Below are positions 1 to 64,000 of a DNA stretch of 64,000 nt, one piece after another. The notes below the pieces were generated by a model that did no database searches, was not told the origin of the DNA, and saw nothing but the letters and a program-made list of their open reading frames with translations. The stretch comes from an uncultured virus (IMG/VR IMGVR_UViG_3300042860_000278) (lineage: Duplodnaviria; Heunggongvirae; Uroviricota; Caudoviricetes): IMG/VR virus record IMGVR_UViG_3300042860_000278; one strand, 5' to 3'. How positions within the stretch are numbered: the first letter of the stretch is position 1; the number at the start of each line of letters is the position of its first letter. Both the position numbers and the translations under genes were made by a program.

Positions 1-1
1 C

Positions 2-910
2 GAGGAGCTGGCCAAACTGATTCACTCGGTCTCGCATGGCAAGGCCAAGATTCGTATGCAAGCCTCGACTAATGCTGAGCGTGAGCACGAAGCCTCTGCC
101 TCGATGATTACGTTCTTCACGAGCAATCAGTCGATCTACAACAAGCTGGAGTCGTTGAAGGAAAGCCCGGACGGCGAGATGGCGCGTCTCATCGAGTTCA
201 GGATCAAGCAGCCTGAGTGGCTCACTGATGAAGTGGGTATCGAGTACTTCGACAAGTTCCGGTTTCACTACGGTCACGCCGGTATCGAGTTCATCCAGTA
301 CTACTTCAAGAAGGGTCAGTTATACGTCAAGGCCCTTGTAGACAAGTGGTACAAGCGGTTCAACGACCGCGTAGGTAACGACACGGGCTATCGCTTCTAC
401 CGCCATGTTGTGGCTGCGACGTTCGCGGGTGGTGAGTTGGCCGTCGAGGCTGGGATCATTGATCTGGACCTTGAGCGCATCTTCGATGCCGTCATCCTCG
501 AAGTGATTCAGTTGAAGGAAGACACGGTCAAGATCAACAAGACCGACTACCCGGGCCTACTGACAGAGTTCTTCATGGAGAACTGGGCTGGCATCCTCGT
601 GCTGGAGGAACCCGGCAAATTGATCCAGACGCCTGCGCTGGGTAAGCCTGTGATGGGTAGATCCGAGATCTTTAACAGTACGCACTACATCTCTAAGAGT
701 GCGATGAAGAAGTTCTTAGCTCCGAAGCAGGTCAGCACCCGCGAGTTTGAGGAGGCCATGAAGGCGCATGGTTTAAAGATCGACCGGCAGCGCATCATCA
801 ACAACTGCGGCGGCTGGGGCAAAGGACTTTACGACAACGCGGTTGCCGTCTATGCCATCAAGGCTAGACTGCCCGAAGAACTCTTGAGCAAGAATGAACA
901 GAATCCGTGA
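2..910 (+). CDS. DUF927-type primase/helicase, C-terminal part (runs off the window start); diverged homologue of 56319-59147
   Basis: Frame is open from base 2 (EELAKLIHSVSHGKAKIRMQAS...). Aligns by eye with the C-terminus of the 942-aa primase (NAERE, TSN, SPDGE.AR, GHAG.EFI.YY, GNDT.YRFY, ATFAG.ELA.EAGII). Confidence 0.85.
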   Translation, partial: EELAKLIHSVSHGKAKIRMQASTNAEREHEASASMITFFTSNQSIYNKLESLKESPDGEMARLIEFRIKQPEWLTDEVGIEYFDKFRFHYGHAGIEFIQYYFKKGQLYVKALVDKWYKRFNDRVGNDTGYRFYRHVVAATFAGGELAVEAGIIDLDLERIFDAVILEVIQLKEDTVKINKTDYPGLLTEFFMENWAGILVLEEPGKLIQTPALGKPVMGRSEIFNSTHYISKSAMKKFLAPKQVSTREFEEAMKAHGLKIDRQRIINNCGGWGKGLYDNAVAVYAIKARLPEELLSKNEQNP

Positions 911-1094
911 GCCGGAATGGATCTTTCCGTTTGACGGGATGAACGTGGGCGACAGTTTCTTTATCCCAACGCTGCGCCCAGCCGAGCTGCTGTTTGCTGT
1001 TGAGAATAGAGCCAAGGTGGCAGGGGTTAAGGTGAAAGCCTATCCCTCGTCCAAGGATGGACGCCTCGGCATCCGAGTCTGGCGCGTTACTTAG
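894..1094 (+). CDS. Small conserved phage protein (EPEW..PFD.M..G.SFFIPT), homologue of 59131-59340
   Basis: Overlaps the primase end; same motif and same genomic position as 59131-59340. Confidence 0.8.
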   Translation: MNRIREPEWIFPFDGMNVGDSFFIPTLRPAELLFAVENRAKVAGVKVKAYPSSKDGRLGIRVWRVT

Positions 1095-4000
1095 ACGTTA
1101 CGTACCGGAAGAGAGGATCGTAGTAAGTATCGATATCGCCCTTGTACGCTTCGTACAGACTCGACACTTGATCCATATACATATCACGGACGCCGTTCAT
1201 TTCCTTCTTGAACGCTTTACGGTCTGCAGGTGTCTCGGCATACATAGCGTAAGCGTTAGTCGCCTGTGAGACCTTATTCAACTGCGCTGTCTGCATGTTG
1301 TACATCTGCACAATAGCCGGAGCTTCTGGATACTTTTCAAGGAAACGGCGCTGGAACTCTTCGTCCGGATTGTTGATAGCCGTGTCGTAGCCGCGCTTCA
1401 GTATTTCCAGTTTCTTCCTTGCCTCGCCGTACTTGATGAGTGACGGACTGATTTTGTTACCGATAAAGCTATCTAAAAATACTGTATCAGTCTTGATGTC
1501 AAAATCTTTGACTCCCTTCGCAGCCAAGACAATGTTAGTCATGTCTGCACCGATACCCGCAAACCCGTCAGCATAAGCGGTCAAGAAGAATCGAACTTGA
1601 GCAGGATCAAATTGATAGCGGCCTAACGTTGCCTTGTTAATTGTATCCGTGATGTATCGATACATTTCTTCAACATTTTCTGAACCACCATAAGCAGGAC
1701 CGTACTTGTTATAGTAATCACGGTAAATAGTCTGCCCCGTGCCGCTCATGTTAGCGATTGATTCAAAAATAGGGCGAACAACGGTGGGGAGTGATGAGTC
1801 AAATAGCCACACCAAAGGCGCATCAGTTGGGTTATATCGAGCAATCGGCAGGGGCAAGAAACTGTCAGACGCAATAGCGGCGAGGTTACCGACCGTTTCC
1901 GAAAAAGATTGGTCAGAATTTCTAAACGCAGCGAATTGTGCACCGGCTGCACCGAAGGCTCCCATGCCGAAGCCCCACGGAAATTGGAAGTACTTATCTT
2001 TCAGAGACGGTAAGTCGAGCCAGTCGAGCGGAATACGCACATTGCGCGTCCACAGCTCCTTGCTATCCGAAGCTACCGAGTTCTTCTGCTCATCGTCATC
2101 GCCGCCCATGCCACCCAAGGAGCGAGCCATCTCGTACAGCACAAAACCCATGCCAAGCAAGAAACCCAACGTCATCTGAGCATTGCGCTTTTGCTGAACG
2201 TAGTTATTGAAATAGTTCTCACGAGCCGCTGGGTCGTTCTTAATTTCTTCCGGCAGTTCTTCTAGTACGTCACGTGCATTTCTAAATGCAGGCGCGATAG
2301 ATTCAAAAGCGCGTACAGCGCCGGTGGCCGAAGGCCCCCAGAATGCAAACAACGCCGTGGGCCATTTCTCTATACCCTTCTTTTCAAAATTTGCTGTATT
2401 TTTGGCGAAGCTCAGTGCAAAACGTTCTGCGGCTTCTCCCTTCAGTTTCTTGTCAGTCTCAGCAACAGACATGGCGCTGCGGTACGCCTGTACGCGGGCA
2501 ACGAAGTCAAACCCGTCCATCCATGAGTCAAAGACCCAATCAACGGCTTCTTTCGTTTTGTCAAACTGTTTACGAGCGATGCCTTTGTTTGAATCGTCGA
2601 GCAGTTCTTCAAATTTGTTGCGAGTCTGCCAGCTACGGACAATCGACACGCGACCGCCGCGCTCCAAGTACCGGTACGCATCGCGCACAAACGGATCACG
2701 CCATGTGTTGGTACTGGGGTTGTAACCACCAATCTTCTTAATCTTCTCCATGTTGCCGCTGTTGTAGGCTCCAGCAACACGAAGCATTTGAGGAATACGA
2801 AGCTTGCCGAATACCTCTTTGCCCACTATCGCAAAATACTTAGCGCCGTTAGCAGGTCCCAACTCGTTCGCTATGGCGGTAGAGTTGAAGACAGTATTTC
2901 TAATGAAATCATACGGTGCAAACTTGGGCTGATAACGAGTATGACCTTGACCCACAATGCTGGTAAACGTACGTATGGCAGACATGACTCGGCCTTCGGT
3001 GGTCTTCTCCGGCTCCCACTCTGGACGTAACGCTTCGATGATCTTGGGATCATTGACCTGCCAGACTTCGATGTCACCGTTCGGCAGATAGTTGTAGAAC
3101 TTGTCCTTACCGACCCACTTTTTGCCGCCCTTGCTGTCGGTCTCCTCGAAGTTGATCTCGCCCTTATAGCGATCATTGAACTTGATGACCCCGACCATCT
3201 CGCCCTTGACGTACTGTCTGCCGCTTTTGAAATTAGGCTTAATCAAGTTGATAAGTGTCGGCACGATGTCCGCACGTGCAGCGCGAGTCGCTGCCTTACC
3301 GGCGTTGATCATACTCATCATGATCGGGCTATCAGGTGCACTTTCACGACCACGGAAACCCGGCAGGATTTCGTTCGGTACAGTATTTAAATAGAGGACC
3401 TGATTCTTTTTCTCGACGCTGGGTTTGACTTTACCCATCAACGGAACGTACTTGTCCCAGCCGTAGAGCTTGATCAAATTCTTCGCAGGCTGCGTCAGGT
3501 GATTAGCTTCAGCATTGAACTGCTGCGTCACCTTGTCGAGTTGAATCAGTGCCTCACGTACAGCCTTGATCTCGTTGCCGTACAGCTTCATCTCCTGCGC
3601 CATTTGACGCAAGATTCCGTTGTTAGTCTCGTAGTCCCAATCTTGGATGATGTCGTACGCAGGATCTTCGTAATCGACCGGACGCTTACCCGGTTTACGA
3701 GCTTCGCCCTTACGATCCAACTGGCCATACGAAGCGCCCAGCGGATCAGCGTACTTGTCAGCATCGGCAGACTTACGTGGCTTGCCGTCCGGCCCGATCT
3801 CAATACCTGCTAGCTGCAGCAGCCGTGCATAGATGGCGTCACGGGTTGCACCGTCCAGTTCTTGGTTCGTCTGCACGGAATCGATCAGCATGTCGCGAAG
3901 CTGCGCGTAACTGATCAGTTTGTCGCTGCCCTTCAGCCTGACGGACGGCGTGGTCTTCAGTGGCTTCTCTTTGAGGTAATTGGTCAGCCGACGCTGGTCG

Positions 4001-7000
4001 CTTGTCTCAGCGATGAAGAACATGTCGAGCTTGTCGAGGGCGTCAACAAACTTGAGTCCTGTCTTTGCCTGATAGGCTGTGTACGCCTTGATGACGTTCT
4101 GCATCAACGGCGCGATGATCTTTTCTTTTACGTCGTACTTGCCCGCCGACTCATCGTTGGCTGCAGCAAGAGTGTTGCCACCGTTCTGACCGGAGGCCCA
4201 GTTAGCCACTTCAGCCCGATCCATGTCACGCTGCAAAACGCGAACGTTGATCAAACTGTCTTGATACTTACGGATGATCTCTTGGATTCCTTCCTGCGAC
4301 GTTCTGTTCTTGATGAGACCACGGAACGTCAGGCGCTCAGCTTCAAATCCCTGCCGACGCTTTCTCACTTGCTCCAGCGGATCGACTTTCGGCTTGGGTG
4401 TCTTCTCGGCTTCTTTTGCCGCCAGCGGACTGACACCAGTTATCCCCTCTTCTACGGGGGCGGAAAGGATTTCACTGAACGCTTGACCGGTAACGTCGAG
4501 CGCCGACATGCCATCTGACTTGACCGTAACGCCAAACATGTTGGCCACGGCTTTGACGAACTCCGTCCACAGATTCTTAATGCCATTCGGCAGTGGGACT
4601 TCAATCCGCGCAAGGCGAGCCTGAAACATCGGCGAAGTCATGCCGTATGCAACGAACTCGTAGACGCTATCGAAGGCAGGCTCGTACTCACGAACCAACG
4701 AGATGTCGCCCGTCTGCTGCATGACCAAGTCGTACACGCCGATCAGACGCTCAGCACCTAGTCTCTGCTCCGGAGTCAGTTTGCTCTTGTCTAGTTCGTA
4801 CTGCCGTAGTACCCGCACGGTGCCCGCATGGACCAGCTCGTGCATGACAGCGCCGCCGTTAATTTTGTCGCGGCGAACGTAGATCGTGTTGTTAGCCGGA
4901 TCGTACTCAGCGTATTTGTGTTCGTCTTTAAGACGTTTAAATGTCTCAAGGTTGGCACCCGGCGTAGCTTCGGTTTGGACTTTGACGTTACCGAAATCGA
5001 CACTGTTGAGTTTGCGGGCTACCGCCGTGAAGACCGGACGGTATGCTTCCATCCGCTTCGGCACCATGTCCACAGCCGCACGCTTATCAACCAAAAGCTG
5101 CGTTACAGTCTTGAGGTCGTTGCCTTCCAACGCCCCGCGCATTTCAAGCGCATACTTGGGTAGGAGTTCTTCATCGCTGAGCTTACGGTCGTAGCTGTCG
5201 CGCAGCGAATTAGCGATGCGGTCTTGCTCAATCTGACGCTGGGCACGGTCAAGGGCGACGCCTTCTTGTGTTCTGAGACGCTGCTCACGCAGGTCCATGC
5301 CGCGACCAGACTGATCGGACTCAATCTTTTCTGCAGAGTCTTCAAACCGGTCAAGGATTTCCTCGGCCTGCTTGAGGATGAGTTCGTAGCCTTCTGGATT
5401 ACGTACTGGGTTGGCTTCACGAGCCTGAGTACGAAGGCGATTGACGATGATCGGAGTCGCACGGCGAGCCGTGACCAGACCTTCAATACGACGCAGAACG
5501 GACTCATACCGCTCTAGCGGGGTCTCGACAGTCTGCTTCTCTAGTGCAGGGGTTCGGTCACCGCTTCCAGTAACAGATCGGTTAGTAGCGTCTGTAACAT
5601 TTCCCACTCCCTCGTTGAGAGTTCCCGGAGTTGCGGCTTCTGCGGCGGTGACGGGTTCTCCTGATACAGGTGCAGCAGCGCGTCCTCTACGTCCTCTAGG
5701 CTTAGCCTCGACAGGAGCCGCAGCAGTTGGGGCGGATACTGCGGGTTCTGCATCGATATCTGCCGTCGCGAGTGTTTGCTGTAGGACACGGTTTTGCTCC
5801 GCTTCTATGGCGTCATAATCTACTACGGTTTCTTCGGGGGCAGTAGTCGGTGTCGGAGGAGTAGGTTCCGCTGTAACTGTTGGCTCAACTGCCGCCGCTG
5901 CTTCCGGTTCAGTCGCCCTAATCTTCTCAACAACAGACTCAAACTTCTGTGCGGTCTCGCTTTCTGGAGCCGGTTCAACTTCTTCAAACTCTGCCAGCAA
6001 CTGCTCACGCGAAGGCGGTGCAGCCTCACCTTCTGCAACAGGTGGAGCGGGCGGAGCAGGAGTCGCTTCTGGAGCAGGCGTCGCCTCCGGCGTAACTTCT
6101 GGCGGTGCTTCTGGTGGAGCTTCCGGCTCAGGTCCGAGACGTCGAGTAGCCAACTCACCAAGGCCACCAAGCCCAGCCCCTGCTAGTGCTTCTAACGTTC
6201 CGGCACCGACAGCGCCACGGAATGTGGGGACATCTACGCCTTCACGCTGCAGGGCGATATTCTGAGCAACTTGCTCTTGACCTGCTTGAATCGCTTCCGG
6301 CGCGGCTTCTTGGGCTGCTGCCTTCAGTACGGTCTTTTTGCCGATGTCGCCAGCAATTGCTTTGGCTACGTTGGATTCAATACCGAACCGGCCCGCAGCA
6401 CCACCAATCACGGTGCCTAGCAGGATCTGATCAAGGTTCTCGCCACCGTACTCTTGCGCCAGTATGGCCTTCTTTTCGGCATCTTCTGGTGACGCGCCAA
6501 GGTCAGTAAGAGTCTGCTTGACCTCGTCATAGATCGAACTTTTGACTGTGCCCGCGCCCATGACGGCACCAACACCAGTCGAAGCAAGGAGTGCCGGGGC
6601 TTTGAGCAACTGAGCCGCAAGACCGCCCGCAAGCGTCGGAGCCGCAGTACCTGCAGCCTGAGCGATGAAGTCAACCGGTGCCGTACCAAACGCTTCGAGT
6701 GCCGCTATGACTTGAGTACCAACGCCCTTGTCTTCGGCTTCCTTCATGATCCGAGCAATTTCTTGCTGGTCATTCTTGGCTTGTGCGCTGAGCAGTCCCT
6801 GCAGGTAGTTCTCTACACCGCGAATATTTTGAGAGACCGGATTGTCGGCACCGAACGCATCCGAAATGAGACGAACGCCAGTCGCTATGCCGGTCGCGAA
6901 CTGAACGGGTACATCCGCTGCTTGACGGAGAAAGCCAGACTCTTCGGGGGCTGCGTAGCCAATTTTTCCCGCAAACTCGTCAAAAGGAAGGTCGCTGTAA

Positions 7001-7089
7001 TACTTGCGATGCAGTCCTTCGGCGAGCTGTTGATCCGACAGATCTTTGTACTGCGGATACTGGCTACGGATTTCTGCAAGCGTGGGCAT
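1087..7089 (-). CDS. Giant (2000 aa) putative internal virion/ejection protein with a zincin-like HExxH motif
   Basis: Last gene of the structural operon. HELVH at 4828-4842, Pro/Ala/Glu-rich linker, C-terminal region homologous to 59333-64000. Confidence 0.75.
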   Translation of the reverse strand: MPTLAEIRSQYPQYKDLSDQQLAEGLHRKYYSDLPFDEFAGKIGYAAPEESGFLRQAADVPVQFATGIATGVRLISDAFGADNPVSQNIRGVENYLQGLLSAQAKNDQQEIARIMKEAEDKGVGTQVIAALEAFGTAPVDFIAQAAGTAAPTLAGGLAAQLLKAPALLASTGVGAVMGAGTVKSSIYDEVKQTLTDLGASPEDAEKKAILAQEYGGENLDQILLGTVIGGAAGRFGIESNVAKAIAGDIGKKTVLKAAAQEAAPEAIQAGQEQVAQNIALQREGVDVPTFRGAVGAGTLEALAGAGLGGLGELATRRLGPEPEAPPEAPPEVTPEATPAPEATPAPPAPPVAEGEAAPPSREQLLAEFEEVEPAPESETAQKFESVVEKIRATEPEAAAAVEPTVTAEPTPPTPTTAPEETVVDYDAIEAEQNRVLQQTLATADIDAEPAVSAPTAAAPVEAKPRGRRGRAAAPVSGEPVTAAEAATPGTLNEGVGNVTDATNRSVTGSGDRTPALEKQTVETPLERYESVLRRIEGLVTARRATPIIVNRLRTQAREANPVRNPEGYELILKQAEEILDRFEDSAEKIESDQSGRGMDLREQRLRTQEGVALDRAQRQIEQDRIANSLRDSYDRKLSDEELLPKYALEMRGALEGNDLKTVTQLLVDKRAAVDMVPKRMEAYRPVFTAVARKLNSVDFGNVKVQTEATPGANLETFKRLKDEHKYAEYDPANNTIYVRRDKINGGAVMHELVHAGTVRVLRQYELDKSKLTPEQRLGAERLIGVYDLVMQQTGDISLVREYEPAFDSVYEFVAYGMTSPMFQARLARIEVPLPNGIKNLWTEFVKAVANMFGVTVKSDGMSALDVTGQAFSEILSAPVEEGITGVSPLAAKEAEKTPKPKVDPLEQVRKRRQGFEAERLTFRGLIKNRTSQEGIQEIIRKYQDSLINVRVLQRDMDRAEVANWASGQNGGNTLAAANDESAGKYDVKEKIIAPLMQNVIKAYTAYQAKTGLKFVDALDKLDMFFIAETSDQRRLTNYLKEKPLKTTPSVRLKGSDKLISYAQLRDMLIDSVQTNQELDGATRDAIYARLLQLAGIEIGPDGKPRKSADADKYADPLGASYGQLDRKGEARKPGKRPVDYEDPAYDIIQDWDYETNNGILRQMAQEMKLYGNEIKAVREALIQLDKVTQQFNAEANHLTQPAKNLIKLYGWDKYVPLMGKVKPSVEKKNQVLYLNTVPNEILPGFRGRESAPDSPIMMSMINAGKAATRAARADIVPTLINLIKPNFKSGRQYVKGEMVGVIKFNDRYKGEINFEETDSKGGKKWVGKDKFYNYLPNGDIEVWQVNDPKIIEALRPEWEPEKTTEGRVMSAIRTFTSIVGQGHTRYQPKFAPYDFIRNTVFNSTAIANELGPANGAKYFAIVGKEVFGKLRIPQMLRVAGAYNSGNMEKIKKIGGYNPSTNTWRDPFVRDAYRYLERGGRVSIVRSWQTRNKFEELLDDSNKGIARKQFDKTKEAVDWVFDSWMDGFDFVARVQAYRSAMSVAETDKKLKGEAAERFALSFAKNTANFEKKGIEKWPTALFAFWGPSATGAVRAFESIAPAFRNARDVLEELPEEIKNDPAARENYFNNYVQQKRNAQMTLGFLLGMGFVLYEMARSLGGMGGDDDEQKNSVASDSKELWTRNVRIPLDWLDLPSLKDKYFQFPWGFGMGAFGAAGAQFAAFRNSDQSFSETVGNLAAIASDSFLPLPIARYNPTDAPLVWLFDSSLPTVVRPIFESIANMSGTGQTIYRDYYNKYGPAYGGSENVEEMYRYITDTINKATLGRYQFDPAQVRFFLTAYADGFAGIGADMTNIVLAAKGVKDFDIKTDTVFLDSFIGNKISPSLIKYGEARKKLEILKRGYDTAINNPDEEFQRRFLEKYPEAPAIVQMYNMQTAQLNKVSQATNAYAMYAETPADRKAFKKEMNGVRDMYMDQVSSLYEAYKGDIDTYYDPLFRYVTSK

Positions 7090-7090
7090 T

Positions 7091-8356
7091 TTATCGACGG
7101 ATACCTAATGGGTCGCTCTGTGAAGGAGCGGCTGCACCATCTTGCATACCGGGAATAATGTCAGCAAGTTCTGGGTTATTTGCTCTGAACTGTTCTCTTT
7201 CCGCGATAGCATCTTGTAGCGCCTGCTGAAGCTCTGCTTTATCTGGGCCGAAAGTCTTCGGAAGCATTTTCTGAAGGTCAGTAATACGCTTCGTCATAGT
7301 ATTGTACGTATTGATTAGGTTTTTAGTGCTGCCACTCGTTTTACCTGTCAGCAGTGCATACGCATCTTCTGGAGATATATTTGGATCGTTTGCGATCCGT
7401 TTAGCGAGTGTACCTGTAAGCGCCTTGAGTCCGCCCGGATCGGCATTCGCCTGCGCGATCATTGTCCGTCGCATCGCAGCCTGATCTTCTCGACGACCTG
7501 TCTCTTCCCAAATCTTCATGCCGGTCTCAAGGGCCTGCTCACGACCTTGGGTGTAAAGCTGATTCGCAGTCTTGTAGTCGCCTTCCTTGCGGAGCTGCTC
7601 CGCTTCCAACATCTTGAGGCCCGCATCTTGAGCTTCCTTCTGCAGATTGCGAAGTCTCTCGTTGGTGGCACGTTGGGCCTTGGTATAACCCGAGCCTGCC
7701 TTACCCAAAGATGTCGCAAACGTCGCGCCGGGATCAGCAGCGGCAGCGGCCAGATTGAAGAAAAACTCAGCACGGTCGAGCTTACGCTCTTCGGCTTCTT
7801 GGCCCGGAAGGGCACGTTGCATCTCAGCCGCTCGTGCTTTCTGCGCTTTGGCTAACTCGCCGTACTGACCGAGGCCATACTTTTTAGCAGCCTCTTCGCT
7901 AGCTTCCATTCGCTCGTCAACAAACTCGCCTTGCGGTCTACCGTACTGGCCGTAGTACTCCATCAAATTTTTGACGTAGTTAGGATCAGACGGGTCCATC
8001 GGAGGAGCAGCCGACACGCCACCCTGCTGGAACGCAACGATACCGCCGCCAGCAAATGACGGAGCCTCCATCGCTCCTGCATCCATACCACCCAAGCCCT
8101 GCTCCATCGGCTCGCGCACGTTCTCCAGCATGTTGAGCTGGTCACGCAAAGTGCCGCCTTCCGGCATCTGGCGCTGCGGTTCTTTGAGACGTTGGAACTG
8201 TTTCATCATGGAGTAGAGGTCCGTCAACGGCGCAACCCCATCCACTGCCATACTTTTGACATAAGCAACGGCTTGTTCAGGCGGCATCCCTTTCTGGATG
8301 GCCTGCTGGAGCGAAGTCATCATCGTTCGCCCGGTTTCGCTGACTGGACCGATCAT
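7091..8356 (-). CDS. Putative internal virion/ejection protein
   Basis: Helical Ala/Gln/Glu-rich 421 aa, in the usual ejection-protein position; FAGGG and FQQGG motifs. Confidence 0.6.
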   Translation of the reverse strand: MIGPVSETGRTMMTSLQQAIQKGMPPEQAVAYVKSMAVDGVAPLTDLYSMMKQFQRLKEPQRQMPEGGTLRDQLNMLENVREPMEQGLGGMDAGAMEAPSFAGGGIVAFQQGGVSAAPPMDPSDPNYVKNLMEYYGQYGRPQGEFVDERMEASEEAAKKYGLGQYGELAKAQKARAAEMQRALPGQEAEERKLDRAEFFFNLAAAAADPGATFATSLGKAGSGYTKAQRATNERLRNLQKEAQDAGLKMLEAEQLRKEGDYKTANQLYTQGREQALETGMKIWEETGRREDQAAMRRTMIAQANADPGGLKALTGTLAKRIANDPNISPEDAYALLTGKTSGSTKNLINTYNTMTKRITDLQKMLPKTFGPDKAELQQALQDAIAEREQFRANNPELADIIPGMQDGAAAPSQSDPLGIRR

Positions 8357-9366
8357 CGCCCCAACCCTCCAAAGAGCGTGGCAAGGCCACCTGCACCGCC
8401 AATCGTAGAGGCAAGGAAGTTAGGCGGTTGCTGATAAATGTTTGTCGTCGTCGCCGAAGCAGGCGTACCGCGCAGGATGTCCGACATGAACCCAAGCTGA
8501 CGATACGGAGCCTGCTGCTCGTCGATGAACTGCTGATAGAGCGCGGAGAGTCTGCGCTGCTCCAAGTCTTGTCCTTGCTGACCGGCACCAAACTGCGCTT
8601 GCAAGATACCTTGGCGCTGAGCCTGAGTCGCTCCGCCGATGTCAGCCAATTGACGCGCTGCAGCCAACTGCTGCTGAAGTCCAGTAAAGCCAAGATTGGC
8701 ACCAAACTGCCGTGACTCTTCACCCAACTGAGCGCCAGCCAGTCCATATTGAGCGCGAAGCTGAGCATCTTGTGCAGCCTGCTGTTGCGCCTGCTGGAAT
8801 GCGTTCTGTAGTCCCGTGGCCTGAATGTTTTGCAACTGCTCGTTAAGATTACGTTGCCCTTCCGCTTGAAGCAGTGCCTCACGAGTACCGCCACGACCAC
8901 CCACTCGGGCTGCGGCTGCACCCATGCCCGGAATCTGCCTTCTGTAATCTTGAACTGCTTGCGACTTTTGCTGCTCAACAACGCCCTGCATGTATGGCGA
9001 CATGTAGGACTGGATCATCCCGGGACGCTGCATGGGTGAACGATAAAATTGTCCGGGTTGAAAAGCGTTGTATCGCCCCATGTTTTGAGCTTGCAGCGCA
9101 GCCAAACCCGTAAAGCCCGTGGCCTGCCCCATTTCCGGAGCAACATCCATACGGGCCACATCTCTCATGGCCTGTTCTTGGAGCGGGTTGAATCCGGCGA
9201 CTAGCCTTCCACCGTACGGGGTGTACTGCGGTGTATACAGTCCAGTTTTTGGATCGTAGATGGGTTCCGTCAGCGCCTGAGCGCGACCGAGAAGCTTAGT
9301 GGCGTATTCCTTGGCCCACTCGGGGATGTTGGAGGTGACGCTATATTGAGTAGTTGGCTCTGCCAT
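8353..9366 (-). CDS. Putative DNA-ejection (pilot-like) protein
   Basis: Gln/Ala/Gly-rich 337 aa with a hydrophobic Gly-rich C-terminus; GGAGG SD upstream. Confidence 0.6.
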   Translation of the reverse strand: MAEPTTQYSVTSNIPEWAKEYATKLLGRAQALTEPIYDPKTGLYTPQYTPYGGRLVAGFNPLQEQAMRDVARMDVAPEMGQATGFTGLAALQAQNMGRYNAFQPGQFYRSPMQRPGMIQSYMSPYMQGVVEQQKSQAVQDYRRQIPGMGAAAARVGGRGGTREALLQAEGQRNLNEQLQNIQATGLQNAFQQAQQQAAQDAQLRAQYGLAGAQLGEESRQFGANLGFTGLQQQLAAARQLADIGGATQAQRQGILQAQFGAGQQGQDLEQRRLSALYQQFIDEQQAPYRQLGFMSDILRGTPASATTTNIYQQPPNFLASTIGGAGGLATLFGGLGR

Positions 9367-9380
9367 TTAAATGTCCTCCA

Positions 9381-12300
9381 TCAACGCCGCTTTTTAGGCG
9401 ACGAACGGGGCAGGTACTTGTCGGGATTGACTTGGGGGGCCTGCTTGCCCGTGCCAGTTCGCGCACGACGGATCTGCTCCATCATTTTATATAACTTCTT
9501 TGCACCGGCCTCCGTTGAGCCGTTACCCAAGTGCGACACCACATCGGCGGGGACGACGAATTCACCGTCTGCCAAAGCGGCGCGTTGAACGCCTTTACCA
9601 CGAATCACTGCGGGGATGTCATCTGACATGCCGTCACCCGCTCCTCGCAGGAGTCTACCACCGGCTTTGTACTCGGGCATCATCGGCAAACCACCGGCAG
9701 CGAATCCAAAGTTGTAGCCATCTGCAGGGTTAACAGCACCACCCATGCGCGGGTCGCGAGTCAATTCAGCAATACCGCCCATTTGGTACTTTTTAGTCTT
9801 TCTCTTCACGATGCCTCCAGAAGCCATGCTGGGATCATACCCGTCATAACCTTTATCCTGAGTAAACCGGCCACCTCTCCAGCAGCCTAAGAAAGGATCA
9901 GCCGGGTATATCGTTCGTCCGTCGTCACTGACGCAATACCCAGTGTAATAAGCACTTTGGCATTCTCCAGTGGTTCTGTCATATCGACCGCCGCTGGCTA
10001 TACAGTCAACTTCTGCTTGATCAATTTCTCTTTCGTCATTCGGAACCATGCAGTTACCGGTCGGATAACCATTAGGCCCGATTTCAGGTACATATCCTGA
10101 GCGACAACGACCGTTCCTAGCGTACTCACCGATTAACTCATCATCGCTCGGAGGCGGCGTAGACGCGGGAGGCGCAGTCGTAGACGGAGGTGGCGTCGTG
10201 CCACTCGTCAAACCCGTATCTGTGCTGCGATAGCAGAAATCATCCGTCCGGTTCTTGGTGTAACCCTCTGGGCAGTTACCAAACTCATCCGGCAGTTCTA
10301 CTTCAGTCGTGTCGAAGATGCAGCCATCGCGGTACGGGTGCTTCTTAAAGCCCGGAGGACATCCCGTATCCGGAGACGGCGTTTCACCGCCCGTGGGACT
10401 CGGTGTCCCGCTCGGAGGAGTTGGTGTACCGCTCGGAGGACTTGGCGTACCACTTGGCGGACTTGGCGTACCACTCGGAGGCGTTCCAGTCGGCGGCGTT
10501 CCGGTTGGTGGGGTCCCAGTCGGCGGTGTACCGCTTGGGGACGGCGTCTCACGGATAGGAGAACAAATCGTAAGGCCGAGGAGCTGCAGAAGCGGATCAG
10601 CTTCCGTCCCCGGCGGACATTCACCAATAGGAGGTGGAGTAAATCCGGTCGGTTCAGGCGTAGGAGCCGGAGTCGGTGCAGATGTCGGTGGAACCGATTT
10701 CTTTCTGCAAGCACCTAAACCACCGTCAGCATCGGGATCGAACTCGTAGTCGTAACCGTAAACGGCTTCACAATCTCCGTCGCCGTAACCGTTAAATCGA
10801 CAGCGCCCAACGCTTGGGTCAAAAACATATCCTCGTTGAGAACATTGAGGATTGGGCGTTGGTGTAATTGGTATACACGGATCTAGTCCCGCTAAGTACC
10901 TATCAAAATCAAAACGAGTCTCCGGCGGACAAATTGGGATTGTCGGTGTAGGTACCGGAGTTGTGGGCGCTGGGGTTGTCGGCGCAGGCGTCGTCGGACT
11001 CGGTGTAGTGGGAGTAGGAGTCGTAGGTGCAGGCGTCGTAGGCGCGGGCGTGGTCGGACTCGGCGTACTCGTCGGAGCCGGAGTGCTAGTCGGAGCCGGA
11101 GTGCTTGTGGGTGCAGGCGTACTCGTCGGAGCCGGAGTGCTTGTGGGTGCAGGCGTACTCGTCGGAGCCGGAGTGCTTGTGGGTGCAGGCGTACTCGTCG
11201 GAGCCGGTGTGCTAGTTGGCGCAGGCGTACTCGTCGGAGCAGGCGTACTCGTCGGAGCAGGCGTACTCGTCGGTCCGGGTGTGCCTGTGGGTCCCGGAGT
11301 GCCAGTAGGTCCCGGAGTGCCAGTAGGTCCCGGAGTGCCAGTAGGTCCGGGTGTGCCTGTGGGTCCCGGAGTGCCAGTTGGGCCGGGTGTGCCAGTGGGG
11401 CCGGGTGTGCCAGTGGGGCCGGGTGTGCCTGTGGGTCCCGGAGTGCCAGTTGGGCCGGGTGTGCCAGTGGGGCCGGGTGTGCCTGTGGGTCCCGGAGTTC
11501 CCGGAGGTCCGCCTGTGCCGGGAGGTCCACCTGTACCGGGAGGCCCGGGTGTCGGAACCGGCGTGTTCTCGATGCAGGGATCTAGTCCAAGCTGCCACCG
11601 ATCAAAATCAAACGTAAATCCGACCTTACACGACGGCATCGTCGGAGCCGGGGTCGTCGTAGGCGGCATCGTATACATGACAGGAGGACGGAGACGATTA
11701 GTAAAATCTCCGCTCAAGTCTTTACGAAGCGCCTCTAAATAACGCTCATAGTCACTGATGTCCCGAGCAGGCCCGGGCGGTCTCAACAACGACCGATACC
11801 ACTCCGCTAGTTCCGGATCATACGGCTGCAAATCCGGTCCAGATGCAACGCCTGTCGGAGGTCGCGGCATCAAGGGACGCGGAGTCTGTTTAAATGGAAT
11901 TAAGTCTGTACGTAGATCACTAAGGTAATTATCAAAACCGGGCGGAGTAGGACGCTCCGCTCTCGTGGGATCTACATTTTGACCGCTGATAAAAGGAGTC
12001 ACGCCCTGAGCTGACGCAATGCCCGAGGGAGCATTGCTGCGGTAAAAGTCAGCCAGAGCGGGAGCGAAAGGGCGGAGAGCCTCGAAGTATTTCCGCCTCC
12101 TTTCTTCGTCAGTCTCTTCTTGTAGGTTACTCGCTGTTTCCGAAAGACCGCCTTCGGCAAAACCCTCTTCACCAGTAAACATATTGGTCGGAGGTTCGTA
12201 GCCAGCAGGCTGTACCCGACTCATCGGATAAGAAGGATTGGGACGCGGCACGATACCGCCACCCGCCATAAAGAACGGACGCTGCTGATCTTGATCTAAT

Positions 12301-13166
12301 GGCCCCGACGATGGGGGCCTAGTAGGGGCTGGCGTAGGTGGGGGTTGCTGCTGCGGAGGCTGCTGCGGATTAAAGTTCTGCGGCGTGTACTGCCCCGGCG
12401 TGTAGCCACGGTTAATGAAGTAAGGCTGTCCCGGCTCGCCCCAACGCGGATTCATCTGACCCTGCTGGAACTGAGTCCTGAAGTATTGAGTTGGTTCCGC
12501 CTTCGGAATGCCGTACTTCTGGCTCTCGGCACGGTTGATCAAGTACATCAACGGAATGTACGAAGCTACGTCCCCGAAAGAACCTAATCCTTGCGATTGT
12601 GCCTGACCTTGTTGAGGGCCTTTAAATATGCTCTCAAGGATGTTTTCAAATGGTTTTTTGACCGTGGGCTTAGTAGCTTTTGCGGCTCCTTCGATAAGTC
12701 CCGGCGCAATTTCGCCAAAGTCATCCGCACCACGAGGGGCTTCTTTATAGCCAGCAGGGCCAGCAATTCCCGGTATTCCAGCTTTAGACTGCTCAACCGC
12801 CGAGGCGATGCCACCCAACACTTGCGTGCCGAGATAGGCTTTCATACCAGCATCGAGGCCCTTCTGCAGGTCACCTTTGATAGCCCCGTACGCTGTGCCG
12901 ACTAACGTGCTGGTGAGCTGCGGATTCTGAATTGCCGCCGTGCCGATCTTCTTGACCCCACCCCAAATAGCTTTGAGGAAGTTGCCCAGAACCGACGCTT
13001 CAGGAAGCCCCGTTACCGGATTGACCGGCAGTTCCATGCCTTGAGCACGGGCTAGTTCCTGTAAAGCCCGCACTTCGTCGGGGGTCATATGGACAAGGGT
13101 GTTATCCCCGCCACGGCCTTGAGCGGCTACAAGGGACGCAAGTCCCGCCGCAGGATATTGGTTCAT
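9381..13166 (-). CDS. 1261-aa virion-associated protein with collagen-like, Pro/Thr mucin-like and small Cys-pair repeats
   Basis: N-terminal GRGGD..LVHM...NP.TGLPEA motif; C-terminal [10 protein letters not shown]...[14 protein letters not shown] motif; 31 consecutive Gly-X-Y triplets; 11 TSTPAP units. Confidence 0.75.
10950..11546. repeat. Coding tandem repeat: 18-bp units (GPTGTP-type, then APTSTP-type) grading into 15-bp units (PTTPA-type)
   Basis: Directly visible: 13 GPTGTP-type units (11269-11502) and 11 APTSTP-type units (11071-11268), with synonymous variation. Confidence 0.95.
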
Positions 13167-13200
13167 AAGCCCCCCAAGGGGAAAGGTTTCTTAAATGGTA

Positions 13201-13800
13201 TCACTCGTTTGCCTCGTAGTTCGACACCCAAGTGACGGTTAGGATGATGGACGGAATCGCCGGGATATTGCCCGTAGCGGCTACGTAAGGGATGACCACG
13301 TTGGTATCGGCAGCCTCCCAAGCCAACTCAAAGTAGTCCCCTGCTTCCATCACCAACACAAAGTTCCAAGCCGCCACGATCTCGTTGTTGGGGCCGTCGA
13401 TGACAATCTTGGTAGCCGAATCCGGTAGGTTAATCCCATTAATACGGGGCCAGATATAGACCGCACTAGCCGAACCGCCCGTCTTGTCTAACTGAGCCGA
13501 GAACTGAAAGTTATAAATACCCGTCTGGGCTACAAATATCCTAGATGTAGGTACGCCACGAGTAACGGCTTGTTGAGTAACAACCGAGTTATAAGTAAAT
13601 AAGTTGACGGCATCGGCTACCGGATTCGTCTGCGTCGTAGTGTCAAAGTACGAAGCGTGTGCGGTCGGGGAATTAACCCGATTAGCCATCTGGCTAAAAA
13701 ACAGACGTAGGATGTTAGTTAATTGATCCTGATATCGAACCTGATAATCAGTCGGAGCAACCGGCAAATTCGGCGGCACTACACCGCGAGCGACGGTCAT
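13201..13800 (-). CDS. Tail-associated virion protein, beta-rich C-terminal domain
   Basis: Coupled to the upstream tail gene by an ATGA overlap; G.YNFQFSAQL beta-sandwich-like motif. Confidence 0.55.
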   Translation of the reverse strand: MTVARGVVPPNLPVAPTDYQVRYQDQLTNILRLFFSQMANRVNSPTAHASYFDTTTQTNPVADAVNLFTYNSVVTQQAVTRGVPTSRIFVAQTGIYNFQFSAQLDKTGGSASAVYIWPRINGINLPDSATKIVIDGPNNEIVAAWNFVLVMEAGDYFELAWEAADTNVVIPYVAATGNIPAIPSIILTVTWVSNYEANE

Positions 13801-16085
13801 CGTCGTCCATCCGGTTTAACGTCAATACGCATCATGCCCATTTGCCACGCTACACCAAGATCAGTTGAGTCCACACGGAACGCCATCTGACGACCGCGCA
13901 CTCGGGTATAGACCTGACCGGTGTACTGCTGAATTGGGATCACCGATGTTCGGGTAACGGTCGGCGTATCGGCAGCGGTGTAGTTACTGCCTGAATTCTG
14001 ACGGGGTTTAACGGTGAGCGTTACAGACGGGTTAGCCCCACTTGATCCCGTGAAGTTGAGGTCAGGCAATATACGCCAGACGTAGCCAAAGTTCTGACCG
14101 TCTTGAATGTCAAAGTCCGACGACTCAATAAACGCTTCAATCGGCACGGGCGGATTGATCGACGCATCGTCGTTGCCAACTTCATGCAACAAGACTTGGT
14201 TCGGAATCCTGAGACTGACAACCGTGTATTGAGTGTGAGATGTAGCCGTTGTTCCATTAACGCCACGCACACACCCAGTAAGGGTATTGTTAACAATATT
14301 GGCGTACGTGATTTGCTCAGAATCAATCGTAACCGTACCGCTTAACGGGTACGTTGCAGCATCTACCAAGGCAATCGTCGTAATGGACGAATCAATCGAC
14401 GTAGCAAGGTACGAAGTCTGAATAGAGAACGCCGCGATTGGATAGTTACGCTGGGTATGCTCGGACCACGCCGTGCGATTGATATTGCCGTAATACCAAA
14501 TACGCTCAAGGTAGTTATAGATTACATAACGATCATTAATAAAACTATTTGCTGACGGGTAGAACCACCAGACTTCGTTGAAGCCCTCGTTACTGCCTGC
14601 ACAAACTTGATCAAGTTGATCGTAGTTGATGTCGTTGTAGACAAACTGACGAAGGGTGCAAGGCAGCGTTTCTACACGACCCGTATACATGAAGAACTTG
14701 TCACGACCCATCCAGTACGTGACGTTATTAACCGTCTGCGCTGCATTTTGCGATGCAATCGAAATGTCTTGATCAAGCAGTACAAAGTTCCACACAAACG
14801 GCGGTCCAATGTACTGCATCGAAAAGATGGCAGTATCTGTCCAAATCAGGATTTCCTGACGAGTATTCTGCGTAGCTACAATAAACGAGCCGTGAGACAG
14901 AGTTTGTTCGCCCGACTGATTAGTAACTTCAGGCACCCATTCGTACGGGTTGCCTTGGTCTGACCAACGAACAAGAAGTGGGTTGAAAACCGTGTTGAAG
15001 TTCGTTGGGTCGTATGGGGTCGAACCCATACAAATCGTGAATTCGTTTACGGGCGAGTCGATGATGACATTAGTTTCGTTGGGGACATGACGCCCCGCAA
15101 AACTGAAAGAAACGGCGGAAGCCGTGAGCGTGGCCGTGATCGCTGCCGAAAGCGTGACAGACGTTGAACCCGTCCAAGCGGCAGTTACAAAAGTACCCGT
15201 TGGAATGCCCGTACCTGATACAACAGACCCCGTGTTAATGCCTGTGGCGTCAGCCACCACAATAGTTGCAGCGCCAGAAGCAGCCGTAGCCGTAGTTGCT
15301 GTCTTCTCTACCGTGTTGGCTTTCTCTTCAAGCGAAACCGCTCGTGCCCACGTAGAAGTATCTTTAGTCCAGAAGTAGACCTCGCCACTACGCTCAGCAA
15401 AGATCAGGTCATCGCCAAAATTAAACATTGACCAGAGCCGCATCGGAATACCAGCCGGGGACGATGACCCCCAACCACCACTACCCCACGGAGGACCGCC
15501 CCAACCAACTTGGGTGGTGTAGACAGCGTTACCCGCGTCAATGTCGTACTGAGCAACGACTAAAGAGCCGCCACCGGTAGCCGTAGAACCCGCCGCCGTA
15601 GGCGAATAAATGACAAGAGAGTTGGCACTAGGAACCGAAGCAACTTCAAACGCACCATTTAAAGTCAGGCTGCCGACTGTCGTAGCGCCCGAAAAAGTAA
15701 CGTACGTGCCGATAGATGTGCCATGTGCAGTGGCATTGACCTGAACTGCTTTACTGCCAGCCGCCGTAGTAAACGGATTATTAGATAACGTAAGCGAGTT
15801 ACCAAGCGGAGTGATGTCGTAAAACTCGCCGCCCAGTTCTACGTAAACTTTCTGGTTGGTGCCTACGCCTAGAAGATTCTGGCCGACAGCCGTGACCCAG
15901 TTCCAGAGATACCGGGCAACACCTTTATATGTGTAGGCAAAGTTAATATTTTGCCAGCCGCCTAATTTTTCGGCGTAGCCAGATCGAAAACGCACCTTGT
16001 CGGATGCGAAGAAGCCGCCCTCGTTGGCGTAGCTGGTTGATTCGCGGTTAACGCCGGGGCGCAGTTCTAGTTTCTGAAGTGCCAT
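13797..16085 (-). CDS. Tail hub/nozzle (P22 gp10 / DNA-stabilisation-like) protein
   Basis: 762-aa beta-rich protein starting MALQKL..RPGVNRE, with RWSDQ and C-terminal R.RGRQ motifs; podovirus tail position. Confidence 0.65.
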   Translation of the reverse strand: MALQKLELRPGVNRESTSYANEGGFFASDKVRFRSGYAEKLGGWQNINFAYTYKGVARYLWNWVTAVGQNLLGVGTNQKVYVELGGEFYDITPLGNSLTLSNNPFTTAAGSKAVQVNATAHGTSIGTYVTFSGATTVGSLTLNGAFEVASVPSANSLVIYSPTAAGSTATGGGSLVVAQYDIDAGNAVYTTQVGWGGPPWGSGGWGSSSPAGIPMRLWSMFNFGDDLIFAERSGEVYFWTKDTSTWARAVSLEEKANTVEKTATTATAASGAATIVVADATGINTGSVVSGTGIPTGTFVTAAWTGSTSVTLSAAITATLTASAVSFSFAGRHVPNETNVIIDSPVNEFTICMGSTPYDPTNFNTVFNPLLVRWSDQGNPYEWVPEVTNQSGEQTLSHGSFIVATQNTRQEILIWTDTAIFSMQYIGPPFVWNFVLLDQDISIASQNAAQTVNNVTYWMGRDKFFMYTGRVETLPCTLRQFVYNDINYDQLDQVCAGSNEGFNEVWWFYPSANSFINDRYVIYNYLERIWYYGNINRTAWSEHTQRNYPIAAFSIQTSYLATSIDSSITTIALVDAATYPLSGTVTIDSEQITYANIVNNTLTGCVRGVNGTTATSHTQYTVVSLRIPNQVLLHEVGNDDASINPPVPIEAFIESSDFDIQDGQNFGYVWRILPDLNFTGSSGANPSVTLTVKPRQNSGSNYTAADTPTVTRTSVIPIQQYTGQVYTRVRGRQMAFRVDSTDLGVAWQMGMMRIDVKPDGRR

Positions 16086-16573
16086 TACGAGACCCCTGAC
16101 AGGTACAACGCCCGTTCGTCGTTGCGCCTTTTTACCAATCCCGGCAGTACTTTACCACCAGCTTTAGTCCATTTCAGGAACTCGTCAGCCGCCTCCTCAA
16201 ACTCACCCCGGTTCGTCTTCATCCGAAGGGAAGAGCGTTGGAGATTGCCAAGACCCACGTTGAAGGCAAAACTGACGAGAGAATCGAAGATTCCCTGATT
16301 GCCAACAGCAGCAGGGCAAAGTCGAACCACACCACGCTCAAACCGGCCAAGGTCTTGAGAAAGTATCCGATCCACCTCGTCCATCGTGAGAATGCGGTCC
16401 CAGCCAGCGGGTATCGGTAGATTCTTGCGCTCCTCATACTTCACCGTCGCATGAGCCGGGTCGATCACATGGCCGACGCCCACCGTCCACAAAAGCGCCG
16501 GGCAGCGGTAAGGCTTAGTCCTCACCCCTTCGTGGTGCTTGATCATCTGAATAGCGGCAGGGCTGACTTTCAC
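16085..16573 (-). CDS. Endolysin, GH24 (T4/P21-type) lysozyme
   Basis: Catalytic-type HEG.R..PY.C....WTVGVGH, FN.G.G and W.KAGGK.LPGL..RR motifs. GTG start overlaps the holin stop (GTGA). Confidence 0.9.
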   Translation of the reverse strand: MKVSPAAIQMIKHHEGVRTKPYRCPALLWTVGVGHVIDPAHATVKYEERKNLPIPAGWDRILTMDEVDRILSQDLGRFERGVVRLCPAAVGNQGIFDSLVSFAFNVGLGNLQRSSLRMKTNRGEFEEAADEFLKWTKAGGKVLPGLVKRRNDERALYLSGVS

Positions 16574-17055
16574 TTTTTGCCAAAAGCCTGTGTCCCGAAC
16601 CAAAACGCAATAATGGAAGACAGAATCAGCATCTCGTCATCCGAGAATACTTCAGCCATCGCAGCGGCAAACGGCACACCCGTGTTGTAGGCGTACCAGA
16701 CACCCGCAATATTGATGGCAACAAGTTCCAGCACAAAGATATAGGTCACGACCGGACGAACCGATGCCCGTAGATTAATCATCCACTGGCTCGCGCCTTT
16801 GCCGATCTCCATGTCGTGTTGATACAGGGCTTGGCGTTCTTCGCCCGCTGTCTGAGTCTGAATTTGCTCCAGCTTGATCTCTTCTACCCGTGCTTGGGCA
16901 ATAAAGCCGCGCTCAGCCAAGGCTAACTCCCGCTCTTTTTGGGCAGCGACGAGAGCCAACTCATGTTTCTTATCCTGCCGGTCTTGGAAGATTTGGAGGA
17001 TTTTAGGTAGCCCGCCCGCCAAGAAAGACAGGAAGGTTGAGATCATTGTCATCAT
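16570..17055 (-). CDS. Putative holin (3-TM holin-like)
   Basis: Hydrophobic segments, VRP..TY motif and C-terminal II.FWFG; immediately upstream of the lysozyme. Confidence 0.75.
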   Translation of the reverse strand: MMTMISTFLSFLAGGLPKILQIFQDRQDKKHELALVAAQKERELALAERGFIAQARVEEIKLEQIQTQTAGEERQALYQHDMEIGKGASQWMINLRASVRPVVTYIFVLELVAINIAGVWYAYNTGVPFAAAMAEVFSDDEMLILSSIIAFWFGTQAFGKK

Positions 17056-17058
17056 GGC

Positions 17059-17427
17059 TTAGCCCTCGTTAAGAACTTGCACGGGTTCTTCAACAGGTAC
17101 TTCAACCGGCGGTGCCCACGGTAGCGGAACGACCTTCGGCTGCGCGGCTTTCTGGTTGTCGATCTGCTGCTGCGCCATACCTTCAAAACGCGCTACGCCA
17201 TCAGCGCCGAGTGCATCCTTGGTCCATTGAATGACCTGATCTTCGGTAATGCTGGCGAGGTCGGTAAAGTTAGCGGCATCAGGTGCAAGCAACTTAGTGT
17301 CGCCCTGCACAAAACCCTTCAGCCCGTCTTCATCTGCGTCAATGTCAAAGCACACCGTCACGACGACGTTATCAAGGCCGTTCTGAGACAGAGCTTCTAT
17401 TTGCCGAACTTTCCATACAGTATTCAT
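17059..17427 (-). CDS. Conserved tail-region protein (possible fibre-associated chaperone)
   Basis: W.V..I...NVV..V...F...TE.QVI.W...LG...PLPW pattern typical of small tail-module proteins. Confidence 0.55.
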   Translation of the reverse strand: MNTVWKVRQIEALSQNGLDNVVVTVCFDIDADEDGLKGFVQGDTKLLAPDAANFTDLASITEDQVIQWTKDALGADGVARFEGMAQQQIDNQKAAQPKVVPLPWAPPVEVPVEEPVQVLNEG

Positions 17428-17583
17428 TTATTTAGCCTCCTCGGGCTTTGGGAGCAGCGGTTCAACCTGCTCCTTCAGTTTCATATAAAGCGGGAAAGCT
17501 CCTTGCGAAGTAGGCAACGAGCCAATCAAATTTACGATGGCGACCGCTTCATCAAGGGTCATTTCAAGTTTGACGGATTCCAT
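17428..17583 (-). CDS. Small hypothetical protein, 51 aa (MESVKLEMTLDEAVAIVNLIGSLP...)
   Basis: Below the ORF-track cutoff; AAGGAG SD; its TAA abuts the next ATG. Confidence 0.7.
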   Translation of the reverse strand: MESVKLEMTLDEAVAIVNLIGSLPTSQGAFPLYMKLKEQVEPLLPKPEEAK

Positions 17584-17627
17584 TAGTACTCCTTTATAAA
17601 ATTAAGATATACGTTTAACAATTAAAA

Positions 17628-18224
17628 TTAATTATTTTGAATGCCGACAAAAGTGCTAATAGATATCCTGTTGTTCATAAAATTGTCTGAGGTTGAAACT
17701 ATTTCTGTAACTTCGTGTTGTAAGTAAGATGGGAAAAACACCGCTTGGTTATGTTTTAAGTCAACCTCGTAATCGTCAAACTTCAATACCCCGCCGCCAT
17801 ACAACTTTGGCGTTTTGTAGAACGCTACTATCAATGTATACAGACACGTGTCATGGTGCGGTTTGTAGTAATCGCCATTCTGGTAGAATTGCACCAAAGT
17901 ATTGTCAGAATTAGTTATTGGTAAATACCCAAACACTCTGTCAAAACTTACAATTTCTTCAACTATTTCTCTAGAAAATATTTTTCTATTAAAAGAAAAA
18001 ATTGGCGAAACCATCAGGTTTTTGTACACATCAGGTAAAAAAATACCAGAGTTTTTCTTTTTAATAGTCCCATCCGGAAACTTAGCAGATTCGGTTTCTG
18101 ATCCCGGTCTTAAGTGCTTAGACAGAACATGCAACTCAGACCAAATTTGTGCTACTTCGCTATCTGCAAAGTAATCGTCTATTAAAACGTAGGTAATAGG
18201 GGCATCAAAATATCTTAAATTCAC
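17628..18224 (-). CDS. 2OG-Fe(II) oxygenase, prolyl-4-hydroxylase-like
   Basis: Y..GDYYKPHHD (HxD), GG.L.F, FPS...HEV and R.SI motifs; markedly AT-rich. Confidence 0.85.
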   Translation of the reverse strand: MNLRYFDAPITYVLIDDYFADSEVAQIWSELHVLSKHLRPGSETESAKFPDGTIKKKNSGIFLPDVYKNLMVSPIFSFNRKIFSREIVEEIVSFDRVFGYLPITNSDNTLVQFYQNGDYYKPHHDTCLYTLIVAFYKTPKLYGGGVLKFDDYEVDLKHNQAVFFPSYLQHEVTEIVSTSDNFMNNRISISTFVGIQNN

Positions 18225-18228
18225 ATTG

Positions 18229-18831
18229 CTACCCTTTCAAATGCAGTGCGGTTAGGCTTTCTTCCTCACCAATATACCCAACCGGAAACGTGTTGAACGC
18301 CAAAGACACACGATCATCGCCCTGCACGGTTTCTACCATGTGTGTCAGGCTTGACGGAAATAGCATCAAATCGCCAGCGCCAACCTCAAACCACCACGAA
18401 TCACTGTTGTAGAGGTTGTAGTTGTCGGTTGGTAGTGTGATTGGTTGATACGAATTTTTATAAAAATGAATTTTGTCTTTTGTTCTATCTGCTTTGAGGT
18501 ACAGAACCCCCGACACAAACGAGTTAGGATGGGCGTGTTTATGGTGAAATTCACCGGCTTTAGTGTAGTTCAACCATGATTGCGTCAAGCGTAGCGATAC
18601 GCTGTGTTTTGGTACGTAAATAGACTTAAAATATTCAGCTACGCAAGCTTCAGTAAATTCGCGTAGTTTAGCCATCGTCCAGTGCTGCAACACATACCGA
18701 TCATTACTCGTCGTGTTACCCATGTTTTTATAAGTTGGCTGGGAATCAACAAACGCGATTTCGTCAGAACTAAACTCGCGCCCAAGTTCAAATTTAGCAA
18801 CCGCCGTAGGGAATATAGGATACAAATTCAC
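18229..18831 (-). CDS. Putative 2OG-Fe(II) oxygenase (TIGR02466-like)
   Basis: SW.N...H..H.HPNS..SGV.Y, G.L.LFPS.L.H.V and R.SLAFN motifs; GTG start overlaps the upstream TGA. Confidence 0.8.
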   Translation of the reverse strand: MNLYPIFPTAVAKFELGREFSSDEIAFVDSQPTYKNMGNTTSNDRYVLQHWTMAKLREFTEACVAEYFKSIYVPKHSVSLRLTQSWLNYTKAGEFHHKHAHPNSFVSGVLYLKADRTKDKIHFYKNSYQPITLPTDNYNLYNSDSWWFEVGAGDLMLFPSSLTHMVETVQGDDRVSLAFNTFPVGYIGEEESLTALHLKG

Positions 18832-19325
18832 GGCTGAGTTACTAAAATCCAAGACAGACTTGATTCATCCCACCTGTAGTTACCACCGTCATCAGGGCGC
18901 GGTACAGGTGCAACCCATGTAAGCGGTTCTCCCTGCATTACCCAAGACGGATACGGCGCTGGAACACGTAACCAAGCCACAAGATCTTCGTTCCATTTAT
19001 AAACATCATCAGTCGGTCTAGGTACCGGCGGAACCCAATCAAATTTAATCGGGTCAATTATAAATGATGGATTTTTTCGAGGTTTAGGCGCGATAAAAGC
19101 ATCATAAGACGGGTAGTATGTGTGCCCAATCACTGCATATCTAGCACGAAAATTACCGTTATAAGAAGTCTGAACCCAGCGGGGCTCCATACCAAGTAAA
19201 GCCTGACAAAAGGCGATACCCTTTTCCTCTGACTCATTACCGTTTTCGTCAAGTATTTCGCTGTTCTTAACAACAATTACTTGAACTACAACGTTATTTT
19301 CATCAAGTTGTGCGAAATGTGCCAT
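18828..19325 (-). CDS. Conserved phage protein (MAHFAQLDENN family), usually next to Gly-rich tail proteins
   Basis: MAHFA.LDENN.V, WVQTSYN.NFR..YA and duplicated W.PP.PRP.D...Y.W.E motifs. Confidence 0.7.
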   Translation of the reverse strand: MAHFAQLDENNVVVQVIVVKNSEILDENGNESEEKGIAFCQALLGMEPRWVQTSYNGNFRARYAVIGHTYYPSYDAFIAPKPRKNPSFIIDPIKFDWVPPVPRPTDDVYKWNEDLVAWLRVPAPYPSWVMQGEPLTWVAPVPRPDDGGNYRWDESSLSWILVTQP

Positions 19326-19328
19326 GTA

Positions 19329-20237
19329 TCACCAAGTAATTGAGCCAGAACCAGTAAACCGATAGATTTTGTACCCACCGGAAACAGTTAAACTGGGTGA
19401 ACCTGTGGTAGCAGATGCGTTATCAAAACTATCAGAATATCTAATGATCACTACACCAGAACCGCCACTTCCACCCGCTTTTGGACCATTAGTACCACCC
19501 TGCCCTCCATTACCTGAGTTCGCAGCGCCCGAACCACCGCTACCGTAAAACGAGCCACCTGCATAACCGCCCTGACCATAAACCACCGAAGTACCAGTAA
19601 TAGATGAAGCCTTACCGGGTCCGGCTTCTCCCGGCGGATTAGAAGGACCAGCAGTACCATTAGCACCGCCACCGCCGCCAGAACCATACGCTTGTCCGGG
19701 CGATCCAAAAGAGTTGTTACCTGCGAAACCTTGAGCAGGATTAGTAGACGGAGTATTTCCTGCTCCACCAGAACCAAGATAAACAGGGAAACCTGTAGCA
19801 CTAGGGCTTTCGCCACAAGCACCGCCGCCGCCGCCAGAACCGCCGCTACCACCATTAGTAGCGTAACCTGATACATCACAGTCATAAGGCTCAATGGCTC
19901 CGCCACTTCCACCTCCGCCACCCCCTGCGGAAGTAATGGTAGAAAACACTGAACTAGTACCACTACTACCGCCGTTACCGTACGCGCCCCCGTCTGTTCC
20001 ACCTGCTCCACCGCCACCAACCGTGACGGTATAAGTTGTTCCTTTAGTTATAGAAAATCCAGTCGCAGTGCGAAAGCCGCCACCGCCACCACCACCGCCG
20101 TACCATGTCCATCCGCAAAATATATAATATTGGCCGCCAGCACCACCACCGGCAGCGCCAGCAACAACGAGATATTCAACGCTAGTTGGTGGATTGCCGT
20201 AACTACCGCCAATAAATAATTGCTGTAACCCGCTCAT
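19329..20237 (-). CDS. Glycine-rich tail/receptor-binding protein
   Basis: VEYLVVAG...GGGGG, Y.VTVGGGG, GG.GGSGVVIIRY and Y.FTGSGSITW motifs. Confidence 0.75.
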   Translation of the reverse strand: MSGLQQLFIGGSYGNPPTSVEYLVVAGAAGGGAGGQYYIFCGWTWYGGGGGGGGFRTATGFSITKGTTYTVTVGGGGAGGTDGGAYGNGGSSGTSSVFSTITSAGGGGGGSGGAIEPYDCDVSGYATNGGSGGSGGGGGACGESPSATGFPVYLGSGGAGNTPSTNPAQGFAGNNSFGSPGQAYGSGGGGGANGTAGPSNPPGEAGPGKASSITGTSVVYGQGGYAGGSFYGSGGSGAANSGNGGQGGTNGPKAGGSGGSGVVIIRYSDSFDNASATTGSPSLTVSGGYKIYRFTGSGSITW

Positions 20238-21751
20238 GTGAGATTACCTGACAAGATGCAGTAAGACGGATTAATGAAAAGGACATTGGCGATACCACGA
20301 GTAGAAAGTGTCAAACTAGCTCGGTCGGTATTGGTTCCAGCAAGGTACGCCGTTGTAATCGGGCAGTTAATGCTGATGTTGCCAGTCGTATCGTTGTAGA
20401 TAGAGATAGCATTACCTGCCGTGAACGTGTTATTGGGTACCGTGATACTGCCGCCCGAACCGACCGTGACGAACTCGCCAACGTCAGAGACAGTCAAAGT
20501 GTAGGCCGAGGTCTTTGCAGCACCGGCTGATGGGATGTCACGGACGTTACCCGCAACGTCAGAAATAGTTCCTGATACAGCAAGTGTGGTGCTAGGAGAA
20601 GTCGTTTTAATCCCGACGTTGCCGGTAGACGTAGCAATACGCATACGCTCCGTTCCATCGGTGGCAAGCACAAGGTTATAGCCGTTGTTAGTGGTAAACG
20701 ACGCAATAGAGTCATCACCCATTGCAACACCCAGCGCATTGGTGCCGCTGTTCTGCCACATCTCAATAAAATTACCAGCGTCGTTTCCCCATGTGGCGGG
20801 AGCGTCAAAGTTGTTAGTTACTCTATACGATATACTTGCCGTACCAATTCCCACATTCCCCGCAAAATAATTCGCTGCCGTCCCGTTTGCATAGAAGTTC
20901 CAGCGGTTAGAGCCAGAGGCGATGTTGCTGTAGAAGCCGTAGTTGTTGGTGGCAGATGTCATTGCATCTGCAAAAAACCCATAATTATTAGTAAGCGTGG
21001 CGCCAGAGCCTAATGTGACGTTGGCTGCTCCATACTGATAAACATTTGTTGTTGCTGTAGATGCGGCAATTGACGGAAGCGAACGAAAAACGTAAGCACT
21101 ACTCGTAATGGCGCTAGGCACTTCCATTGCTACGGCTATGCCGTTTGTGTTGGTGTTGCCGCCTAAAACCGGGAAACTTCCCAGCAATTGAGTTTTTACG
21201 TTGCCGCCCGCCGTCCCGCCGATCCCGACGTTGCCCGACGTATCGCTAATAACAATCGCCGCCGTGCCGTCCTTTGCCTTGACGTTCGTAACTTCTACGT
21301 TGGTAGCGTCAAGAGTCGTAACCGTTAAACTGCTCGGAATCCCGGTCAGATAACTCGTTGCCTCAACAATATCCGTACCATTCGACACCAAGATGACCTT
21401 GGCACCGGCTGCAACAGAGACGCCGGTCTGACCAGCAACTTTGACGGTCACTGCGCCTGAAGCGTTGTTATAGATGAAGTAGAGTTTCTTGTTAGACGGC
21501 ACGATCAGGTTTGTGCTGGCCCCACCGGTTCCCGTCAGTTCGATGAACATGTTACGGGCGACACCGGTCGCGCCGTTCGGGATCGTGATGGTCGTGTCAG
21601 TGCCGGTCGATACGGCCTGAGTGACGTAACCTGAGATGGCTTGCTCAATGAGCGTGCCGAGGTTCGTATTAGTGGTGTTACCCCACGTACCGGCTTGGTC
21701 GCCCGTGCCGATCAGTTCAAGGGCCAAATTAGTTGAATATGTACTAGCCAT
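20234..21751 (-). CDS. Tail fibre protein
   Basis: MASTYS..L.LELI.TG.Q.GTWG.TTN.N N-terminus; repeated GNVGIGT and ERMRI fibre motifs. Confidence 0.8.
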   Translation of the reverse strand: MASTYSTNLALELIGTGDQAGTWGNTTNTNLGTLIEQAISGYVTQAVSTGTDTTITIPNGATGVARNMFIELTGTGGASTNLIVPSNKKLYFIYNNASGAVTVKVAGQTGVSVAAGAKVILVSNGTDIVEATSYLTGIPSSLTVTTLDATNVEVTNVKAKDGTAAIVISDTSGNVGIGGTAGGNVKTQLLGSFPVLGGNTNTNGIAVAMEVPSAITSSAYVFRSLPSIAASTATTNVYQYGAANVTLGSGATLTNNYGFFADAMTSATNNYGFYSNIASGSNRWNFYANGTAANYFAGNVGIGTASISYRVTNNFDAPATWGNDAGNFIEMWQNSGTNALGVAMGDDSIASFTTNNGYNLVLATDGTERMRIATSTGNVGIKTTSPSTTLAVSGTISDVAGNVRDIPSAGAAKTSAYTLTVSDVGEFVTVGSGGSITVPNNTFTAGNAISIYNDTTGNISINCPITTAYLAGTNTDRASLTLSTRGIANVLFINPSYCILSGNLT

Positions 21752-21762
21752 CTTTAGTTACC

Positions 21763-22596
21763 TCACGCCGCGATTTGCGTCCAGTTCGCGTTCTGGTTTG
21801 TATTAATTAAGCCCCATACGTTAGCAGCGGGCGATTGAGAACCAATACTACCTATCGCAGAAACCCCTGTAACCGGGTATGCAACTTCAACACTTACCGT
21901 ACCGACCGCGCCTGTTCCGGACACTCCGGTGACGAGGTATATAGAGTTCTGAACCGCATCGCCAAGTTCAGCAGTACCTGCAACAGCTGTAACAGCCAGA
22001 ATCTGATCTGTTACGAACGATAGCGTCCCGGTCTCTCCAGTTGCCTCAAGTCCGGTTACAGCCAGAACTTGATCAGTGAAGACCGCTACATCGCCTAGTT
22101 CACCGGTCGCTGCGAGTCCAGTAATAACCTGAGTGTGCCCAGAGATAACAGTAAAGTTACCAATCTGGAATGTGCCCTCAACTCCCGTAACCGACAAAAT
22201 CTGATCAGTGACAAGCGATACCGTACCAATCTGTCCAGACGCCGAAACGCCTGTAACCGGTACGATAAGTTCAAGGAAGACCGTTACATCGCCAGTCTCA
22301 CCTGTTCCTACAACACCATCTTCAATAACAATGGCATCAGCAACGACAACTTCATCACTCAGAATTGCCTGAGCTTCTAGCCCTGTGACAAGAATGACCT
22401 GATCGGTATTAACAAATACCGTACCGAGTTCACCCGTCGCCCCAAGGCCGGTGACTGCAATAACCTGATCTGTGACAAGCGCAACAGTGCCTACCTCACC
22501 GGTACCGGTGAAGCTTACAGAAGCTGTGCCCCAACCACCTTCGCCCCATCCTGTAATGGAGTTCCAGCCGTCAAGGGCTACCACTACGTCTGTCAC
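21763..22596 (-). CDS. Repeat-rich virion protein (VTG..ATG..G.V repeats)
   Basis: About ten ~23-aa Val/Thr/Gly repeats; GWG..GWG N-terminus. Confidence 0.65.
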   Translation of the reverse strand: MTDVVVALDGWNSITGWGEGGWGTASVSFTGTGEVGTVALVTDQVIAVTGLGATGELGTVFVNTDQVILVTGLEAQAILSDEVVVADAIVIEDGVVGTGETGDVTVFLELIVPVTGVSASGQIGTVSLVTDQILSVTGVEGTFQIGNFTVISGHTQVITGLAATGELGDVAVFTDQVLAVTGLEATGETGTLSFVTDQILAVTAVAGTAELGDAVQNSIYLVTGVSGTGAVGTVSVEVAYPVTGVSAIGSIGSQSPAANVWGLINTNQNANWTQIAA

Positions 22597-22609
22597 AGAC
22601 GTAGCCTAC

Positions 22610-23065
22610 TTAGGCGATGCGAAGGATCGCAGTCGAAGCAGCAGCAGCCGGGAACTGGATGGTGAAGTTACCAGCCGTGGAGGTCTTGTCACCGCCAAAA
22701 GCCAGAACCGCAACAGCCTTGTTACCTTGCGTAGCGTTGTAGATCAACGCACCGTTCGCCGTGATCGTCGCGCTCGGGAAGGTCAAGTCATCGAAGTCGA
22801 TGAAAGACGTTGTGCCCGATGAAGTCGGAGCCTGCGAGATCGTCAGCGTCAAGCCGCCAGCCGGGTAGTTCGTACCAGACGAGGACACTTCATCCGTCGT
22901 GCTATACGCCGTGGTAGCAGCACCCAACGTGGCCGAAGAAGTGAACAGCGCAAGCTTGAACACATCCGCAGCCGCCGAAGCGCGAACGACACCTGAACCA
23001 AAATTGTGTACGCCCTCAAGGATTTGAACCTTGAAGCTCGTCGCCATTGCCTGAGTAATAGCCAT
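22610..23065 (-). CDS. Virion structural protein (MAITQAM.TSFK family)
   Basis: FKLAL.T, Y.AGG..L, A.GALIYN and FG.DKTS motifs; GGAG SD. Confidence 0.65.
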   Translation of the reverse strand: MAITQAMATSFKVQILEGVHNFGSGVVRASAAADVFKLALFTSSATLGAATTAYSTTDEVSSSGTNYPAGGLTLTISQAPTSSGTTSFIDFDDLTFPSATITANGALIYNATQGNKAVAVLAFGGDKTSTAGNFTIQFPAAAASTAILRIA

Positions 23066-23313
23066 TATAGGTCTCCAATTAAATGTGCAATTTCCGAATA
23101 ACCCTGTTTATCTAGCTTCTTGCATATTTCCTTACGCTCAGCCTCTTGTGCTTCACTAAGGTACTTAACAAGCCAATAGTGCAGGGCTTCTTTCGTATCA
23201 ACGCTGAGAATACGGTTGGCCGCACGCTCTGCGATCTCATCTACAGTATGCCCGCGATGATCCGTGGTCTGTACAAAGACATCACCAATTTCTGTACTTC
23301 CGTTAAACATCAA
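23065..23313 (-). CDS. Hypothetical protein
   Basis: Translationally coupled on both sides within the late operon. Confidence 0.65.
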   Translation of the reverse strand: MMFNGSTEIGDVFVQTTDHRGHTVDEIAERAANRILSVDTKEALHYWLVKYLSEAQEAERKEICKKLDKQGYSEIAHLIGDL

Positions 23314-23948
23314 GTCACCGGAATCCTAACTTGTCCAGAACGATACGCATCCTGACGATCCAGACCGTCGCCAAGACGTTTGAGGAGTGCTAATGACTCC
23401 TGATACTTATTCTCGTAGTACTGCATTAAATCGGGATCACCTTTGAGATACGTGTAGCCCTCACGGATACAGCCGTAAAGAAGTACCGTCTCAAAGTTAT
23501 CGCTCAACCACGTATTACCTACGTTCACGATAGACGCCGGGTAATAGTAGTAATGCAGTTCAGCCGTATATGCCTGATCGGGAGTCGGCCCAAGGATCAT
23601 GGTGTTGTCGTCCCAGATCGCGTAGTACTTGGGCTTGCCATAACTATTCGGCGGCGGATACGCAGCGCGGATGTAGTTCACATCCTTGTTCAGCAAGTAC
23701 TCGTACTCGCCCGTGATCGGGTCAATCACGGCCAGCGAAAACGTCGAGAGCCAGTCCGAGGGCAACTGGAAGTACGGGAAAGTATTCGTCATTGTTCCCG
23801 TGACGTTCTTACGGATGGCCGGGATTTGAACGGAGTTGTAAATCCGCTCTTCAGCTAACTGCACAAAAGTCGGGATATTAGCCACGAAGCTTTGCTCCGT
23901 GGACTCACAGTAATCCTGAATCAGTGTAGAAAGCTGCGTGTAATTCAC
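23310..23948 (-). CDS. Head-tail adaptor / tail tubular protein A-like
   Basis: MNY..L...IQDY, AE.RI, LP.D.L, G.P.YYA, GPTPD..Y and LLYG motifs. Confidence 0.7.
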   Translation of the reverse strand: MNYTQLSTLIQDYCESTEQSFVANIPTFVQLAEERIYNSVQIPAIRKNVTGTMTNTFPYFQLPSDWLSTFSLAVIDPITGEYEYLLNKDVNYIRAAYPPPNSYGKPKYYAIWDDNTMILGPTPDQAYTAELHYYYYPASIVNVGNTWLSDNFETVLLYGCIREGYTYLKGDPDLMQYYENKYQESLALLKRLGDGLDRQDAYRSGQVRIPVT

Positions 23949-24142
23949 GGCGACCAGCCCGACCTGTACTTGGCGTTGTTCTCAAGATTGATCTGCGACA
24001 CGAACTTCTTACCCTTCGTCGCAGCACCAGCACCCTTCATATCCATGTGGGTGACGCCCTTGTTCACATCCTTCTCCGGGTAGCCATTACGCCCCGTCGA
24101 GTCGGTGTTCGGTCGGATTTTGCCGGGATTTAATTCTTTCAT
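23945..24142 (-). CDS. Small basic protein
   Basis: 65 aa with a KGAGAATKG motif; coupled to neighbours. Confidence 0.6.
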   Translation of the reverse strand: MKELNPGKIRPNTDSTGRNGYPEKDVNKGVTHMDMKGAGAATKGKKFVSQINLENNAKYRSGWSP

Positions 24143-24147
24143 GGCAC

Positions 24148-24324
24148 TTACCTCGGGCCAGAGGACTTACGGACGGGGCTGCGTTGGTTCATCACCTTCG
24201 CCATATTCCGGCCATATTTCTTCATCTCGCTGTTGGTCTTGCCACCAGCACGAAAGCCCTTAGCGTTTTTGCCGTGGGCCTTGTTCGCCGGAAGTTTGGC
24301 GTGTTCCTTCAAAGTCATAGCCAT
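24148..24324 (-). CDS. Small basic protein, 58 aa (MAMTLKEHAK...FRAGGKT...)
   Basis: Below the ORF cutoff; AGGAG SD; fills the operon gap. Confidence 0.7.
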   Translation of the reverse strand: MAMTLKEHAKLPANKAHGKNAKGFRAGGKTNSEMKKYGRNMAKVMNQRSPVRKSSGPR

Positions 24325-24333
24325 CTCAGTCTC

Positions 24334-24711
24334 CTAGGTCGTAACGACCGTCACCGTTCCTACTTCACCGAACGGCGCTAAATCATTAGGCGTCAGTCCG
24401 GCATCATCCGCTCTGGCCCCGCCCACGGGTGCCCAGCCCCATTGTATCTGACGGCTACCATTGGCACCGTCATTACCGACCGCAAAGTAACTCGTGTCCG
24501 GTCTCGGGTTCCGTAGAGCCTGCGGGTCATCCACAGGATACAGACCAAGAGACAACTGGGGTTGGTCAGGCTCCCAGCACTCCGGACAGACCAAGATATT
24601 CACGTTCTTGGTCTTGATCACAATCGACTTCAACTGGCGCAGTTTGTACTGAAACCCGCACCGGTCGCACATCGCAATCGCGTGTTTGCCACTTGCAAAC
24701 CTGTTTGGCAT
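24334..24711 (-). CDS. Zn-ribbon-containing late protein
   Basis: CDRCG ... CPECW motif, followed by DPQALRNPRPD. Confidence 0.7.
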   Translation of the reverse strand: MPNRFASGKHAIAMCDRCGFQYKLRQLKSIVIKTKNVNILVCPECWEPDQPQLSLGLYPVDDPQALRNPRPDTSYFAVGNDGANGSRQIQWGWAPVGGARADDAGLTPNDLAPFGEVGTVTVVTT

Positions 24712-25436
24712 TAGTAACCACCCAAGAAGCTCTCACGTGGGACAAACCGAACCGCCGCCTTTTCCCGGTCCTCGCCTGCCGCCAAATCCCAAGCTTCGTT
24801 GTATTCAGCCTTCAGCAGTGCCGTGCGTTCCGCCGCACCGGGAATCTTCATCGACAGCATGTAGGCCAGCCCCGCTACCATGCAGGGCAAGAACCGAAAC
24901 GGGATATCCTGTCCGTTCACACCCGTACCGGGGTCAAACATCCGGCGCAGGCGGGTGTAGTACAGAATCCAAGTCGTGCTGTTATCGGGCTTCGGCCACA
25001 CCGTAAATTGCGGGTAGACAATCACATTATCCGCACCCGTGGCACCCGTACGACGATTGATCCAAATCTGAATCGGGCGACCCGTCGCATTCTTGTTCGG
25101 GATGGAGACGTAGGTACTGGACGAAATGCGTGAGATATTGATGTCCTGCTGATTCGTACCAGACCCAGTCCGGATCACATGGTCCAGCAGGTCTACCGTA
25201 TCTACCGGCAGATCATACGTACCGACGTTGTAGGTCAGCGTCTTGGTGCCTTCCTCTAGCGTCCAGAGGTTGATACCCCGATTAGCCCAGTCCATCAGAA
25301 GCAAGGCAAGACTACGCTTCGACGTACGGAAGTCGTAACCCGTACGCAGCTCAGCGCCACAACGCTCGTAAGCTTCCTCAATGATGGTATTGAGGTCGAG
25401 GTTAAAGTCGGTTGTAGCTGTAGTCTTGTCAGCCAT
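24711..25436 (-). CDS. Putative head-completion/adaptor protein
   Basis: IIEEAYERCG, WANRG.NLW, PNK...GRP.Q and GLAY motifs typical of podovirus adaptors. Confidence 0.6.
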   Translation of the reverse strand: MADKTTATTDFNLDLNTIIEEAYERCGAELRTGYDFRTSKRSLALLLMDWANRGINLWTLEEGTKTLTYNVGTYDLPVDTVDLLDHVIRTGSGTNQQDINISRISSSTYVSIPNKNATGRPIQIWINRRTGATGADNVIVYPQFTVWPKPDNSTTWILYYTRLRRMFDPGTGVNGQDIPFRFLPCMVAGLAYMLSMKIPGAAERTALLKAEYNEAWDLAAGEDREKAAVRFVPRESFLGGY

Positions 25437-25849
25437 TACTTCCTCGCTGTCACTACGTCGTCACCTTTGGTGACGGTGACATGATCGCCTTCTACATCAA
25501 CCCGCATCGGCTGTTCCTTTCGGTCCAGCTTATCGAGCTTCTTGATGAGTTCGTTAATAACTGCAAACTCAGGCTTCTCTTCTTTCTCAACCGTGCCTGC
25601 AATCCCGTTCAGCATCGAAATCAACGCAGTCAAAGACGCGCCAAGCAAGCCCATCACGGCGGCAATCTTGTCGTTGTCCAAGAAGAGACTAGAAACAACA
25701 CCAATCACGACGATAGCCGTAATGTACTTCAGGCCGTCTTTGCCGATAGCTTTACCAGCAACAGTCTTCGCAGACGCCTTGGCTTCAAGCCGATTTAACT
25801 CGGCCTGAACCTGCTCTTTGAACATTTCGATGTCGTGTGGCTCAGTCAC
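25436..25849 (-). CDS. Two-TM membrane protein
   Basis: Hydrophobic segments YITAIVVIGVVSSLFL and IAAVMGLLGASLTALISML. Confidence 0.6.
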   Translation of the reverse strand: MTEPHDIEMFKEQVQAELNRLEAKASAKTVAGKAIGKDGLKYITAIVVIGVVSSLFLDNDKIAAVMGLLGASLTALISMLNGIAGTVEKEEKPEFAVINELIKKLDKLDRKEQPMRVDVEGDHVTVTKGDDVVTARK

Positions 25850-25852
25850 TTC

Positions 25853-26098
25853 TTACTTGCCCCTTTGACGATACGCACGGGTTTTCTGCGAGATGCCTTT
25901 GGGCTGCGCGACGAACTGCTTGCCTTGGGCTTTTCCTCGGCGCTTGGCGGCAGTGGTTCGGGCGTACTCAGCAGGGCTGAGAGCTTTAATCGCAGCCTCT
26001 GGTAGATATCTTTCACCCGTATCAGAAGATCGTTTACCACTCTTTGTCCTCCACTTCTGGGCAGTCCATGCCTTCAAGGATTGCTGCGGGGCTTTCAT
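25853..26098 (-). CDS. Small basic protein (Q.SLK.W..QKW.TK...RYLP family)
   Basis: Very Lys/Arg-rich; ATGA-coupled to the upstream gene. Confidence 0.7.
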   Translation of the reverse strand: MKAPQQSLKAWTAQKWRTKSGKRSSDTGERYLPEAAIKALSPAEYARTTAAKRRGKAQGKQFVAQPKGISQKTRAYRQRGK

Positions 26099-26391
26099 GA
26101 CGTATATCCGCCGCCTTTTTCCTTATACCGCTTAGCCAACAACTGCGCCTTACGAGCCGACCATTGACCTGCCGCCGTGCCCTGAACAGCACTATTCTTG
26201 ATGCTGTTGAACAATGCTTTACGCATACTGGGCTTGGTGTAGTTACCGGCTTGGTTGACCTTGCTCTCGCCGCCTTCTTTGAAAGTACGGATGGGCTTGC
26301 CCGTCCCGATCACAGGCTTTTTATCCCCGCGCCGCTTAGCACGGGGGATCTTTTTAGGGTTAATGTCACCCATGCCTCGGGACGCCATCAT
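26095..26391 (-). CDS. Small basic protein (NYTKP...GQWSARKAQL family)
   Basis: Recognisable motif; also contains FKEGG. Confidence 0.7.
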   Translation of the reverse strand: MMASRGMGDINPKKIPRAKRRGDKKPVIGTGKPIRTFKEGGESKVNQAGNYTKPSMRKALFNSIKNSAVQGTAAGQWSARKAQLLAKRYKEKGGGYTS

Positions 26392-26744
26392 CAGACAATC
26401 TTCCCGCGAGTCTTGCCTTTAACAGCACAGCCGTCAGCACGTTTGGAAGCGGAACCACCTTCCGAGAACTTCTTAAATCCGTACTTAGGACCGAACTTCG
26501 GCATCCGACGCTTACTCGCTTTGAGCATACCGCCTTTTTTGAAAACGCCTCGGCCTTTCAAAACGTCAGCACGAGTAACTTTGCCGTCACCCGTCAGATC
26601 AGGCATGCCGCCACCGGCTAACTTTTTTTCTGACTCTTCATCCGGCATATCAAGGCTTTTGCCCGGTGCTCGCACCGCAGCCATGTAAATGCCACGAGGA
26701 CTAGTTGGGCCGATTGCCTTACGAGTCTTAGGACCACTGCTCAT
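26391..26744 (-). CDS. Small basic protein with a DxTGDGKVT.AD loop
   Basis: Start moved to the ATG of a TAATG overlap; LAGGG, FKKGG and FSEGG motifs; ADG.A.KGKT.G tail. Confidence 0.65.
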   Translation of the reverse strand: MSSGPKTRKAIGPTSPRGIYMAAVRAPGKSLDMPDEESEKKLAGGGMPDLTGDGKVTRADVLKGRGVFKKGGMLKASKRRMPKFGPKYGFKKFSEGGSASKRADGCAVKGKTRGKIV

Positions 26745-27124
26745 TAGCATTTACCGCCGTAGTTCATACGAACCATCTTGCCCTTGGTCTTGCCCTTGCT
26801 GGCAATACCGTCAGCTGCACGACGATAAGAGCCGCCAACCGAGCCACCCTTAGCAAAACGAGTATTACGTTGCTGGACGGGGCCTTCATCTTGGAACTTG
26901 GGTGGTTTGAACGGAAGCGGGGCAGGTTCTCCACCCATCGCCATTTTCTTGACGCCCTTCTTTTTCATGAAGGCCACTTCTTTCTTCATCATTGCCTTGG
27001 TGTCGCCCCCCTTCTTCATTCCCGGCGGACGAGCCATAGCACGGCCAACCATGTCAGGAGTTGCGCTAGCGGGCATAGCACGGCCAGCTTTCGACATATT
27101 AATTGCTCTGCGGGACATTCCCAT
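26744..27124 (-). CDS. Small basic Met/Lys-rich protein
   Basis: MKKGG, MAMGG, FAKGG and MNYGG motifs; ADGIASKGKTKG tail. Confidence 0.7.
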   Translation of the reverse strand: MGMSRRAINMSKAGRAMPASATPDMVGRAMARPPGMKKGGDTKAMMKKEVAFMKKKGVKKMAMGGEPAPLPFKPPKFQDEGPVQQRNTRFAKGGSVGGSYRRAADGIASKGKTKGKMVRMNYGGKC

Positions 27125-27126
27125 GA

Positions 27127-27270
27127 TTATTTCCTCTTGAACTTGCGACCCTTGTCAGCCTTCATGAACTCCTTCCCAACCTTCTGGGGGACTCCAAGAC
27201 GTTTGGCTGCTTTCGGGTCGTTAGCAACCAAGGCCATCAAACGATGTTGTTTACCCGACTTGCTTGGCAT
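27127..27270 (-). CDS. Small basic protein, 47 aa (MPSKSGKQHRLMA...VGKEF..ADKG)
   Basis: Below the ORF cutoff; fills the gap; recognisable phage peptide pattern. Confidence 0.7.
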   Translation of the reverse strand: MPSKSGKQHRLMALVANDPKAAKRLGVPQKVGKEFMKADKGRKFKRK

Positions 27271-27499
27271 TGTGATTCACCAATCTGTCTATTTTCTGCT
27301 CCAGCCGGTCAAGCCGGTCAAGAAGCATCTGGGCATCGGCTCGGACTTCCGCACGGGTGACATGATCACGAGCCACTTCTTCTCGGGTCTTGTTGAGGAG
27401 AATCCCCAAACGTTGAAGTTCGGCAAATTTCTCTTTCACAACAAAACCCAAAACGGCCACGATTCCCGTAAGAACCATGTTCCATACCAACATTTCCAT
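27251..27499 (-). CDS. Single-TM coiled-coil protein
   Basis: N-terminal hydrophobic helix, then LDRLDRLEQKIDRL. Start set at the ATG just after the upstream stop. Confidence 0.65.
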   Translation of the reverse strand: MEMLVWNMVLTGIVAVLGFVVKEKFAELQRLGILLNKTREEVARDHVTRAEVRADAQMLLDRLDRLEQKIDRLVNHNAKQVG

Positions 27500-27500
27500 C

Positions 27501-27755
27501 TCAGCAGTTCCATGCTCGTAAGGACTTGTTGATACGACTGTTGGGATCATTGGCTGTCTTGGCACTCGTAAGCTTTTTCTTCATTCCGGTCATTCTCGCG
27601 CAGAATGATTTCTTACGAGCGCCACCTTCCGGCTGCGGACGTTTCAGCCCCGGCTTACCGGGGTTAGCGCGGTTATAAGAAGCCCGACCTTTGGCATTTA
27701 AGCCGCCAGCAGGGTTTTTGCCTTCTTTGCGCTGCCAAGCCGGAGTTTTAGCCAT
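27501..27755 (-). CDS. Small basic protein (AWQRKEGKNP.GGLN...SFCARM family)
   Basis: Recognisable motif family; ends SLRAWNC. Confidence 0.7.
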   Translation of the reverse strand: MAKTPAWQRKEGKNPAGGLNAKGRASYNRANPGKPGLKRPQPEGGARKKSFCARMTGMKKKLTSAKTANDPNSRINKSLRAWNC

Positions 27756-28053
27756 AGATCACCATCGTCGAGACTACGGCTGACGGAGCGATATAGATGT
27801 TCTCTTGAAAGAGAAGACCTTCACCCGGCATCAGGACGTAATCCGGTGCGCTAGAACTAGCAAGAGTGTTCACGGTAATCTTGACCGGACCGCCCGATCC
27901 GCCATCGCGAAACACGACTTGCCCAGCCGAAGAGGTCGGGATGATGTAAATCGCTTTCACACGCGAACGGCCAATAACAAGGCTATTCTGGTCCAACAAC
28001 TGACCTGCATCAGTGCGGACCTTACTAGCAAGGACATCTGTTTGCATACCCAT
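27748..28053 (-). CDS. Small virion-region protein (MQTDV family)
   Basis: AGGAG SD; beta-rich; PGEGLLF motif. Confidence 0.65.
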   Translation of the reverse strand: MGMQTDVLASKVRTDAGQLLDQNSLVIGRSRVKAIYIIPTSSAGQVVFRDGGSGGPVKITVNTLASSSAPDYVLMPGEGLLFQENIYIAPSAVVSTMVIYG

Positions 28054-28076
28054 CTGAATCTCCTGTAATGGATGAA

Positions 28077-28092
28077 GGGGGCTTGCGCCCCC
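28077..28092 (-). terminator. GC-rich hairpin (GGGGGC-GCAA-GCCCCC) with a weak U tract
   Basis: Perfect 6-bp stem with GNRA loop just after the 28103 stop. Confidence 0.45.
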
Positions 28093-28102
28093 CTACGAAA
28101 TC

Positions 28103-28339
28103 TTACGGAGTCAGGCTGGAATACAGCGCGATGTACTTGACGGTCGATCCAATCTTGACCGGGATATAACCGGCTTGAGCCGAGACCGCGCCCGTGGCAA
28201 CACCGGCAGTGATCGTGGTCGTGCCGACAACAAGAGTGCCCGTTGCAGTGACCGTAACAGCGGCCACCAAATCGCCAGCGATATCGCCCTCGAAGCCATT
28301 GTCAGACTTAACCGGGCCGGAAAAAGTAGTACGTGCCAT
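28103..28339 (-). CDS. Probable capsid decoration protein (MARTTFSGPV family)
   Basis: Directly downstream of the major capsid gene; GAGG SD. Confidence 0.6.
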   Translation of the reverse strand: MARTTFSGPVKSDNGFEGDIAGDLVAAVTVTATGTLVVGTTTITAGVATGAVSAQAGYIPVKIGSTVKYIALYSSLTP

Positions 28340-28427
28340 TTCAATTCCTCACATGCGAGTAAGTGTTTACCAGTCTGCATGTCGTCAGTCGGGTCTGTCT
28401 GGTAAACGAATTTTTCCCGATAACGAC
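28335..28427 (-). ncRNA. Structured 5' leader with hammerhead-ribozyme-like topology
   Basis: UCGGG/CCCGA stem, then CUGACGA, then CAUGC/GCAUG stem; 9-bp loop-loop pairing GUUUACCAG/CUGGUAAAC. Confidence 0.5.
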
Positions 28428-28438
28428 TGTATATCACC

Positions 28439-28479
28439 AAAAAAGAGGGGCTACAAGCCTGTTTAACTTGTAACCCCTC
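28439..28479 (-). terminator. Rho-independent terminator after the major capsid gene
   Basis: 13-bp stem GAGGGGUUACAAG/CUUGUAGCCCCUC (one G-U) followed by U6. Confidence 0.85.
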
Positions 28480-28506
28480 AATGCTAGCCCTCTAGGGAGA
28501 AAGCTA

Positions 28507-29415
28507 TCAGGACGCGCCCGGCGAACCGAACATGCCCAGCGGGTCCGACCAGCCGAAGCTATAACGCTCGCGGCTCTTGTACCGGACGTTGCCGGTGTCG
28601 AAATCGCCGTCCATGCTGTTTTGCAGCGGGGTACGAACGAAGTGCTTCATGCCGTTCGGAACGTCGGTCGTCAAGAACCAAGCGTTCGTGTCGGTCAAGA
28701 AGTGGTTCACGGTGTAACCGCCCGGAATCGAACCCATCGCCTTGAGGGCGTTGATGTCGTTGTCAGCGGTCGCAACACGGAGTTCCGTGTCGAGGAGGCG
28801 CTTGGCAGTGAACATCAAAGCCGGGGGAACGATGAGCTTGCCGGGCTTCGCCGCGATCAAGAGACCACGCTCGTCGGTCCAACCAGCGATCTGAATGACA
28901 GCCGCTTCCAACGAAGTTTCGTTGAGGTCAGAAGCCGTCAAACGGTTGCTGTTGGTACCACCCGAGACAAGCGGATGCGAGGCCGAGAACAACGGCTGTC
29001 CGTCACCGCCCGTGTAGGACGAGGAGAAGCCATTGTTAAGGACCGACGCCGCCTTGACTTGCTTCGTGTACGCCATAGCGCGAGCAAGAGCCTTCGTATA
29101 ACGCTTGCTGAGCGAGTCGTACAGGTTGTCTTCAACCGCCTCTTCCGTGATGGAGAAGCCGAGAGCAATCGTCTCGTGGTTGTAGCGAGCAGTCCAAGCT
29201 TCTTGCGCGTTGTCGTACGCAATTGCGGCACCTTCGTTCTTCACGGGGGCGGCGCTGAAGCCGGAAAGCTTGGTCTCTTCTTCGAAGGAACGCTCGGAGG
29301 TCTCAGTCTCGTAGATCTCCTTGTGCTCTTCGCCATAGGTCTTGTACTCAAGGCCGAACAGGGCGTTCAAACCCGGAAGGAGTTCCTTGAGTAATTGTGC
29401 GCGTGAAATAGCCAT
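28507..29415 (-). CDS. Major capsid protein
   Basis: MAISRAQLLKELLPGLNALFGLEY N-terminus, 302 aa, strongly biased codons, downstream of the scaffold and followed by a strong terminator. Confidence 0.9.
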   Translation of the reverse strand: MAISRAQLLKELLPGLNALFGLEYKTYGEEHKEIYETETSERSFEEETKLSGFSAAPVKNEGAAIAYDNAQEAWTARYNHETIALGFSITEEAVEDNLYDSLSKRYTKALARAMAYTKQVKAASVLNNGFSSSYTGGDGQPLFSASHPLVSGGTNSNRLTASDLNETSLEAAVIQIAGWTDERGLLIAAKPGKLIVPPALMFTAKRLLDTELRVATADNDINALKAMGSIPGGYTVNHFLTDTNAWFLTTDVPNGMKHFVRTPLQNSMDGDFDTGNVRYKSRERYSFGWSDPLGMFGSPGAS

Positions 29416-29430
29416 GTCTTAGAACTCCTA

Positions 29431-30090
29431 TTACAGGCCGGTCGGGTTGTTGTAAGCGTGACCGCCCTCAAGCGTACCGGAGTTCACATACGGAGCATTG
29501 AACTTAACGATAACTTCAGGGTAGTAAACGGTGCCGCTGACATCAAACGCGGTGTCCGGAACAACGTCGATAATACGCAGCGGAAGCGAATTGGTCGTGC
29601 TGGCCGAGGTCACGAGGACGCCCTGCTGGGAATCATTCGTGGTCGTGTTCAGCGTGTTCGCAACCAAAGCGACGTTCAGACCAACATCTGAGTACGTGAA
29701 GCCCGTCGAGGTCGAAACCACGAGCGAAGCAGTCACACCCGCCACTTGGAACAGGGTGTCCGGATCTTCGACCACGTACGCAACAACGAACGTGCCCGCC
29801 TTCACCGAAGTGCCCGAAATCCAAGCCTGCGAGTAGGTCGGTTGACCCGTCACAGAGGACACAAACGTGCAACCCAAGAAAACACCAGCAAACCCACGAG
29901 TGGGAGCCGTGCTCTCTTCAGTCGTCACAGCAACGGTGCCGTCGTTGACAAACTTCAGCGGGTCGCCATAGCCAATGCTCGAAGCATTAGAAGCAATACG
30001 ACGCTGACGAGTGGCACCGGCGAACACCTGACCGCCGATCAGATTGATCGGCTTCAAGCCATACGGCTTGCTAACGGTAGGATAAGCCAT
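29431..30090 (-). CDS. Capsid-associated (cement/decoration-like) protein
   Basis: PYGLKP, GVFLGC and DPD.LF motifs; immediately upstream of the major capsid gene. Confidence 0.65.
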   Translation of the reverse strand: MAYPTVSKPYGLKPINLIGGQVFAGATRQRRIASNASSIGYGDPLKFVNDGTVAVTTEESTAPTRGFAGVFLGCTFVSSVTGQPTYSQAWISGTSVKAGTFVVAYVVEDPDTLFQVAGVTASLVVSTSTGFTYSDVGLNVALVANTLNTTTNDSQQGVLVTSASTTNSLPLRIIDVVPDTAFDVSGTVYYPEVIVKFNAPYVNSGTLEGGHAYNNPTGL

Positions 30091-30111
30091 TTGTTACTCC
30101 AAAAAAGAAAG

Positions 30112-30561
30112 TTACTTGCCCTTACCGAATGAGACCGTCGTCTTTTTATCGCTAAAAAGAGGCATACGTTCATCATTCAGCCTCATAAAGTTGTTGTCTA
30201 CCGACTGCAACTGAGACTGAGCTTGCTTCGCGTAATATTCATCACGCTGCTTCATCAGTTCAGCCGGAGCCTTGCAGAGCAACAACCCACCGATCTCGAT
30301 ATTTCCACTAAATTTGGAATTCGGATCGGATTGCATCATCAATTTAGGCTGGTCTTCGGCCCTTACAGGCTCCCAACCTTCCCGGAATTTTGCAGAGGTA
30401 TTAGAAGGATCTGCTTGTCCCATAATACTCGTGCGTATCCATCGGAACACCCAACCGTCTTGCGGCTCCGGTTCAGGGAGCGTCTGGGGCGGGGTCCATT
30501 GTTGTTTGCGCTTGGTGCCTTCTCGGTTTTCGGCTTCTCGCGCCAATCTGTTATCAGCCAT
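30112..30561 (-). CDS. Conserved head-module protein
   Basis: W.PP..LP.P...G..FRWIR, REGWEPV and IGGLLLCK motifs. Confidence 0.7.
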   Translation of the reverse strand: MADNRLAREAENREGTKRKQQWTPPQTLPEPEPQDGWVFRWIRTSIMGQADPSNTSAKFREGWEPVRAEDQPKLMMQSDPNSKFSGNIEIGGLLLCKAPAELMKQRDEYYAKQAQSQLQSVDNNFMRLNDERMPLFSDKKTTVSFGKGK

Positions 30562-31528
30562 TGTTGTTCTCCAGTTTCATGAGTTCACGTGCGTACTGTT
30601 CATTGCTCAAACCAAGACGTTTAGCAAGAGCAACTTGAGTTGTCGTCAGACGAATCTGGCGTGGTGCGGTTGTCCGCGTCACTGGGGCAACTACATTGGC
30701 TGCTTTTGTACGAGTCGGTTTCTCAACCTCTCTCGTTTGATCGGCCTCTCCTTCGAAATACTCAGGAAAACGCCTACGCATGGTCTGGTCAATCTGCTTG
30801 TAGTATTCATCACTACGAGGATCAACCTTCGCCCTGACCAATTTTTCGTGCAGTCCAAGTGCGAGGGCGGTCATCTCCTCGTCTGTTCCAAACCACGTAT
30901 TACTCTGCCTCCAAGCCTCTGCCTTCGGGTCAACTGGCGGGGCGTTGTACTGTGGCTGGTTTTGAACCTGCTTATTTTCATTATTTACGCCTAATTCAGA
31001 CTCTTGTAAAGATGGTCTGAATTTTTCTACCTCACGGAGCCGTAATTTGGCATCCGTCAGAACCTCTTGGGCTGCGGTAATAGCCTCCGCATCCCCCGAT
31101 TCATAAGCCGCACGGAGTTTATCCTTTGCCGAATTAAGTTCTGTGTTAGCGGCTTTAGTAATCTCGTGGGCGAATACCCGCTCCCCAGTACCTAATCGCT
31201 GCTTTAACTGGCGATTTTCTTCGTACTGAGCCTGTGCAAAACGAAGGGCTTCTTCCTTCTCACGGGCTGCGGCTTCTTTAGCACGACGCTCGTCGTGGTA
31301 AACCCGCTTCATCTGAATCAGCTTGTTTTTTACCTTTTCGCTGTATTCATCAAGCGAGTCATTTTCCAAATCTTCCACCACCTCCTTGGGTAGTGGAGCG
31401 CGGTCCCGGTCCTTAGTTGGGGTATCGTCTATAACTTGTATATCTAACGAGTCCCCGGAATCCTGTTCAGAAGACGCTTTCGTCTCCTCAATCTCGTCCG
31501 GAAACTTAAATTCCTGCTGTTCAGCCAT
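30554..31528 (-). CDS. Scaffolding protein
   Basis: Acidic N-terminus, coiled coil, W...N.WFG and C-terminal L...Q..LAKRLG...EQYA; lies between portal and capsid. Confidence 0.7.
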   Translation of the reverse strand: MAEQQEFKFPDEIEETKASSEQDSGDSLDIQVIDDTPTKDRDRAPLPKEVVEDLENDSLDEYSEKVKNKLIQMKRVYHDERRAKEAAAREKEEALRFAQAQYEENRQLKQRLGTGERVFAHEITKAANTELNSAKDKLRAAYESGDAEAITAAQEVLTDAKLRLREVEKFRPSLQESELGVNNENKQVQNQPQYNAPPVDPKAEAWRQSNTWFGTDEEMTALALGLHEKLVRAKVDPRSDEYYKQIDQTMRRRFPEYFEGEADQTREVEKPTRTKAANVVAPVTRTTAPRQIRLTTTQVALAKRLGLSNEQYARELMKLENNNG

Positions 31529-31540
31529 GATAATTACTCC

Positions 31541-31918
31541 TTATGCTCGTCGGATTCCACGGGGGTCTTCAACCACCGCTTCCACCGTATCGTCGTTAAT
31601 GATGCGGAACTCTCGACCGTGGATGACCACACGGGTGCCTGAATACGGACGAGTCAGAACGAAATCGCCCTCTTTGCACCACGGTCCTGTCGGAAACCGA
31701 TCCTTATCCTGATAGCAGAGGTCTCCCATCTTCACGACGAACAGAACCACGGTGGTCTGCTCCTCGACTCGTTTGGTGTCGTCTGCTTTGATGATTCCCC
31801 CATCGAACTCCTCTTCTACGTGCGGAACCGCACACAGAATTCGGTAGCCCTTGGGTTCTGGCAGTAGTTTTGCCTTCGCGGCCTCTTCCTGCGTCTTCTC
31901 TACGTCGATGCTACTCAT
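31541..31918 (-). CDS. GroES/Cpn10-like co-chaperonin
   Basis: P.GYRIL, GGII, G.WC.EGD.V, YSG and RIINDD.V.AV pattern. Confidence 0.8.
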   Translation of the reverse strand: MSSIDVEKTQEEAAKAKLLPEPKGYRILCAVPHVEEEFDGGIIKADDTKRVEEQTTVVLFVVKMGDLCYQDKDRFPTGPWCKEGDFVLTRPYSGTRVVIHGREFRIINDDTVEAVVEDPRGIRRA

Positions 31919-32105
31919 CGTTTTGTTCCATCCTCTTCACTAGGTCTTTAATGTGGTTTTTAGCGAGGTCTAGACCCTGTAATACCCCGCATAACCTCTT
32001 GTATTCAGGCTCGCTAAGCTTGCCTTGAATTAGTGTCTCAACAATCAATCGACGCTCTTCTTCAAGCTTAGAGTCGAGATAGTCGAGTGGTGTGCTGTAA
32101 CTCAT
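31911..32105 (-). CDS. Small helical protein downstream of portal
   Basis: EYK.LCG..QGL motif; TAATG-coupled to the portal gene. Confidence 0.7.
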   Translation of the reverse strand: MSYSTPLDYLDSKLEEERRLIVETLIQGKLSEPEYKRLCGVLQGLDLAKNHIKDLVKRMEQNDE

Positions 32106-34678
32106 TACTTACCTTTGCCCTTCGGCGGTCGTTGGCGGTCCTGTTCCGCCATAGCTCTGTCTCGTGCGATAGACGCACCCAGCTTTGCCCCTTCAAGCTC
32201 CATACGCTCTGAGGCTTCGCGGATCTTTTGCTCAGTGAGACGCTTCTCCTTCGCCACATCAACGCCAAGCTTCGCTCCTTCAAGCTCTTGCCGCGAGCGA
32301 ATCTCCATCTCGCGAAGCTTGATCTCGTCAGCTTTGATGGCAGCGTCAATCGCCATCTTCTGCGCTTGAGTCTGACTGCTCTGCTGCATCTTCTGTGCTT
32401 CAAGCTGCATGTCTTGCTGCATCTTCTGAGCCTTGAGTTCCAACTCTTTGGCGCGAAGCTGAAGCTCCATCTGCTGCATCTGCACGAGCGGATCTTGCTG
32501 TTGCTGGGCAATCTTCTGCGCTTGAGCCTCGGCCTGATCCTTCTGGAGAAGCTGACCTGCTGCCGCCGCTGCAAGCTGAGCAATCTGTGCGGCAACTTCT
32601 GGCTTGATCTCCGGACGGTCTTCGTCGTCCTCGGTATACGGCGGAAGATTGGCACCCAACTGCTTTTCGATCTCTTTGCGGTACTGGAACGCCACATGCT
32701 CCATCACGTGAGCAGCACCTGCTGCCATGATGGCTTGCGCTTGCGGGTTTTGCCCCACGACCTGCATGATCTTCGGGTCTTGCATCGCAGCCATGTGCAC
32801 CTGCAAGTGAGCCTCGTGATCCTGTTCGATGAATGCTTTGACGGGCTTGCCCATCAGCAGATTCATATTCTCCGTCACCGGATCAATCGGCTTCTGATCG
32901 TCCGGCATCGGTATTATCTTGGCAGCGTTCTTAATCCCTAACGTCTCAATCATCTGACGATGCAGATACGGCATGTCGTAAATCTGCGGATTGGTCTGAG
33001 ATAACTGAAGAACGGCTTGGTACTGCACAATCTTCTGCGACATCGTTGCCGCATTTGGATCGCTGACCGGGATCACATCGACGTTATCGTAGTCAGACTT
33101 CTTAGCCTTCTTTGAGCCAACCTCTGGCTCATAGCTGTACTCGTCCGGCGTGTTATCACGGATGATGGCCGCAAGCAGTTTGAACTCCTGCTTCATCGCG
33201 TAGTACACACGCGCCTGCACAGCCGACATCACTTTGAGGACGCGTTCGAGGACGGCAAGAGTTGTTCCCACCGGAGCCTGTGACGACATATCCGAGATCT
33301 TGAGATCCGACACCGCAGCGAAACGACGGCCTTCCTCCACAACCTTGTCCATCAACATGGCAAGAGTCTGGCTCGGCTCTTTGTAGGGCAGCGGGAGAAT
33401 GTTGTCTCGCACTGCGCCGCTCGGTACGTCTACATCTCGCCACTCGCCGGGAGCAATAGGCGTATCGTCTCCCTTAATTCGCAACCCGCGCGACTTGAGA
33501 CCACCCGGAAGGTTGCTGAGTGTTCCTGCGTCGATAAGCTGGCGAAGAAGTGATGTAGCTGCTTTAGAGTGTCCGCCGATAAGGTGGATGAGACCAAAGT
33601 AGTAGAACCCGAAGCCGGGGATGTAACCATAATGAACAAAGTGCTGTCGCTTGGCTTTGAGGTCATCGTCTTCTCTCCAGTTCCTGCGAATTGCTAGAAC
33701 TGTTCCTGTCCCCTTCTCAATCGTCACCACGTACGGCAGTGCAATCCCAGTCTCGTGATTGTCCTTGTCCACATCCGGATAACCCGGCAGGTCGAGGTTC
33801 ACGTGCATCTCAAGCAACTGGAACCGGTCGTCCATCGAAGCCGAGAAGCCTTGGTCCTCTGCCTTCTGCTTCTCCACTTCGTCCATGACACGAACCGGAT
33901 CACCCAAGTCCACATCACGATAGAACCCGGCGTACTGAAGCTTCTTCAACTCATTCTTCGTCTTACGCATACGGTGCGTAACACGCTCAGCCGTTTCTAA
34001 GTTAGCTGCGCCGTACGGCACGATGATGTCTTCGGCTGGGATATAGACCGCAGTCTGACGGTCGAGGCTCGGGTCGAAGTACACCTTCTTAAAGGCGTTA
34101 CCCGCCAAAGCCAAAGAAAGAAGAAGCCGTTCATGCTCCGGGCGATACTCCGGCATCTTCTCAGTCAGCTTATAGTTCATGTCATCTTGGACACGAATCG
34201 CTGAGTCGCGCTTCTCCGGGGTTTCTTTGCCGATGATCTTGGTCTTGACCGGACCCATCGCAGGGAAGGTCTCCATGATCGTCTCGGACTGAAACTTAAC
34301 CGCCGACTCCATCAGAAGAGGATGAAAGACTCCGCATGCACCCGGCCACGGCTCTGTTCTTTCCTCGTACCGGATACCTAGAATCTTCAAGCCTTTCACA
34401 TATGTGTCGAGCCAATCTTTGCGGGAAGAGAGGTCGCCTTCGTAGTTCCCGATTAATTCGGAAGCAAGAGTCTGCAACTCGTTCTCTTCCATGTACTCCG
34501 CGAGGTTGGCATCAAAGTCCTCGGCTCGCGGCTCACGCTTCATTAGCTCGACAACAACACCGTCCATATCGACGGATACGCTCTCGGGGTCTTCGATCTC
34601 AATCTTGATCGGCTCTTCGTCTGCGGCGAGAGCTTCCATCCCCATAGGAGCCTGCATTAAACTTTTATCGACGGCCAT
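32105..34678 (-). CDS. Portal protein (P22-like, long C-terminal coiled coil)
   Basis: 857 aa right after TerL; PW.GA.GV.HP, G.AFKK.Y.D and PG.GFY..GL motifs; Gln-rich barrel-like tail. Confidence 0.88.
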   Translation of the reverse strand: MAVDKSLMQAPMGMEALAADEEPIKIEIEDPESVSVDMDGVVVELMKREPRAEDFDANLAEYMEENELQTLASELIGNYEGDLSSRKDWLDTYVKGLKILGIRYEERTEPWPGACGVFHPLLMESAVKFQSETIMETFPAMGPVKTKIIGKETPEKRDSAIRVQDDMNYKLTEKMPEYRPEHERLLLSLALAGNAFKKVYFDPSLDRQTAVYIPAEDIIVPYGAANLETAERVTHRMRKTKNELKKLQYAGFYRDVDLGDPVRVMDEVEKQKAEDQGFSASMDDRFQLLEMHVNLDLPGYPDVDKDNHETGIALPYVVTIEKGTGTVLAIRRNWREDDDLKAKRQHFVHYGYIPGFGFYYFGLIHLIGGHSKAATSLLRQLIDAGTLSNLPGGLKSRGLRIKGDDTPIAPGEWRDVDVPSGAVRDNILPLPYKEPSQTLAMLMDKVVEEGRRFAAVSDLKISDMSSQAPVGTTLAVLERVLKVMSAVQARVYYAMKQEFKLLAAIIRDNTPDEYSYEPEVGSKKAKKSDYDNVDVIPVSDPNAATMSQKIVQYQAVLQLSQTNPQIYDMPYLHRQMIETLGIKNAAKIIPMPDDQKPIDPVTENMNLLMGKPVKAFIEQDHEAHLQVHMAAMQDPKIMQVVGQNPQAQAIMAAGAAHVMEHVAFQYRKEIEKQLGANLPPYTEDDEDRPEIKPEVAAQIAQLAAAAAGQLLQKDQAEAQAQKIAQQQQDPLVQMQQMELQLRAKELELKAQKMQQDMQLEAQKMQQSSQTQAQKMAIDAAIKADEIKLREMEIRSRQELEGAKLGVDVAKEKRLTEQKIREASERMELEGAKLGASIARDRAMAEQDRQRPPKGKGK

Positions 34679-34688
34679 TTAAAATCTC

Positions 34689-36200
34689 CTAGTAATACGA
34701 TTCGCGCCTGTGGCTCTTGAACCATTTAATCGGTTCAGGCTCGTCAGACGGCAAACGGAGGAAACCACCCTGCCGGAAACGAAGTAGGGCTAGGGTAGTC
34801 GAGTCCACCAAGTCGTCATTAGACCCGGACGGGAAATCATTACACTCTTCAATAACTTCGTGCGCCCACCTGCGGTCAGGTGCCCAGACTATACCCGCCG
34901 CAAACAAATCTGACACGGCATTTACGCGAGTGATCTTGTCTTGGCCTTTGCTCGGGGTAAATTCCGATATCGGAACACCCATCCTTCTCATTTCCTGATA
35001 GAGCGCCGCACCGTTGGATTTCTTTTCCACAATGAACGTGTCCGGGTTCCACTCCCGGTACTCCTCCAGAACTAATGCCTTTAGCTCTGGGAACTCTAAT
35101 CGTTTCTTAATGCTGTTCAGGAGGATGATGTTGTGGTTGTTGGTCTCTTCATTAAAGAAGACACCCCACGTGGTCAGGGCATTGAAGTCCGACCGGTTGG
35201 TTTTCTCCTGAGCGGCGTCGAGCGACATAATAATGTGCTCACAGCGAGGCGGGTCGTCCTTCTCCCATATCTGCCACCACTCCCGCTTGATCAGAGCGCC
35301 TTCTTCCGAGGTCGGCTCCTGCATGTACTGGGCTTGCCAGTACCGAACGTCCATCGACGCCTTCTTGGAGAGCAACTCTTCTATCGTCCAGAACTCAGGC
35401 CAGAGCGGCTCGTCGTTCAGGATGGCTGGGAACTCAACCACTTCCCACTGATCCGCCTCATCTTCGCGGGTCATGTGGTCAATAATCTTGCCGGTCAAGT
35501 CCATCTTCGACCATCGGGTCATCACCACGATGATCGCGCCACCCGGCATCAGTCGCTGGACCGGACCTGACTGGAACCACTCCCAAGCCGGTTCAAAAAC
35601 GTCCGCACGACCCTGCTTGGCTTCCTGCTCCGAATGAGGGTCATCAATAATAAATAGATCGGCACCGCGACCAGCGAGAGCACCGCCCACACCAATAGCA
35701 AAATACTCACCGTTAAAGTTAGTACCCCAACGGCTAGCACTTTTAGAGTCAGCTTGTAGCTCGACGTTAGGGAAAACATCACGGTAACTCTCCGATCCAA
35801 CTAGGTTTCTAACTCGCCTACCAAAATTGACAGCCAAATCGGCTGTGTGCGAGGCCATAATCACTTTTTTCTGCGGGTATTTACCCAAAAACCACGCCGG
35901 AGCGAGGTAAGAAATCATTTCTGACTTGCCGTGACGGGGTGCAATGTTCACGATGACCCGTTTTTTCTTACCGGCAGCGATTTCTTCGAAGATTCTCGCT
36001 AATTTCCGGTGGTGCGGACCTACTTTGTAGCCCGGATACACGTGGCTAATAAAGTCTAGGAAGGAATCCTTTCCTAAGCGTTGTGTTATCTGTTGCTGAT
36101 AACTCTTCAATAGCTCAGCAACACGCCGTTTCTCCTTGTCCGGCATGGTTGGCAACGCTGAGCGTAGCTTTTGTAGGCTTTCAGGCGTTAATTGGAGCAT
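34689..36200 (-). CDS. terL: Terminase large subunit
   Basis: APRHGKS Walker A, IIDDP Walker B, VVMTRW, QYMQEP, nuclease-domain SLD.A and DD.VDS. Confidence 0.95.
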   Translation of the reverse strand: MLQLTPESLQKLRSALPTMPDKEKRRVAELLKSYQQQITQRLGKDSFLDFISHVYPGYKVGPHHRKLARIFEEIAAGKKKRVIVNIAPRHGKSEMISYLAPAWFLGKYPQKKVIMASHTADLAVNFGRRVRNLVGSESYRDVFPNVELQADSKSASRWGTNFNGEYFAIGVGGALAGRGADLFIIDDPHSEQEAKQGRADVFEPAWEWFQSGPVQRLMPGGAIIVVMTRWSKMDLTGKIIDHMTREDEADQWEVVEFPAILNDEPLWPEFWTIEELLSKKASMDVRYWQAQYMQEPTSEEGALIKREWWQIWEKDDPPRCEHIIMSLDAAQEKTNRSDFNALTTWGVFFNEETNNHNIILLNSIKKRLEFPELKALVLEEYREWNPDTFIVEKKSNGAALYQEMRRMGVPISEFTPSKGQDKITRVNAVSDLFAAGIVWAPDRRWAHEVIEECNDFPSGSNDDLVDSTTLALLRFRQGGFLRLPSDEPEPIKWFKSHRRESYY

Positions 36201-36732
36201 CGGTCTGGCTTATAACTTTCACTTCGATGCCCTCTAGCACGGTAAGAAGTTCTTTTTCGACTTCTTCGATGGGTTTAATGACATGCGTTATTTCGCTACG
36301 CCGTTTAAATGCATCAATACCGTCTACTTCACCGAGTGTTTTCAAGGCTGCGACGCGAACGCGAGGGTCTTTAGCCTCTTCGATCTCCATCACAAGCTTG
36401 TTGATGATGTAGTTTTTCATCTCTGCCAACTCATCTACTAGTTGGCAGTTCATGTTCTGAACCATACCGGCCAAGTAGGCGACGGTTTCGTTCGGATACT
36501 TAGCAAAATCGACCTTCTCTCTCGGGTTGAGCAACATACTTTTGCCCAGTTCCCCGGCTTCTTTAATGTGTTCTTGACTGGCTGACAGCGGTTCGTTGTT
36601 GATATCAGCTAGAAGCTTAATAGTTCTTGCCCGCATCTCTAGCTCTTCATGCGCGGTGAGCGGAGGCAGGGCTTCGGCTGCGTTCTTAGGCAGCGGGATG
36701 CCGTCCTCAATGTCGGGAAGAATTGTCTCCAT
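36181..36732 (-). CDS. Probable terminase small subunit
   Basis: First late gene, overlaps the TerL start; R..ALK.LG...G..F motif. Confidence 0.55.
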   Translation of the reverse strand: METILPDIEDGIPLPKNAAEALPPLTAHEELEMRARTIKLLADINNEPLSASQEHIKEAGELGKSMLLNPREKVDFAKYPNETVAYLAGMVQNMNCQLVDELAEMKNYIINKLVMEIEEAKDPRVRVAALKTLGEVDGIDAFKRRSEITHVIKPIEEVEKELLTVLEGIEVKVISQTDAPINA

Positions 36733-36918
36733 TAACTATAGATATAACAGAAAAACCGCATGGTACCAAATTGATGACGGGGGGTGTTTCTATATGAGGG
36801 GGGTGGGGTACCAAACTTTGGAAAATGCGTAGTTATTTGTGTGGATTATGGGGTGTGGGGTGCGCGCGGAGTCCCGAATCCATTTCGGTGGGTATACCCC
36901 CAGTGGGGTGCGCGAAAC

Positions 36919-36946
36919 TTGACTTTTCCATCGTTTATGATAATAT
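36919..36946 (+). promoter_or_regulatory. Sigma70-type early promoter
   Basis: TTGACT-16 bp-TAATAT with TG extension; followed by a 5' hairpin ACGGTCA-AGG-TGACCGT (36953-36969). Confidence 0.65.
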
Positions 36947-36987
36947 TAAATCACGGTCAAGGTGACCGTCAAAACGGAGAATCGGAA

Positions 36988-37149
36988 ATGGAAAAGATGG
37001 ACGCACTGGTGGATTTGGTACGAGCACTGTCAAAGAAGTGCGAGGAACTTGAGCAAGCTCAAAACCGTGTTGAGATGTATAAGCGATGGTACGAGCAAGA
37101 AAAGGAAGAGAAGAAAGAGCTTCGCGAACGTCTCAACCGTCAAGCCTAA
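36988..37149 (+). CDS. Early hypothetical coiled-coil protein (53 aa)
   Basis: GGAGAATCGG RBS before ATG 36988, downstream of the promoter. Confidence 0.65.
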   Translation: MEKMDALVDLVRALSKKCEELEQAQNRVEMYKRWYEQEKEEKKELRERLNRQA

Positions 37150-37158
37150 TCACCAAGC

Positions 37159-37186
37159 GGCGAGGGGGGCGAAAGCCCCCCGAGCC
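37159..37186 (+). promoter_or_regulatory. Intergenic GAAA-tetraloop hairpin, copy 1
   Basis: GGC-GA-GGGGGGC-GAAA-GCCCCCC-GA-GCC, directly before an SD; no U tract. Confidence 0.6.
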
Positions 37187-37198
37187 AAGGAGAGAATC

Positions 37199-37468
37199 AT
37201 GATTCGCCCATTGAATGAAATCGCCCACGATATCCACAGCAACTGGACAGCGTTACGCAACAATCCTAACCATTACGCTGCACCATACCTCCAAGCCATG
37301 TATGCGTTGGAGTCAATCAACGACAACTTTTATGCAGATTCGGGTCGAAGCGTAGTGTTGTACTTCCTTGCCAATGCCAACTCATGGCGCGGCGACACCG
37401 CTCGACGAATAAAGGCTGAACTCAAAGCCATGCTGAAGCCGCAGCAACTCAAACTTAACCTTCAATAA
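37199..37468 (+). CDS. Conserved early phage protein (RPL.EIA..I...W...A.PYL.AM...YFL.NA..WRG)
   Basis: AGGAGAGAATC RBS; recognisable early-gene pattern. Confidence 0.75.
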   Translation: MIRPLNEIAHDIHSNWTALRNNPNHYAAPYLQAMYALESINDNFYADSGRSVVLYFLANANSWRGDTARRIKAELKAMLKPQQLKLNLQ

Positions 37469-37474
37469 CTAACA

Positions 37475-37502
37475 GGCGGAGGGGGCGAAAGCCCCCCGAG
37501 CC
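37475..37502 (+). promoter_or_regulatory. Intergenic GAAA-tetraloop hairpin, copy 2
   Basis: Near-identical to 37159-37186, again directly before an SD. Confidence 0.6.
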
Positions 37503-37514
37503 AGAGGGAATTAA

Positions 37515-37697
37515 ATGCACCCTTTCCACGTTGCTACAGATTTACAGAAGTACGGATTCTGGTACACCTATTGGAGTCTGCGGAACAACAACTGCTACAC
37601 GAGACCACAATCGCTTTGGTTGATTTGGGTAGGACACCAACACAACAAGTATATGGATAAGCGACTCAATAACAGCGTTCGAATTCTTACCAAGTAA
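37515..37697 (+). CDS. Early hypothetical protein (60 aa)
   Basis: GAGGG SD; followed by a terminator. Confidence 0.6.
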   Translation: MHPFHVATDLQKYGFWYTYWSLRNNNCYTRPQSLWLIWVGHQHNKYMDKRLNNSVRILTK

Positions 37698-37711
37698 ACA
37701 ATTTCTCCGTG

Positions 37712-37742
37712 GGGCAGGGACTTCCAACCTGCCCTTTTTCTT
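37712..37742 (+). terminator. Rho-independent terminator
   Basis: GGGCAGG/CCTGCCC stem followed by TTTTTCTT. Confidence 0.7.
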
Positions 37743-37744
37743 CG

Positions 37745-37813
37745 GCCTATTGATGCCAGTTATTAGTTGGCGCGCGCGGGAGGGGGCGCGCGTGGCGCGC
37801 GCGACGCGAACCC
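37745..37813. repeat. Post-terminator CG-rich repeat, copy 1
   Basis: First 34 bp match 38643-38676 at 30 positions; shared GCGTGGCGCGCG further on. Confidence 0.8.
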
Positions 37814-37819
37814 TAATAA

Positions 37820-37832
37820 AATCAATGACTTA
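37820..37832 (+). promoter_or_regulatory. IHF-consensus site
   Basis: AATCAATGACTTA matches WATCAANNNNTTR, with an upstream A-rich tract. Confidence 0.6.
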
Positions 37833-37929
37833 CGATATAGTTCAGACAATTCTACCCCATCATGTATAACGATTCCATGCCACGCCGGGAGGCGCGCACC
37901 ACCAAAACATCATATGAGGATCAGATACT

Positions 37930-38580
37930 ATGGCTCGCAAAGTTAAGAATGCGGTTTCGGCCGCTGTCGCTGGCGCGAATATCGCCAGCATCAAGGATCT
38001 CGGCGTCCAGACGGCTGGACACCGGGCGCGCGGAATCGCCCTCGGGCATGCGGCGCTCAAACTGTGGCCTGCACTCGCGACGGATTTCGCAAAGGGCGAT
38101 AAGGATAATTGGGCGCGATTCGACGACGGTTCCCGCACAGCGTATGACGACACGCATACCGCACCGGTCGCGGTTCGCGACGAAAAAGGTCGCTATACCC
38201 TGATCAACGCCGGGGACGGAGTCGAGGGGCAGCATTTGTCCGCCGCCTATCTCGCCAGCCAGACTCCAGCCGACTGGTCGCGGATCAAGAATGACTCGCC
38301 GACACTCTGGACGGTTATGGATCAGGTTCGGGAGCGGATTGGCAACTACGTCCGCGACAACCGCCGCAATCTCCGGGACAACGTCAATAAGGCGATGGGC
38401 GGAGTCAGCCGCAAGGCGCGAGTCACCAACCGCACCATGCCATCGATCATTGCCGACACGGTTGCGACACTCCGGGCAAAAATCAAACTGGATCTCGGCA
38501 ACAAAGCCATCGATCAGGCGGAGCACGATAAGGTGCTGGCATGGTTGATCGACGGCGAGAAACTCTTCAAGAAAGACTGA
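37930..38580 (+). CDS. Early hypothetical protein (216 aa)
   Basis: GAGGA SD, possible TATAAC -10 at 37865, own terminator; GC-rich codon usage. Confidence 0.75.
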   Translation: MARKVKNAVSAAVAGANIASIKDLGVQTAGHRARGIALGHAALKLWPALATDFAKGDKDNWARFDDGSRTAYDDTHTAPVAVRDEKGRYTLINAGDGVEGQHLSAAYLASQTPADWSRIKNDSPTLWTVMDQVRERIGNYVRDNRRNLRDNVNKAMGGVSRKARVTNRTMPSIIADTVATLRAKIKLDLGNKAIDQAEHDKVLAWLIDGEKLFKKD

Positions 38581-38585
38581 TCCGA

Positions 38586-38640
38586 CCGGGGCGGCAACGC
38601 CCCGGCCTTTCGGGGGAGGCGAAAGCCTCCCCCATTTTTT
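38586..38640 (+). terminator. Tandem GNRA hairpins ending in a rho-independent terminator
   Basis: CCGGGGCG-GCAA-CGCCCCGG, then GGGGGAGGC-GAAA-GCCTCCCCC-ATTTTTT. Confidence 0.85.
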
Positions 38641-38642
38641 GT

Positions 38643-38700
38643 GCCTGTTGATACCAGTTATTTGTTTGCGCGCGCGATGCGTGGCGCGCGACGCCGACCC
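38643..38700. repeat. Post-terminator CG-rich repeat, copy 2
   Basis: See 37745-37813. Confidence 0.8.
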
Positions 38701-38753
38701 GCGCGAGCCGGGCGAGCGGCTCATGGCGCGGCATGGCATGGAATAATTAAGCC

Positions 38754-38769
38754 CGTGGGAATTCCCACG
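38754..38769. promoter_or_regulatory. 16-bp palindrome CGTGGGAATTCCCACG, copy 1 of 3
   Basis: Perfect palindrome, repeated at 39394 and 40247. Confidence 0.75.
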
Positions 38770-38778
38770 CCGCTAAAT

Positions 38779-39310
38779 ATCATTTGCGAAAATTACAGAG
38801 TACGCTTTCGTAGGTGACCCCCCTGCCGCGCTAAACGCATCATTTGCGAAAATTACAAAGTACGCGCTGTTTTGTTCCGCTCGCTACGCTTGTTCCGCAG
38901 CCTGTTCCGGGCGACGCTCGTTTTGCGGAACAACGCAAGTGCTTGATTCTAATCAGGAAAACGCGATTTTTGCGCGATTTGTTCCGCTGTTCCGCAAAAA
39001 ATAAGTAAAGAACTGCCGAGACGCAGTTTTTTCGCTCGCGAGGGTCGCGCAGCCTGTTCGGCAAGTTAGGTGTGTCTGGCAGTTTATACTCTCAAAACTG
39101 CGGAACAGCGGAACAACCCCCCCTTTTTTCTTACTTACTACTACATTTTATTTATATATAAGATAAGAACGACTACGCAAAATCAAGCACTTACGCTCAT
39201 CCGAGCGACGCTCATTTCACAAGTTACGCCCAAAAGCCCGAGCATAATATAAGCGGAACAAACTCGTTTTTCCGGAACAGCGGAACAGACTGATAAATAA
39301 AATAGTTATA
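38779..39310. other. Putative replication origin: TGTTCCG(C/G) iterons, AT-rich core, IHF sites
   Basis: At least 11 iteron copies, mostly in opposite orientations in the two halves; 27-bp direct repeat with 60-bp period; inverted IHF-consensus sites at 38936 and 39181; no credible ORF. Confidence 0.6.
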
Positions 39311-39317
39311 TATAAGC

Positions 39318-39345
39318 TTGAATTAGTATAGTTTTCAGGTAAAAT
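39318..39345 (+). promoter_or_regulatory. Sigma70-type promoter
   Basis: TTGAAT-16 bp-TAAAAT preceded by an AT-rich UP-like tract. Confidence 0.6.
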
Positions 39346-39391
39346 GGGGTCTCGTGTCCGCAGTTCTGTTTGTACATCACCTCAACTTATC

Positions 39392-39411
39392 GGCGTGGGA
39401 ATTCCCACGCC
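39392..39411. promoter_or_regulatory. Palindrome copy 2 (20 bp, GGCGTGGGAATTCCCACGCC)
   Basis: Perfect palindrome just upstream of the RBS of the 39426 gene. Confidence 0.75.
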
Positions 39412-39425
39412 ACGGAGAATCAGAC

Positions 39426-40238
39426 ATGGCAAGCAAATTCAAACTCCTCAACATCGACGCCAACGCCAAAACGGTGAAGGGTCAAGCCCGTGGGTACCTG
39501 ACGGGCATCCTGTACCTCTCTCCGAGCGACGCTAGCGGCACTCAACTCTGCCCCCTATCCCACGTAGCCCGTTGCGCTGCCCCATGCTTGAACCTCGCAG
39601 GGCGTGGCGGCATGGCGAAGGGTAACGCTACCTTCACCTCACCCGGCGGCCACGAACTCTCTGATAACACCGTGCAGCGCGCTCGACTGCGTCGTACAGA
39701 ATTGTTCTTGGAGGACTACGACGCCTTCTTTGCGCTGCTAGTGAAAGAAATACGCATGGCCGAGCGCATGGCACAGGAACAGGGTCTCACCCTTGCCCTC
39801 CGGCTCAACGGCACGAGCGACATTCGGTGGGAGGACATACCTCTGACCGTTGACGGGCGTGGCTACTACAACATTTTCCGTGCCTTCCCACACATTCAGT
39901 TCTACGACTACACCAAGATTCCGAACCGACGCCGTGCGCTCATCATTCCTAACTATCACCTCACATACAGTTACTCGGGTGTATCAGATTTTGCGCCGGT
40001 AGTTATCCAAGCCCTACGTACCTACGGGGAGCGGGTCAACATGGCAGTCGTGTTCCGTGGCGACGTACCCAAGACATTCCTAGGCAGACAGGTCGTCAAC
40101 GGCGACGAATCAGATTTGCGGTTCCTAGACCCCACAGGCGTCGTGATCGCACTGAAGGCAAAGGGGAAAGCCCAGAAGGACACCTCTGGGTTCGTTGTCG
40201 ATCACATCAATAGCCCTGCCCTGTCGGCAGCGGCGTAA
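39426..40238 (+). CDS. GP88-like phage protein (Cys-containing)
   Basis: LCP......C...CL..AGRG, RLNGTSDI.W, QFYDYTK, NYHLT.S and GD..DLRFLD motifs. Start moved to ATG 39426, which has an RBS. Confidence 0.75.
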   Translation: MASKFKLLNIDANAKTVKGQARGYLTGILYLSPSDASGTQLCPLSHVARCAAPCLNLAGRGGMAKGNATFTSPGGHELSDNTVQRARLRRTELFLEDYDAFFALLVKEIRMAERMAQEQGLTLALRLNGTSDIRWEDIPLTVDGRGYYNIFRAFPHIQFYDYTKIPNRRRALIIPNYHLTYSYSGVSDFAPVVIQALRTYGERVNMAVVFRGDVPKTFLGRQVVNGDESDLRFLDPTGVVIALKAKGKAQKDTSGFVVDHINSPALSAAA

Positions 40239-40246
40239 CTAACTAG

Positions 40247-40262
40247 CGTGGGAATTCCCACG
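40247..40262. promoter_or_regulatory. Palindrome copy 3
   Basis: CGTGGGAATTCCCACG abutting the GAGGAG SD of the 40276 gene. Confidence 0.75.
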
Positions 40263-40275
40263 GAGGAGAGTCAGT

Positions 40276-40521
40276 ATGAGTCAGGAAGAGTTTGTTTACG
40301 TGGCGATCTATACGCACAAGCATGGCATCGACTACGCCGTGTACCGCACTGCCGAAAAAGCCTACGAGTGGGGCGAGGACATAGCGCGTACGTACTGGGA
40401 AGACTTTTACCCCGACGACCCCATGCCAGAAGAGAAGGTGATGCAAGCCTACTTCAACAGCGCAAATGCTTGGATTCATGGTGAGTGGTTCACCGTAGAA
40501 CGTAAACAAATCGAGGGCTAA
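40276..40521 (+). CDS. Early hypothetical acidic protein
   Basis: Strong SD; in operon order. Confidence 0.7.
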   Translation: MSQEEFVYVAIYTHKHGIDYAVYRTAEKAYEWGEDIARTYWEDFYPDDPMPEEKVMQAYFNSANAWIHGEWFTVERKQIEG

Positions 40522-40523
40522 AC

Positions 40524-40754
40524 GTGAGCAGCATTAATTCAGTAGGTCGATTGGTCGTGGCCGTGCGTAACGTGTACGGCAACGAGATGGTGTATCCCAT
40601 AAACGACACGGCGAAGTTGTTCGCCAAGATCGCAGGGACGAAGACACTCAAGCCCGAGACTATCTACACAGCGCAGTTGCTTGGGTTCGATGTCGAGCAA
40701 GTGATCGAAGAGACAGCGACGCTCAACTTCACAAGGGGGAAACTCAATGGCTGA
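40524..40754 (+). CDS. Conserved early protein (.NVYG....YP....AK.FA.IAG.KTL family)
   Basis: Recognisable small phage protein pattern; GAGG SD with GTG start. Confidence 0.7.
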   Translation: MSSINSVGRLVVAVRNVYGNEMVYPINDTAKLFAKIAGTKTLKPETIYTAQLLGFDVEQVIEETATLNFTRGKLNG

Positions 40755-41013
40755 TGACGACAATGAAACGCGGGTGAAGATCGACTACATCAGATATCTA
40801 AATCACATACGACATCTGAACAACCACTACGCCGGTATAAGCAACATGCACGGCAGGAGCATCATCAAGCAAGGCATGGCAGAGGGCAAAAAGTTTCAAG
40901 GTAGGCGTGTCGGTCACTTGCTTGATTCAAACCTACGCCCCGAGCGACAGATCGAAGAGCAGAAGTTGCTAGAACAATTCATGCGTGAACACAACATAGG
41001 AACAGAGGAGTAG
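40747..41013 (+). CDS. Hypothetical protein
   Basis: AGGGGG SD; overlaps the previous stop. Confidence 0.6.
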   Translation: MADDDNETRVKIDYIRYLNHIRHLNNHYAGISNMHGRSIIKQGMAEGKKFQGRRVGHLLDSNLRPERQIEEQKLLEQFMREHNIGTEE

Positions 41014-41017
41014 CGCG

Positions 41018-41269
41018 ATGCAAGTATCAGGAGTTGAAGGGTACATATTGAAAGAAGTGTCGCGGGTCGTGAAGTACAAGAAGTACCGCATCGATCTGAC
41101 GTATGACTCGCTAACGTTGCTTGGAAGAATGCGACAGGAGAGGACGATAAAGTTTTTGACCAAGGCAGAGATATCAACGTCACCACTCATGTTTATTAAG
41201 TTTGAAGGGCAACATGCCTTGGAGTTGGCGAAGTCATACATCAATGCATACCAAAAAAGTAAAGGCTAA
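41018..41269 (+). CDS. Hypothetical protein
   Basis: GAGGAG SD. Confidence 0.6.
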   Translation: MQVSGVEGYILKEVSRVVKYKKYRIDLTYDSLTLLGRMRQERTIKFLTKAEISTSPLMFIKFEGQHALELAKSYINAYQKSKG

Positions 41270-41311
41270 CCATGCAAACTGGCCGGTTCAATAATTGTTT
41301 TAAATAAAAGG

Positions 41312-41340
41312 TTGATTCATTCGTCAAGAAAAGTTATGAT
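41312..41340 (+). promoter_or_regulatory. Sigma70-type promoter
   Basis: TTGATT-17 bp-TATGAT with an AT-rich upstream element. Confidence 0.75.
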
Positions 41341-41366
41341 TCTTACCAGATCACAGGAGAATCTGT

Positions 41367-42266
41367 ATGACCATCGAACTTGAAACGCCCAAGCACATTA
41401 CGTCGCTGCGTACCTCTGCGATTCTCGTGGGGGTGGAGATGACAGCGTCGAACTTCACCAAGTCTGACCGTGGCATTGCGTCGCGCATCAGTCAGGAGGC
41501 AAACGCCAAGGCCAACGTCACCAAGGTAGCGCATGAGTTGCTTGCCAATGACCCGGACTTGCGACTGCTACTCAACCACAGGCAGACCGTCTATAACTTC
41601 CTCGACTCATGGACGCTGCCGTGGATGGGCAAACTGCGACTGCTGCCATCGTCGAGCATTGAGAAGTTCCTAGCCAAGTACAACGAACTGGAGCAACAGT
41701 TCTACACATTGCTCGACACGTTCCTCGACAAGTACGAAGACAAGATCGCAGCACAGGCATTCGTGCGCGGTGACTTCTTCAATCGTAATGATTACCCAAC
41801 ACTGGAGCAGGTGCGCGGTGCGTTCACGATCAAGTTGTACCACCAACCCGTGCCAGAGAATGACTTCCGAGTGCAGGTCGCCAACGACCAAGCCGCTGAC
41901 TTGCAGCGCAACTTCCAGAAGCAGGTCAACGACAAGGTGCAGGAGGCACACGCTGCACTGGTGGAGAAGTTCGTCGATGTCATGCAGTCGCTGTCGCACT
42001 GCTGCGATGTCGAGGAGGTCACGGGCAAGGACGGCGAGATCAAGATTCGTCGCCGCAAAATCTACGACTCGACTGTCGAGAAGGCGATGGACTTGTGCGA
42101 AACACTAGAAGCGTTCAACCCAATGGGTGACGAGCGGCTCGACAAGGCTCGTGAAGAACTATTCGATACGTTGCGTACAGTCGATGCCACTACGTTGCGT
42201 GAGTCAGATTCTGCGCGATCCCGTGTCAAGGCAGATGTCGATTCCATATTGTCGAAATTCTGTTAA
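41367..42266 (+). CDS. DUF3150-like helical protein accompanying the AAA+/vWA pair
   Basis: TLPW...RLLP, F...DYP and P.P..DFRV motifs; first gene after the promoter. Confidence 0.6.
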   Translation: MTIELETPKHITSLRTSAILVGVEMTASNFTKSDRGIASRISQEANAKANVTKVAHELLANDPDLRLLLNHRQTVYNFLDSWTLPWMGKLRLLPSSSIEKFLAKYNELEQQFYTLLDTFLDKYEDKIAAQAFVRGDFFNRNDYPTLEQVRGAFTIKLYHQPVPENDFRVQVANDQAADLQRNFQKQVNDKVQEAHAALVEKFVDVMQSLSHCCDVEEVTGKDGEIKIRRRKIYDSTVEKAMDLCETLEAFNPMGDERLDKAREELFDTLRTVDATTLRESDSARSRVKADVDSILSKFC

Positions 42267-42307
42267 TTGGACTTTTTGTACTCATCAGAGAATCAGGAGT
42301 AATAGTT

Positions 42308-43429
42308 ATGACTACTACAAACGTTGACGTTCATTCCCTCCCCGTGTCCCTGTCCGAGGCGTTGCAGATGATCCTGCTGTACGGCAGTGAGATCACCCTG
42401 CTGATGGATGGTGAGACGGGTATCGGCAAGTCGTCCTTGCTACCGGCGATTGCCAAGAAGCACGGCGATCAGTGGCGTAAGCCCGGTCAGTACTTTGCGA
42501 CTGACAAGTACAACTATCTCTACATCGACTGCACCACTGAAGAGATCGGTGATCGCAAGATGAAGATTCCCGTGCATGCCACGAAGAAGTTGGAGGACTA
42601 CCTCGCCGCCGAGTGGCGGCTCGACGAGGGCAAGCCGCTTGTCCTCATGCTTGACGAGTTCAAGAAGTGTCCCAAGGCATTGCAGGTGCTGTGGTCACGG
42701 CTCATGCAGGAGCGCACCATCGGCAACGTGCCGCTGCCCGAGGGGTCAATCGTGTTTGGTACGTCCAACCTTGCGTCAGACGGACTGGGCGACATCATCA
42801 AGGCACACGAGGCTAACCGTGTGATGCGTGTCCATGTACGCAAGTCGAACTCAAAAGAGATGTACAAGTACGCTGCCGAGCAGGGCGTCGAGCAAGTGTT
42901 GCTTGCGTGGATCGCCTCGACCAAGCAAGCGTTCGCGTCGTACCTCGACGGCAACCAAGACAGCAACCCTTACATCTTCCATCCTAATCGTTCTGGTCAA
43001 TGCGTTACGCCGCGCTCCACCATGCGTTGCAATTACGTGCTACAGAAGCGACACCTTGTGCCGGAGCACATCACGCACACGGCACTGGCCGGACTGATTG
43101 GTCGTGCAGGTGCGGACAGCCTCATGGCCTGTGTCAACCTCGACGACAAGGTGATGAAGACCGAGCAGGTGATCAAGGCTCCGACTGCTGTACCTGTTCC
43201 AGATGATGCGCTTGCTTTGATCCTGATGATGATTCACGGCGCGGCCGACGTTGAGACACAGGACGAGGTCGATGCGTTCATGCAGTTCGTGGATCGTGTG
43301 CCGTCGAGCGAGGTGCAGTCGATCTTCTTCCACATGCTTGTGACTTCCAACAATCCACAGAAGGTCATCTTGGTTCGCAACAACAAGCGATTGACCCAGT
43401 GGCGTACTGACAACTACGAGTTGATCTAA
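42308..43429 (+). CDS. MoxR-like AAA+ ATPase
   Basis: Walker A GETGIGKS, Walker B LMLDE, sensor N, NR arginine finger, TPRS. Confidence 0.85.
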   Translation: MTTTNVDVHSLPVSLSEALQMILLYGSEITLLMDGETGIGKSSLLPAIAKKHGDQWRKPGQYFATDKYNYLYIDCTTEEIGDRKMKIPVHATKKLEDYLAAEWRLDEGKPLVLMLDEFKKCPKALQVLWSRLMQERTIGNVPLPEGSIVFGTSNLASDGLGDIIKAHEANRVMRVHVRKSNSKEMYKYAAEQGVEQVLLAWIASTKQAFASYLDGNQDSNPYIFHPNRSGQCVTPRSTMRCNYVLQKRHLVPEHITHTALAGLIGRAGADSLMACVNLDDKVMKTEQVIKAPTAVPVPDDALALILMMIHGAADVETQDEVDAFMQFVDRVPSSEVQSIFFHMLVTSNNPQKVILVRNNKRLTQWRTDNYELI

Positions 43430-43442
43430 TAGGAGTATTCAC

Positions 43443-44672
43443 ATGGATACAGCAATGAAGATCAAGAAGGCCAAGAGCCGCTTGATGCGACACGTTGAGA
43501 CCCGGCACATGGCGGGTATCTTTGTGAGTGGCAAGGTCGAGATATGCGACAACCTTCCTACCGCATGCACTGATGGGTGGAACGAGAAGTATGGTCGCAA
43601 GTTCACTGACGGGCTGACCATTGCAGAGGCCACGGGTGTGGTACTGCACGAGGGACTGCACAAGTATGCGAAGCACATCCCTCGCTTCCGTAAGTTGATG
43701 AAGACTGACGGACGCATGATCAATGCAGCGATGGACTACGCGATCAACGACATCATTCATAACTTGAAAGACAAGACGTTGGCCGTGCTGCCCGAGCCGC
43801 ATCTGTACAACCCCATGTTCAGGAATTGGTCTGTCCTTGAGATATACGAGTTCTTGAAGACAGGTCGAGACAAGGACGGCAACAAGCGTGGCGATCCCAA
43901 AGAGAACCGTGATGGTGTCAACGTTGGCGGTAGTCAGTACGACACCGAGTCGATGGATGAGCACAGCGCGGAGAGCATCACGGGCGAGGAACTCAGCGAA
44001 GCAGAGGCAGAGCAGATCGCCAAGAAGATCGACGATGCGATCAAGCAGGGCGCGATCATTGCCGGTGCGATGGGGCTTGACCTGCCCCGTGCGTTGACTG
44101 AATCGTTAGACCCGGTGGTCGATTGGACTGCGGAGTTGTATGACTTTGCTAGCAACAACGTGCGCGGTGCTGACGAGTACAGTTTCCAACGATACAACCG
44201 ACGCCGGATCGCTGACGATATCTACATGCCGACGATGTACAAGGACACCATCAGCGAAGTGTTGATCATGCCGGATGCGTCCGGATCGATTGACCAACGT
44301 GCGATGAATGCGTGGGCAGCGGAGATCGCCAACGTGTGCGAGGTGATGCAGCCTGATCTGGTGCGTGTGTTGTGGTGGGACACGCAGGTGCATGCCGAGC
44401 AGGTGTTTGAGCCGGGTCAGTTCGATCAGATTCGTGACCTGCTCACGCCCCGTGGCGGTGGTGGTACGGAGGTCTCGTGCCTCAGTCGCTACATCAATGA
44501 TAAGAATATTACGGCAGACTGTGCCATCGTGTTGACGGACGGTTACGTCGAGCCTCAAGTGAAGTGGGACATCGACATCCCGACGCTGTGGATGGTGACG
44601 GAGAGTCGTATGTTTCGTCCCCCGGTGGGACGCATGGTGAAGATCGATAACCTTGGAAAGGAGAATCAGTGA
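43443..44672 (+). CDS. Metallopeptidase-like (HExxH) plus vWA domain protein (DUF2201-like)
   Basis: TA.TDG, LHEGLH, N.AMD..IN; MIDAS-type DASGS, GGGGT and LTDG. Confidence 0.85.
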   Translation: MDTAMKIKKAKSRLMRHVETRHMAGIFVSGKVEICDNLPTACTDGWNEKYGRKFTDGLTIAEATGVVLHEGLHKYAKHIPRFRKLMKTDGRMINAAMDYAINDIIHNLKDKTLAVLPEPHLYNPMFRNWSVLEIYEFLKTGRDKDGNKRGDPKENRDGVNVGGSQYDTESMDEHSAESITGEELSEAEAEQIAKKIDDAIKQGAIIAGAMGLDLPRALTESLDPVVDWTAELYDFASNNVRGADEYSFQRYNRRRIADDIYMPTMYKDTISEVLIMPDASGSIDQRAMNAWAAEIANVCEVMQPDLVRVLWWDTQVHAEQVFEPGQFDQIRDLLTPRGGGGTEVSCLSRYINDKNITADCAIVLTDGYVEPQVKWDIDIPTLWMVTESRMFRPPVGRMVKIDNLGKENQ

Positions 44673-44929
44673 TGAGTAAGCATTACATTGCGGTGATCGA
44701 AGAGACCAACGGTAGTTTTGAGTACAAGTCAGAGTTCTTGTTCACTACAGACGAAGACCCGTGGGTGTATGGCAAAGAGGTCGCTGCCGACTGGCGTAGT
44801 GGCAACACCGAGTATGACAGTAACGTGGGTGGGTTCTGGAATGAAGACACCATCATTTGTTTGGATGCTGTGAAAGAAATTCCGGCAGATGACTTTGAGG
44901 TTCTGAGTAAATACTTGTCAGTCCTTTGA
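44672..44929 (+). CDS. Hypothetical acidic protein
   Basis: AGGAGAATCAGT RBS; TGATG overlap. Confidence 0.7.
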   Translation: MSKHYIAVIEETNGSFEYKSEFLFTTDEDPWVYGKEVAADWRSGNTEYDSNVGGFWNEDTIICLDAVKEIPADDFEVLSKYLSVL

Positions 44930-44940
44930 GGAGAATCAGT

Positions 44941-45972
44941 ATGAGCGACGATATCTTTTTCCTGAACAAGTTCGACACTGAGCGACGCAACTTCCTGCGT
45001 CGTACAGAACTATTCGCATTCGCCCGTGAACTACGTGCGAGATCAAACAACAAACTGTTCTTGAGTACTGCTTCCATCGACACTTACGTTGAGAAGGGTA
45101 GGATGGTGACAGAGCATGGCATCCCTGCCATGCACATTGAGATCAAGTACCCGAACAGTCGTAAGGATCGCGAATACAACCTGGAGTCTGTGCACACTGC
45201 CGGGTTCGATTACGGGACTAACAGTCTTGCCAAGTCCAAGCAGAAAGCCTACGTGATGCGACGCATTGCTACGGTGCGCGAACCGTTGCGATCATTCCAT
45301 GTCGCCATCAAGCAGGGCGATGACGAGTGGTTCCACAACGTCATCCTGAGATTGGTGAATCGATACATGGGTAGATTGTTGGAGCAACACCGGGTCGAGT
45401 CACGCTTCACGCCTAACTTTCATAACACAACACAGGAGTGGTTGCTGCGTGTACTGGGTGGCTACTCGCACCGCGCTGACTTCCCGGCTAGTGTCGAGAA
45501 CGAAGTCGCTACCAAGTTGGCAGAGTACGAGAACCGTAATAACTTTCTAAAGCAAGTCCATGCGCTGACTGGTGTGATGTTTGACCGAGCCGAGAAGTGG
45601 CTTGTTGGACGTATACCTGACGGCTACGTCGTGGCGGCGTTCGACCCACGTGCTCTTGTGCGGTACATATCCGAGGCGGCAATTGAAGGGAACACTTACC
45701 TTGGCATCAATCACAGCCACATCCCGTTCACTGTCAAGCCGCAGCCGTACCTGAGTCTGGATGATGTGCCGTCTGACATTCGCGATGACATGATGTCGGC
45801 TCTGCACTTGCAACGTGTGATGCGCGAGTCTGCACACCCCGAGATAACTGGTATCGACTCCGACAAGATCTTTGCCAAAACGTCTGCGTTTTACATGTCG
45901 AACGAGGGAGGGTGGATGACGTACGGTTATCAGCACCGTCCCCTGCAATGGATCATTGCGGATAAGGGTTAA
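44941..45972 (+). CDS. Hypothetical protein (343 aa)
   Basis: GAGGAGAATCAGT RBS places the start at ATG 44941. Confidence 0.75.
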   Translation: MSDDIFFLNKFDTERRNFLRRTELFAFARELRARSNNKLFLSTASIDTYVEKGRMVTEHGIPAMHIEIKYPNSRKDREYNLESVHTAGFDYGTNSLAKSKQKAYVMRRIATVREPLRSFHVAIKQGDDEWFHNVILRLVNRYMGRLLEQHRVESRFTPNFHNTTQEWLLRVLGGYSHRADFPASVENEVATKLAEYENRNNFLKQVHALTGVMFDRAEKWLVGRIPDGYVVAAFDPRALVRYISEAAIEGNTYLGINHSHIPFTVKPQPYLSLDDVPSDIRDDMMSALHLQRVMRESAHPEITGIDSDKIFAKTSAFYMSNEGGWMTYGYQHRPLQWIIADKG

Positions 45973-45976
45973 CACT

Positions 45977-46378
45977 ATGTATACCTACAGTACTACCCCG
46001 ATCAAGTTGCAGCATGATGAGTTGTGGTCTGTCTGCGTAGTGCGTGACACCACACAAAACCCAGAGATATATCGGGTGTACGTGGGCGATAACATGTTGC
46101 GGATGTTCGATGTTAAAACTCTACCCGATACGATCAAAGAGAAGTTGGCAATGGTTCATGGGTTGGGTATCGACGAGCGAGTTATCGCTCCAATGAATAT
46201 AGCGTGGGAGTTAAATCCTCCCGATCATTACCCACGAGAGTACATAAATATTGGATGGTTCGTTGCCAATAGTAATGCAACTAACATATACTATTATCAA
46301 GTGGTGCTTTCGTTTGAAGAACTATCCGTCATACGTGGGATGAAACTAACGTTTCCACAACAGAGGGAAGTCGCATGA
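45977..46378 (+). CDS. Hypothetical protein
   Basis: AAGGG SD before ATG 45977; LPD.IK.KLAM motif. Confidence 0.65.
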   Translation: MYTYSTTPIKLQHDELWSVCVVRDTTQNPEIYRVYVGDNMLRMFDVKTLPDTIKEKLAMVHGLGIDERVIAPMNIAWELNPPDHYPREYINIGWFVANSNATNIYYYQVVLSFEELSVIRGMKLTFPQQREVA

Positions 46379-46491
46379 TCAGATGGTTACTAGGCTTCTT
46401 CAAGCGCGCTGATGATTTCCGCAGACGAGAGTGGTCACATGTGCCCCCACCTGCGTGGGGAGCCAAACGAAGTGGGAGAGACTACTGGTGA
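46375..46491 (+). CDS. Small hypothetical protein, 38 aa (MIRWLLGFFK...)
   Basis: ATGA and GTGA overlaps with both neighbours; GAGGG SD. Confidence 0.55.
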   Translation: MIRWLLGFFKRADDFRRREWSHVPPPAWGAKRSGRDYW

Positions 46492-47669
46492 ATAAATCTA
46501 TACAAGACATCTTCAAAGAATCATTGGAGATGTTGGATCAGGACAAGTTCGACGAGTGCATACCGGGGTTCACGAAACTCATCGACATGCATCCGTTGAT
46601 CATTGCGTCCTACATTCAGCGTGGCCGAGCGCACTGGGAGATGAAGCGTTGGGACTTGGCACAGGCAGACTTTGAGAAGGCTCTGCACCACGATCCTGAC
46701 ACCGCTGATGCCAAGTGGACGATGGGTCTGATGGCGATGCAGCGCGGTGAATTCAAGCGTGGGTGGGAGTTGTATGACGAGCGTTGGAACAGTACGTCGT
46801 TTGCATCCCCGCGACTCAAGACGAGGCTCCCCGAGTGGCGACCATACCGTGCCTATCAGTCTGTACTTGTATGGTGTGAGCAGGGCATCGGTGATCAGTT
46901 GCTGTACAGCAGTCTGCTGAAGAAGGTTAAGAGTTGTACTAAGAAAGTTACAGTAATGATCGACGTTCGTTTGATGGGATTACTGCAACGAGCCAACCCA
47001 GACATCAAGTTCATTCCGCATAGCGCCAGAGTTAACAACGCTGAGTATGATTCTCAGATAGCACTGGGCAGCATCGGCAGACCTTTCATTGAGACAGAAG
47101 CCGACATCGACGAGTGCACCCAGTTCAAGTACATCAGACACGACACGAATCGTGGTGTGCAAATACAGCAAGAGTTGGGTCTGACCGGAGAAGAGTTCGT
47201 CATCGGTCTCTCATGGGCTAGTACTGCACCTCGCATCGACAAGCACAAGAGCATCAAGTTAGAAGAACTGATCGGGCTGTGGGATATCCCGAACGCCAAG
47301 ATCGTCAGTCTCCAATACGGCAAACCCGAGCACGAAATAGAACTATTTGAAGAGAAGACTCACCAACAAGTCTGGCAGACCACCGTGAGCAACTTCTTTG
47401 ATCTAGAGGGTGTAGCCGCCACGATGTCGCTGTGCGATGTGGTGGTGTCGGTTAGTAATGCCAACGTGCATATCGCAGGGGCGATGGGCAAACCTACGTA
47501 TGTGCTCGACGCTAACAAACTTTGGTACTGGAACCAGAAGCGTGGCCGCACGAGTCTGTGGTATCCATCGGTAAAACTATTTCCACGCGACAACGTAAAG
47601 GCTCCGTGGGACAAACAAGTTCAAGAACTAATTCAGGAGATTCAAGATGACTACTTCCCTAACTCTTGA
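46488..47669 (+). CDS. TPR-repeat plus GT-B (family 9-like) glycosyltransferase-like protein
   Basis: N-terminal TPR helices, GW.LY..RW, EQGIGD.L, IG.SW, SLQYG, D.VVS..N..VH.AGA.GKP and WYPSV.LF. Confidence 0.8.
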   Translation: MNKSIQDIFKESLEMLDQDKFDECIPGFTKLIDMHPLIIASYIQRGRAHWEMKRWDLAQADFEKALHHDPDTADAKWTMGLMAMQRGEFKRGWELYDERWNSTSFASPRLKTRLPEWRPYRAYQSVLVWCEQGIGDQLLYSSLLKKVKSCTKKVTVMIDVRLMGLLQRANPDIKFIPHSARVNNAEYDSQIALGSIGRPFIETEADIDECTQFKYIRHDTNRGVQIQQELGLTGEEFVIGLSWASTAPRIDKHKSIKLEELIGLWDIPNAKIVSLQYGKPEHEIELFEEKTHQQVWQTTVSNFFDLEGVAATMSLCDVVVSVSNANVHIAGAMGKPTYVLDANKLWYWNQKRGRTSLWYPSVKLFPRDNVKAPWDKQVQELIQEIQDDYFPNS

Positions 47670-47913
47670 TGACGATGTGTCCTATCTGGATGTTAAGCCA
47701 GAGGACATGGTTCCGATCCCGCCGCAGGAAAAAGTCTGGGCAACGATTGGTGACAATCTTCAGTTGGAGTACATCGACTGGGACATGATTGAAAACCTCG
47801 CTCATCAGTTTGATCTATTGCATAAGGCAGGAGAACAGAAGACTGAGAGCCATGTGATCTGCAAGTTACTAGTGTTGGTGCGGGACAAGACGAAGAAGGA
47901 GTGCGGTGCGTGA
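47647..47913 (+). CDS. Hypothetical protein
   Basis: AGGAG SD; coupled to the next gene. Confidence 0.6.
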   Translation: MTTSLTLDDDVSYLDVKPEDMVPIPPQEKVWATIGDNLQLEYIDWDMIENLAHQFDLLHKAGEQKTESHVICKLLVLVRDKTKKECGA

Positions 47914-48581
47914 AGATCTTTGTTGGTTGGGATAGTCGTGAAGACATCGCGTATCAGGTGTGCAAGGAATCATTACTCCGGCACACATCTGTACCGCTCG
48001 ACATCCAACCGATTAAGCAGACTGATTTGCGCGAACGAAACGTGTACTGGCGGGAGCATGACCCTCTATCTTCTACCGAGTTTTCGTTCACTCGTTTCCT
48101 GACGCCGTATCTTGCAGGATACAAAGGGTGGGCGTTGTTCATGGATTGTGACTTTCTCTGGCGAGGAGATGTGGCAGGAGTCATGGACTACGCTGATCCG
48201 AAGTACGCCGTACTGTGCGTGAAGCACAAGTACAAGCCGAAAGAAGAAACAAAGATGGACGGCCATGCACAGCACAAGTATCCGAAGAAGAATTGGTCGA
48301 GTCTGATGCTGCTGAACTGTGAACACCCAGATATAAAACAAAACTTGACGCCGCAGATAGTGAACATTGGGACTGGGATGTACCTGCATCAATTCCGGTG
48401 GACGCTAGAAGAGAACATTGGTGAGTTACCCATCGCATATAACTACTTGGAAGGTTGGCACACAAAAAACACCTGCCCGAATCCCGTGGCTGTTCACTTC
48501 ACTAGAGGTGGCCCGTGGTTTGAAGATTGGGGAAGCGTGGAATACGGGGATGAGTGGTTAGCGGTAGCCAAAGAGATGTGA
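47910..48581 (+). CDS. GT-A fold glycosyltransferase (family 8-like)
   Basis: IFVG.D.RE, STEFSFTRF, DCD (DxD), KNWSSLM..N and HFT.GGPW motifs. Confidence 0.85.
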   Translation: MKIFVGWDSREDIAYQVCKESLLRHTSVPLDIQPIKQTDLRERNVYWREHDPLSSTEFSFTRFLTPYLAGYKGWALFMDCDFLWRGDVAGVMDYADPKYAVLCVKHKYKPKEETKMDGHAQHKYPKKNWSSLMLLNCEHPDIKQNLTPQIVNIGTGMYLHQFRWTLEENIGELPIAYNYLEGWHTKNTCPNPVAVHFTRGGPWFEDWGSVEYGDEWLAVAKEM

Positions 48582-48582
48582 G

Positions 48583-49005
48583 ATGCGACGAGATAAGAGA
48601 AAGGAAGGTAAGGTCTACACAAGGCTGTCGAGGTTTAACTTGGCTCTGTCGTATGAACAATACTTGTTCCTGTTGGAACGTAAGCGAAGAGCCAAAGAAC
48701 TCGACGAACGTATGACTTACAAGGATTTGATGGTGCTGTGGAATCTGCCGCAGCATCACATGGCTACAGCAATGTACAGAGGGATTAAACAATATGACGA
48801 CAGAATTAAAGCCGAAGGTGGAGACGTTGGTAATCGACGATCAGTCCCCGCCCGGCGCGTGGAAAGACGAGATGAGTGCTGCCCCTTGGGGCTATGGTCA
48901 AAGTCAGCAGATGCGCGTCGAGCGATCCTTGCAGAATATACGGAGAGCGGGACTGTTCGACGAGGCTACAGTCCTCTTGTTAGAGTTGAATACTTTGAAG
49001 ACTGA
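48583..49005 (+). CDS. Hypothetical protein (C-terminal half overlaps 48794-49036)
   Basis: Follows the glycosyltransferase gene directly. Confidence 0.5.
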   Translation: MRRDKRKEGKVYTRLSRFNLALSYEQYLFLLERKRRAKELDERMTYKDLMVLWNLPQHHMATAMYRGIKQYDDRIKAEGGDVGNRRSVPARRVERRDECCPLGLWSKSADARRAILAEYTESGTVRRGYSPLVRVEYFED

Positions 49006-49036
49006 ACTGGAGATACTGCGTGGAAATCGAAGATGA
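48794..49036 (+). CDS. Hypothetical protein
   Basis: GAGGGA SD; coiled-coil end; overlaps the next start. Confidence 0.55.
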   Translation: MTTELKPKVETLVIDDQSPPGAWKDEMSAAPWGYGQSQQMRVERSLQNIRRAGLFDEATVLLLELNTLKTELEILRGNRR

Positions 49037-49217
49037 TATTCTTGATCTGATTCGCGCACTCCCCAACGACATCAATGATGCCTCGACCACAACAGAAATG
49101 AAGTTTCTGACAGTGGGCAGCGTGTTGTGGGCGTGTCGTGATGAGATCGTCTACTTACGCAGAGAAGTTGAGAGGTTGAAAAGTGAGCGTCGTAAAGCAA
49201 GAAAGAAGGTGTACTGA
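49020..49217 (+). CDS. Hypothetical protein
   Basis: GGAG SD with GTG start; DEI..LR.E.ERL coiled-coil motif. Confidence 0.55.
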   Translation: MEIEDDILDLIRALPNDINDASTTTEMKFLTVGSVLWACRDEIVYLRREVERLKSERRKARKKVY

Positions 49218-49377
49218 GTGCAAGCGCAAGTTTGCAACGGCGAACTCATTTCACGCGCACAAATACAGATTTGGTGATTGCCGCTCTCTTGAAGCGATGG
49301 CGGCAATCGGATTCGTAGAAACCGCGAAGGGATGGAAGTTAATTGACCCCCGAACGAAAAGTAAAAGACAAGGTTAG
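49183..49377 (+). CDS. Small Zn-finger protein
   Basis: CTEC...F.....F..H......C pattern. Confidence 0.6.
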   Translation: MSVVKQERRCTECKRKFATANSFHAHKYRFGDCRSLEAMAAIGFVETAKGWKLIDPRTKSKRQG

Positions 49378-49651
49378 AAAAGTTCTAACCGAGATCAAGG
49401 CTTACTACGCGATGCCCATCGGCACAGGTTATGGCAACGCCGGAGTGCCAGACTTCCTAGTCTGCTACAAGGGGTTGTTCATAGGCATCGAATGCAAGGC
49501 CAAGGGGAACAAACCGACTGCCTTACAGATGAAAAACTTTAAAGACATTGAAGAGGCAGGAGGACAAGTGCTGTTGATTGATGAGTCTAATGTTGATCAG
49601 TTGTTGCAATTAATATTGATAGGAGTCAGTTCGTATGAAAAAGCAGAGTAA
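49343..49651 (+). CDS. VRR-NUC domain nuclease
   Basis: TPE.KVK, G.G..GVPD, IECKA, PT.LQ and AGG motifs. Confidence 0.88.
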   Translation: MTPERKVKDKVRKVLTEIKAYYAMPIGTGYGNAGVPDFLVCYKGLFIGIECKAKGNKPTALQMKNFKDIEEAGGQVLLIDESNVDQLLQLILIGVSSYEKAE

Positions 49652-50096
49652 TGCTGCGAAGATTCGCGCTCTCTTGGCAGAGGGGCTGTCAGTAAAAGAG
49701 ATCGCCGCCAAGTTGAAACTCAAAGAGAACTACGTTCATCAAGTAAAGTTCTATTGGAAGAACAATATCAAGAAGGGTGAGCGAGTTAAGAAAACCAAGT
49801 TGTCGAAGATCGCAAAGACCCGCGAAGTATTGCAGCCGGTAAAGCCGTTGATCTTCAACGGGCAGAAGCCGATAAAAGTTCCCGAGGCCGATATGGTCAA
49901 TCACCCACCGCACTACAAGGTTGGCGGCGTGGAAACGATTGAGTTCATAGAGGCTAAGAATCTTAACTATCACTTGGGCAACGCTGTGAAGTACATCAGC
50001 CGCGCTTTCTACAAGGGCAATCCGTTGCAGGACTTGAAGAAGGCTAGGTTCTACATTGATCGCGAGATCGCCCGTCGAGAATCGAAGGCTGCTTGA
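49635..50096 (+). CDS. HTH-like N-terminus plus DUF3310 (T7 gp1.7/SaV-like) domain
   Basis: D.VNHP.HY..GG.E.I, LGNA.KY..R..K and DL.KA.FY motifs. Confidence 0.8.
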   Translation: MKKQSNAAKIRALLAEGLSVKEIAAKLKLKENYVHQVKFYWKNNIKKGERVKKTKLSKIAKTREVLQPVKPLIFNGQKPIKVPEADMVNHPPHYKVGGVETIEFIEAKNLNYHLGNAVKYISRAFYKGNPLQDLKKARFYIDREIARRESKAA

Positions 50097-50098
50097 TC

Positions 50099-51967
50099 AT
50101 GAGTTTCGTAACGCTAGATTTTGAAACGTACTATGCGAAGGACTTCAGTCTGTCGAAGATGACGACTGAGGAATACATTCGCGACCCGCGCTTTCAAATC
50201 ATCGGCGTAGGTGTCAAAGAGAACGATGGCGAACCCGTTTGGTTTTCTGGATCTCACGATGAGATTAAAGAATTCTTAAACAGGTTTGACTGGAGCAGCA
50301 CCGCTGTCCTATGTCACAACGCCATGTTCGACGGAGCGATACTGGAGTGGGTTCTGGATATTCATCCGAACTTCTACTACGACACGCTGTGCATGGCTCG
50401 TGCTTTACACGGGGTCGATGCAGGTGGATCGCTTGCTGCGCTTGTTCAGCGTTACGAGATTGGTGAGAAGGGAACCGAAGTACACAACAACATCGGGAAA
50501 CGGAGAGAGGACTTCTCTCCGGCAGAACTGGAGTTGTATGGGCACTATTGCATGAACGACGTTGAACTAACGTGCAATTTGTTTGCTCGTATGGCTCCAG
50601 TTTTTCCCGAGGTCGAGTTCAATCTGGTGGACATGACCCTCAAGATGTACACCCGTCCGACGCTGATGGTGGACGATGCGCTGTTGGTCACGAGGCTAGA
50701 TGAAATTAAAGCCGAGAAGACTGAACTGCTAAATGGTCTGAGAGGTTTGCTTGACTGTGGGCTAGAGGAAGAAGTTCGCAAGAAACTCTGTAGCAACAAA
50801 CAGTTCGCGCAGATACTGGAGGACTTCAACATCCCCGTGCCCATGAAGATCAGTCCGACTACGGGCAACCCGACCTTTGCTCTTGCCAAGAATGATGTGG
50901 GGTTCATGGCTCTGCAAGAACATCCCGACCCGATCATTCAACAACTCTGCGCGGTTCGTCTGGGTACGAAGTCCACCATCGAAGAGTCACGCATCGAACG
51001 CTTCATCGGAATCGGTGCGCGAAACAATGGCATGCTGCCTATCCCGTTGAAGTATTACGGGGCACACACTGGGCGGTGGTCAGGGCAGGACAGCGTCAAC
51101 TTCCAGAACTTGCCGAGCCGCGATGCCAAGAAGAAGGCGTTGAAGAATTCAGTGCTGGCTCCCCGTGGACATGTCGTTATTAACTGTGACAGTTCACAGA
51201 TCGAAGCGCGTGTGCTGGCGTGGTTAGCCGAGCAGGAGGACATGGTCGAGGCGTTCCGTAACAAGCGGGATATCTATTCCGAGTTCGCCACGCAGGTCTA
51301 CAACAGAACTATTACGAAGAAAGATCCGGTCGAGCGGTTCGTGGGCAAGACCTGCATCCTTGGACTGGGCTACGGCACAGGTGCTGCCAAGTTGCAGCAC
51401 ACTCTGGGCACGGCGCATCCGGTGAGCGTTCGCCTTGAAGAACATGAGTGCAAGCGCATCGTGCATCTGTACCGACAGGCCAACAGCATGATCCCGAGGT
51501 TTTGGAATGACTGTGACCGAGCCTTGTCATGGCTGATGAGCACGGGTGCGAACGTTGGTAAGTCTTACTACTTGGACAACAAGCAAGTCGTGGAGATAAC
51601 GCCGGAAGGCATAAGGCTTCCGAACCGACTGTACATCCGCTATCCGAACCTCCGCACTAGCGGCCTTGAAAACGGATGCGTTTACACATCACGCCGTGGC
51701 GTAATAAAGATCTGGGGCGGTGCAGTTACTGAGAATATCGTGCAAGCCCTCGCCCGAATCATCGTGGGCGAACAGATGCTAAAGATAAACGAACGTTATC
51801 GAACTGTACTGACCGTGCATGACGCAGGTGTCTGGGTTGTCCCAGAATCCGAAGTCGATGACGCCCTTGCATTTATAGTGAAAACTATGTCTACTCCCCC
51901 TGACTGGTGTGCCGATCTGCCCGTCGCTTGCGAGGCTAAATACGGACAATCATATGGGGATTGCTAG
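50099..51967 (+). CDS. DNA polymerase, family A, with 3'-5' exonuclease
   Basis: Exo motifs DFET, HNAMFD and YC..D; TGRWS, motif A DSSQIEAR, motif B R...K...LG..YG, motif C VHD. Confidence 0.95.
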   Translation: MSFVTLDFETYYAKDFSLSKMTTEEYIRDPRFQIIGVGVKENDGEPVWFSGSHDEIKEFLNRFDWSSTAVLCHNAMFDGAILEWVLDIHPNFYYDTLCMARALHGVDAGGSLAALVQRYEIGEKGTEVHNNIGKRREDFSPAELELYGHYCMNDVELTCNLFARMAPVFPEVEFNLVDMTLKMYTRPTLMVDDALLVTRLDEIKAEKTELLNGLRGLLDCGLEEEVRKKLCSNKQFAQILEDFNIPVPMKISPTTGNPTFALAKNDVGFMALQEHPDPIIQQLCAVRLGTKSTIEESRIERFIGIGARNNGMLPIPLKYYGAHTGRWSGQDSVNFQNLPSRDAKKKALKNSVLAPRGHVVINCDSSQIEARVLAWLAEQEDMVEAFRNKRDIYSEFATQVYNRTITKKDPVERFVGKTCILGLGYGTGAAKLQHTLGTAHPVSVRLEEHECKRIVHLYRQANSMIPRFWNDCDRALSWLMSTGANVGKSYYLDNKQVVEITPEGIRLPNRLYIRYPNLRTSGLENGCVYTSRRGVIKIWGGAVTENIVQALARIIVGEQMLKINERYRTVLTVHDAGVWVVPESEVDDALAFIVKTMSTPPDWCADLPVACEAKYGQSYGDC

Positions 51968-52626
51968 TGATCAAATGGTCGTACAGCGGACTGAAGGACT
52001 TCACCAAATGTCCGCGCCAGTATCATGAAGTAAAGGTTTTACAGAACTTCAAGAAGGAAGTAACGGAGCAGATGCGTTACGGAACTGAGGTTCACCAAGC
52101 ATTAGAGGACTACGTCAGAAACGGTATACCACTGAATAGAAATTATGAACGCTTTCAACCTCTGCTGGATGTGCTTATGCGGATGCCGGGGACACGATTC
52201 CCTGAGCACAAGATGGCATTGACAATCGATAAGCAGCCGTGTGGTTTTGACGATGCAGATTACTGGGTGCGCGGTATTGCTGACTTGTTAATCATAGACG
52301 GAGACCATGCTTTCGTTATTGATTACAAGACTGGCAAGCCGAAGATGCCTGACCCCGACCAGTTAAAGTTGATGGCGTTGATGGTGTTCGCGCACTTTCC
52401 TTCAGTGAAGAAGATCAAAGCTGCGCTTGCATTCATACTTTATGATGTTTTTATTCCAGAGGAATACGAACGTAATCAAGTTGATTCGATCTGGGATGTG
52501 TTCAATCCGGATCTTATGAGGTTGAGTCTCGCTTACGAGAACAACACTTGGATGCCAAACCCCACTCCGCTTTGTGGTTGGTGTCCTGTAGATACTTGTG
52601 AATTCTACAAGCGGAGGAGGAACTGA
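51961..52626 (+). CDS. PD-(D/E)XK RecB/Cas4-like exonuclease
   Basis: WSYS....F..CP, G.EVH..LE, RG.AD, DYKTGK, QL..MA and C.WCP...C motifs. Confidence 0.88.
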   Translation: MLVIKWSYSGLKDFTKCPRQYHEVKVLQNFKKEVTEQMRYGTEVHQALEDYVRNGIPLNRNYERFQPLLDVLMRMPGTRFPEHKMALTIDKQPCGFDDADYWVRGIADLLIIDGDHAFVIDYKTGKPKMPDPDQLKLMALMVFAHFPSVKKIKAALAFILYDVFIPEEYERNQVDSIWDVFNPDLMRLSLAYENNTWMPNPTPLCGWCPVDTCEFYKRRRN

Positions 52627-52627
52627 G

Positions 52628-52909
52628 ATGGCTTACGTAAACAAACCCCGCCCGTACAAGAAAGAGTATCAGCAACAGAAAGCCCGTAAGGAACATGCAG
52701 ATCGCATGGAGCGTCAACGTGCGCGCCGCGCTGTTGATAAGAACGGTAAAGATTTAAATGGTAACGGAAAAGCAGATCGACGCGAGGGCAAGGACATTGC
52801 CCACAAGAAAGCGTTATCGAAAGGTGGAACCAACAAAGACGGTTACACCATCCAGTCAATTCGTCGCAACCGCTCTTTCAAACGTACCTCAAGCGGAGCG
52901 ATGAAGTAG
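52628..52909 (+). CDS. Small basic HNH-like protein
   Basis: GGAGG SD; R.YK.EY N-terminus and a degenerate HNH pattern GKDI.H...LS.GG.N.........NRS. Confidence 0.65.
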   Translation: MAYVNKPRPYKKEYQQQKARKEHADRMERQRARRAVDKNGKDLNGNGKADRREGKDIAHKKALSKGGTNKDGYTIQSIRRNRSFKRTSSGAMK

Positions 52910-53065
52910 TCCCCACAAGGTATGAGTGTGGAGGACAGGGCAGTTCCCACCCACTTCTGCCCTAGCGTAGTCATAAGCGCTCAACCATGCCATTCAAGGC
53001 AGCGGCTATCTAACTGATTCTCACCGCTGTGACTTGAACGACTGGCCCCCGTAAGGGGCTTCTTC
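52909..53065 (+). ncRNA. Putative structured small RNA (4-5 hairpins) with an anti-RBS loop
   Basis: Stems at 52909-52936, 52937-52963, 52964-52981 (weak), 52993-53038 and 53045-53059 followed by TTCTT. G-U pairs favour the plus strand. Loop 53013-53022 is the reverse complement of GAGAATCAGT. Confidence 0.7.
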
Positions 53066-53075
53066 AAGAGGAATT

Positions 53076-54662
53076 ATGGAAGTCATAGAGAACACGGCGC
53101 TACGCCTAACCGTGCCGAATCAAGTTGCTCAGAACATCCTGAGTAAAGTTGAAAAGAGCGAGTTGATCATCGACTGCGGAACAGCCAAAGACATTGCTGT
53201 CTACTGGGGTTTCGATGAAGCATCGTTGCTAACTTATCTACTCGACGGTGAACTTCCGAAGGAAGGCACACCTATCATCCCGTCGCCAATACTCAGAGAT
53301 TACAACTGGCCGGGCGTCTTCAAACCATTTGATCACCAGAAGAGTACTGCATCATTCCTAAGTCTGAGGCAGAGAGCGTTCTGCTTTAACGAAGCCGGGA
53401 CAGGCAAGACCTCTGCTGCGATATGGGCAGCGGACTACCTGATGACACTAGGCTTGGTAAAAAGAGTTCTAGTGATCTGCCCGTTGTCGATCATGCACTC
53501 AGCATGGCAAGCAGACATCTTCAAGACCGCGATGCATCGTTCATGCGGCGTGGCATATGGCGATGGTGCGAAGCGGAAACAAATTATCAACAACCCTTAC
53601 GACTTCATCGTTATTAATTATGACGGAGTTGCAATCGTCAGGGATGAGATTCGTAACGGTGGATTCGATCTGATCATCGTTGATGAGGCGAATGCATACA
53701 AGACACCGACGACGAAACGATGGAAGACGTTAGCGTCAATCATTACATCTGATACACGCCTGTGGATGATGACCGGCACACCTGCCTCGCAGTCTCCGGT
53801 GGATGCCTATGGCCTTGCGAAGTTGATCTCACCGTACCGTGTACCGAAGTTCATGAGTGCGTGGCGGGATAAAGTTATGCGCCAAGTCTCACGATTCAAG
53901 TGGATGCCCAAACCAGATTCGCAACACGAAGTGCGTTACGCGCTACAACCTGCGATCCGGTATACCAAGAAAGAATGCTTGGATCTACCAGAGGTGACGT
54001 ATCAAACCCGTGAAGTACCGCTCACGGTGCAAGTCGCAAGATACTATAAAACCCTTAAAAATCAGATGTTAATCGAAGCTGCTGGGCAAATGGTGTCAGC
54101 AGTCAACGCTGCGGCAAGCATGAGCAAGTTGCTGCAAATCTCAGGCGGCGCGGTCTACACCGATCACCGCGATGTGGTCGAGTTTGATGTGTCTCCACGC
54201 CTTGAAGCGATGCGCGAAGTGCTTGACGAAACGTCAAACAAAGTTGTAATATTCGTACCGTACATACACACGATTGATGTTGTCACTGAATATCTGAACC
54301 GCGAGGGCTACACTAACGAAGTGATCAAAGGCGATGTGCCACCCAAGACACGCGCCGATATCATCGACAGGTTCCAGTCTCAAGAAAATCCGCGAGTGCT
54401 TGTGATTCAACCGCAAGCAGCATCTCACGGTGTGACTTTGACCGCCGCTGATACGATCATCTTCTGGTCGCCTGTGATGAGCGTTGAGACTTATCTTCAG
54501 TGTATCGGTCGTATTGATAGAGTTGGACAGCGTAATCCGTGTACGGTCGTTCATCTTCAGGGTTCTGATGCTGAGCGTCGCGTGTACAACATGTTGCAAG
54601 GTAAAGTTGATTCGCATCAAAAACTAGTTGATCTGTATAAGCAGGAGTTGGAATCAGTATGA
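53076..54662 (+). CDS. SNF2-family helicase
   Basis: NEAGTGKT, VICP, IVDEA, MTGTP and Q...RI.R.GQ motifs. Confidence 0.92.
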   Translation: MEVIENTALRLTVPNQVAQNILSKVEKSELIIDCGTAKDIAVYWGFDEASLLTYLLDGELPKEGTPIIPSPILRDYNWPGVFKPFDHQKSTASFLSLRQRAFCFNEAGTGKTSAAIWAADYLMTLGLVKRVLVICPLSIMHSAWQADIFKTAMHRSCGVAYGDGAKRKQIINNPYDFIVINYDGVAIVRDEIRNGGFDLIIVDEANAYKTPTTKRWKTLASIITSDTRLWMMTGTPASQSPVDAYGLAKLISPYRVPKFMSAWRDKVMRQVSRFKWMPKPDSQHEVRYALQPAIRYTKKECLDLPEVTYQTREVPLTVQVARYYKTLKNQMLIEAAGQMVSAVNAAASMSKLLQISGGAVYTDHRDVVEFDVSPRLEAMREVLDETSNKVVIFVPYIHTIDVVTEYLNREGYTNEVIKGDVPPKTRADIIDRFQSQENPRVLVIQPQAASHGVTLTAADTIIFWSPVMSVETYLQCIGRIDRVGQRNPCTVVHLQGSDAERRVYNMLQGKVDSHQKLVDLYKQELESV

Positions 54663-55075
54663 GTTTTAACACTGAAGAATTAGTTGAAGCGTTCATTGCT
54701 ATACGCACTGCGCGTGATGAGTTGAAGAAGAAGTACGAAGCAGACGACGCCGTGTTGGAAGAAGACATGAATAAGATCAAAGTTGAATTGTTGAAGATCT
54801 GCAATACGGTTGGCGCTGACACGATCAAGACTTCTTCTGGAACTGTCATGCGTAAGTTGAACGAACGCTTTTACTGTAGCGATTGGAATGTGTTTGGTAA
54901 GTTCGTTCTTGAGAACAGTGCAGTTGAATTGTTGGAGCGGCGTATACACCAAACTAATTTCAAGCAGTTCATGTCTGAACATGAGGGGGATGGACTGCCA
55001 CCCGGTGTCAACGCGATGCGTGAATTTGATGTCACGATTCGCAAGCCGTCCTCCTCATCCGTTGTTAACAATTAA
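54659..55075 (+). CDS. Conserved replication-module protein
   Basis: Coiled N-terminus, KT..GT, DW, LLE.RI.Q and PPG motifs; ATGA overlap. Confidence 0.7.
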   Translation: MSFNTEELVEAFIAIRTARDELKKKYEADDAVLEEDMNKIKVELLKICNTVGADTIKTSSGTVMRKLNERFYCSDWNVFGKFVLENSAVELLERRIHQTNFKQFMSEHEGDGLPPGVNAMREFDVTIRKPSSSSVVNN

Positions 55076-55088
55076 GGGAAGGTAACCC

Positions 55089-55952
55089 ATGAGCAATGAT
55101 CTGATCCTGAGTATTAAAAATGAACTCGCCGTGCAGGGCGGCGTTGACGCAGACACTCTTGCAGTAGCCGGTGGCGAATCGCAGGAGGGTGCCCTCAAGC
55201 GCATTTCTATTGAGGGTGGTGTATTCCGCAAGATCGTCGGCGGCAAGGAAGTAGGTGCGATTGAAGACCGTCACATGAACGTGATTGTCGTCAAGATGGC
55301 ACACAACCCGAGCCGTATGTACTACAACTCCACTTACAAGAAGGGTGTCAAAACCAACCCGGCTTGTTGGTCAAGCGATAGCAAAACGCCGAACCCGGAA
55401 GTGCCCGAGCCTGTTGCAGCAGACTGCTTCAAGTGTCCCATGAGCGCGAAGGGTTCTAGTTCTACGGGTCAGGGGTCTGCTTGCCGTCTGTCGTGGCGTA
55501 CTGCTGTGGTTCTCCCGAACGATCCTGCCGGTGATGTGATGCAGTTGGTTGTGCCGTCTGCGTCCTGCTTCAACGAAGAAGTGTCTGGCAAGTGGGGCTT
55601 CAAGCCTTACGTCCGTATGCTTGCTAGCAACAACATCAGCGTTGGCCGTGTTATCACAAAGGTGCAGTTCGACACAAACTCTTCCTCGCCGAAGTTGTTG
55701 TTCTCGCCGGTTGGGGCTGTCCCACCCGACATGGTCGATACGATCTCTGAACAGGCGAAGACTCGCGCTGCGGAGATGGCAGTCAAGTTGAACATCATGC
55801 CGAAGAAGAATGAGCAGACAGAGGAAGTTGCTGCTCCTGCTGCGCCAGTCGAGGTCGCTGAGAAGCAACCGAAACTGCGTGAAAAGAAACCCGCTGAAGC
55901 CGTCGCTCAGCCAGATCTGGCTAGCGTGGTGCAGAAGTGGGGCAAGAAGTAA
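55089..55952 (+). CDS. Putative ssDNA-binding/recombination protein with a Cys cluster
   Basis: RIS..GG.FR, R.YY, P.CWS, C..CP...KGS and ACR motifs; low-complexity C-terminal tail. Confidence 0.55.
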   Translation: MSNDLILSIKNELAVQGGVDADTLAVAGGESQEGALKRISIEGGVFRKIVGGKEVGAIEDRHMNVIVVKMAHNPSRMYYNSTYKKGVKTNPACWSSDSKTPNPEVPEPVAADCFKCPMSAKGSSSTGQGSACRLSWRTAVVLPNDPAGDVMQLVVPSASCFNEEVSGKWGFKPYVRMLASNNISVGRVITKVQFDTNSSSPKLLFSPVGAVPPDMVDTISEQAKTRAAEMAVKLNIMPKKNEQTEEVAAPAAPVEVAEKQPKLREKKPAEAVAQPDLASVVQKWGKK

Positions 55953-55961
55953 GGATCGACA

Positions 55962-56276
55962 ATGGCACGACCGTACAGTCAAAAGTTCCTTTTGGATTTG
56001 TATCGCAACAATTCCACCTCACTTGGGGTGAATCTTGCGAGGCTGTGCGTCAACGCTAATCTTCCTGCTACATACGTTGCCGCTGCGTTGGAGACAACGC
56101 GAACGACCGTCTACAGTTGGTTCCGAGGCCAAGGTATACGGGAGGGAAAGCACAACCTGATCAAGACCTTTATTGAACTGGTTGAAGAAGATATGGCTAA
56201 CGGTGTGTTACCGGCGAAGACTGTCCTTGACGCTAAGCGATATATCGAACAGATGATTGGTTCGCCAATCAAGTAA
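55962..56276 (+). CDS. HTH DNA-binding protein
   Basis: VA..L..TR.TVY.WF.G helix-turn-helix pattern. Confidence 0.7.
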   Translation: MARPYSQKFLLDLYRNNSTSLGVNLARLCVNANLPATYVAAALETTRTTVYSWFRGQGIREGKHNLIKTFIELVEEDMANGVLPAKTVLDAKRYIEQMIGSPIK

Positions 56277-56288
56277 TCGTCACCATAT

Positions 56289-56313
56289 GGCGGAGGTAAC
56301 ACTCCGCCTTTCT
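56289..56313 (+). terminator. Hairpin/terminator immediately before the primase start
   Basis: GGCGGAG-GTAACA-CTCCGCC-TTTCT. Confidence 0.55.
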
Positions 56314-56318
56314 CTAAA

Positions 56319-59147
56319 ATGCTAAAACAATTCTACGAGAAAGTCCTGCCTACGGAAGGCGTGTACTGCGTCACGACGATTGACTCAGTATCTAAGCGAG
56401 TTACTAACTCGTTTGCCCCTACGCTTGATGAGATGTTTGAACTGGTCGAGCAAGCGAAGTTAGATCGGCTCAACGTCTTTGTATCACCCAACACATTTAA
56501 AAATTCTAGCCGACGAGCAGAGAACGCGCTGGCAGGCCGTTCACTCTTTATCGATCTGGACGTAGGTGATACCGAGAAGAAGTATTCAAGCAAAGAGGAA
56601 GCGACTGCGGCGCTAGAAGATTTTCTTGCGAAGCACGAACTTCCTCCTCCTGCCATCATCGATACCGGCGGTGGCATCCATGCCTATTGGCCGCTTGATC
56701 GGAACGTACCGATTGCAGAGTGGAAGGTCTACGCCGAGAAGTTTAAGGCATTCTGCCAGACCGATGGACTGAAGATTGATGCTGCCGTCACGGCAGATGC
56801 AGCGCGAATCATGCGTTGCCCAGAAACATTCAACTACAAGTACGATGTTCCACGTGAAACATCCGTGGTCTCGCAAGAGATCTACGAGTACTCGTTTGAT
56901 GTGTTTAAAGAATTCTTGGGGGTAGAAGAAGCAAGTGTCGAAGAAGTCCTAGCCTCTGCCATCAAAGGCTTTGACAAAGACATCTTTGACATAAGCAAGT
57001 TTCAAAACTACGAGTACGAGTTCGACACGGTTGCAATGAAGAGCCTGTCGGACGAGGGCTGCAATCAGATCAAGCACATTCTGGTGAACTCACGCACTAT
57101 CGACGAGCCGCTCTGGAGAGCAGGGCTGTCCGTTGCTATGCGCTGCGTTGATGCCGATCCCGCCATCTATAAGATGTCTGAGGATTACGAGGGCTACGAC
57201 CGCGCCTATACCCAGAAGAAAGCCGAACAAACTTTATCAGCAAAATGGGCTTACACTTGTGAAAGATTTGAATCCCTCAACCCCGGTGGATGCGACGACT
57301 GCCCCTTCAAAGGAAAGATCCCGTCCCCTACTCACATTGGGCGACGCATCAAAGAAGCCTCAACAGATACGCCGGAATCAATTCGGGAGGACGAGGATTC
57401 CGAAGCGGTTTCTGCTTACCAAGCCTACTTAGAGATCTTCAAGCAGAATAAGTTGTATCCATTCATGCGACTGGCGGGCGGTATCTATTATCAACCTCCG
57501 CCGAAGTCCGAGAAGGGAAAGAAGATTGAGCAAGACCCAATCTTGCTAACGAAGTACGACCTGTTCCCAGTCAAGCGAATGTACAGCGAGACAGACGCAT
57601 CATGCTTGGAGATGCGCGTAATTCTTCCACACGATGGCGTTCGTTCGTTCCTCGTGCCCATGAAGACCGTAGCGGCGTCGGACAAACTGCGCGAAGCCAT
57701 GCTGAGTCAAGATGTGGTGTTCGACCCAGAGGTTAGTGCCTTGATTACCAAGTATGTTTTGAAATGGACGGATCACATGGTTAACATCGAAGCAGCCGAG
57801 CAGATGCGTATGCAAATGGGATGGACGGAAGACCGTAAGGGATTCGTCATCGGGCACTCCGAAGTCCGCGAGACAGGTGAGGTTCTCAAGACTGCTACGT
57901 CTCCGCTCGTCCGCTCAATAGCTAAACTTCTTAAAACTGAAGGCAACTTTGACGACTGGAAGAAGGCAGTATCGATCCTCAACGCGCCAAGCATGGAACT
58001 CCATGCCTTTGGCATGCTGACTGGGTTTGGTGCGCCGCTGATGAGCCTGACCTCCACGCCCGGAGCATCGATCTGCTTTACGGGCGGCACGGGCTGCGGC
58101 AAGACGGGTTCGCTTTATGCGGCAATTAGCATATTCGGTGCGCCGCGAGAGTTAGGTTTGATTGACGGAGGTGCAACCGAGAACGGCTTTGTTGCGCGCT
58201 ATCTAAACCTGAAGAACATCCTGCTTGGCCTAGACGAAGTGTCCAACGCCAAGGCAGAGCATCTATCGAAGATCATCCACCAGAACTCGCAGGGTAAGCC
58301 CAAAGTTCGTGTGAGAGCGTCGGTCAATGCCGAGCGCGAAGTACAGCAGAACGCATCCACCATCCTGTTCATGACCTCTAACAAGAACATCAACGACATC
58401 TTGGAGCAGATCAAGGCTAGCCCTGACGGTGAACTGGCACGTGTCGTTCAGTTCCATATTGAGAAGCCGCACCTGCTGCGCGAGAAGCCTGAGTACGGTC
58501 GGCTGATATTTGAAACTCTGCACAAAAACCACGGGCATGCCGGTGTAGAGTTCATTAAGTACTATTACACAGTTGGCGAAGAAGTAGTCCTTGAGAAGAT
58601 CAAACGTTGGGCACAGGAGTACAACAACTATCTGGGCAACGACACTGAGTACCGCTTCTACGAGAACTTGATCTCAGCGACGTTTGCCGGAGCAGAACTT
58701 GCTTGCGAGGCCGGTATCATCAAGTTCGACCTACACCGCATATTCAAGGCAGTGATTCAGGAACTAGCCAACCTCAAGAGCGACAGGAAACTGAACGTTA
58801 CGGATTACCGCGACATCCTGAACGTGTTCATCAACCGCAACATCAGCGGCTTCCTGATCATGAATGACAACAAGGTGGTGACCGAGCCACGAGGTCCGTT
58901 GATTGGCCGTAGCGAGATTCATAACCAGATGCGTTATGTATCCAAAACTGCACTGCGAAAATACCTAGCAGAAATACAGGTCGGTTCTACCCAGTTTGAG
59001 ACTGCGCTGAAGGCAGATGGATTGCTGACTTTCTCTGGCAAGAAGCGGCTTGGTACGGGTTGGCCGAGCGGCGCGGACATCGGGCCGGTTGCCGTCTATG
59101 GGTTCCAGAGCGAGATTCCAGAGGAAATGATTGACAACTCCCCCTGA
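56319..59147 (+). CDS. Primase (RepB/AEP-like N-terminus) fused to DUF927 and P-loop helicase domains
   Basis: FIDLD, TGGG.H.YW, D.ARIMR.P.T.N.K, EPLW, C..F...NP..C..CP, Q.GW, GTGCGKT and LDE motifs. Confidence 0.88.
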   Translation: MLKQFYEKVLPTEGVYCVTTIDSVSKRVTNSFAPTLDEMFELVEQAKLDRLNVFVSPNTFKNSSRRAENALAGRSLFIDLDVGDTEKKYSSKEEATAALEDFLAKHELPPPAIIDTGGGIHAYWPLDRNVPIAEWKVYAEKFKAFCQTDGLKIDAAVTADAARIMRCPETFNYKYDVPRETSVVSQEIYEYSFDVFKEFLGVEEASVEEVLASAIKGFDKDIFDISKFQNYEYEFDTVAMKSLSDEGCNQIKHILVNSRTIDEPLWRAGLSVAMRCVDADPAIYKMSEDYEGYDRAYTQKKAEQTLSAKWAYTCERFESLNPGGCDDCPFKGKIPSPTHIGRRIKEASTDTPESIREDEDSEAVSAYQAYLEIFKQNKLYPFMRLAGGIYYQPPPKSEKGKKIEQDPILLTKYDLFPVKRMYSETDASCLEMRVILPHDGVRSFLVPMKTVAASDKLREAMLSQDVVFDPEVSALITKYVLKWTDHMVNIEAAEQMRMQMGWTEDRKGFVIGHSEVRETGEVLKTATSPLVRSIAKLLKTEGNFDDWKKAVSILNAPSMELHAFGMLTGFGAPLMSLTSTPGASICFTGGTGCGKTGSLYAAISIFGAPRELGLIDGGATENGFVARYLNLKNILLGLDEVSNAKAEHLSKIIHQNSQGKPKVRVRASVNAEREVQQNASTILFMTSNKNINDILEQIKASPDGELARVVQFHIEKPHLLREKPEYGRLIFETLHKNHGHAGVEFIKYYYTVGEEVVLEKIKRWAQEYNNYLGNDTEYRFYENLISATFAGAELACEAGIIKFDLHRIFKAVIQELANLKSDRKLNVTDYRDILNVFINRNISGFLIMNDNKVVTEPRGPLIGRSEIHNQMRYVSKTALRKYLAEIQVGSTQFETALKADGLLTFSGKKRLGTGWPSGADIGPVAVYGFQSEIPEEMIDNSP

Positions 59148-59340
59148 GAACAACGAGCCAGAGTGGCTCCTGCCGTTTGACTTTATGCAGATTGGGGAGA
59201 GTTTCTTCATCCCCACCGTCCAACCTGCCAAGATGCTCTACACCATAGACTCCGCTGCTAAGCGCAGCGGAGTCCGCATCAAGGCGTTCATCACGACCTA
59301 CAAGAACTACATGGGCGTGCGCGTATGGCGCATCAGTTAG
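59131..59340 (+). CDS. Small conserved phage protein, homologue of 894-1094
   Basis: EPEW..PFD.M..GESFFIPT...G.RVWR. Confidence 0.8.
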   Translation: MTTPPENNEPEWLLPFDFMQIGESFFIPTVQPAKMLYTIDSAAKRSGVRIKAFITTYKNYMGVRVWRIS

Positions 59341-62300
59341 AGCTATCTTCTAAGATCTTTTTGTAGTCTTGGTAGTACAGAACCATCTGTAGTTTGTACA
59401 GATTGATGTCTTCGTTAAGGCTCTGCACGATGCGTTTACGCTCTTCCGTCGTGTATGTACCGGCCTGTCCTGCACGGATGCGATTGCTCTCTTCGCGCAG
59501 TTTATCCACCAAGACTTTGTTGTCACGATAGACTTCGATGAGTCCGTCGATGTCCGGGCGCTTCTCTCGGTAGTTAATATTACGGACGTTAGTTGGGTCA
59601 GCGGCTGCAAGAGCGTCGAGTTTCTTCAACTCCCGATCCATGTTCTCAATGTCGTATTTGACCCGCTCGTACTCCTTGGCATCTGGGCTTGGGCGACGCG
59701 CAAAGAAGCCTGACAGGAACACGGTGTCGCGCTTCGGATCAAACTCTTTATCGCCAAGCAACGTCAGGCCAAGGCTGTACGAGTCAGCCACAAGGTTGCC
59801 AAGCCCCATGACAAAGTTACTTACCAAGTAGTGGTAGAACTCAGGCTTGTAATCGATAGCGCCATCGCTCACGCGCTCAAACCATTTGGCAGCGTCGTTG
59901 TATATCTCAGGGATACGCTCAACATCGACGTATGCATCGCCATACTTGTTAGATTGGTCGCGATAAATCTGCTGGCCCAGAGTGTTTACGTTGATCAAGT
60001 ACTCAAGGTACGACCGTGGCAGTGACGGGGTGACCGGGTAAATCAATGCAATACCGAGGTTCTTCGGTACGCTCTTCGCACCTTCGGTCGGGTCAAACGG
60101 ATTGAACTTGACCGGCTGAATCGGCATGTACGACTCAGCCACGATCTGCATCATGTTAGAGATGAACTCTTTACCAGTCTGATGCCCTTGTGTGTACGCA
60201 GCTACCTGTGCACCCATCGCTGGGAATGATCCTGCACCAAGTCCCCAAGGAAGCTGGAAGAACTCGTCTTTCTCACCAAGGCCAAAGTAAGACAGCGGGA
60301 TACGGATGCTACGTGCCCAGAGTTCCTTCTTGTCTGTCGCGACCACGTTGCGCTCAAGGTCATCATCCCCTGCCATCGACGCAGCCATCATATAGATGAA
60401 GTAGCCGAGGCCAAGCATAGCCATCGTAGATAGCATGCTGTTGTATCGATCCCGGCGAAGTTGGATCTCTGCTTTACGCAGTGCCATAGGATCTTTCTTA
60501 ATCTTGTCTGGAAGCTGGCCCAGCAGGCGATTCACATCGTAGATAAACATGGGGCGCAGAACTTCCAACGCCCGAACCGAGCCTGTCGAGCCGGGACGGA
60601 AGAAGTAATACAGTTTACTGATGCGGCGCACCTTATCGCCCACCACTTCAAAGTTCTGCATTTCCTTAGTCCACGACGCTGCCGAGACCTGCGCTGCCTC
60701 GTCACTCAGACCGGGGTCTTTGGCAAGAATCTCTTCCTTGCGAATGCGGTAGGCACTGACACGCGCAGTCAATTCAAACATCGACGCCCACGTATCGAAG
60801 AAAGCATCGATAACCTCTTTGCCCATCTTCAGTTTATTGTTGGCGCTAGCAACGTCGTACCGCTCAACCAGATTCTTTAAGCGCGACAGTTTGGTGAACT
60901 GCTGCACGAAGACAGACTCGCCACCGTTCTTCAAGAACTCCCATGCCGGGGCATAGAACCGCTTGTCTTTGGCAGCGAGTTTCTCAATGTCATCAAAGCG
61001 ACCACGGTTGTACAGGTAACTAATACGCCCTGACTTCACTAGGCCAAGCCGTGCTACGTCCGCAGCGACGTTAGCGGTGTACCGCGCCATCTCTTTCGGA
61101 CCAAGCCGCGCAAACACCGCCGAGTAAGTGAACATGTCGCGGATGAAGTTCTTGAAACCGAATGCCAAGTTGTATCGGGTAAAGAACTGCGATATGCCGC
61201 TCGTTACCGTTCCCATCGCATCAATAGCGCGGAGGAAGATATTGTTTGATTCTTCCGGCTCAAACTCACGACGGATAGCGTTGCGCTGATCGCGGTTGGT
61301 TAGCTCCCAAACGTCGATTGATCCGTCTGCGTTGTAGTTAATGAAGATGCGGTTGCCCTGATACTTCAACGGCTCCAAACCTTTGGCACGATCTTCAAAC
61401 TTGATGCGCTCTTTGGCTTTGCCATCAAGGATACCTTGGCTTAGGGCGTTGTGAAGGGCTTGTCTAGAATCCTTCAACCCGACACGCATAGCAGCCCGCG
61501 TAGCTGCGATTTGCGTTGCAAGCAGCGCGTTCTGAGATTCGGACTTCGCACCCTTAAACCCAGCAGCGATCTCGCCCTTGTACTCAGCAGAGTAGCGGGG
61601 ACTAGAGAACTCCAACGTGTCATCTTCTTCAGATACTTTCTGCTGTGCCTTACCAGTCAAAGGCACGTAGTTCTTCCAACCATAGAACTGCTTGATGTTC
61701 GACACACCCTGCGTCCAGTAGTTGGCTTCTTCGTCGAGTTTGACAGTCTCTTCCTGTACGTCGCGCACAGCATTGATGATCTCGTCAAACTCAGCCTTGT
61801 TCGGGTCAGAGTTGTACTCTTGGATAAGATCGTCAATCTCCTTCTGGTAGTACGTGCCAAGCACGTTGTACTCAGGGTCTTCGATGCGGATCGACCGAGT
61901 ACCGGGCTTCTTCTTTTCAGCCCCCTCCATCATGTCGGCAAGGCTAGAACCGTTCACATCAAGGCGGTTATTCGGATCATTTCTGTCCGTTAACTGCATT
62001 AATTGATCACGGTAATTATCGATGATCTTGTACCAAGCTTGACGCTGGGCATCATTCTGAAACTTTAAATTGGTGTGCAGCAGCGTCCAGATATACTCAC
62101 GCAGCTTAGCGGCACTTACTTGTTCGGTCGTGCCATCTGGCTTGGTGATTTGGAAGTCTTTCTTGGTGTTATCAAGCGGCGCAAACAACATGAACTTGGT
62201 GCGGCGACGCTCACCAATGTGCAACGCCTTTAGCGTCTTATCCAACTTCGCCAACACTTTCTTGTATGGCAGTTTTGATTTCTTGCCATAAGCCTTGGCA

Positions 62301-64000
62301 GCGACTTCGATAGCCTCAAAGCGCGGCATGATGCGGGACACCATGATGCCCTTGGTCAAGCCAGTCGAGACAACCATCCGGTCATAGAAGTTATTAAAGC
62401 CGAGTGCGCCCACGTTTTCACGCAGCAACCGGCTAGTCATTTCCAAGCCGTTCTGAATGTCTTTCAAAACGTACCGGTAGTTCTGCAAATCGCGCGCAGC
62501 TTTGAGATACGGCGTCCCGGTTAAGAATTCTTTAGCACGTTTCAATAAGCCCTGTCTGCCACCAGCCACAGAGTCGAGTTCATCGACACTCTCTTGGTAC
62601 ATTTCCTCTGTGGTGCGTACCTTGGCAGGAGGTGCTTTAAACTTCTTCGCGCCACGCTGAATCAAACGTCCAACATCAACTCGACCCATAGCAATCATCT
62701 TGCTTGGGGTACGGCGCAATTCAATGACAGCATCCGCAGTGTTTGCCATCTTTTCAGTGACGCTTAGAATTTGATTCAAAGCACTGTCTGCATCGGACTT
62801 GAAGCCAAGCAGATTTGAGACCGTGTTAACGAACTTGCTCCACGCAGAGCGTTCGCGGCGATACGGAATCAAACGGAGCAACGCTTGTACTGAGGGATCA
62901 GTCAACGCCCACGTATAGATTTCATCAATCTCATAGGTGAGCCGACCATTTCGGTCACGCTTCAATATGTTCAGCGACATCATGTCCTGAACCAAGGCTC
63001 GCATTTGATTGTTCTTGGGTAGGTTATTAGCGAGGTGCTTTAACTGCCTACCAATGTAATCACCTACTTCCTCGTACTCATCAACTGCATCGGTCAGATC
63101 GTTCTTAGTTCCAATAGCCTTTGCAGCGCGTCCAAGCTGGACGAGAGGCAACATGACGGCATGAACTATTTCATGCAACAAGGTTTTGTAATCGGCGTAA
63201 CTACTGCCAATCTCAACCTCAACACCCATGTTCAACACACCGGGCTGTCGATCTGGGTCTGCTTGCGTATAGAGCGTAGCGCGTCCTTGTGCGCCGCCCG
63301 GTAGTGACTTGACGACGCGAACCGGGAAGTCTTTCACAAGACCAGACGACACCAAGTAATCCAACACCCGCAGGAGTTGGTCAGCAACCATTCTGTAGGA
63401 TGGGCTGTCCGACGTTTTAACTACGAGGTTTAGTACCTGTACGAGTGACTTGCCATTGATCGCGTTGATCAGGGCGTCGTCGCTGAGTTCCTTACTTGTC
63501 TGCTCTGGAGTCTCTTCCAAGGCAGCGGTTGTCTGCTCAGGCGTAGCAGAGGCTTCCGACAACATGCCCGGAGTTAACTGCTCACGTTTACCTGTAACAC
63601 GCGCTTCGCGCTCAACAGACGGAGGAGCCTCGCCACCTATCTCTTTAGGTGCGCCTTCTTCCTGCGCTGCCTTAACACCGGTAGTCGCTGCGGCTTGCTT
63701 AGTGACCTTCTCAAACTGCTTGGCTTGCTTAGAAACTGCGGCGCGTTCCTTCTTTTTACCAACGCGCTCCTCAACTTCATCAGGCAGTTCGACCTTCTCT
63801 TCAACGATTGGCTTCGCCGTACCAGCCTGTATCTGTTGATAACGCTGAGCCGCTGCATTGACGATCTTAGAAGTTTCAGTCAGGTCAGGCGGGGTGACAG
63901 GATTACCCGCATCATCAACCGGGTTGGCAGCAAGATTGATGTCCGCAACAACTCGGTTGTAATCAGGCGTGGAGATTGCCCCTGCTCGGAGCAACGCTTG
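59333..64000 (-). CDS. Giant virion/ejection protein (N-terminus beyond the window), diverged homologue of 1087-7089
   Basis: Frame is open to the window end; HEIVH at 63161-63175; shared YGW..YVPL.GK, TRY...F...FIR, KELW.R..RIPL and FQ.PWG.G motifs. Confidence 0.8.
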   Translation of the reverse strand, partial: QALLRAGAISTPDYNRVVADINLAANPVDDAGNPVTPPDLTETSKIVNAAAQRYQQIQAGTAKPIVEEKVELPDEVEERVGKKKERAAVSKQAKQFEKVTKQAAATTGVKAAQEEGAPKEIGGEAPPSVEREARVTGKREQLTPGMLSEASATPEQTTAALEETPEQTSKELSDDALINAINGKSLVQVLNLVVKTSDSPSYRMVADQLLRVLDYLVSSGLVKDFPVRVVKSLPGGAQGRATLYTQADPDRQPGVLNMGVEVEIGSSYADYKTLLHEIVHAVMLPLVQLGRAAKAIGTKNDLTDAVDEYEEVGDYIGRQLKHLANNLPKNNQMRALVQDMMSLNILKRDRNGRLTYEIDEIYTWALTDPSVQALLRLIPYRRERSAWSKFVNTVSNLLGFKSDADSALNQILSVTEKMANTADAVIELRRTPSKMIAMGRVDVGRLIQRGAKKFKAPPAKVRTTEEMYQESVDELDSVAGGRQGLLKRAKEFLTGTPYLKAARDLQNYRYVLKDIQNGLEMTSRLLRENVGALGFNNFYDRMVVSTGLTKGIMVSRIMPRFEAIEVAAKAYGKKSKLPYKKVLAKLDKTLKALHIGERRRTKFMLFAPLDNTKKDFQITKPDGTTEQVSAAKLREYIWTLLHTNLKFQNDAQRQAWYKIIDNYRDQLMQLTDRNDPNNRLDVNGSSLADMMEGAEKKKPGTRSIRIEDPEYNVLGTYYQKEIDDLIQEYNSDPNKAEFDEIINAVRDVQEETVKLDEEANYWTQGVSNIKQFYGWKNYVPLTGKAQQKVSEEDDTLEFSSPRYSAEYKGEIAAGFKGAKSESQNALLATQIAATRAAMRVGLKDSRQALHNALSQGILDGKAKERIKFEDRAKGLEPLKYQGNRIFINYNADGSIDVWELTNRDQRNAIRREFEPEESNNIFLRAIDAMGTVTSGISQFFTRYNLAFGFKNFIRDMFTYSAVFARLGPKEMARYTANVAADVARLGLVKSGRISYLYNRGRFDDIEKLAAKDKRFYAPAWEFLKNGGESVFVQQFTKLSRLKNLVERYDVASANNKLKMGKEVIDAFFDTWASMFELTARVSAYRIRKEEILAKDPGLSDEAAQVSAASWTKEMQNFEVVGDKVRRISKLYYFFRPGSTGSVRALEVLRPMFIYDVNRLLGQLPDKIKKDPMALRKAEIQLRRDRYNSMLSTMAMLGLGYFIYMMAASMAGDDDLERNVVATDKKELWARSIRIPLSYFGLGEKDEFFQLPWGLGAGSFPAMGAQVAAYTQGHQTGKEFISNMMQIVAESYMPIQPVKFNPFDPTEGAKSVPKNLGIALIYPVTPSLPRSYLEYLINVNTLGQQIYRDQSNKYGDAYVDVERIPEIYNDAAKWFERVSDGAIDYKPEFYHYLVSNFVMGLGNLVADSYSLGLTLLGDKEFDPKRDTVFLSGFFARRPSPDAKEYERVKYDIENMDRELKKLDALAAADPTNVRNINYREKRPDIDGLIEVYRDNKVLVDKLREESNRIRAGQAGTYTTEERKRIVQSLNEDINLYKLQMVLYYQDYKKILEDSSN

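Follow-up and report, generated by a model that had tools for sequence, protein, structure and literature searches.

Several described kinds of structured RNA bear some likeness to the element reported here. Pseudoknotted translational operators are known from T4 gene 32, from the E. coli alpha operon (S4), from rpsO (S15) and from ribosomal-protein leaders, and autoregulation of P22 scaffolding protein belongs beside them. Messages can also be stabilized at their 5′ termini, as by the ompA-type 5′ hairpins and the exoribonuclease-resistant RNAs of flaviviruses and plant viruses. HDV-like ribozymes have a nested double-pseudoknot architecture composed of P1, P1.1, P2, P3 and P4. Large, covariation-rich motifs that belong to no family and have invariant junctions have often led to new classes of riboswitch or ribozyme. 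Type III hammerhead ribozymes with a loop I-loop II pseudoknot are represented in Rfam by Hammerhead_3 and its relatives. In the consulted sections of a survey of natural hammerheads, cores match the consensus “almost without exception,” and ~40% of the ribozymes have a pseudoknot between stems I and II, which in the described examples comprises four to six pairs (PMC3088659). The consulted part of a second study lists 8,495 unnamed candidate structured RNAs (“DNAVirus_N”) from intergenic regions of IMG/VR and mentions the T4 gene 32 pseudoknot (PMC10690425).

We analyzed a leader element in a 64-kb stretch of viral DNA (64,000 nucleotides; referred to here as the window). All of its parts lie on the minus strand. 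The major capsid gene (29415-28507; 302 amino acids) matches the PHROG “major head protein” (E, 3e-23) and is followed by an intrinsic terminator at 28445-28479, with 15 pairs, 7 of them GC, a loop of 5, the tail TTTTTTGGTG and a T run that extends to about 28439. A -10-like box, GATATACA (28428-28435), ends 7 nucleotides (nt) before the first helix, P1, and may act as part of a promoter. The 5′ arm of P1, UCGGG (28416-28420), is followed by an A-rich linker, L1 (AAAAAUUC; 28408-28415), which varies in length and sequence among relatives, and by the 5′ arm of P2, GUUUACCAG (28399-28407). A conserved A (28398) then precedes the 5′ strand of a short helix, X (CAG; 28395-28397). The 3′ arm of P1, CCCGA (28389-28393), constitutes the loop of helix X, whose 3′ strand, CUG (28386-28388), comprises the first three letters of CUGACGA. 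The junction ACG (28383-28385), which together with the G of X gives an almost invariant GAC (each letter at least 90% conserved in both alignments described below), leads into the 5′ arm of P3, ACAUGC (28377-28382). Next come a second junction, AGA (28374-28376), the GA of which is conserved in the alignment columns, the 3′ arm of P2, CUGGUAAAC (28365-28373), a variable 8-nt linker, L3 (ACUUACUC; 28357-28364), and the 3′ arm of P3, GCAUGU (28351-28356). The Shine-Dalgarno (SD) sequence GAGG (28347-28350) is directly 3′ of P3, and seven more nucleotides separate it from the AUG (28339-28337) of the downstream gene (28103-28339). The P2 arms, of 9 nt, and the P3 arms, of 6 nt, are each 100% complementary in the window, and a repeat finder confirmed both as perfect inverted repeats of the window leader.

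A sequence-only reading of the window had assigned some of these segments to a hammerhead-like RNA. Its stem I is P1, its stem II is P3 less one pair, and its loop-loop helix is P2. The words that it quoted (UCGGG/CCCGA, CUGACGA at 28388-28382, stem II, the 9-bp loop-loop helix, the SD sequence and the AUG) are all found where it had placed them.

We conclude from the conserved pairing described below that the leader element is a double pseudoknot of ~85 nt, with four helices, in the 5′ untranslated leader. The order of its parts is P1-5′, L1, P2-5′, A, X-5′, N, P1-3′, X-3′, AC(G/U), P3-5′, (A)GA, P2-3′, L3, P3-3′ and SD, and then the AUG. As deduced from the alignments, P2 and X are a central hairpin that is interrupted on its 3′ side. 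The P1 3′ arm makes up the apical loop of this hairpin and is paired to the 5′ tail, and the P3 5′ arm makes up the bulge on the 3′ side and is paired to the 3′ tail. From covariation we infer that all four helices are present simultaneously. The topology, with both tails pseudoknotted to one central hairpin, is unusual, and it occurs in a fixed context of promoter, fold and SD sequence. P2 is 8 to 10 bp long among relatives. About ten nucleotides are nearly invariant: both X strands keep their C and G, X is followed by GAC, and GA precedes P2-3′. When the window leader was folded alone, with nested pairs only, the result (-23.0 kcal/mol; z, 0.21) was matched by 109 of 200 shuffled sequences; this comparison is uninformative because the proposed structure is a pseudoknot.

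To obtain relatives, we retrieved 80 IMG/VR loci by capsid protein (85 to 99% identity). In a plain MAFFT alignment of 48 leaders, not fitted to any structure, 84.5% of the alignment cells of stem I, stem II and the loop-loop helix were paired, compared to 28 to 44% in slid controls, and 174 cells had changed on both sides, compared to 24 to 50. None of 500 shuffles reached the observed pairing, the number of double-change cells or the covariation score, which are three of the five measures used; two stricter counts were unexceptional on this unfitted alignment (95 and 149 of 500 shuffles). We then used a covariance model, R1, which consists of stems I and II only and leaves out both the loop-loop helix (P2) and X. 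In 83 sources, R1 gave 72 matches (E ≤ 0.0012), never more than one to a locus; the window has a single match, at 28334-28427 (88.3 bits). Four weak R1 matches (E, 0.011 to 0.88) fall at capsid start codons. The 70 complete matches served as the alignment for a test of the full structure, in which 88.5% of cells were paired (slid controls, 19 to 43%), 22 of 24 pairs had changed on both sides (slid, 7 to 13), 355 cells had changed on both sides (slid, 20 to 69) and the covariation score was 0.560 (slid, at most 0.11). None of 500 shuffles reached any of the five measures. All 9 pairs of P2 and all 6 pairs of P3 change on both sides, and since P2 is absent from R1, the evidence for the loop-loop helix counts as independent of the model.

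The second group of relatives was defined by the capsid of phage DSL-LC04, the gene for which has ~66% nucleotide identity to the window capsid gene, and 80 further loci were retrieved. R1 matched 67 of the 80, and 55 rows were distinct. In these 55 leaders, 94.2% of cells were paired, compared to 22 to 44% in slid controls; both partners had changed in 19 of the 24 pairs, and 0 of 500 shuffles reached any measure. The sequence-only reading had proposed that leaders of the MARTTFSGPV family be compared for covariation, and covariation is strong for the three helices that it drew. We concluded that stem I, stem II and the loop-loop helix are real, on the strength of covariation in 48, 70 and 55 leaders.

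Helix X was not part of that earlier reading. A CNG directly 5′ of the stem I 3′ arm pairs with a CN′G directly 3′ of the same arm, and the helix is found as ACAG..CUGAC, ACUG..CAGAC, ACCG..CGGAC, ACGG..CCGAC and CUCG..GAGAC. Across the 70 leaders, the middle pair (69 lettered cells) is AU in 37, UA in 24, CG in 4, GC in 1, UG in 1 and unpaired in 2, and the helix as a whole is 96.2% paired. In three leaders (L078, L088 and L093), each strand has gained one nucleotide, so that the helix is CUAG/CUAG, of 4 rather than 3 bp. In the second clade, X is 100% paired, with a middle pair of AU in 40 leaders, UA in 7, GC in 5 and CG in 3. From these alignments we conclude that helix X takes up the C, U and G of CUGACGA, and that the U is Watson-Crick paired and covaries with the upstream A of ACAG.

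Because one-column register slips affect stem I in the alignments, P1 was tested separately. In 106 of 113 distinct leaders, the 5′ region contains a sequence perfectly complementary to the five nucleotides before X-3′, and in 98 of those 106 it is at a fixed offset of 7 to 8. There were 18 arm types, and cross-matching between arm types succeeded in 28% of cases. The seven leaders without such a complement are explained by register, X having 4 bp or the like.

Cells with G-U exceeded those with A-C, by 72 to 42 in the first set and by 39 to 16 in the second clade; because of this excess, we place the structure on the mRNA-sense strand. A reading at the level of DNA, as an operator or a cruciform, was ruled out by the G-U excess on the sense strand together with the fixed link to the SD sequence and AUG.

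We compared the leaders with what defines hammerheads. At the gathering score, Rfam 15 gave no match in the whole window or in 20 diverse relatives, and at E ≤ 10 none of the hammerhead or other ribozyme models matched the window leader or a consensus-like leader; the search against Rfam hammerhead families that the sequence-only reading had suggested was thus negative. Weak Rfam matches fall on the terminator. CUGANGA, which in hammerheads is the conserved unpaired core between stems I and II, is retained by only 25 of the 70 leaders and 36 of the 55 (61 of 125), with CAGACUU, CAGACGA, CGGACGA, GGGACGA and more in its place, and three of its letters are base-paired in X. The proposed GAAA fared no better. 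The first four nucleotides after stem II in the 70 leaders are AAGG in 27, GAGG in 27 and mostly GG-containing words in the remaining 16, a number that includes the 4 leaders with GAAA; in the 55 second-clade leaders they are GAGG in 32, AAGG in 13 and GAAA in 3. Where GAAA does follow stem II directly, it is always part of GAAAGGA; counted over the whole interval from stem II to the AUG, GAAA is present in 19 of 70 and 13 of 55 leaders. The position after stem II is therefore that of the SD sequence, and GAAA is a chance word in an A-rich spacer. Stem III, drawn between GUCGU and the AUGGC of the start codon, had 41.7% of cells paired, compared to 41.7 ± 0.9% in shuffles and 33 to 46% in slid controls. 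The 7 nt before stem I contain no conserved column and hence no conserved cleavage-site context. They lie at or before the predicted transcription start, and since that start would be 0 to 3 nt before P1, transcripts from the predicted promoter would exclude the 5′ strand of stem III altogether.

What the element shares with type III hammerheads is a pair of adjacent hairpins with base-paired loops, joined by a short junction whose sequence is CUGACGA in roughly half of the members. The differences are that it lacks stem III, GAAA and a conserved cleavage site and that the junction U is Watson-Crick paired. The loop-loop contact is the only hammerhead feature present, and it is not specific to hammerheads; moreover, it is 8 to 10 bp long in the leader compared to 4 to 6 bp in the hammerheads described in the sections consulted (PMC3088659). 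We concluded from these comparisons that the leader element is not a hammerhead ribozyme. A CUGACGA-type core word with two hairpins is insufficient grounds for calling one.

We found no description of this leader in the literature, including the searched part of the supplement to PMC10690425, among whose candidates it may be listed without a name. Like those candidates, it comes from an intergenic region of an IMG/VR contig, and the consulted part of that study reports candidates within 25 nt upstream of genes (PMC10690425). A single nested model, in contrast, would not show P1, P3 and X all together. We rate the leader as a new, unnamed RNA family within a known kind, the pseudoknotted mRNA leader.

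Every complete match ends at the AUG of a downstream open reading frame (ORF). The proteins downstream of the 70 matches include 64 that are long enough to compare, 61 of which form one single-linkage cluster. They start with MA(R/T/N)TTFSGPV, MALSTTQSIWRSGGGD or MGFATHLGPWLLGT. Among close relatives, 18 residues at the N terminus and about 20 at the C terminus are shared, and the middle varies from 0 to about 140 residues. The window protein (78 amino acids, beginning MARTTFSGPV) belongs to phrog_36974, a PHROG of unknown function. It has no Pfam family and no PDB sequence match at E ≤ 1, and its AlphaFold2 model (pLDDT, 51.8) is unusable. The names “minor capsid protein” and “cement protein” come from the annotation of relatives, in only two related GenBank records, and the product is thus a putative cement/decoration protein. 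The claim that a conserved RNA fold adjoins the SD sequence in the leader of this gene family holds, with covariation in two clades.

We looked upstream of P1 for -10-like hexamers, defined as having at least 4 of 6 positions, including A2 and T6. Of the 70 leaders, 59 have such a hexamer no more than 25 nt upstream of P1; the commonest distance from its end to P1 is 8 nt, and in 30 leaders this distance is 7 to 9 nt. A perfect TTGACA -35 at a spacing of 16 to 17 nt is present in 6 of the 70. Where the element is directly after the capsid gene, the terminator stem provides a weak -35-like TTGNNN. A strict sigma-70 scan found no promoter in the window itself, where only GATATACA is present. From the positions of these boxes we infer a transcription start 0 to 3 nt before P1. 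RNA data from 24 runs take the form of assembled contigs. Contigs from four RNA libraries cover the capsid gene, and one of 1,540 nt bridges the leader; such contigs cannot show starts, ends or strand. Breaks in RNA-library contigs at 28384 and 28372 lie within the variable P2 region.

The sequence-only reading had tied the element to the capsid terminator, as a device for tuning the decoration protein relative to the capsid. This link is not required, since in at least 16 relatives the element is 690 to 1,140 nt from the capsid gene and has retained its own promoter. Endonuclease genes inserted between the two include one with GIY-YIG and NUMOD3 domains (L067) and one for Endonuclease_7 (L077), and a third gap (L056) has a sub-threshold GIY-YIG match. 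Because promoter, leader and gene stay together despite these insertions, we consider them a unit that is independent of the capsid terminator.

The SD sequence begins 0 to 3 nt after P3 in nearly all leaders and is outside P3 in 66 of 70. In the other four (L041, L046, L047 and L071), the P3 3′ arm is the SD sequence itself (CCUCA/UGAGG), an arrangement that looks repressive rather than enhancing. An anti-SD segment in L1 was not significant: the native duplex scores -2.77 kcal/mol, compared to -2.54 ± 0.15 kcal/mol for permuted sequences, and 350 of 5,000 permutations equal it.

Our leading proposal, held tentatively and at somewhat less than even confidence, is that the fold is a non-cleaving cis element that serves as a 5′ cap and a platform for the ribosome-binding site. 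It would start within a few nucleotides of the transcription start, end at the SD sequence and act in cis on its own mRNA without cleavage. By burying the 5′ end, it would shield the message from 5′-end-dependent decay, and it would keep the SD sequence fixed and exposed whatever the sequence upstream. The outcome would be stable, high and context-independent synthesis of an abundant virion protein. Consistent with this proposal, the fold spans exactly the distance from the predicted start to the SD sequence, with 66 of the 70 leaders leaving that sequence unpaired. The module is used in different hosts and at G+C contents of 34% to about 60%, which suggests dependence on universal machinery. 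With 5′ stabilizers and resistant RNAs it shares a structure within a few nucleotides of the (predicted) 5′ end and tails locked to a central stem by pseudoknots. It differs from stabilizer hairpins in that the fold is far more elaborate. Several observations sit less easily with a cap and platform. A plain hairpin is enough for 5′ protection; the SD sequence is within P3 in four leaders; the window lacks a strict sigma-70 promoter; and in three relatives (L010, L043 and L069) the homologous gene immediately follows another ORF, and the DNA examined contains no element. The complexity of the fold and its unpaired but invariant GAC and GA are hints of something more specific, such as catalysis or the binding of a ligand or protein. 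Even if the element were only a 5′ cap and an insulator of the ribosome-binding site, it would be a compact natural expression module that spans this range of base composition.

Second, the element could be a regulated translational operator, a reading that we consider possible but doubtful. The fold would be bound by a small molecule or by a phage protein, such as cement or capsid protein that is not yet assembled and acts autogenously, and binding would stabilize P3 beside or over the SD sequence, so that translation is shut off or timed. The nearly invariant junction nucleotides (the C and G of X, GAC and GA; about ten) are of the sort seen in aptamers and protein operators, P3 abuts the SD sequence in all leaders and contains it in four, and with a host-type promoter, post-transcriptional timing would be useful. 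The known translational operators, too, are 5′-leader pseudoknots at or beside the ribosome-binding site of a highly expressed gene; the element, in contrast, has no likeness to them in sequence or architecture and is predicted to be at the extreme 5′ end of its transcript. Against an operator are the lack of a conserved anti-SD in the L1-to-SD duplex test and the wide variation of the downstream proteins outside their 18 N-terminal and ~20 C-terminal residues, and a virion structural gene would be an unusual target for a metabolite riboswitch. By the usual marks of a riboswitch, we found no Rfam aptamer match and no significant anti-SD pairing, and the associated gene encodes a putative virion protein.

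There is a real chance that the leader family represents a new functional class of RNA. Whether as a ribozyme, as a ligand- or protein-responsive switch gating a virion surface protein or as a phage nuclease-resistant RNA that blocks 5′-end-dependent decay, we hold such a class to be possible, with the odds against it. Such a class, if the family is one, would be widespread among abundant phages of fresh water and, with SAR11 as host, of the sea.

We consider it improbable that the element belongs to a new class of self-cleaving ribozyme and cuts itself at its 5′ edge or close to it, in the manner of HDV-like and hatchet ribozymes. Cleavage would free the cement message from capsid transcripts that read through a terminator that may leak, and just after which the element lies, or would leave a 5′-OH end. 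The compact nested double pseudoknot, the invariant junction nucleotides and the short helix X, whose position corresponds to that of P1.1 in HDV-like ribozymes, would suit this reading. The likeness to HDV-like RNAs extends to an order that begins P1-5′, P2-5′, ..., P1-3′, to a helix of 2 to 4 bp immediately 3′ of P1 and to a fold that starts at the 5′ edge. The element differs from them in lacking a P3/L3 hairpin, in a last hairpin that crosses P2 rather than being nested, in a P1 without G at its 5′ start and in having no Rfam match of the HDV type. Also against a ribozyme, conserved nucleotides are absent 5′ of P1, the Rfam ribozyme models gave no match at E ≤ 10 and transcripts from the element's own predicted promoter would begin at P1, so that cleavage would have almost nothing to take off. 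Small ribozymes are nonetheless common in phages, according to the consulted sections of the survey (PMC3088659).

Action elsewhere, whether by put-like modification of RNA polymerase for antitermination over the downstream head/neck genes or by pairing of P2 arms between molecules, we regard as very unlikely. The element is directly after a promoter and heads a run of co-oriented genes, and for P2, covariation cannot separate pairing within a molecule from pairing between molecules; its invariable fusion to the SD sequence and AUG of one gene family, however, argues for a gene-specific role at the level of translation. Finally, the variant type III hammerhead ribozyme of the sequence-only reading is scarcely credible, since the two hairpins joined by CUGACGA and the paired loops of the window are set against the absence of any model match, a core word kept in about half of the leaders with its U paired and covarying, the rarity of GAAA after stem II and a stem III at chance level.

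The element family comprises, on the evidence of these alignments, at least 125 distinct examples in two capsid clades of HTVC023P-like aquatic phages. Five related records were searched whole, with one or two copies; Planktothrix phage Pag-Yong1 had no motif. The complete genome G002 has two copies ~1.9 kb apart, and the near-complete DSL-LC04 and G003 have one good copy each. The element is absent from Alcaligenes phage vB_Af_QDWS535 (best match, 12.3 bits; E, 0.2). It is present in a cultured phage, Pelagibacter phage HTVC023P (MN698239.1, 26769-26860; 55.6 bits; E, 4e-13), at 34% G+C. There it follows the capsid gene gp40 and the terminator of that gene and precedes gp41 (MANTTFQGPV...), and a perfect TATAAT is 7 nt before P1. 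The cultured pair of HTVC023P and Pelagibacter HTCC1062 makes direct testing possible.

We also searched 596 Gb of prokaryote genomes with a 20-nt degenerate core pattern, which gave 113 matches, compared to an estimated ~69 expected by chance. A second model, R2, confirmed 11 of the 113, all on contigs of metagenome-assembled genomes or uncultured-isolate assemblies. Titles were seen for ten of the 11 contigs (that of L252 was not displayed), and these ten bear unrelated taxon labels. We rejected the 11 contigs as a clue to a bacterial host and consider them to be binned phage contigs. The aquatic phages concerned are a very abundant group; in IMG/VR, we estimate that ~14,000 and ~3,900 stretches contain a match to one of the short capsid-peptide query patterns.

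The leader fold, an ~85-nt double pseudoknot of four helices (P1, P2, X, and P3), is also present 5′ of gp41 in the cultured Pelagibacter phage HTVC023P (MN698239.1 26769-26860; locus L283, 3774-3865). This version is AT-rich (34% G+C), and its P1, the 5′-most helix, begins 7 nt beyond a perfect TATAAT. HTVC023P and Pelagibacter form a cultured phage-host pair; hence, the leader fold is open to experiment.

We also found the phage leader on 11 contigs of metagenome-assembled genomes (MAGs) or uncultured-isolate assemblies, among the prokaryote genome contigs L170 to L282 (e.g., L249, L177, L175, and L210). The 10 whose titles were seen are labeled Nanopelagicales, Armatimonadetes, Nitrosomonadales, Caulobacter, Caulobacteraceae, Chloroflexota, Polaromonas, Acidibacter, beta proteobacterium, and “uncultured bacterium.” At ~58 to 60 kb, two of the 11 match a phage genome in size. 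The leader-bearing contigs are probably phage contigs that were mis-binned into MAGs.

The protein family encoded downstream of the leader (window 28106-28339 and relatives) is conserved at both ends, over 18 residues at the N terminus, MARTTFSGPVKSDNGFEG, and in the motif I/LPVxIGxTxxYIxLY at the C terminus. The segment between them can be nearly absent or reach ~140 residues. Farther downstream of this gene, also on the minus strand, a series of short ORFs (47 to 126 amino acids) encodes strongly basic products rich in Lys, Arg, and Gly (window 26095-27755).

In several relatives, free-standing homing-endonuclease-like genes separate the promoter-leader unit from the capsid gene. Pfam identified a GIY-YIG plus NUMOD3 ORF (L067 2548-3279), an Endonuclease_7 ORF (L077 2464-3324), and an ORF with a weak LEM-3 GIY-YIG match (L056 2585-3325); ORFs of a similar kind occur in L017, L018, L029, L062, and L066. 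A fourth type at this position, MD..LPKTRAEAK..YFTG.PCKHGH, had no Pfam match.

The capsid terminator overlaps the next putative promoter (window 28439-28479 and relatives, e.g., L024 2280-2320): its loop and 3′ arm contribute a −35-like TTGNNN, with the −10 box 16 to 17 nt further on. An alternative helix, CAGUCG/CGACUG (window 28424-28429 with 28386-28391), which lengthens to GUCGUUA/UGACGAC, is restricted to the subclade of the window, and the GUC-containing 5′ flank is found in the nine closest relatives only. This helix would lengthen P1 at the cost of X and the first part of P3, and would do so only in RNAs whose transcription had continued past the capsid terminator.

The homologous gene (MSTTLFPAPV) of Planktothrix phage Pag-Yong1 has a different, GC-rich leader (L001 3440-3510), which the covariance models of the leader element did not match. 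Its arms GACCCGGGG and CCCCGGGUC form a hairpin, and the hairpin loop, CCGUCUCC, is the complement of GGAGACGG, which lies at the Shine-Dalgarno sequence. This leader may be an unrelated pseudoknot that sequesters the Shine-Dalgarno sequence.

Follow-up and report, generated by a model that had tools for sequence, protein, structure and literature searches.

The question raised by this locus is which factor reads an extended ribosome-binding site (RBS) signature that recurs at early gene starts in a 64,000-nucleotide stretch of DNA from an uncultured tailed phage (IMG/VR record IMGVR_UViG_3300042860_000278; the whole stretch is referred to as the window). The initial annotation had taken this signature for the mark of a post-transcriptional regulon comprising about a dozen early and middle plus-strand genes, and had named a phage RNA-binding protein, host CsrA, or an RNase analogous to T4 RegB as possible readers. 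A regulon is supported for the early genes, but none of the named readers is. Judged from the sequence, it is likely an antisense RNA encoded by the phage itself (52908–53060), and trans-acting antisense repression, by which this one RNA probably turns the early genes off jointly, is the best reading, held with reasonable confidence.

A lineage-specific tag at early gene starts

The tag is an asymmetric AGGAG-containing repeat which lies a few bases 5′ of the ATG and is conserved past the Shine–Dalgarno (SD) sequence (Table 1). The genome-wide count proposed in the initial annotation gave totals over both strands of the window: two exact copies of GGAGAATCAGT (44660 and 44930), four more with one mismatch (39414, 40265, and 41356 on the plus strand and a single minus-strand copy at 53023), and 23 matches with up to two mismatches. 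In hand-curated sets of 14 plus-strand starts below 45 kb, 20 plus-strand starts at 45.9–59.1 kb, and 42 late minus-strand starts, the motif was present with ≤1 mismatch at 5, 0, and 0 starts, with ≤2 at 7, 0, and 1, and with ≤3 at 8, 3, and 3, respectively. The excess of plus-strand over late starts, an enrichment for which a comparison had been suggested, corresponded to Fisher P values of 0.007–0.019, which are optimistic because the motif had been defined from these very sites. Late starts do mostly lack the motif, as had been noticed, and the near match reported before 28053 is the sole late start within two mismatches. The motif is real, but good sites total 7–9 rather than about a dozen, and they are confined to the early genes at 37–45 kb; the extension to middle genes did not hold, since the starts at 47647, 49635, and 54659 match only partially. 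The first of these is probably not a target, and the other two are possible weak ones.

Table 1. Tagged starts and elements of the candidate RNA (positions in the window; helices and energies are predictions)
Feature	Position	Strand	Remarks
Tag GGAGAATCGGA	36976..36986	+	before 53-aa first early gene (ATG 36988); 9-bp helix with RNA loop
Partial tag GGAGAGAATC	37189..37198	+	before 89-aa gene (ATG 37199); 8-bp helix
Tag variant GAGGATCAGA	37916..37925	+	before 216-aa gene (ATG 37930); 10-bp helix, one G-U, −18.3 kcal/mol
Tag GGAGAATCAGA	39414..39424	+	before GP88-family gene (ATG 39426); 1 mismatch
Tag GGAGAGTCAGT	40265..40275	+	before 81-aa gene (ATG 40276); 10-bp helix
Tag GGAGAATCTGT	41356..41366	+	before 299-aa DUF3150-like gene (ATG 41367); 7-bp helix, −11.1 kcal/mol
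Tag AGAGAATCAGG	42287..42297	+	5′ of/overlapping SD of AAA ATPase gene (ATG 42308); 9-bp helix
Exact tag	44660..44670	+	before 85-aa gene (ATG 44672)
Exact tag	44930..44940	+	before 343-aa gene (ATG 44941)
Weak match GGAGATTCAAG	47636..47646	+	ATG 47647; 3 mismatches
Partial match GGAGTCAGT	49622..49630	+	before DUF3310 gene (ATG 49635); 10-bp helix with wobble pairs only, −12.3 kcal/mol
Conserved 93-aa gene, phrog_4590	52628..52909	+	precedes RNA; upstream of RNA in 71/79 pattern hits
Candidate antisense regulator, structured non-coding RNA, ~150 nt	52908..53060	+	single copy; z −2.7
P1 hairpin	52909..52936	+	closes conserved loop AGGYRYGAG; stem ≥4 bp in 34/36 lineages
Pseudoknot 5′ strand GGTATG	52919..52924	+	95% of cells paired; 4/6 pairs changed on both sides
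Variable P2 hairpins	52937..52981	+	control region: no match to cognate starts, z −0.6
Conserved AAC and pseudoknot 3′ strand CATGCC (52986–52991)	52983..52991	+
P3 long stem-loop presenting guide	52993..53038	+	7/7 outer pairs changed on both sides; 98% of cells paired
Seed ACTGATTCTC in P3 loop (53006–53023)	53013..53022	+	exact reverse complement of GAGAATCAGT
P4 hairpin GCCCCCGTAAGGGGC	53045..53059	+	stable hairpin ≤40 nt from P3 in 34/36 lineages
SNF2-type helicase	53076..54662	+	directly 3′ of RNA
Partial match GGAATCAGT	54650..54658	+	ATG 54659; 9-bp helix, −12.6 kcal/mol

The window is chimeric: positions 25807–64000 are matched at 100% identity by two other records (G107 and G109), the latter of which continues into another late arm, just 70–83% like the window at 8.9–25.6 kb. 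The supported part contains 19 of the 42 late starts, one of them within two mismatches of the motif; in the late arm of G109 itself, none of 22 starts is. Thirteen IMG/VR stretches contain the exact 16-mer GAGGAGAATCAGTATG, three with genes of this phage and 10 without any query gene. An unspaced palindrome is located 5′ of two tags (39394 and 40247), a third copy (38754) being without a tag, and other repeats are present in the early arm.

Among phages with terminases ∼80–90% identical, the tags are lineage-specific, and the one usual in L120/L293, CGAGGTAGC, contains no GGA. Long conserved core genes, too, bear the tag of their lineage. Only for early genes do spacers of one genome resemble each other more than those of different genomes (excess 0.28 of 6 nt versus 0.08 from letter content); for replication and late genes, the excess was 0.00. 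Because the tag varies by lineage and one lacks GGA, a fixed host factor, be it CsrA or the 16S tail, is a poor fit. Canonical 16S tail pairing calls for GTG following GGAG, where the tag has AAT, although the tail of the actual host may differ. That the motif is extended complementarity to the 16S tail, the possibility that the initial annotation had held against itself, or a spacer optimized for strong early translation, would suit its position in the RBS of genes needing fast expression; both versions are extremely improbable given the lineage-specific tags and the lack of sharing in late and replication genes, and the lineage specificity by itself largely refutes the 16S tail. CsrA/RsmA targets have repeated ANGGA sites in the leader that are conserved across lineages, whereas of the 12 leaders considered here, five have one such site (≤44 nt upstream) and seven have none.

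A protein, whether a phage translational repressor, an RegB-like SD nuclease, or host CsrA, could nevertheless read the tag, the RNA loop being irrelevant or a decoy. In T4, RegB inactivates early mRNAs via an 11-nt site starting with GGAG (PMC3014915 and PMC1702504, as far as available), and RegB/RegA shut-off resembles the proposed silencing in being class-wide, early, and dependent on sequence 3′ of GGAG; it differs in that proteins read a conserved site, whereas a lineage-private site and an RNA reader are predicted here (accessible part of PMC3014915). From the RegB consensus, given there as GGAGRAYARAA, all 12 tag sites are two to five mismatches away, two of them ≤2. The window also encodes a DUF3310 protein, the family of which was guessed to act on the SAS genes of phage Adephagia (available part of PMC11373665), and most of the early proteins lack a family assignment. 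Against a protein reader, tags change between close lineages, a decoy would bear sense rather than antisense sequence, and no match to the RegB, RegA, or CsrA families was found among 77 proteins (PHROGs) or 30 proteins (Pfam). It is very unlikely, and CsrA and an RegB-like RNase find no support as the readers; a phage RNA-binding protein acting alongside the antisense RNA is possible.

A structured RNA carrying the complement of the tag

The minus-strand copy of the tag at 53023 falls in the P3 loop of the candidate RNA. The structure of this RNA is borne out by covariation: 11 of 13 counted pairs changed on both sides, a figure reached by none of 500 shuffles. In the predicted seed loop, 8 of 11 positions are unpaired, and three seed bases take part in a 3-bp mini-stem. 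The pseudoknot is not known to fit any ribozyme or riboswitch. Rfam searches with the RNA and the window, C4 covariance models included, gave no match, nor did a search with nine bacterial loci containing the scaffold; a Betaproteobacteria-1 match in L388 was set aside as a separate RNA ∼750 nt away, found in 1 of 24 records. The literature outside subscription journals yielded neither a description of this RNA nor an antisense reader for RBS tags, and six supplementary files of Fremin 2023 (PMC10690425) contained no match to it; either that study or Weinberg 2017 (PMC5737381) may list the scaffold as a candidate without annotation.

The RNA was found in 32 of 34 relatives examined; in a set of 30 records, mostly more distant relatives, it was not found in 27. 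It lies directly upstream of the helicase in 73 of 79 pattern hits; in L211, an extra gene sits between the two. Scaffold copies without a neighboring helicase are known as well, both from other phages and from bacterial records; those bacterial copies that have anti-SD loops (e.g., on the Methylophilales HTCC2181 chromosome) may have been captured. In two unrelated phages with the same scaffold, the loop has no clear match to their starts.

Pairing was tested with the loop alone or the seed alone, without the stem arms; a genome-wide duplex scan of the guide with stem arms yielded only noise. When nine seed bases were required to pair (≤1 G-U), eight sites were obtained on both strands of the window, namely, seven early starts and the RNA gene itself, compared with ∼3 expected at random by our own arithmetic. 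The loop contains little anti-SD sequence and pairs mainly with the spacer. Its best predicted target is the variant GAGGATCAGA at 37916, a good fit once G-U pairs are allowed, which precedes a gene whose product was assigned no family by family search; pairing at 41356 is weaker because a mismatch lies inside the seed region. The energies leave out opening costs.

The position of the RNA suggests another function, that of a leader of the helicase–SSB–primase operon by which early mRNAs are sensed: on pairing with the loop, they would refold the leader and so alter read-through into the replication genes or their translation. The 73 hits directly upstream of the helicase agree with it, as do the closeness of P4 to the helicase RBS and a promoter consensus 13–50 nt 5′ of the conserved loop in 7 of 36 lineages, which would make the RNA a 5′ leader. 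The helicase RBS, however, is poorly matched to the loop (rank 18 of 21 among window starts), and across genomes the helicase start is among the lower-ranked ones (median 0.88), coming close to the top in 2 of 33, so cis action on that RBS was rejected. Because the loop fails to pair there, a leader would have no obvious off state to relieve; moreover, a sensor would not need many tagged genes, and neither the gene inserted in L211 nor the scaffolds away from helicases would be expected. A leader is thus unlikely, and the RNA is taken as acting in trans in what follows. Its release as a free RNA finds no ready explanation in the sequence: no promoter consensus was found between 46.3 and 54.2 kb of the window, and P4, which has no U tract, is not predicted as a terminator; P4 is possibly a weak terminator or a processing boundary.

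Loop and tag across lineages

If the loop reads the tag, both should change together. Across 36 lineages, the loop on average fits the starts of its own genome best. In a duplex matrix of loops versus starts from 22 lineages (without L306, which has <12 starts, and redundant cluster members), none of 100,000 permutations was as good, and the window ranked first of 22; with the window left out, the cognate signal persisted (z −4.8). A held-out set of 14 lineages, which omits L447 (redundant), L454 (10 starts), and L458 and L459 (other phages), was equaled in 369 of 100,000 permutations (P about 0.004). Gene starts in these tests came from a heuristic caller, G036 was absent from the relatives compared, and the loop of L448 was mis-parsed in the 14-lineage permutation and start-class controls but correct in the pair test and in the window-omitted and reversed-loop tests. 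The signal comes from starts located >8 kb upstream (z −5.6); replication-part starts gave none (z −0.8), and it was largely lost in the controls (internal SD-like sites, z −1.7; shuffled flanks, z −1.0; reversed loop, z +1.6).

On independent lineage pairs, the co-change is weaker: 11 of 16 agreed with the expectation (sign test P = 0.105; Wilcoxon P = 0.0065). The PolA/exonuclease tree took in no reference phages. The cognate genome was among the top three for only 12 of 30 loops; five lineages (L297, L309, L298, L449, and L455) showed no cognate advantage, and an earlier held-out set of middle genes only (eight loci) was not significant (P = 0.12–0.15). Pairing is partly generic, because a plain anti-SD word is present in 31 of 36 loops. 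The closest helicase relative, L209, retains TGATTCTCA in its loop, which predicts a tag ending in CAA; its record is a 4.5-kb contig, and the L209 loop was not found in a metagenome scan.

These plain anti-SD words also bear on the notion that the tags are by-products of recombination or gene conversion at RBS junctions of the variable early arm, the loop being a generic anti-SD and the extra match a passenger. Consistent with it, the similarity does not stop at the SD but continues 5′ of it (excess 0.14), further repeats exist in the early arm, and some homogenization of early spacers, though weaker, is seen in genomes in which the RNA was not found (0.10 versus 0.06; near-identical pairs, 3.2% versus 1.4%). 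Yet conversion between direct repeats would hardly place a reverse-oriented copy at an identical loop position across many lineages, nor would it explain why the signal is lost with shuffled flanks and internal sites, why the loop of the window, with little anti-SD, pairs mostly with spacer, or why long conserved core genes carry the tag as well. As the sole explanation it is quite unlikely; conversion may be the route by which tags spread.

Proposed action and known systems

For antisense repression to hold, the RNA would have to be expressed and set free, reach its targets in trans, and lower rather than raise their translation, thereby timing an early-to-middle switch; these steps are inferred. 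A genome-specific tag in the RBS of the first-expressed genes would be read by the RNA, made along with the replication genes, presumably by read-through in this phage and, in one clade of relatives, from an own promoter matching the sigma-70-type consensus. The conserved pseudoknot and the long stem would hold out the variable loop, which would pair over 9–10 nt with SD and spacer of early mRNAs and block ribosome loading, so that early translation would be ended or damped once the replication genes are on, with the downstream helicase operon escaping loop pairing. More tentatively, the system might be a re-programmable one-to-many RNA repressor, in which a pseudoknot scaffold with an exchangeable guide loop and a lineage-private, co-evolving early RBS barcode form a protein-free early-to-middle switch, orthogonal to host translation and serving also for self-recognition against superinfecting kin with the same barcode.

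In the accessible part of a review of phage antisense RNAs (PMC12197685), each regulates either host genes or a single gene or operon of the phage, and class-wide early shut-off is known from proteins, there as in T4. A single RNA addressing a whole early gene class via a lineage-specific RBS tag would be a new kind of lytic-cycle timing, and RNA and tag might perhaps tell kin from non-kin. The natural cognate and non-cognate RNA–tag pairs lend themselves to swap tests in E. coli, and the scaffold could be used for programmable translational repressors.

A close RNA precedent is c4 of P1/P7, which acts in trans: variable loops on a conserved scaffold base-pair with RBS regions and change together with the target between related phages, which sets specificity (PMC5320573 and PMC12197685, available parts). 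The candidate RNA likewise has a loop complementary to target RBS regions and co-varying among related phages, although more weakly on independent pairs. For its part, c4 maintains lysogeny through an antirepressor operon and is processed by RNase P from a precursor. The candidate RNA differs in having no Rfam C4 match, a pseudoknot scaffold with one guide loop, and at least seven dispersed early genes, rather than the antirepressor operon, as predicted targets. No integrase, repressor, or antirepressor family was matched among 77 proteins, and most predicted targets have no known function.

The phage is a freshwater one. Its terminase is best matched by HTVC023P-type podoviruses and phage DSL-LC04 (48–54% identity), and PolA, helicase, terminase, and GroES of the HTVC023P core are present (PMC9599517, accessible text), although these phages are distant. 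The main text of that paper does not mention small or noncoding RNA or ribosome binding; megablast found no cultured relative, and a PADLOC scan of 10 proteins was empty.

The tag resembles the SAS elements of cluster K phages, AGGAG-core asymmetric repeats before the ATG of non-structural genes only (here and below, accessible parts of PMC3203893 and PMC11373665). Their 13-bp consensus, GGGATAGGAGCCC, is common to the subclusters and present in 11–19 copies, about half of which have spaced 17-bp inverted repeats upstream (ESAS); four K1 phages have one copy in opposite orientation, and no antisense reader is proposed in these parts. Shared with SAS are the AGGAG repeat conserved past the SD, the restriction to non-structural genes, and a single reverse-orientation copy away from gene starts; in contrast to the near-identical SAS 13-mers, the tag is another word in 7–9 looser copies that vary by lineage. 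The same logic on an unrelated scaffold might lie behind SAS, unexplained since 2011, which offers a direct hypothesis, testable in the culturable phage Adephagia because its lone reverse SAS sits in a hairpin loop. Adephagia at 30–59.6 kb has 15 forward copies and one reverse copy, the latter making up the 10-nt loop of a long hairpin; the scaffold differs there, a model of the RNA having no match in that stretch.

Start-site tags in the window and its relatives

The minus strand of the window, which derives from an uncultured phage, carries a late arm with terminase, portal, GroES and capsid genes. The plus-strand arm starts at 36.9 kb with small genes of no known function, followed by GP88, a DUF3150-like gene, an AAA ATPase and a metallopeptidase-vWA gene and, further along, PolA, exonuclease, helicase and primase. 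The cultured phages with the nearest terminases are DSL-LC04, HTVC027P and HTVC023P (48-54% identity). Judged by sequence comparison, the window is a chimera, positions 1 to about 25,800 being part of a sister phage. Over 25807-64000 the window is 100% identical to records G107 and G109, G109 runs past 64000 into another late arm (70-83% like window 8.9-25.6 kb), and the window holds two copies each of primase and the large LPD38 gene (protein identity 44% and 28%). The findings below are untouched by this chimerism, because tags and RNA occur together on one independent record (L002/G107).

The initial annotation had placed an extended ribosome-binding-site motif at about a dozen early and middle genes, mostly missing from late starts. 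The motif proved real and early-specific, at fewer sites than a dozen: in the early-versus-late comparison which that annotation had proposed, GGAGAATCAGT occurred within one mismatch at 5 of the 14 plus-strand starts below 45 kb, at 0/20 later plus-strand starts and at 0/42 late starts. With two mismatches allowed, the counts were 7/14, 0/20 and 1/42 (1/19 in the record-supported late part; 0/22 in the late arm of G109), and only part of the motif matches around 47.6, 49.6 and 54.7 kb. The palindrome CGTGGGAATTCCCACG, a possible operator or RNA hairpin, has three copies, two of them directly 5′ of tags. Between early genes lie three G/C hairpins that resemble one another and have a GAAA loop, and a stretch without genes has the look of a replication origin or of a genome end.

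In relatives gathered via ATPase, terminase and helicase, the same arm bore different words: GAGGAGGACAAGGC (L095/L098), CGAGGTAGC (L119/L120), GGAGAAGCAA and GGAGAAAGCA (L067) and GGAGAAGTGA (L320), core-gene orthologues bearing the word of their own genome. Across 409 early starts of 33 RNA-bearing lineages, within-genome sharing exceeded between-genome sharing by 0.28 of 6 spacer bases (0/500 label shuffles), 0.08 of which is accounted for by letter content. The excess was 0.00 for 414 replication-gene starts from 36 lineages and for 152 late-gene starts from 11 genomes, and 0.10 in the early starts of 15 genomes in which the RNA was not found, versus 0.06 from letter content. More distant RNA-less relatives (L025, L034, L041, L020, L013) have repeated start motifs of their own, e.g. 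AACYAAACGAGGATACA in L025, where another reader or pure homogenisation may be at work. In contrast to the private tags, the junction GGAGGTGTGAG-ATG recurs across many lineages (e.g. L076, L105, L110, L118).

Since tags differ by lineage, the fixed readers named by the initial annotation fit poorly. Pairing with the 16S tail is hardly credible given lineage-private words, and each genome's own word likewise contradicts a fixed host reader (CsrA) or a RegB-like site. That a protein reads the tag is improbable: among window proteins, 77 of them compared with PHROGs and 30 with Pfam, there was no RegB, RegA or CsrA family match, and the 12 tag sites compared lie 2-5 mismatches off the RegB consensus as stated in the available text of PMC3014915. 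The post-transcriptional regulon itself is supported, its reader being most likely an RNA.

A structured RNA 5′ of the helicase gene

A scan for GGAGAATCAGT within one mismatch gave a sole minus-strand copy, so that ACTGATTCTC stands on the plus strand where a gap separates the 93-aa gene from the helicase gene. This gap folds with z -2.7 and holds a conserved RNA in 32/34 fetched relatives. Over 13 counted pairs in 34 sequences, the same from which the structure was derived, 96.8% of cells pair and both sides change in 11 pairs, versus 26-37% pairing in slid controls.

The RNA is single-copy in the window and has no Rfam match; no description was found in the literature, though the scaffold may already be contained in the supplements of two papers on RNA discovery. 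As far as these searches go, it is a new family. A pattern scan of IMG/VR gave at least 120 stretches; among the matches listed, 79 were analysed, of which 73 lie directly 5′ of the helicase, two end after the 93-aa gene and four belong to other phages. A looser pattern matched 28/80 helicase loci, one of them by chance, and a covariance model found the RNA in 3/30 further records, mostly more distant relatives. Where it is missing (L214, L227, L232, L235, L238, L241, L312), a promoter-like TTGAC...TA is, by eye, often still present 5′ of the helicase.

Features of the window and of compared records (window positions unless a record is named)
Feature	Position	Remark
GGAGAATCAGT, exact	44660; 44930	
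GGAGAATCAGT, one mismatch	39414; 40265; 41356	
GGAGAATCAGT, minus strand	53023	
Seed pairing places	36977; 37916; 39415; 40266; 42288; 44661; 44931	also the RNA gene itself
P1		loop AGGYRYGAG
P2		variable
AAC + strand pairing with P1 loop		pseudoknot
P3		long stem, variable loop
P4		hairpin
CGTGGGAATTCCCACG	38754-38770; 39394-39410; 40246-40262	palindrome
GAAA-loop hairpins	37161-37181; 37477-37497	5′ of RBSs; may be processing sites
GAAA-loop hairpin	38611-38631	U tail; terminator-like
Stretch without genes	38770-39290	GCGGAACA direct and inverted repeats flank AT-rich centre; 27-nt direct repeat
Imperfect 65-nt repeat	37728-37792; 38626-38690	either side of 216-aa gene
Scaffold in bacterial records	L492:4992-5095; L497:4992-5107; L504; L506	no phage genes nearby; anti-SD-like loops; hairpin after
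Adephagia hairpin	L482:28600-28780	between genes 92 and 93

Co-change of loop and tag

Nine seed bases of the P3 loop, picked with the motif already known but at a loop position set by structure, have exactly 8 pairing places on both window strands when at most one G-U is allowed. In relatives, the L293 loop ATCTCGCTACCTCG faces the tag AGGAGGTAGCGAG, the tags CCGGAGAAGTC (L313) and AGGAGAAGTG (L320) lie opposite their own loops, and the L289 loop TTGCTTTTCC faces GGAGAAGCAA with one G-U.

Every loop was scored against the starts of every genome (mean of the five best duplex energies, double-centred, all against all). The cognate value was reached by 0 of 100,000 permutations in 22 lineages (window rank 1/22), by 369 in 14 held-out lineages (1,317 with the best three energies) and by 0 in all 36 pooled; an initial held-out test on 8 loci with middle genes only gave p 0.12-0.15. 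Leaving out the window gave z -4.8. The signal comes from starts lying over 8 kb upstream of the RNA (32 lineages, z -5.6) and is absent from those closer than 8 kb (z -0.8). Controls gave z -1.7 (internal SD-like sites), -1.0 (shuffled flanks), -0.6 (P2 region) and +1.6 (reversed loop). Of independent pairs on the PolA/exonuclease tree, 11/16 went in the expected direction (sign p 0.105, Wilcoxon p 0.0065), and the cognate genome was among the top three for 12/30 loops. A plain anti-SD word is present in 31/36 loops, which would suit passive homogenisation of the tags opposite a generic anti-SD loop, a reading we consider quite unlikely.

Proposed action, related systems and wider distribution

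Pairing across SD and spacer normally prevents 30S loading, as established for bacterial sRNAs. The loop would pair with the SD and spacer of early mRNAs and keep 30S from loading; on this ground, the RNA probably represses translation of the early genes from the time when transcription reaches the replication genes. A new tag may well spread along the arm by gene conversion, which is compatible with antisense repression. A cis lock on the helicase start was ruled out, because few starts pair worse with the loop (median of the relative rank 0.88; near the top in 2/33 lineages; 18/21 in the window). A sensor role of the helicase leader is unlikely. A sigma-70-type consensus lies 13-50 nt 5′ of the conserved loop in 7/36 lineages, one clade on the tree. 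None was found within window 46.3-54.2 kb, from which we infer that the RNA there must arise by read-through and be released, via processing or weak termination at P4.

From its sequence, the RNA may be a novel form of antisense control in phages. As in c4 of P1/P7, whose b' loop blocks 30S loading by SD/spacer pairing (available text of PMC5320573), a variable loop co-varies with its target; unlike c4, the RNA lacks an Rfam match, has another fold and has many dispersed predicted targets, and it is not a member of c4. Like the SAS of cluster K mycobacteriophages, the tag stands at gene starts, but it has another sequence and is lineage-specific. In the accessible portions of PMC3203893 and PMC11373665 the function of SAS is open, and Pope 2011 reports that four K1 phages have a single SAS in reverse orientation. 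In Adephagia, the one phage inspected, a long hairpin displays this copy as its 10-nt loop, and the surrounding intergenic region folds strongly (z -6.7).

The scaffold is also present in the chromosome of Methylophilales HTCC2181 and in one contig from a different bacterial MAG, with anti-SD-like loops and no phage genes nearby, and in a phage fragment within a Rhodocyclaceae MAG. Within the family of HTCC2181 it was found in 3/121 genomes, one of them with a weak match and another with two copies; within the order, HTCC2181 counted, it was found in 2/141. These data hint at a host of betaproteobacterial type. In G234, two identical copies lie at contig ends. In two unrelated phages the loop had no clear match to any start, and the scaffold may therefore serve other targets elsewhere. 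Unrelated phages G065 (L324/L388) and G066 (L340/L353) share the same pseudoknot, with a P3 that is short and a hairpin of sequence CCTCGGAAAGACG. A repeated start motif particular to G065 is GCGAATTTACAAGGAAA, and this phage also has a Betaproteobacteria-1 RNA in the vicinity.

What the first reader, a model, noticed from the sequence alone, without database searches (positions are those of the whole stretch)
52909..53065. Candidate phage-encoded multi-target antisense sRNA whose loop matches a motif shared by about 12 ribosome-binding sites
Seen: the longest intergenic gap in the replication module folds into consecutive hairpins. The largest (TTCAAG-GCAGCGG / CCGCTGT-GA-CTTGAA, 52993-53038) presents an 18-nt loop CUAUCUAACUGAUUCUCA, and ACUGAUUCUC (53013-53022) is the exact reverse complement of GAGAAUCAGU. 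That element overlaps or adjoins the SD-to-start interval of many plus-strand genes: 44661 and 44931 (GAGAATCAGT, 10/10), 39415 and 42288 (GAGAATCAG), 37192 (GAGAATCA), 40266 (GAGAgTCAGT), 36977 (GAGAATCgG), 37915 (TGAGgATCAG), 49622 (gGAgTCAGTT), 54650 (gGAATCAGT), 37506 (GgGAATtA) and 41357 (GAGAATCtGT). All lower-case deviations except 41357 are A>G or C>U changes that keep pairing through G-U wobbles, which points to RNA-RNA recognition rather than a DNA-binding protein. A given 10-mer is expected only about 0.1 times by chance in both strands of 64 kb. Inference: an RNA made with the replication genes co-ordinately switches translation of a whole early regulon, most simply off by RBS occlusion, possibly as a guide for the adjacent small basic HNH-like protein. 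I do not recognise this as a described system.
Basis: partly seen in the sequence, partly recalled or inferred. Interest (0 to 1): 0.93.

Follow-up and report, generated by a model that had tools for sequence, protein, structure and literature searches.

The report
Conserved phage RNA matching ribosome-binding sites
The gap before the phage's SNF2 helicase gene encodes a conserved, folded RNA found in many uncultured water phages, and one of its loops is complementary to the ribosome-binding sites of that phage's own early genes, so it probably tunes their translation, though no expression data exist yet.

Summary
The hairpin 52993-53038, its 18-nt loop, and the loop's complementarity to GAGAATCAGT just before start codons are all real and exceed chance.

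The region 52910-53060 belongs to a structured RNA family with no Rfam match. The fold is a P1 hairpin whose loop pairs with a downstream strand (a pseudoknot), a variable P2, a long P3 hairpin and a GC hairpin P4. Covariation is strong. I found 55 distinct copies, one per record, almost always between a small basic HNH-like gene and the SNF2 gene.

P3's apical part carries an anti-Shine-Dalgarno-like CUCC/CCUC tract in 40 of 55 copies; composition-preserving shuffles give 14.8±3.1. Each genome's loop matches its own start regions better than those of other genomes, and the matches lie almost only on the RNA's strand: 28/465 against 1/374. Both results replicated in 9 new genomes.

Best reading (~0.55): the loop pairs with early-gene ribosome-binding sites and represses their translation.

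- **Not shown:** a discrete transcript. The window has no promoter or terminator here, and P4 is rarely a terminator.
- **Not tested:** the sign of the effect.
- **Unsupported:** the idea that the RNA guides the neighbouring HNH-like protein.

The parts
52910..53060 (+). Whole structured RNA element (P1, pseudoknot, P2, P2b, P3, P4), lying between the stop codon of the small basic ORF and the SNF2 ribosome-binding site
   Evidence: Covariance model R1 scores 79.9 bits, E 8.6e-18, over 52905-53058. The plus-strand fold has z -3.1. There is no Rfam match.
52910..52935 (+). P1 hairpin: 5' arm about 52910-52916, loop AAGGTATGAGT 52917-52927, 3' arm about 52928-52935 with one bulged A
   Evidence: Sequence. 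Across 29 distinct elements the two arms pair with many different sequences. The mean contiguous helix is 4.9 bp with the true partner and 2.9 bp with mismatched partners; helices of 5 bp or more occur in 48% against 6.7%.
52919..52924 (+). 5' strand of the long-range (pseudoknot) helix, GGTATG, inside the P1 loop
   Evidence: It pairs with 52986-52991. RNAalifold finds 6 pairs, 4 of them with compensatory double changes in 28 sequences. In a second set the helix is 100% paired in 35 distinct sequences, with 3 pairs changed on both sides.
52986..52991 (+). 3' strand of the long-range helix, CATGCC, preceded by the conserved AAC
   Evidence: Example of compensation: GACGCA/TGCGTC in L008 and L013.
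52937..52981 (+). Variable P2 hairpin (AGGGCAG...CTGCCCT, 52937-52963) and small P2b hairpin (AGCG...CGCT, 52964-52981)
   Evidence: Fold. Relatives carry a G-rich/C-rich hairpin of variable length at this position; it is absent in L024.
52993..53038 (+). P3 hairpin: 7-bp basal stem, asymmetric internal loop (TGA on the 3' side), inner stem CAGCGG/CCGCTG, 18-nt apical loop
   Evidence: All 7 basal-stem pairs have compensatory changes; 5 of 7 do.
53013..53022 (+). Seed in the apical loop, ACTGATTCTC, complementary to GAGAATCAGT (the Shine-Dalgarno 3' half plus the spacer)
   Evidence: Relatives carry a CUCC/CCUC tract at the equivalent place in 40 of 55 copies.
53044..53060 (+). P4, a GC-rich hairpin GGCCCCC-GTAA-GGGGCT followed by TCTTC. 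It is not a canonical intrinsic terminator.
   Evidence: Sequence. The terminator scan does not report it. A hairpin at this position is present in 27 of 29 elements, with a U-rich tail in only 5 of 29.
52628..52909 (+). Upstream neighbour: a 93-aa basic protein with a degenerate HNH-like motif (context, perhaps a partner)
   Evidence: No Pfam hit; PHROG 4590, function unknown. The profile search of solved structures hit only colicin E7 DNase, E~0.2. The best fold match is an HNH nicking endonuclease at Z 3.2. The gene is present in 76 of 80 relatives.
53076..54662 (+). Downstream neighbour: SNF2-family helicase gene, with RBS AAGAGGAATT at 53066-53075
   Evidence: PHROG 62, DNA helicase, E 1e-105; tblastn hits annotated as SNF2 helicases. 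Its own start region pairs poorly with the loop, -5.2 kcal/mol.
44661..44670 (+). Predicted target: start region of the 85-aa gene (ATG 44672); 10 of 10 complementary
   Evidence: duplex -15.8 kcal/mol.
44931..44940 (+). Predicted target: start region of the 343-aa gene (ATG 44941); 10 of 10 complementary
   Evidence: duplex -15.5 kcal/mol.
40266..40275 (+). Predicted target: start region of the 81-aa gene (ATG 40276), GAGAGTCAGT
   Evidence: duplex -15.5 kcal/mol.
39415..39424 (+). Predicted target: start region of the GP88-family gene (ATG 39426), GAGAATCAGA
   Evidence: duplex -13.9 kcal/mol.
42288..42297 (+). Predicted target: upstream of and overlapping the SD of the AAA-ATPase-like gene (ATG 42308)
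   Evidence: duplex -15.3 kcal/mol.
41357..41366 (+). Weaker predicted target: start region of the 299-aa gene (ATG 41367), GAGAATCTGT
   Evidence: duplex -10.9 kcal/mol.
49622..49631 (+). Weaker predicted target: start region of the DUF3310 gene (ATG 49635)
   Evidence: duplex -12.3 kcal/mol.
54650..54658 (+). Weaker predicted target: start region of the 138-aa gene that overlaps the SNF2 stop (ATG 54659)
   Evidence: duplex -11.7 kcal/mol. Orthologues in 9 of 14 other genomes pair with their own loop at -11.6 kcal/mol or better.

Best explanation
Region 52910-53060 encodes one member of a widespread, previously unnamed family of ~130-170-nt structured phage RNAs. The scaffold is a P1 hairpin whose loop forms a 6-bp long-range helix, a variable P2, a P3 hairpin with a conserved internal loop, and a GC hairpin P4. 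This scaffold presents a single-stranded pyrimidine tract at the top of P3.

That tract resembles the anti-Shine-Dalgarno end of 16S rRNA, but it is extended by genome-specific bases. It therefore pairs with the Shine-Dalgarno sequence plus the adjacent spacer (or 5' flank) of a handful of genes transcribed in the same direction as the RNA, which are the early and replication-side genes. In this window those are about 5-9 genes at 39-55 kb carrying GGAGAATCAGT-ATG-type start regions.

The likeliest consequence is occlusion of 30S binding. The result would be coordinated translational down-regulation of those genes as the replication-module transcript accumulates, making this an RNA counterpart of a protein such as T4 RegA.

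Shown: the conserved fold, the conserved anti-SD-like tract, the genome-specific and strand-specific complementarity, and the fixed synteny.

Inferred: that pairing happens in vivo; that it represses rather than stabilises or activates; and whether the RNA acts as a processed small RNA or while still embedded in the operon mRNA.
For: 1. It is a real structured RNA.
- 11 of 13 RNAalifold pairs carry compensatory double changes in 28 sequences.
- In an independent set of 35 distinct sequences, 95.4% of cells are paired, against 78.2% in shuffles (0 of 500 as high) and 27-39% with partners slid.
- P1 arms pair with their own partner but not with mismatched partners.
- The plus-strand fold has z -3.1, the minus strand z -1.6.

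2. Family and synteny.
- R1 finds one copy in the window and in 29 of 80 SNF2-relative loci. It finds no second copy in 855 kb, which includes three complete genomes.
- 36 of 100 pattern-hit loci are true matches.
- The basic gene lies upstream in 33 of 36 and SNF2 downstream in 27 of 36.

3. Anti-SD tract. CUCC/CCUC occurs in the P3 interior in 40 of 55 distinct elements. Composition-preserving shuffles give 14.8±3.1, with a maximum of 25 in 500.

4. Window. Loop-to-start-region pairing beats 299 of 300 shuffled loops. The best ten window start regions average -13.3 kcal/mol; the same loop against other genomes' start regions gives -8.6 to -10.3.

5. Co-variation across 16 genomes.
- Perfect complements of 8 nt or more occur in 3.5% of own start regions. 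The mean over the whole matrix is 1.2% and the mean for other genomes is about 1% (permutation p<5e-5).
- The duplex-energy residual on the diagonal is -0.96 (z -3.8, p~2e-4, 12 of 16 negative). Controls are null: CDS-internal windows z -1.1, reversed loops z -0.4, reverse-complemented loops z -1.0.
- Examples: G008 UCGUUUUCUCC with GGAGAAAACGA; G015 UCAAUCUCCC with GGGAGAUUGA; G003 UUUGCUCCUUUCG with GAAGGAGCAA; G017 UUGAUCUCC with GGAGAUCA-nn-AUG in 5 genes; G018 ACUUUCUCC with GGAGAAAGU.

6. Strand specificity. Own-loop matches of 8 nt or more occur in 28 of 465 same-strand start regions and 1 of 374 opposite-strand ones (Fisher p 1e-6). SD strength is similar on the two strands: 36% against 34% have an SD of 5 nt or more.

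7. Replication on 9 genomes fetched afterwards, using the unedited P3 interior. Own matches are 5.25% against 2.21% for others (p 0.016). By strand they are 20 of 259 against 1 of 159 (p 8e-4).
Against: - No expression evidence at all. No RNA run holds the phage and the contigs I laid say nothing about transcripts.
- The window has no promoter-like site near the element, and P4 fails the terminator scan. In the family only 10 of 29 elements have their own promoter and only 5 of 29 have a U-rich tail after P4. A free small RNA is therefore unproven, and many copies look like 5' leaders or intercistronic parts of the SNF2 mRNA.
- The position is invariably just upstream of SNF2 and the scaffold is elaborate. 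Both are more typical of cis-regulatory or protein-binding leaders than of simple antisense RNAs.
- The duplex-energy version of the co-variation test loses significance when the whole P3 interior replaces my hand-trimmed apical loops: z -1.0 in the original 16 genomes and z -1.2 in the replication set.
- Effect sizes are small, at 0-8 strong matches per genome. Four of the 16 genomes and three of the 9 replication genomes have no 8-nt match.
- Gene starts came from a crude caller of my own. The genomes are related, so the permutation p-values overstate independence.
- The window's four best targets have no orthologues in the other 15 genomes, so target conservation could not be tested for them.
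- The window's own seed (UUCUCAC) lacks the CUCC core.
Confidence: 0.55

Rival explanations
1. A purely cis-acting leader or intercistronic element of the SNF2 operon. The pseudoknotted fold would bind a protein (for example the neighbouring basic protein, the helicase or ribosomal protein S1) or a ligand. Alternatively it would stabilise or process the mRNA, so setting SNF2-operon expression. On this view the pyrimidine loop serves that function, and its matches to other start regions are incidental.
For: - Fixed position directly upstream of SNF2: the window, 29 of 29 loci and 27 of 36 new copies.
- One copy per genome.
- In 10 of 29 elements a strong sigma-70-type promoter fires straight into P1, so the RNA is the 5' leader of the SNF2 message.
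- Relatives without the RNA carry promoter-like TTGAC..-10 sequences in the same gap; I saw this by eye (L007, L011, L020, L025, L028, L031, L034).
- P4 is mostly not a terminator: a U-rich tail follows it in 5 of 29.
- A conserved pseudoknot in a replication-gene leader has a precedent in the T4 gene 32 leader (passage in PMC10690425).
Against: - It gives no reason for genome-specific, strand-specific complementarity of the P3 loop to the start regions of other genes.
- The loop pairs poorly with SNF2's own start region. In 15 of 16 genomes the own-loop energy is between -4.4 and -9.2 kcal/mol; only G013 reaches -15.1.
- The apical part of P3 varies in length and sequence except for the pyrimidine tract. 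That is unlike a ligand pocket.
- This rival does not exclude the main reading, because an embedded leader can still pair in trans.
Confidence: 0.22
2. A general anti-Shine-Dalgarno decoy. The loop would mimic the 3' tail of 16S rRNA and soak up strong Shine-Dalgarno sequences broadly, on host and phage mRNAs alike. That would shift ribosomes between classes of messages rather than control a defined regulon.
For: - The commonest tracts (CUCCUU, CCUCCUUG, UCUCCUUU) are what the 3' end of 16S rRNA looks like. That likeness is recalled, not tested against any host rRNA.
- CUCC/CCUC occurs in 40 of 55 copies.
- Loops from one genome often pair well with the start regions of other genomes; for example the G002 and G005 loops have high off-diagonal values.
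Against: - There is an own-versus-other excess, with extensions into genome-specific spacers.
- Late, opposite-strand genes have equally strong SDs yet are almost never matched: 1 of 374 and 1 of 159.
- Several copies lack a CUCC core altogether: the window, L002, L008 and others, 15 of 55 in total.
Confidence: 0.1
3. The RNA is the guide or partner of the adjacent small basic HNH-like protein. The two would form a ribonucleoprotein that recognises RBS-like sequences through the P3 loop and cuts or blocks nucleic acid.
For: - The basic gene is immediately upstream in 33 of 36 new copies and in essentially all earlier ones.
- The elaborate conserved scaffold suggests a protein-binding role.
- The RNA occurs only where the protein has lost the canonical residue before the HNH histidine: 28 of 40 loci with A/S-His against 0 of 38 with D/E/H-His.
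Against: - The protein is present in 76 of 80 relatives, most of which lack the RNA (29 of 80 loci have it). It therefore works without the RNA.
- The correlation can be plain phylogeny.
- The HNH assignment is weak: no Pfam hit, PDB profile E~0.2, Foldseek E 4.6, VIA Z 3.2.
- In the RNA-bearing clade the catalytic-type motif is degenerate.
- I ran no RNA-protein test.
Confidence: 0.05
4. A DNA-level site or chance. GAGAATCAGT would be an operator for a DNA-binding protein that happens also to occur inverted in this gap, or the loop match is coincidence on top of Shine-Dalgarno composition.
For: - The motif contains the SD, so some complementarity to any pyrimidine-rich loop is expected.
- The early region has other repeated DNA motifs: a 14-bp palindrome three times and a 15-mer twice.
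Against: - In every genome the match is in the antisense sense and sits in the apical loop of a covarying hairpin.
- Reverse-complemented and reversed loops show no own-genome excess.
- Shuffled loops rarely do as well, 1 of 300.
- The result replicated in new genomes.
Confidence: 0.03

Closest known systems
T4 RegA translational repressor (protein)
   Same: [quoted passage not shown] It competes with the ribosome at the translation initiation regions of about 30 phage mRNAs, overlapping or just 5' of the AUG. It acts on top of transcriptional timing. These points come from passages read in PMC3014915. The logic proposed here is the same: one factor from the replication module and many early start regions.
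   Different: RegA is a 122-aa protein that recognises A+U-rich unstructured RNA. Here the recogniser would be an RNA loop that pairs with the SD plus spacer. I found no RegA homologue and claim no membership. The analogy is functional only.
Phage P1/P7 c4 antisense RNA and P4 CI RNA (recalled, not read here); Rfam holds a C4 family
   Same: These are phage-encoded structured RNAs cut from the same operon transcript as their targets. Their loops pair with several short target sites, including a ribosome-binding site, on the same strand.
   Different: No Rfam family, C4 included, matched the window at gathering score, nor five relatives at E<=1. The present RNA is about twice as long and pseudoknotted. 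It carries one SD-directed seed, and its targets are the start regions of many different genes, not paired sites in a single immunity operon.
C-rich/UCCC-loop small RNAs of Gram-positive bacteria (RNAIII, Rsa RNAs) (recalled)
   Same: A hairpin loop carries a short pyrimidine seed that pairs with the Shine-Dalgarno sequences of multiple mRNAs to block initiation.
   Different: Those are host-encoded, lack this scaffold, and their seeds are not tuned to genome-specific spacers. No sequence or structural relationship was detected.
T4 gene 32 mRNA leader pseudoknot (cis autoregulation)
   Same: A conserved pseudoknot in the leader of a replication gene, used for translational control (passage in PMC10690425; review abstract in PMC3014915).
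   Different: It acts in cis through gp32 binding and has no anti-SD loop matching other genes. It is the model for the main rival reading, not for the best one.
Unnamed candidate 'DNAVirus_1549' in a 2023 catalogue of viral structured RNAs (PMC10690425)
   Same: It is 117 nt long, with 74 sequences, all from freshwater Caudoviricetes contigs of IMG/VR. It has 3 covarying bases and lies within 25 bp upstream of genes with SNF2/ResIII/Helicase_C domains in 25 cases (supplement rows). It may be this motif or part of it.
   Different: Identity is unverified because the alignment and model files were not readable. The catalogue gives no name, no function and no link to ribosome-binding sites, and neither 'helicase' nor 'Shine-Dalgarno' occurs in the main text.

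Membership tests
Any Rfam 15 family (including C4 antisense RNA, riboswitches, ribozymes) | Match to the family covariance model at its gathering score | tested here: not met
   No match in the whole window at gathering score. No match at E<=1 in five relatives, 35 kb.
Trans-acting base-pairing small RNA | Seed complementary to target mRNAs, with seed and targets conserved or co-varying | tested here: met
   Window. Cross-genome excess of own matches. Strand bias. Replication.
Trans-acting base-pairing small RNA | Independent transcript with its own promoter and terminator, or a defined processed species | tested here: inconclusive
   The window has no promoter-like site, and P4 is not reported as terminator-like. 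A promoter is present in 10 of 29 elements and a U-rich tail in 5 of 29. No RNA-seq is available.
Trans-acting base-pairing small RNA | Demonstrated regulation of targets (reporter assays, compensatory mutations) | not testable with these tools
   Needs bench work.
Cis-regulatory leader with transcription attenuation (riboswitch-type) | Intrinsic terminator whose formation competes with the sensor fold | tested here: not met
   P4 stands alone after P3. It fails the terminator criteria in the window and has a U-rich tail in only 5 of 29 elements. I did not search systematically for an alternative pairing.
Cis-regulatory leader acting on the downstream RBS | Element pairs with, or sequesters, the start region of the gene it precedes | tested here: not met
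   Own loop against own SNF2 start region gives -4.4 to -9.2 kcal/mol in 15 of 16 genomes, weaker than each genome's best targets.
HNH (beta-beta-alpha-Me) endonuclease, for the neighbouring 93-aa protein | Match to the HNH profile or fold, with the catalytic His preceded by Asp/Glu and conserved Asn residues | tested here: inconclusive
   No Pfam hit at E<=0.01. The profile of 32 homologues hits only colicin E7 DNase, E 0.2. The AF2 model has pLDDT 86.5. The Foldseek top hits are E9 DNase and EsaD at E 4.6 and 7.1. The VIA top hit is the Gme HNH nicking endonuclease at Z 3.2. Distant homologues carry DH..PLSKGG..SNL..N, while the window protein has AH and lacks SNL.
Catalogue candidate DNAVirus_1549 (PMC10690425) | Match to its covariance model or alignment | not testable with these tools
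   Only table rows were readable. The alignment and model archives could not be opened.

The most novel reading that the evidence does not exclude
The RNA and the adjacent small basic protein, whose HNH-type catalytic motif has decayed exactly in the clade that carries the RNA, form a minimal phage ribonucleoprotein. The conserved pseudoknotted scaffold would bind the protein. The variable P3 loop would act as a programmable guide that directs it to Shine-Dalgarno-plus-spacer sequences of chosen mRNAs, or to the matching DNA. This would be a tiny RNA-guided translational silencer or nuclease unrelated to CRISPR or OMEGA systems.
Probability: 0.05. Interest if true: 0.92.

Novelty: new variant of a known kind. 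Interest (0 to 1): 0.72.

Why it matters
Base-pairing RNAs encoded by lytic phages that regulate the phage's own genes are few, and none known to me uses an anti-Shine-Dalgarno-like seed tuned to a whole set of early-gene start regions.

If the reading is right, it defines a large new RNA family. A narrow pattern alone is estimated to match ~870 stored IMG/VR stretches, and about a third of those tested are true copies. The family has a built-in, readable 'address': the loop of each genome predicts its regulon.

It would be an RNA solution to the problem T4 solves with the RegA protein. It would give a natural set of matched seed/target pairs for studying how short seeds discriminate among ribosome-binding sites. 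It would also offer a compact scaffold for programmable translational control.

Even if the element turns out to act in cis, it is a well-supported new pseudoknotted RNA motif in phage replication modules.

Tried and rejected
- **Expression.** The look-up of sequencing runs listed no RNA holder: 19 lake-water DNA runs and one doubtful low-share run. Laying X20, X1 and X24 gave contig pieces only, with nothing on transcripts.
- **Own assembly.** It is not held. G001 proved to be 100% identical to window 25807-58918, so it adds nothing.
- **Cultured relatives.**
  - There is no near DNA match in 'phages'.
  - The four nearest cultured SNF2 relatives (Rollin, RHph_TM3_14A, Effie, Xp15) have no gap upstream of SNF2 and no R1 match.
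  - The basic protein has no tblastn match in 'phages'.
- **Known RNA classes.** No tRNA or tmRNA is present.
- **Earlier notes.** The scan's earlier notes held nothing.
- **Spacer preference.** I looked for a family-wide spacer preference before ATG that could explain the motif. No shared signal appeared across six genomes.
- **Cis pairing with SNF2.** Pairing of the loop with SNF2's own RBS is weak.
- **Duplex-energy test.** With the whole P3 interior instead of trimmed loops, the duplex-energy co-variation test is not significant (z -1.0 and -1.2). Only the contiguous-match and strand tests survive that change.
- **Literature.** Four searches found no description of such an RNA. The only possible prior sighting is an unnamed catalogue entry.
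- **Complex prediction.** I did not use it, because it cannot take RNA.
- **First motif scripts.** My first two regular-expression scripts for the motif were too strict or too loose and were replaced by anchor-and-pairing rules and then by the covariance model.
Full report
**1. The observation**

The gap between the stop codon of a 93-aa ORF (52628-52909) and the SNF2 helicase start (53076) is 166 nt.

- The hairpin spans 52993-53038 and has the 18-nt loop CTATCTAACTGATTCTCA (53006-53023).
- ACTGATTCTC (53013-53022) is the reverse complement of GAGAATCAGT.
- That 10-mer is exact at 44661 and 44931.
- With one mismatch or fewer the window holds 10 matches, against 4.3±2.25 expected. None of 100 shuffles reached 10.
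- Six of the nine matches other than the loop itself lie directly before plus-strand start codons.

GAGA is the 3' half of a GGAG Shine-Dalgarno (SD) sequence, so the motif is 'SD plus spacer'.

The plus strand of the gap folds better than shuffles (z -3.1). The minus strand does not (z -1.6).

Against 77 start regions from a crude caller of my own, 12 pair with the loop at -10 kcal/mol or better. The mean of the best ten is -13.3, matched by 1 of 300 shuffled loops.

**2. What the region is**

*Relatives.* The phage has no close cultured relative. Its SNF2 protein is at most 40% identical to that of cultured phages.

IMG/VR gave 80 loci with SNF2 at 54-84% identity. Reading their upstream regions showed a shared element with two conserved blocks, AGGCATGAGTG and AACCATGTCAGT.

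*Fold.* An alignment of 28 copies gave an RNAalifold consensus of two helices:
- a long-range helix between the first block (GGCAUG) and the second (CAUGYC);
- the base of the big hairpin, P3.

Eleven of the 13 pairs show compensatory double changes.

The first block sits in the loop of a local hairpin, P1. P1's arms differ from genome to genome yet stay complementary. The mean contiguous helix is 4.9 bp with the true partner and 2.9 bp with mismatched partners. The long-range helix therefore makes a pseudoknot.

*Copy number and spread.* A covariance model (R1) found exactly one copy in the window and in 29 of the 80 loci. It found none elsewhere in 855 kb, which includes three complete genomes.

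A degenerate pattern scan of IMG/VR estimated ~870 matching stretches. Of the 100 loci I tested with R1, 36 were true copies and 27 of those were new. On that second set, 95.4% of cells pair, against 78.2% in shuffles and 27-39% with slid partners. That alignment is fitted to the model, which favours it somewhat.

Rfam has nothing like it.

*Synteny.* Context is nearly fixed. The small basic gene is upstream in 33 of 36 copies and SNF2 downstream in 27 of 36.

**3. The loop**

Across 55 distinct copies the interior of P3 varies greatly in length and sequence. Even so, it contains CUCC or CCUC in 40 copies. Composition-preserving shuffles give 14.8±3.1, with a maximum of 25. Most of the rest carry related tracts such as CCUUUC or UUCCG.

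The family trait is therefore an exposed anti-Shine-Dalgarno-like tract. The window's version, GAUUCUCAC, is an atypical one.

**4. Does the loop track each genome's own start regions?**

I assembled 16 genomes or large contigs that carry the element, called genes crudely but identically in all, and compared every loop with every genome's start regions.

| Test (16 genomes) | Own genome | Comparison | Significance |
|---|---|---|---|
| Perfect complement of 8 nt or more, % of start regions | 3.5% | ~1.1% (other genomes) | permutation p<5e-5 |
| Perfect complement of 7 nt or more | 7.1% | 4.3% (whole-matrix mean) | p 3.5e-4 |
| Duplex-energy residual on the diagonal | -0.96 | permutation sd 0.25 | z -3.8; 12 of 16 negative |

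The energy signal is absent in three controls: CDS-internal windows (z -1.1), reversed loops (z -0.4) and reverse-complemented loops (z -1.0).

The matches run from the SD into genome-specific neighbours:

| Genome | Loop seed | Matching start region |
|---|---|---|
| window | ACUGAUUCUC | GAGAAUCAGU-AUG |
| G008 | UCGUUUUCUCC | GGAGAAAACGA |
| G015 | UCAAUCUCCC | GGGAGAUUGA |
| G003 | UUUGCUCCUUUCG | GAAGGAGCAA |

The matched genes are almost all on the RNA's strand, which is the early and replication side: 28 of 465 against 1 of 374 on the opposite strand (Fisher p 1e-6). SD strength is similar on the two strands.

*Replication.* I then fetched 9 further genomes and used the unedited P3 interior.
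- The contiguous-match excess replicated: 5.25% against 2.21% (p 0.016).
- The strand bias replicated: 20 of 259 against 1 of 159 (p 8e-4).
- Clear cases include G017, where UUGAUCUCC matches GGAGAUCA-nn-AUG in five genes.

*Weak points.*
- With the whole P3 interior the duplex-energy test is not significant in either set (z -1.0 and -1.2).
- Several genomes have no 8-nt match.
- The genomes are related, so the p-values are optimistic.
- The gene calls are rough.
- The window's four best targets are accessory genes with no orthologues in the other 15 genomes.

**5. How it most likely works**

*Shown:*
- a conserved pseudoknotted RNA that presents a pyrimidine seed;
- seeds complementary to the SD plus flank of a few same-strand genes of the same genome.

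*Inferred:*
- The seed pairs with those start regions and blocks 30S binding.
- This lowers translation of a set of early genes once the replication-module transcript builds up.

The closest functional parallel is T4 RegA. It is a repressor encoded in the replication cluster that competes with ribosomes on ~30 start regions (passages read in PMC3014915).

*Open: is the RNA free or embedded?*
- The window has no promoter-like site near it, and P4 is not terminator-like.
- In the family, 10 of 29 copies have a strong promoter firing into P1.
- P4 is present in 27 of 29 but has a U-rich tail in only 5.

Many copies are therefore 5' leaders or intercistronic parts of the SNF2 mRNA. No RNA data exist.

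*Rivals.*
- **Cis-acting leader (0.22).** Fixed synteny, the elaborate fold and the lack of a terminator favour it. It does not explain the loop statistics, and the loop pairs poorly with SNF2's own start region in 15 of 16 genomes.
- **General anti-SD decoy (0.10).**
- **Guide RNA for the neighbouring protein (0.05).**
- **DNA site or chance (0.03).**

**6. The neighbouring protein**

The protein is basic and conserved in 76 of 80 loci. Its HNH likeness is weak:
- no Pfam hit;
- PDB profile hits only to colicin E7 DNase at E~0.2;
- a confident AF2 model (pLDDT 86.5) whose best fold matches are HNH or beta-beta-alpha-Me nucleases at insignificant scores.

Distant homologues show a textbook DH...PLSKGG...SNL...N motif. 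The window's protein has AH and lacks SNL.

The RNA occurs in 28 of 40 loci with A/S before the His and in 0 of 38 with D/E/H. That is intriguing, but it may be plain phylogeny.

**7. Known or new**

- No Rfam family matches.
- Four literature searches found no such RNA.
- A 2023 catalogue of >10,000 viral structured-RNA candidates lists several unnamed motifs upstream of SNF2-domain genes.
- One of them, DNAVirus_1549, is 117 nt long with 74 freshwater sequences and may be this element.
- I could read only its table rows, not its alignment.
- The catalogue assigns it no function.

I rate the finding as a new variant of a known kind: a phage-encoded base-pairing regulator. The fold is well supported. 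The mechanism is plausible and statistically supported, but experimentally untested.

Noticed in passing
window 38755-38768, 39395-39408, 40248-40261: Three exact copies of the 14-bp palindrome GTGGGAATTCCCAC, against 0.25 expected. Each lies just upstream of an early-region gene start, and two lie directly before predicted RNA targets (39426, 40276). Possibly an operator or an RNA hairpin.
   Followed up: partly
window 37172-37186 and 37488-37502: Two exact copies of AAAGCCCCCCGAGCC just upstream of small-ORF start regions (GAGAATCATG at 37192, GGGAATTAAATG at 37506). These look like repeated intergenic cassettes in the early region.
   Followed up: partly
L004 (G007) 2632-3001: In this relative the RNA is separated from SNF2 by about 214 nt. 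By eye that stretch begins with an ATG after a GGAG-like site. I did not check it for an ORF. If it is one, it breaks the usual direct RNA-SNF2 adjacency.
   Followed up: no
G010 (L008), loop at 8040; gene 7460-7810: This copy has no CUCC tract (loop UUUUGCUACCAAAUGUUUG). Its best match is the start region GGUAGCAG-AUG of the gene immediately upstream, 7460-7810. By position that gene appears to be the small basic gene.
   Followed up: partly
L002-L081, small basic protein genes: The HNH-type motif is canonical (DH..PLSKGG..SNL) in relatives without the RNA. It is degenerate (AH/SH, no Pro, no SNL) in all RNA-bearing relatives: 28 of 40 against 0 of 38.
   Followed up: partly
G004 (L090-L093): This IMG/VR record of 70.7 kb carries the SNF2 gene and the RNA twice, about 63.9 kb apart. 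It is therefore an over-length or concatemeric assembly. I used only the first 63,877 bases.
   Followed up: yes
L005, L008-L010, L013, L016, L017, L022-L024, L026, L036 just before the SNF2 ATG: Many relatives end the SNF2 leader with (C/T)AGT-ATG, for example aacagtATG, tacagtATG and ggcagtATG. This is the same -4..-1 context as the window's target motif. No genome-wide preference for it was seen.
   Followed up: partly
window 54659-55075: The 138-aa gene whose start overlaps the SNF2 stop matches PHROG 13900, 'minor head protein' (E 1e-23), although it sits in the replication module. It is conserved after SNF2 in 14 of 15 other genomes.
   Followed up: no
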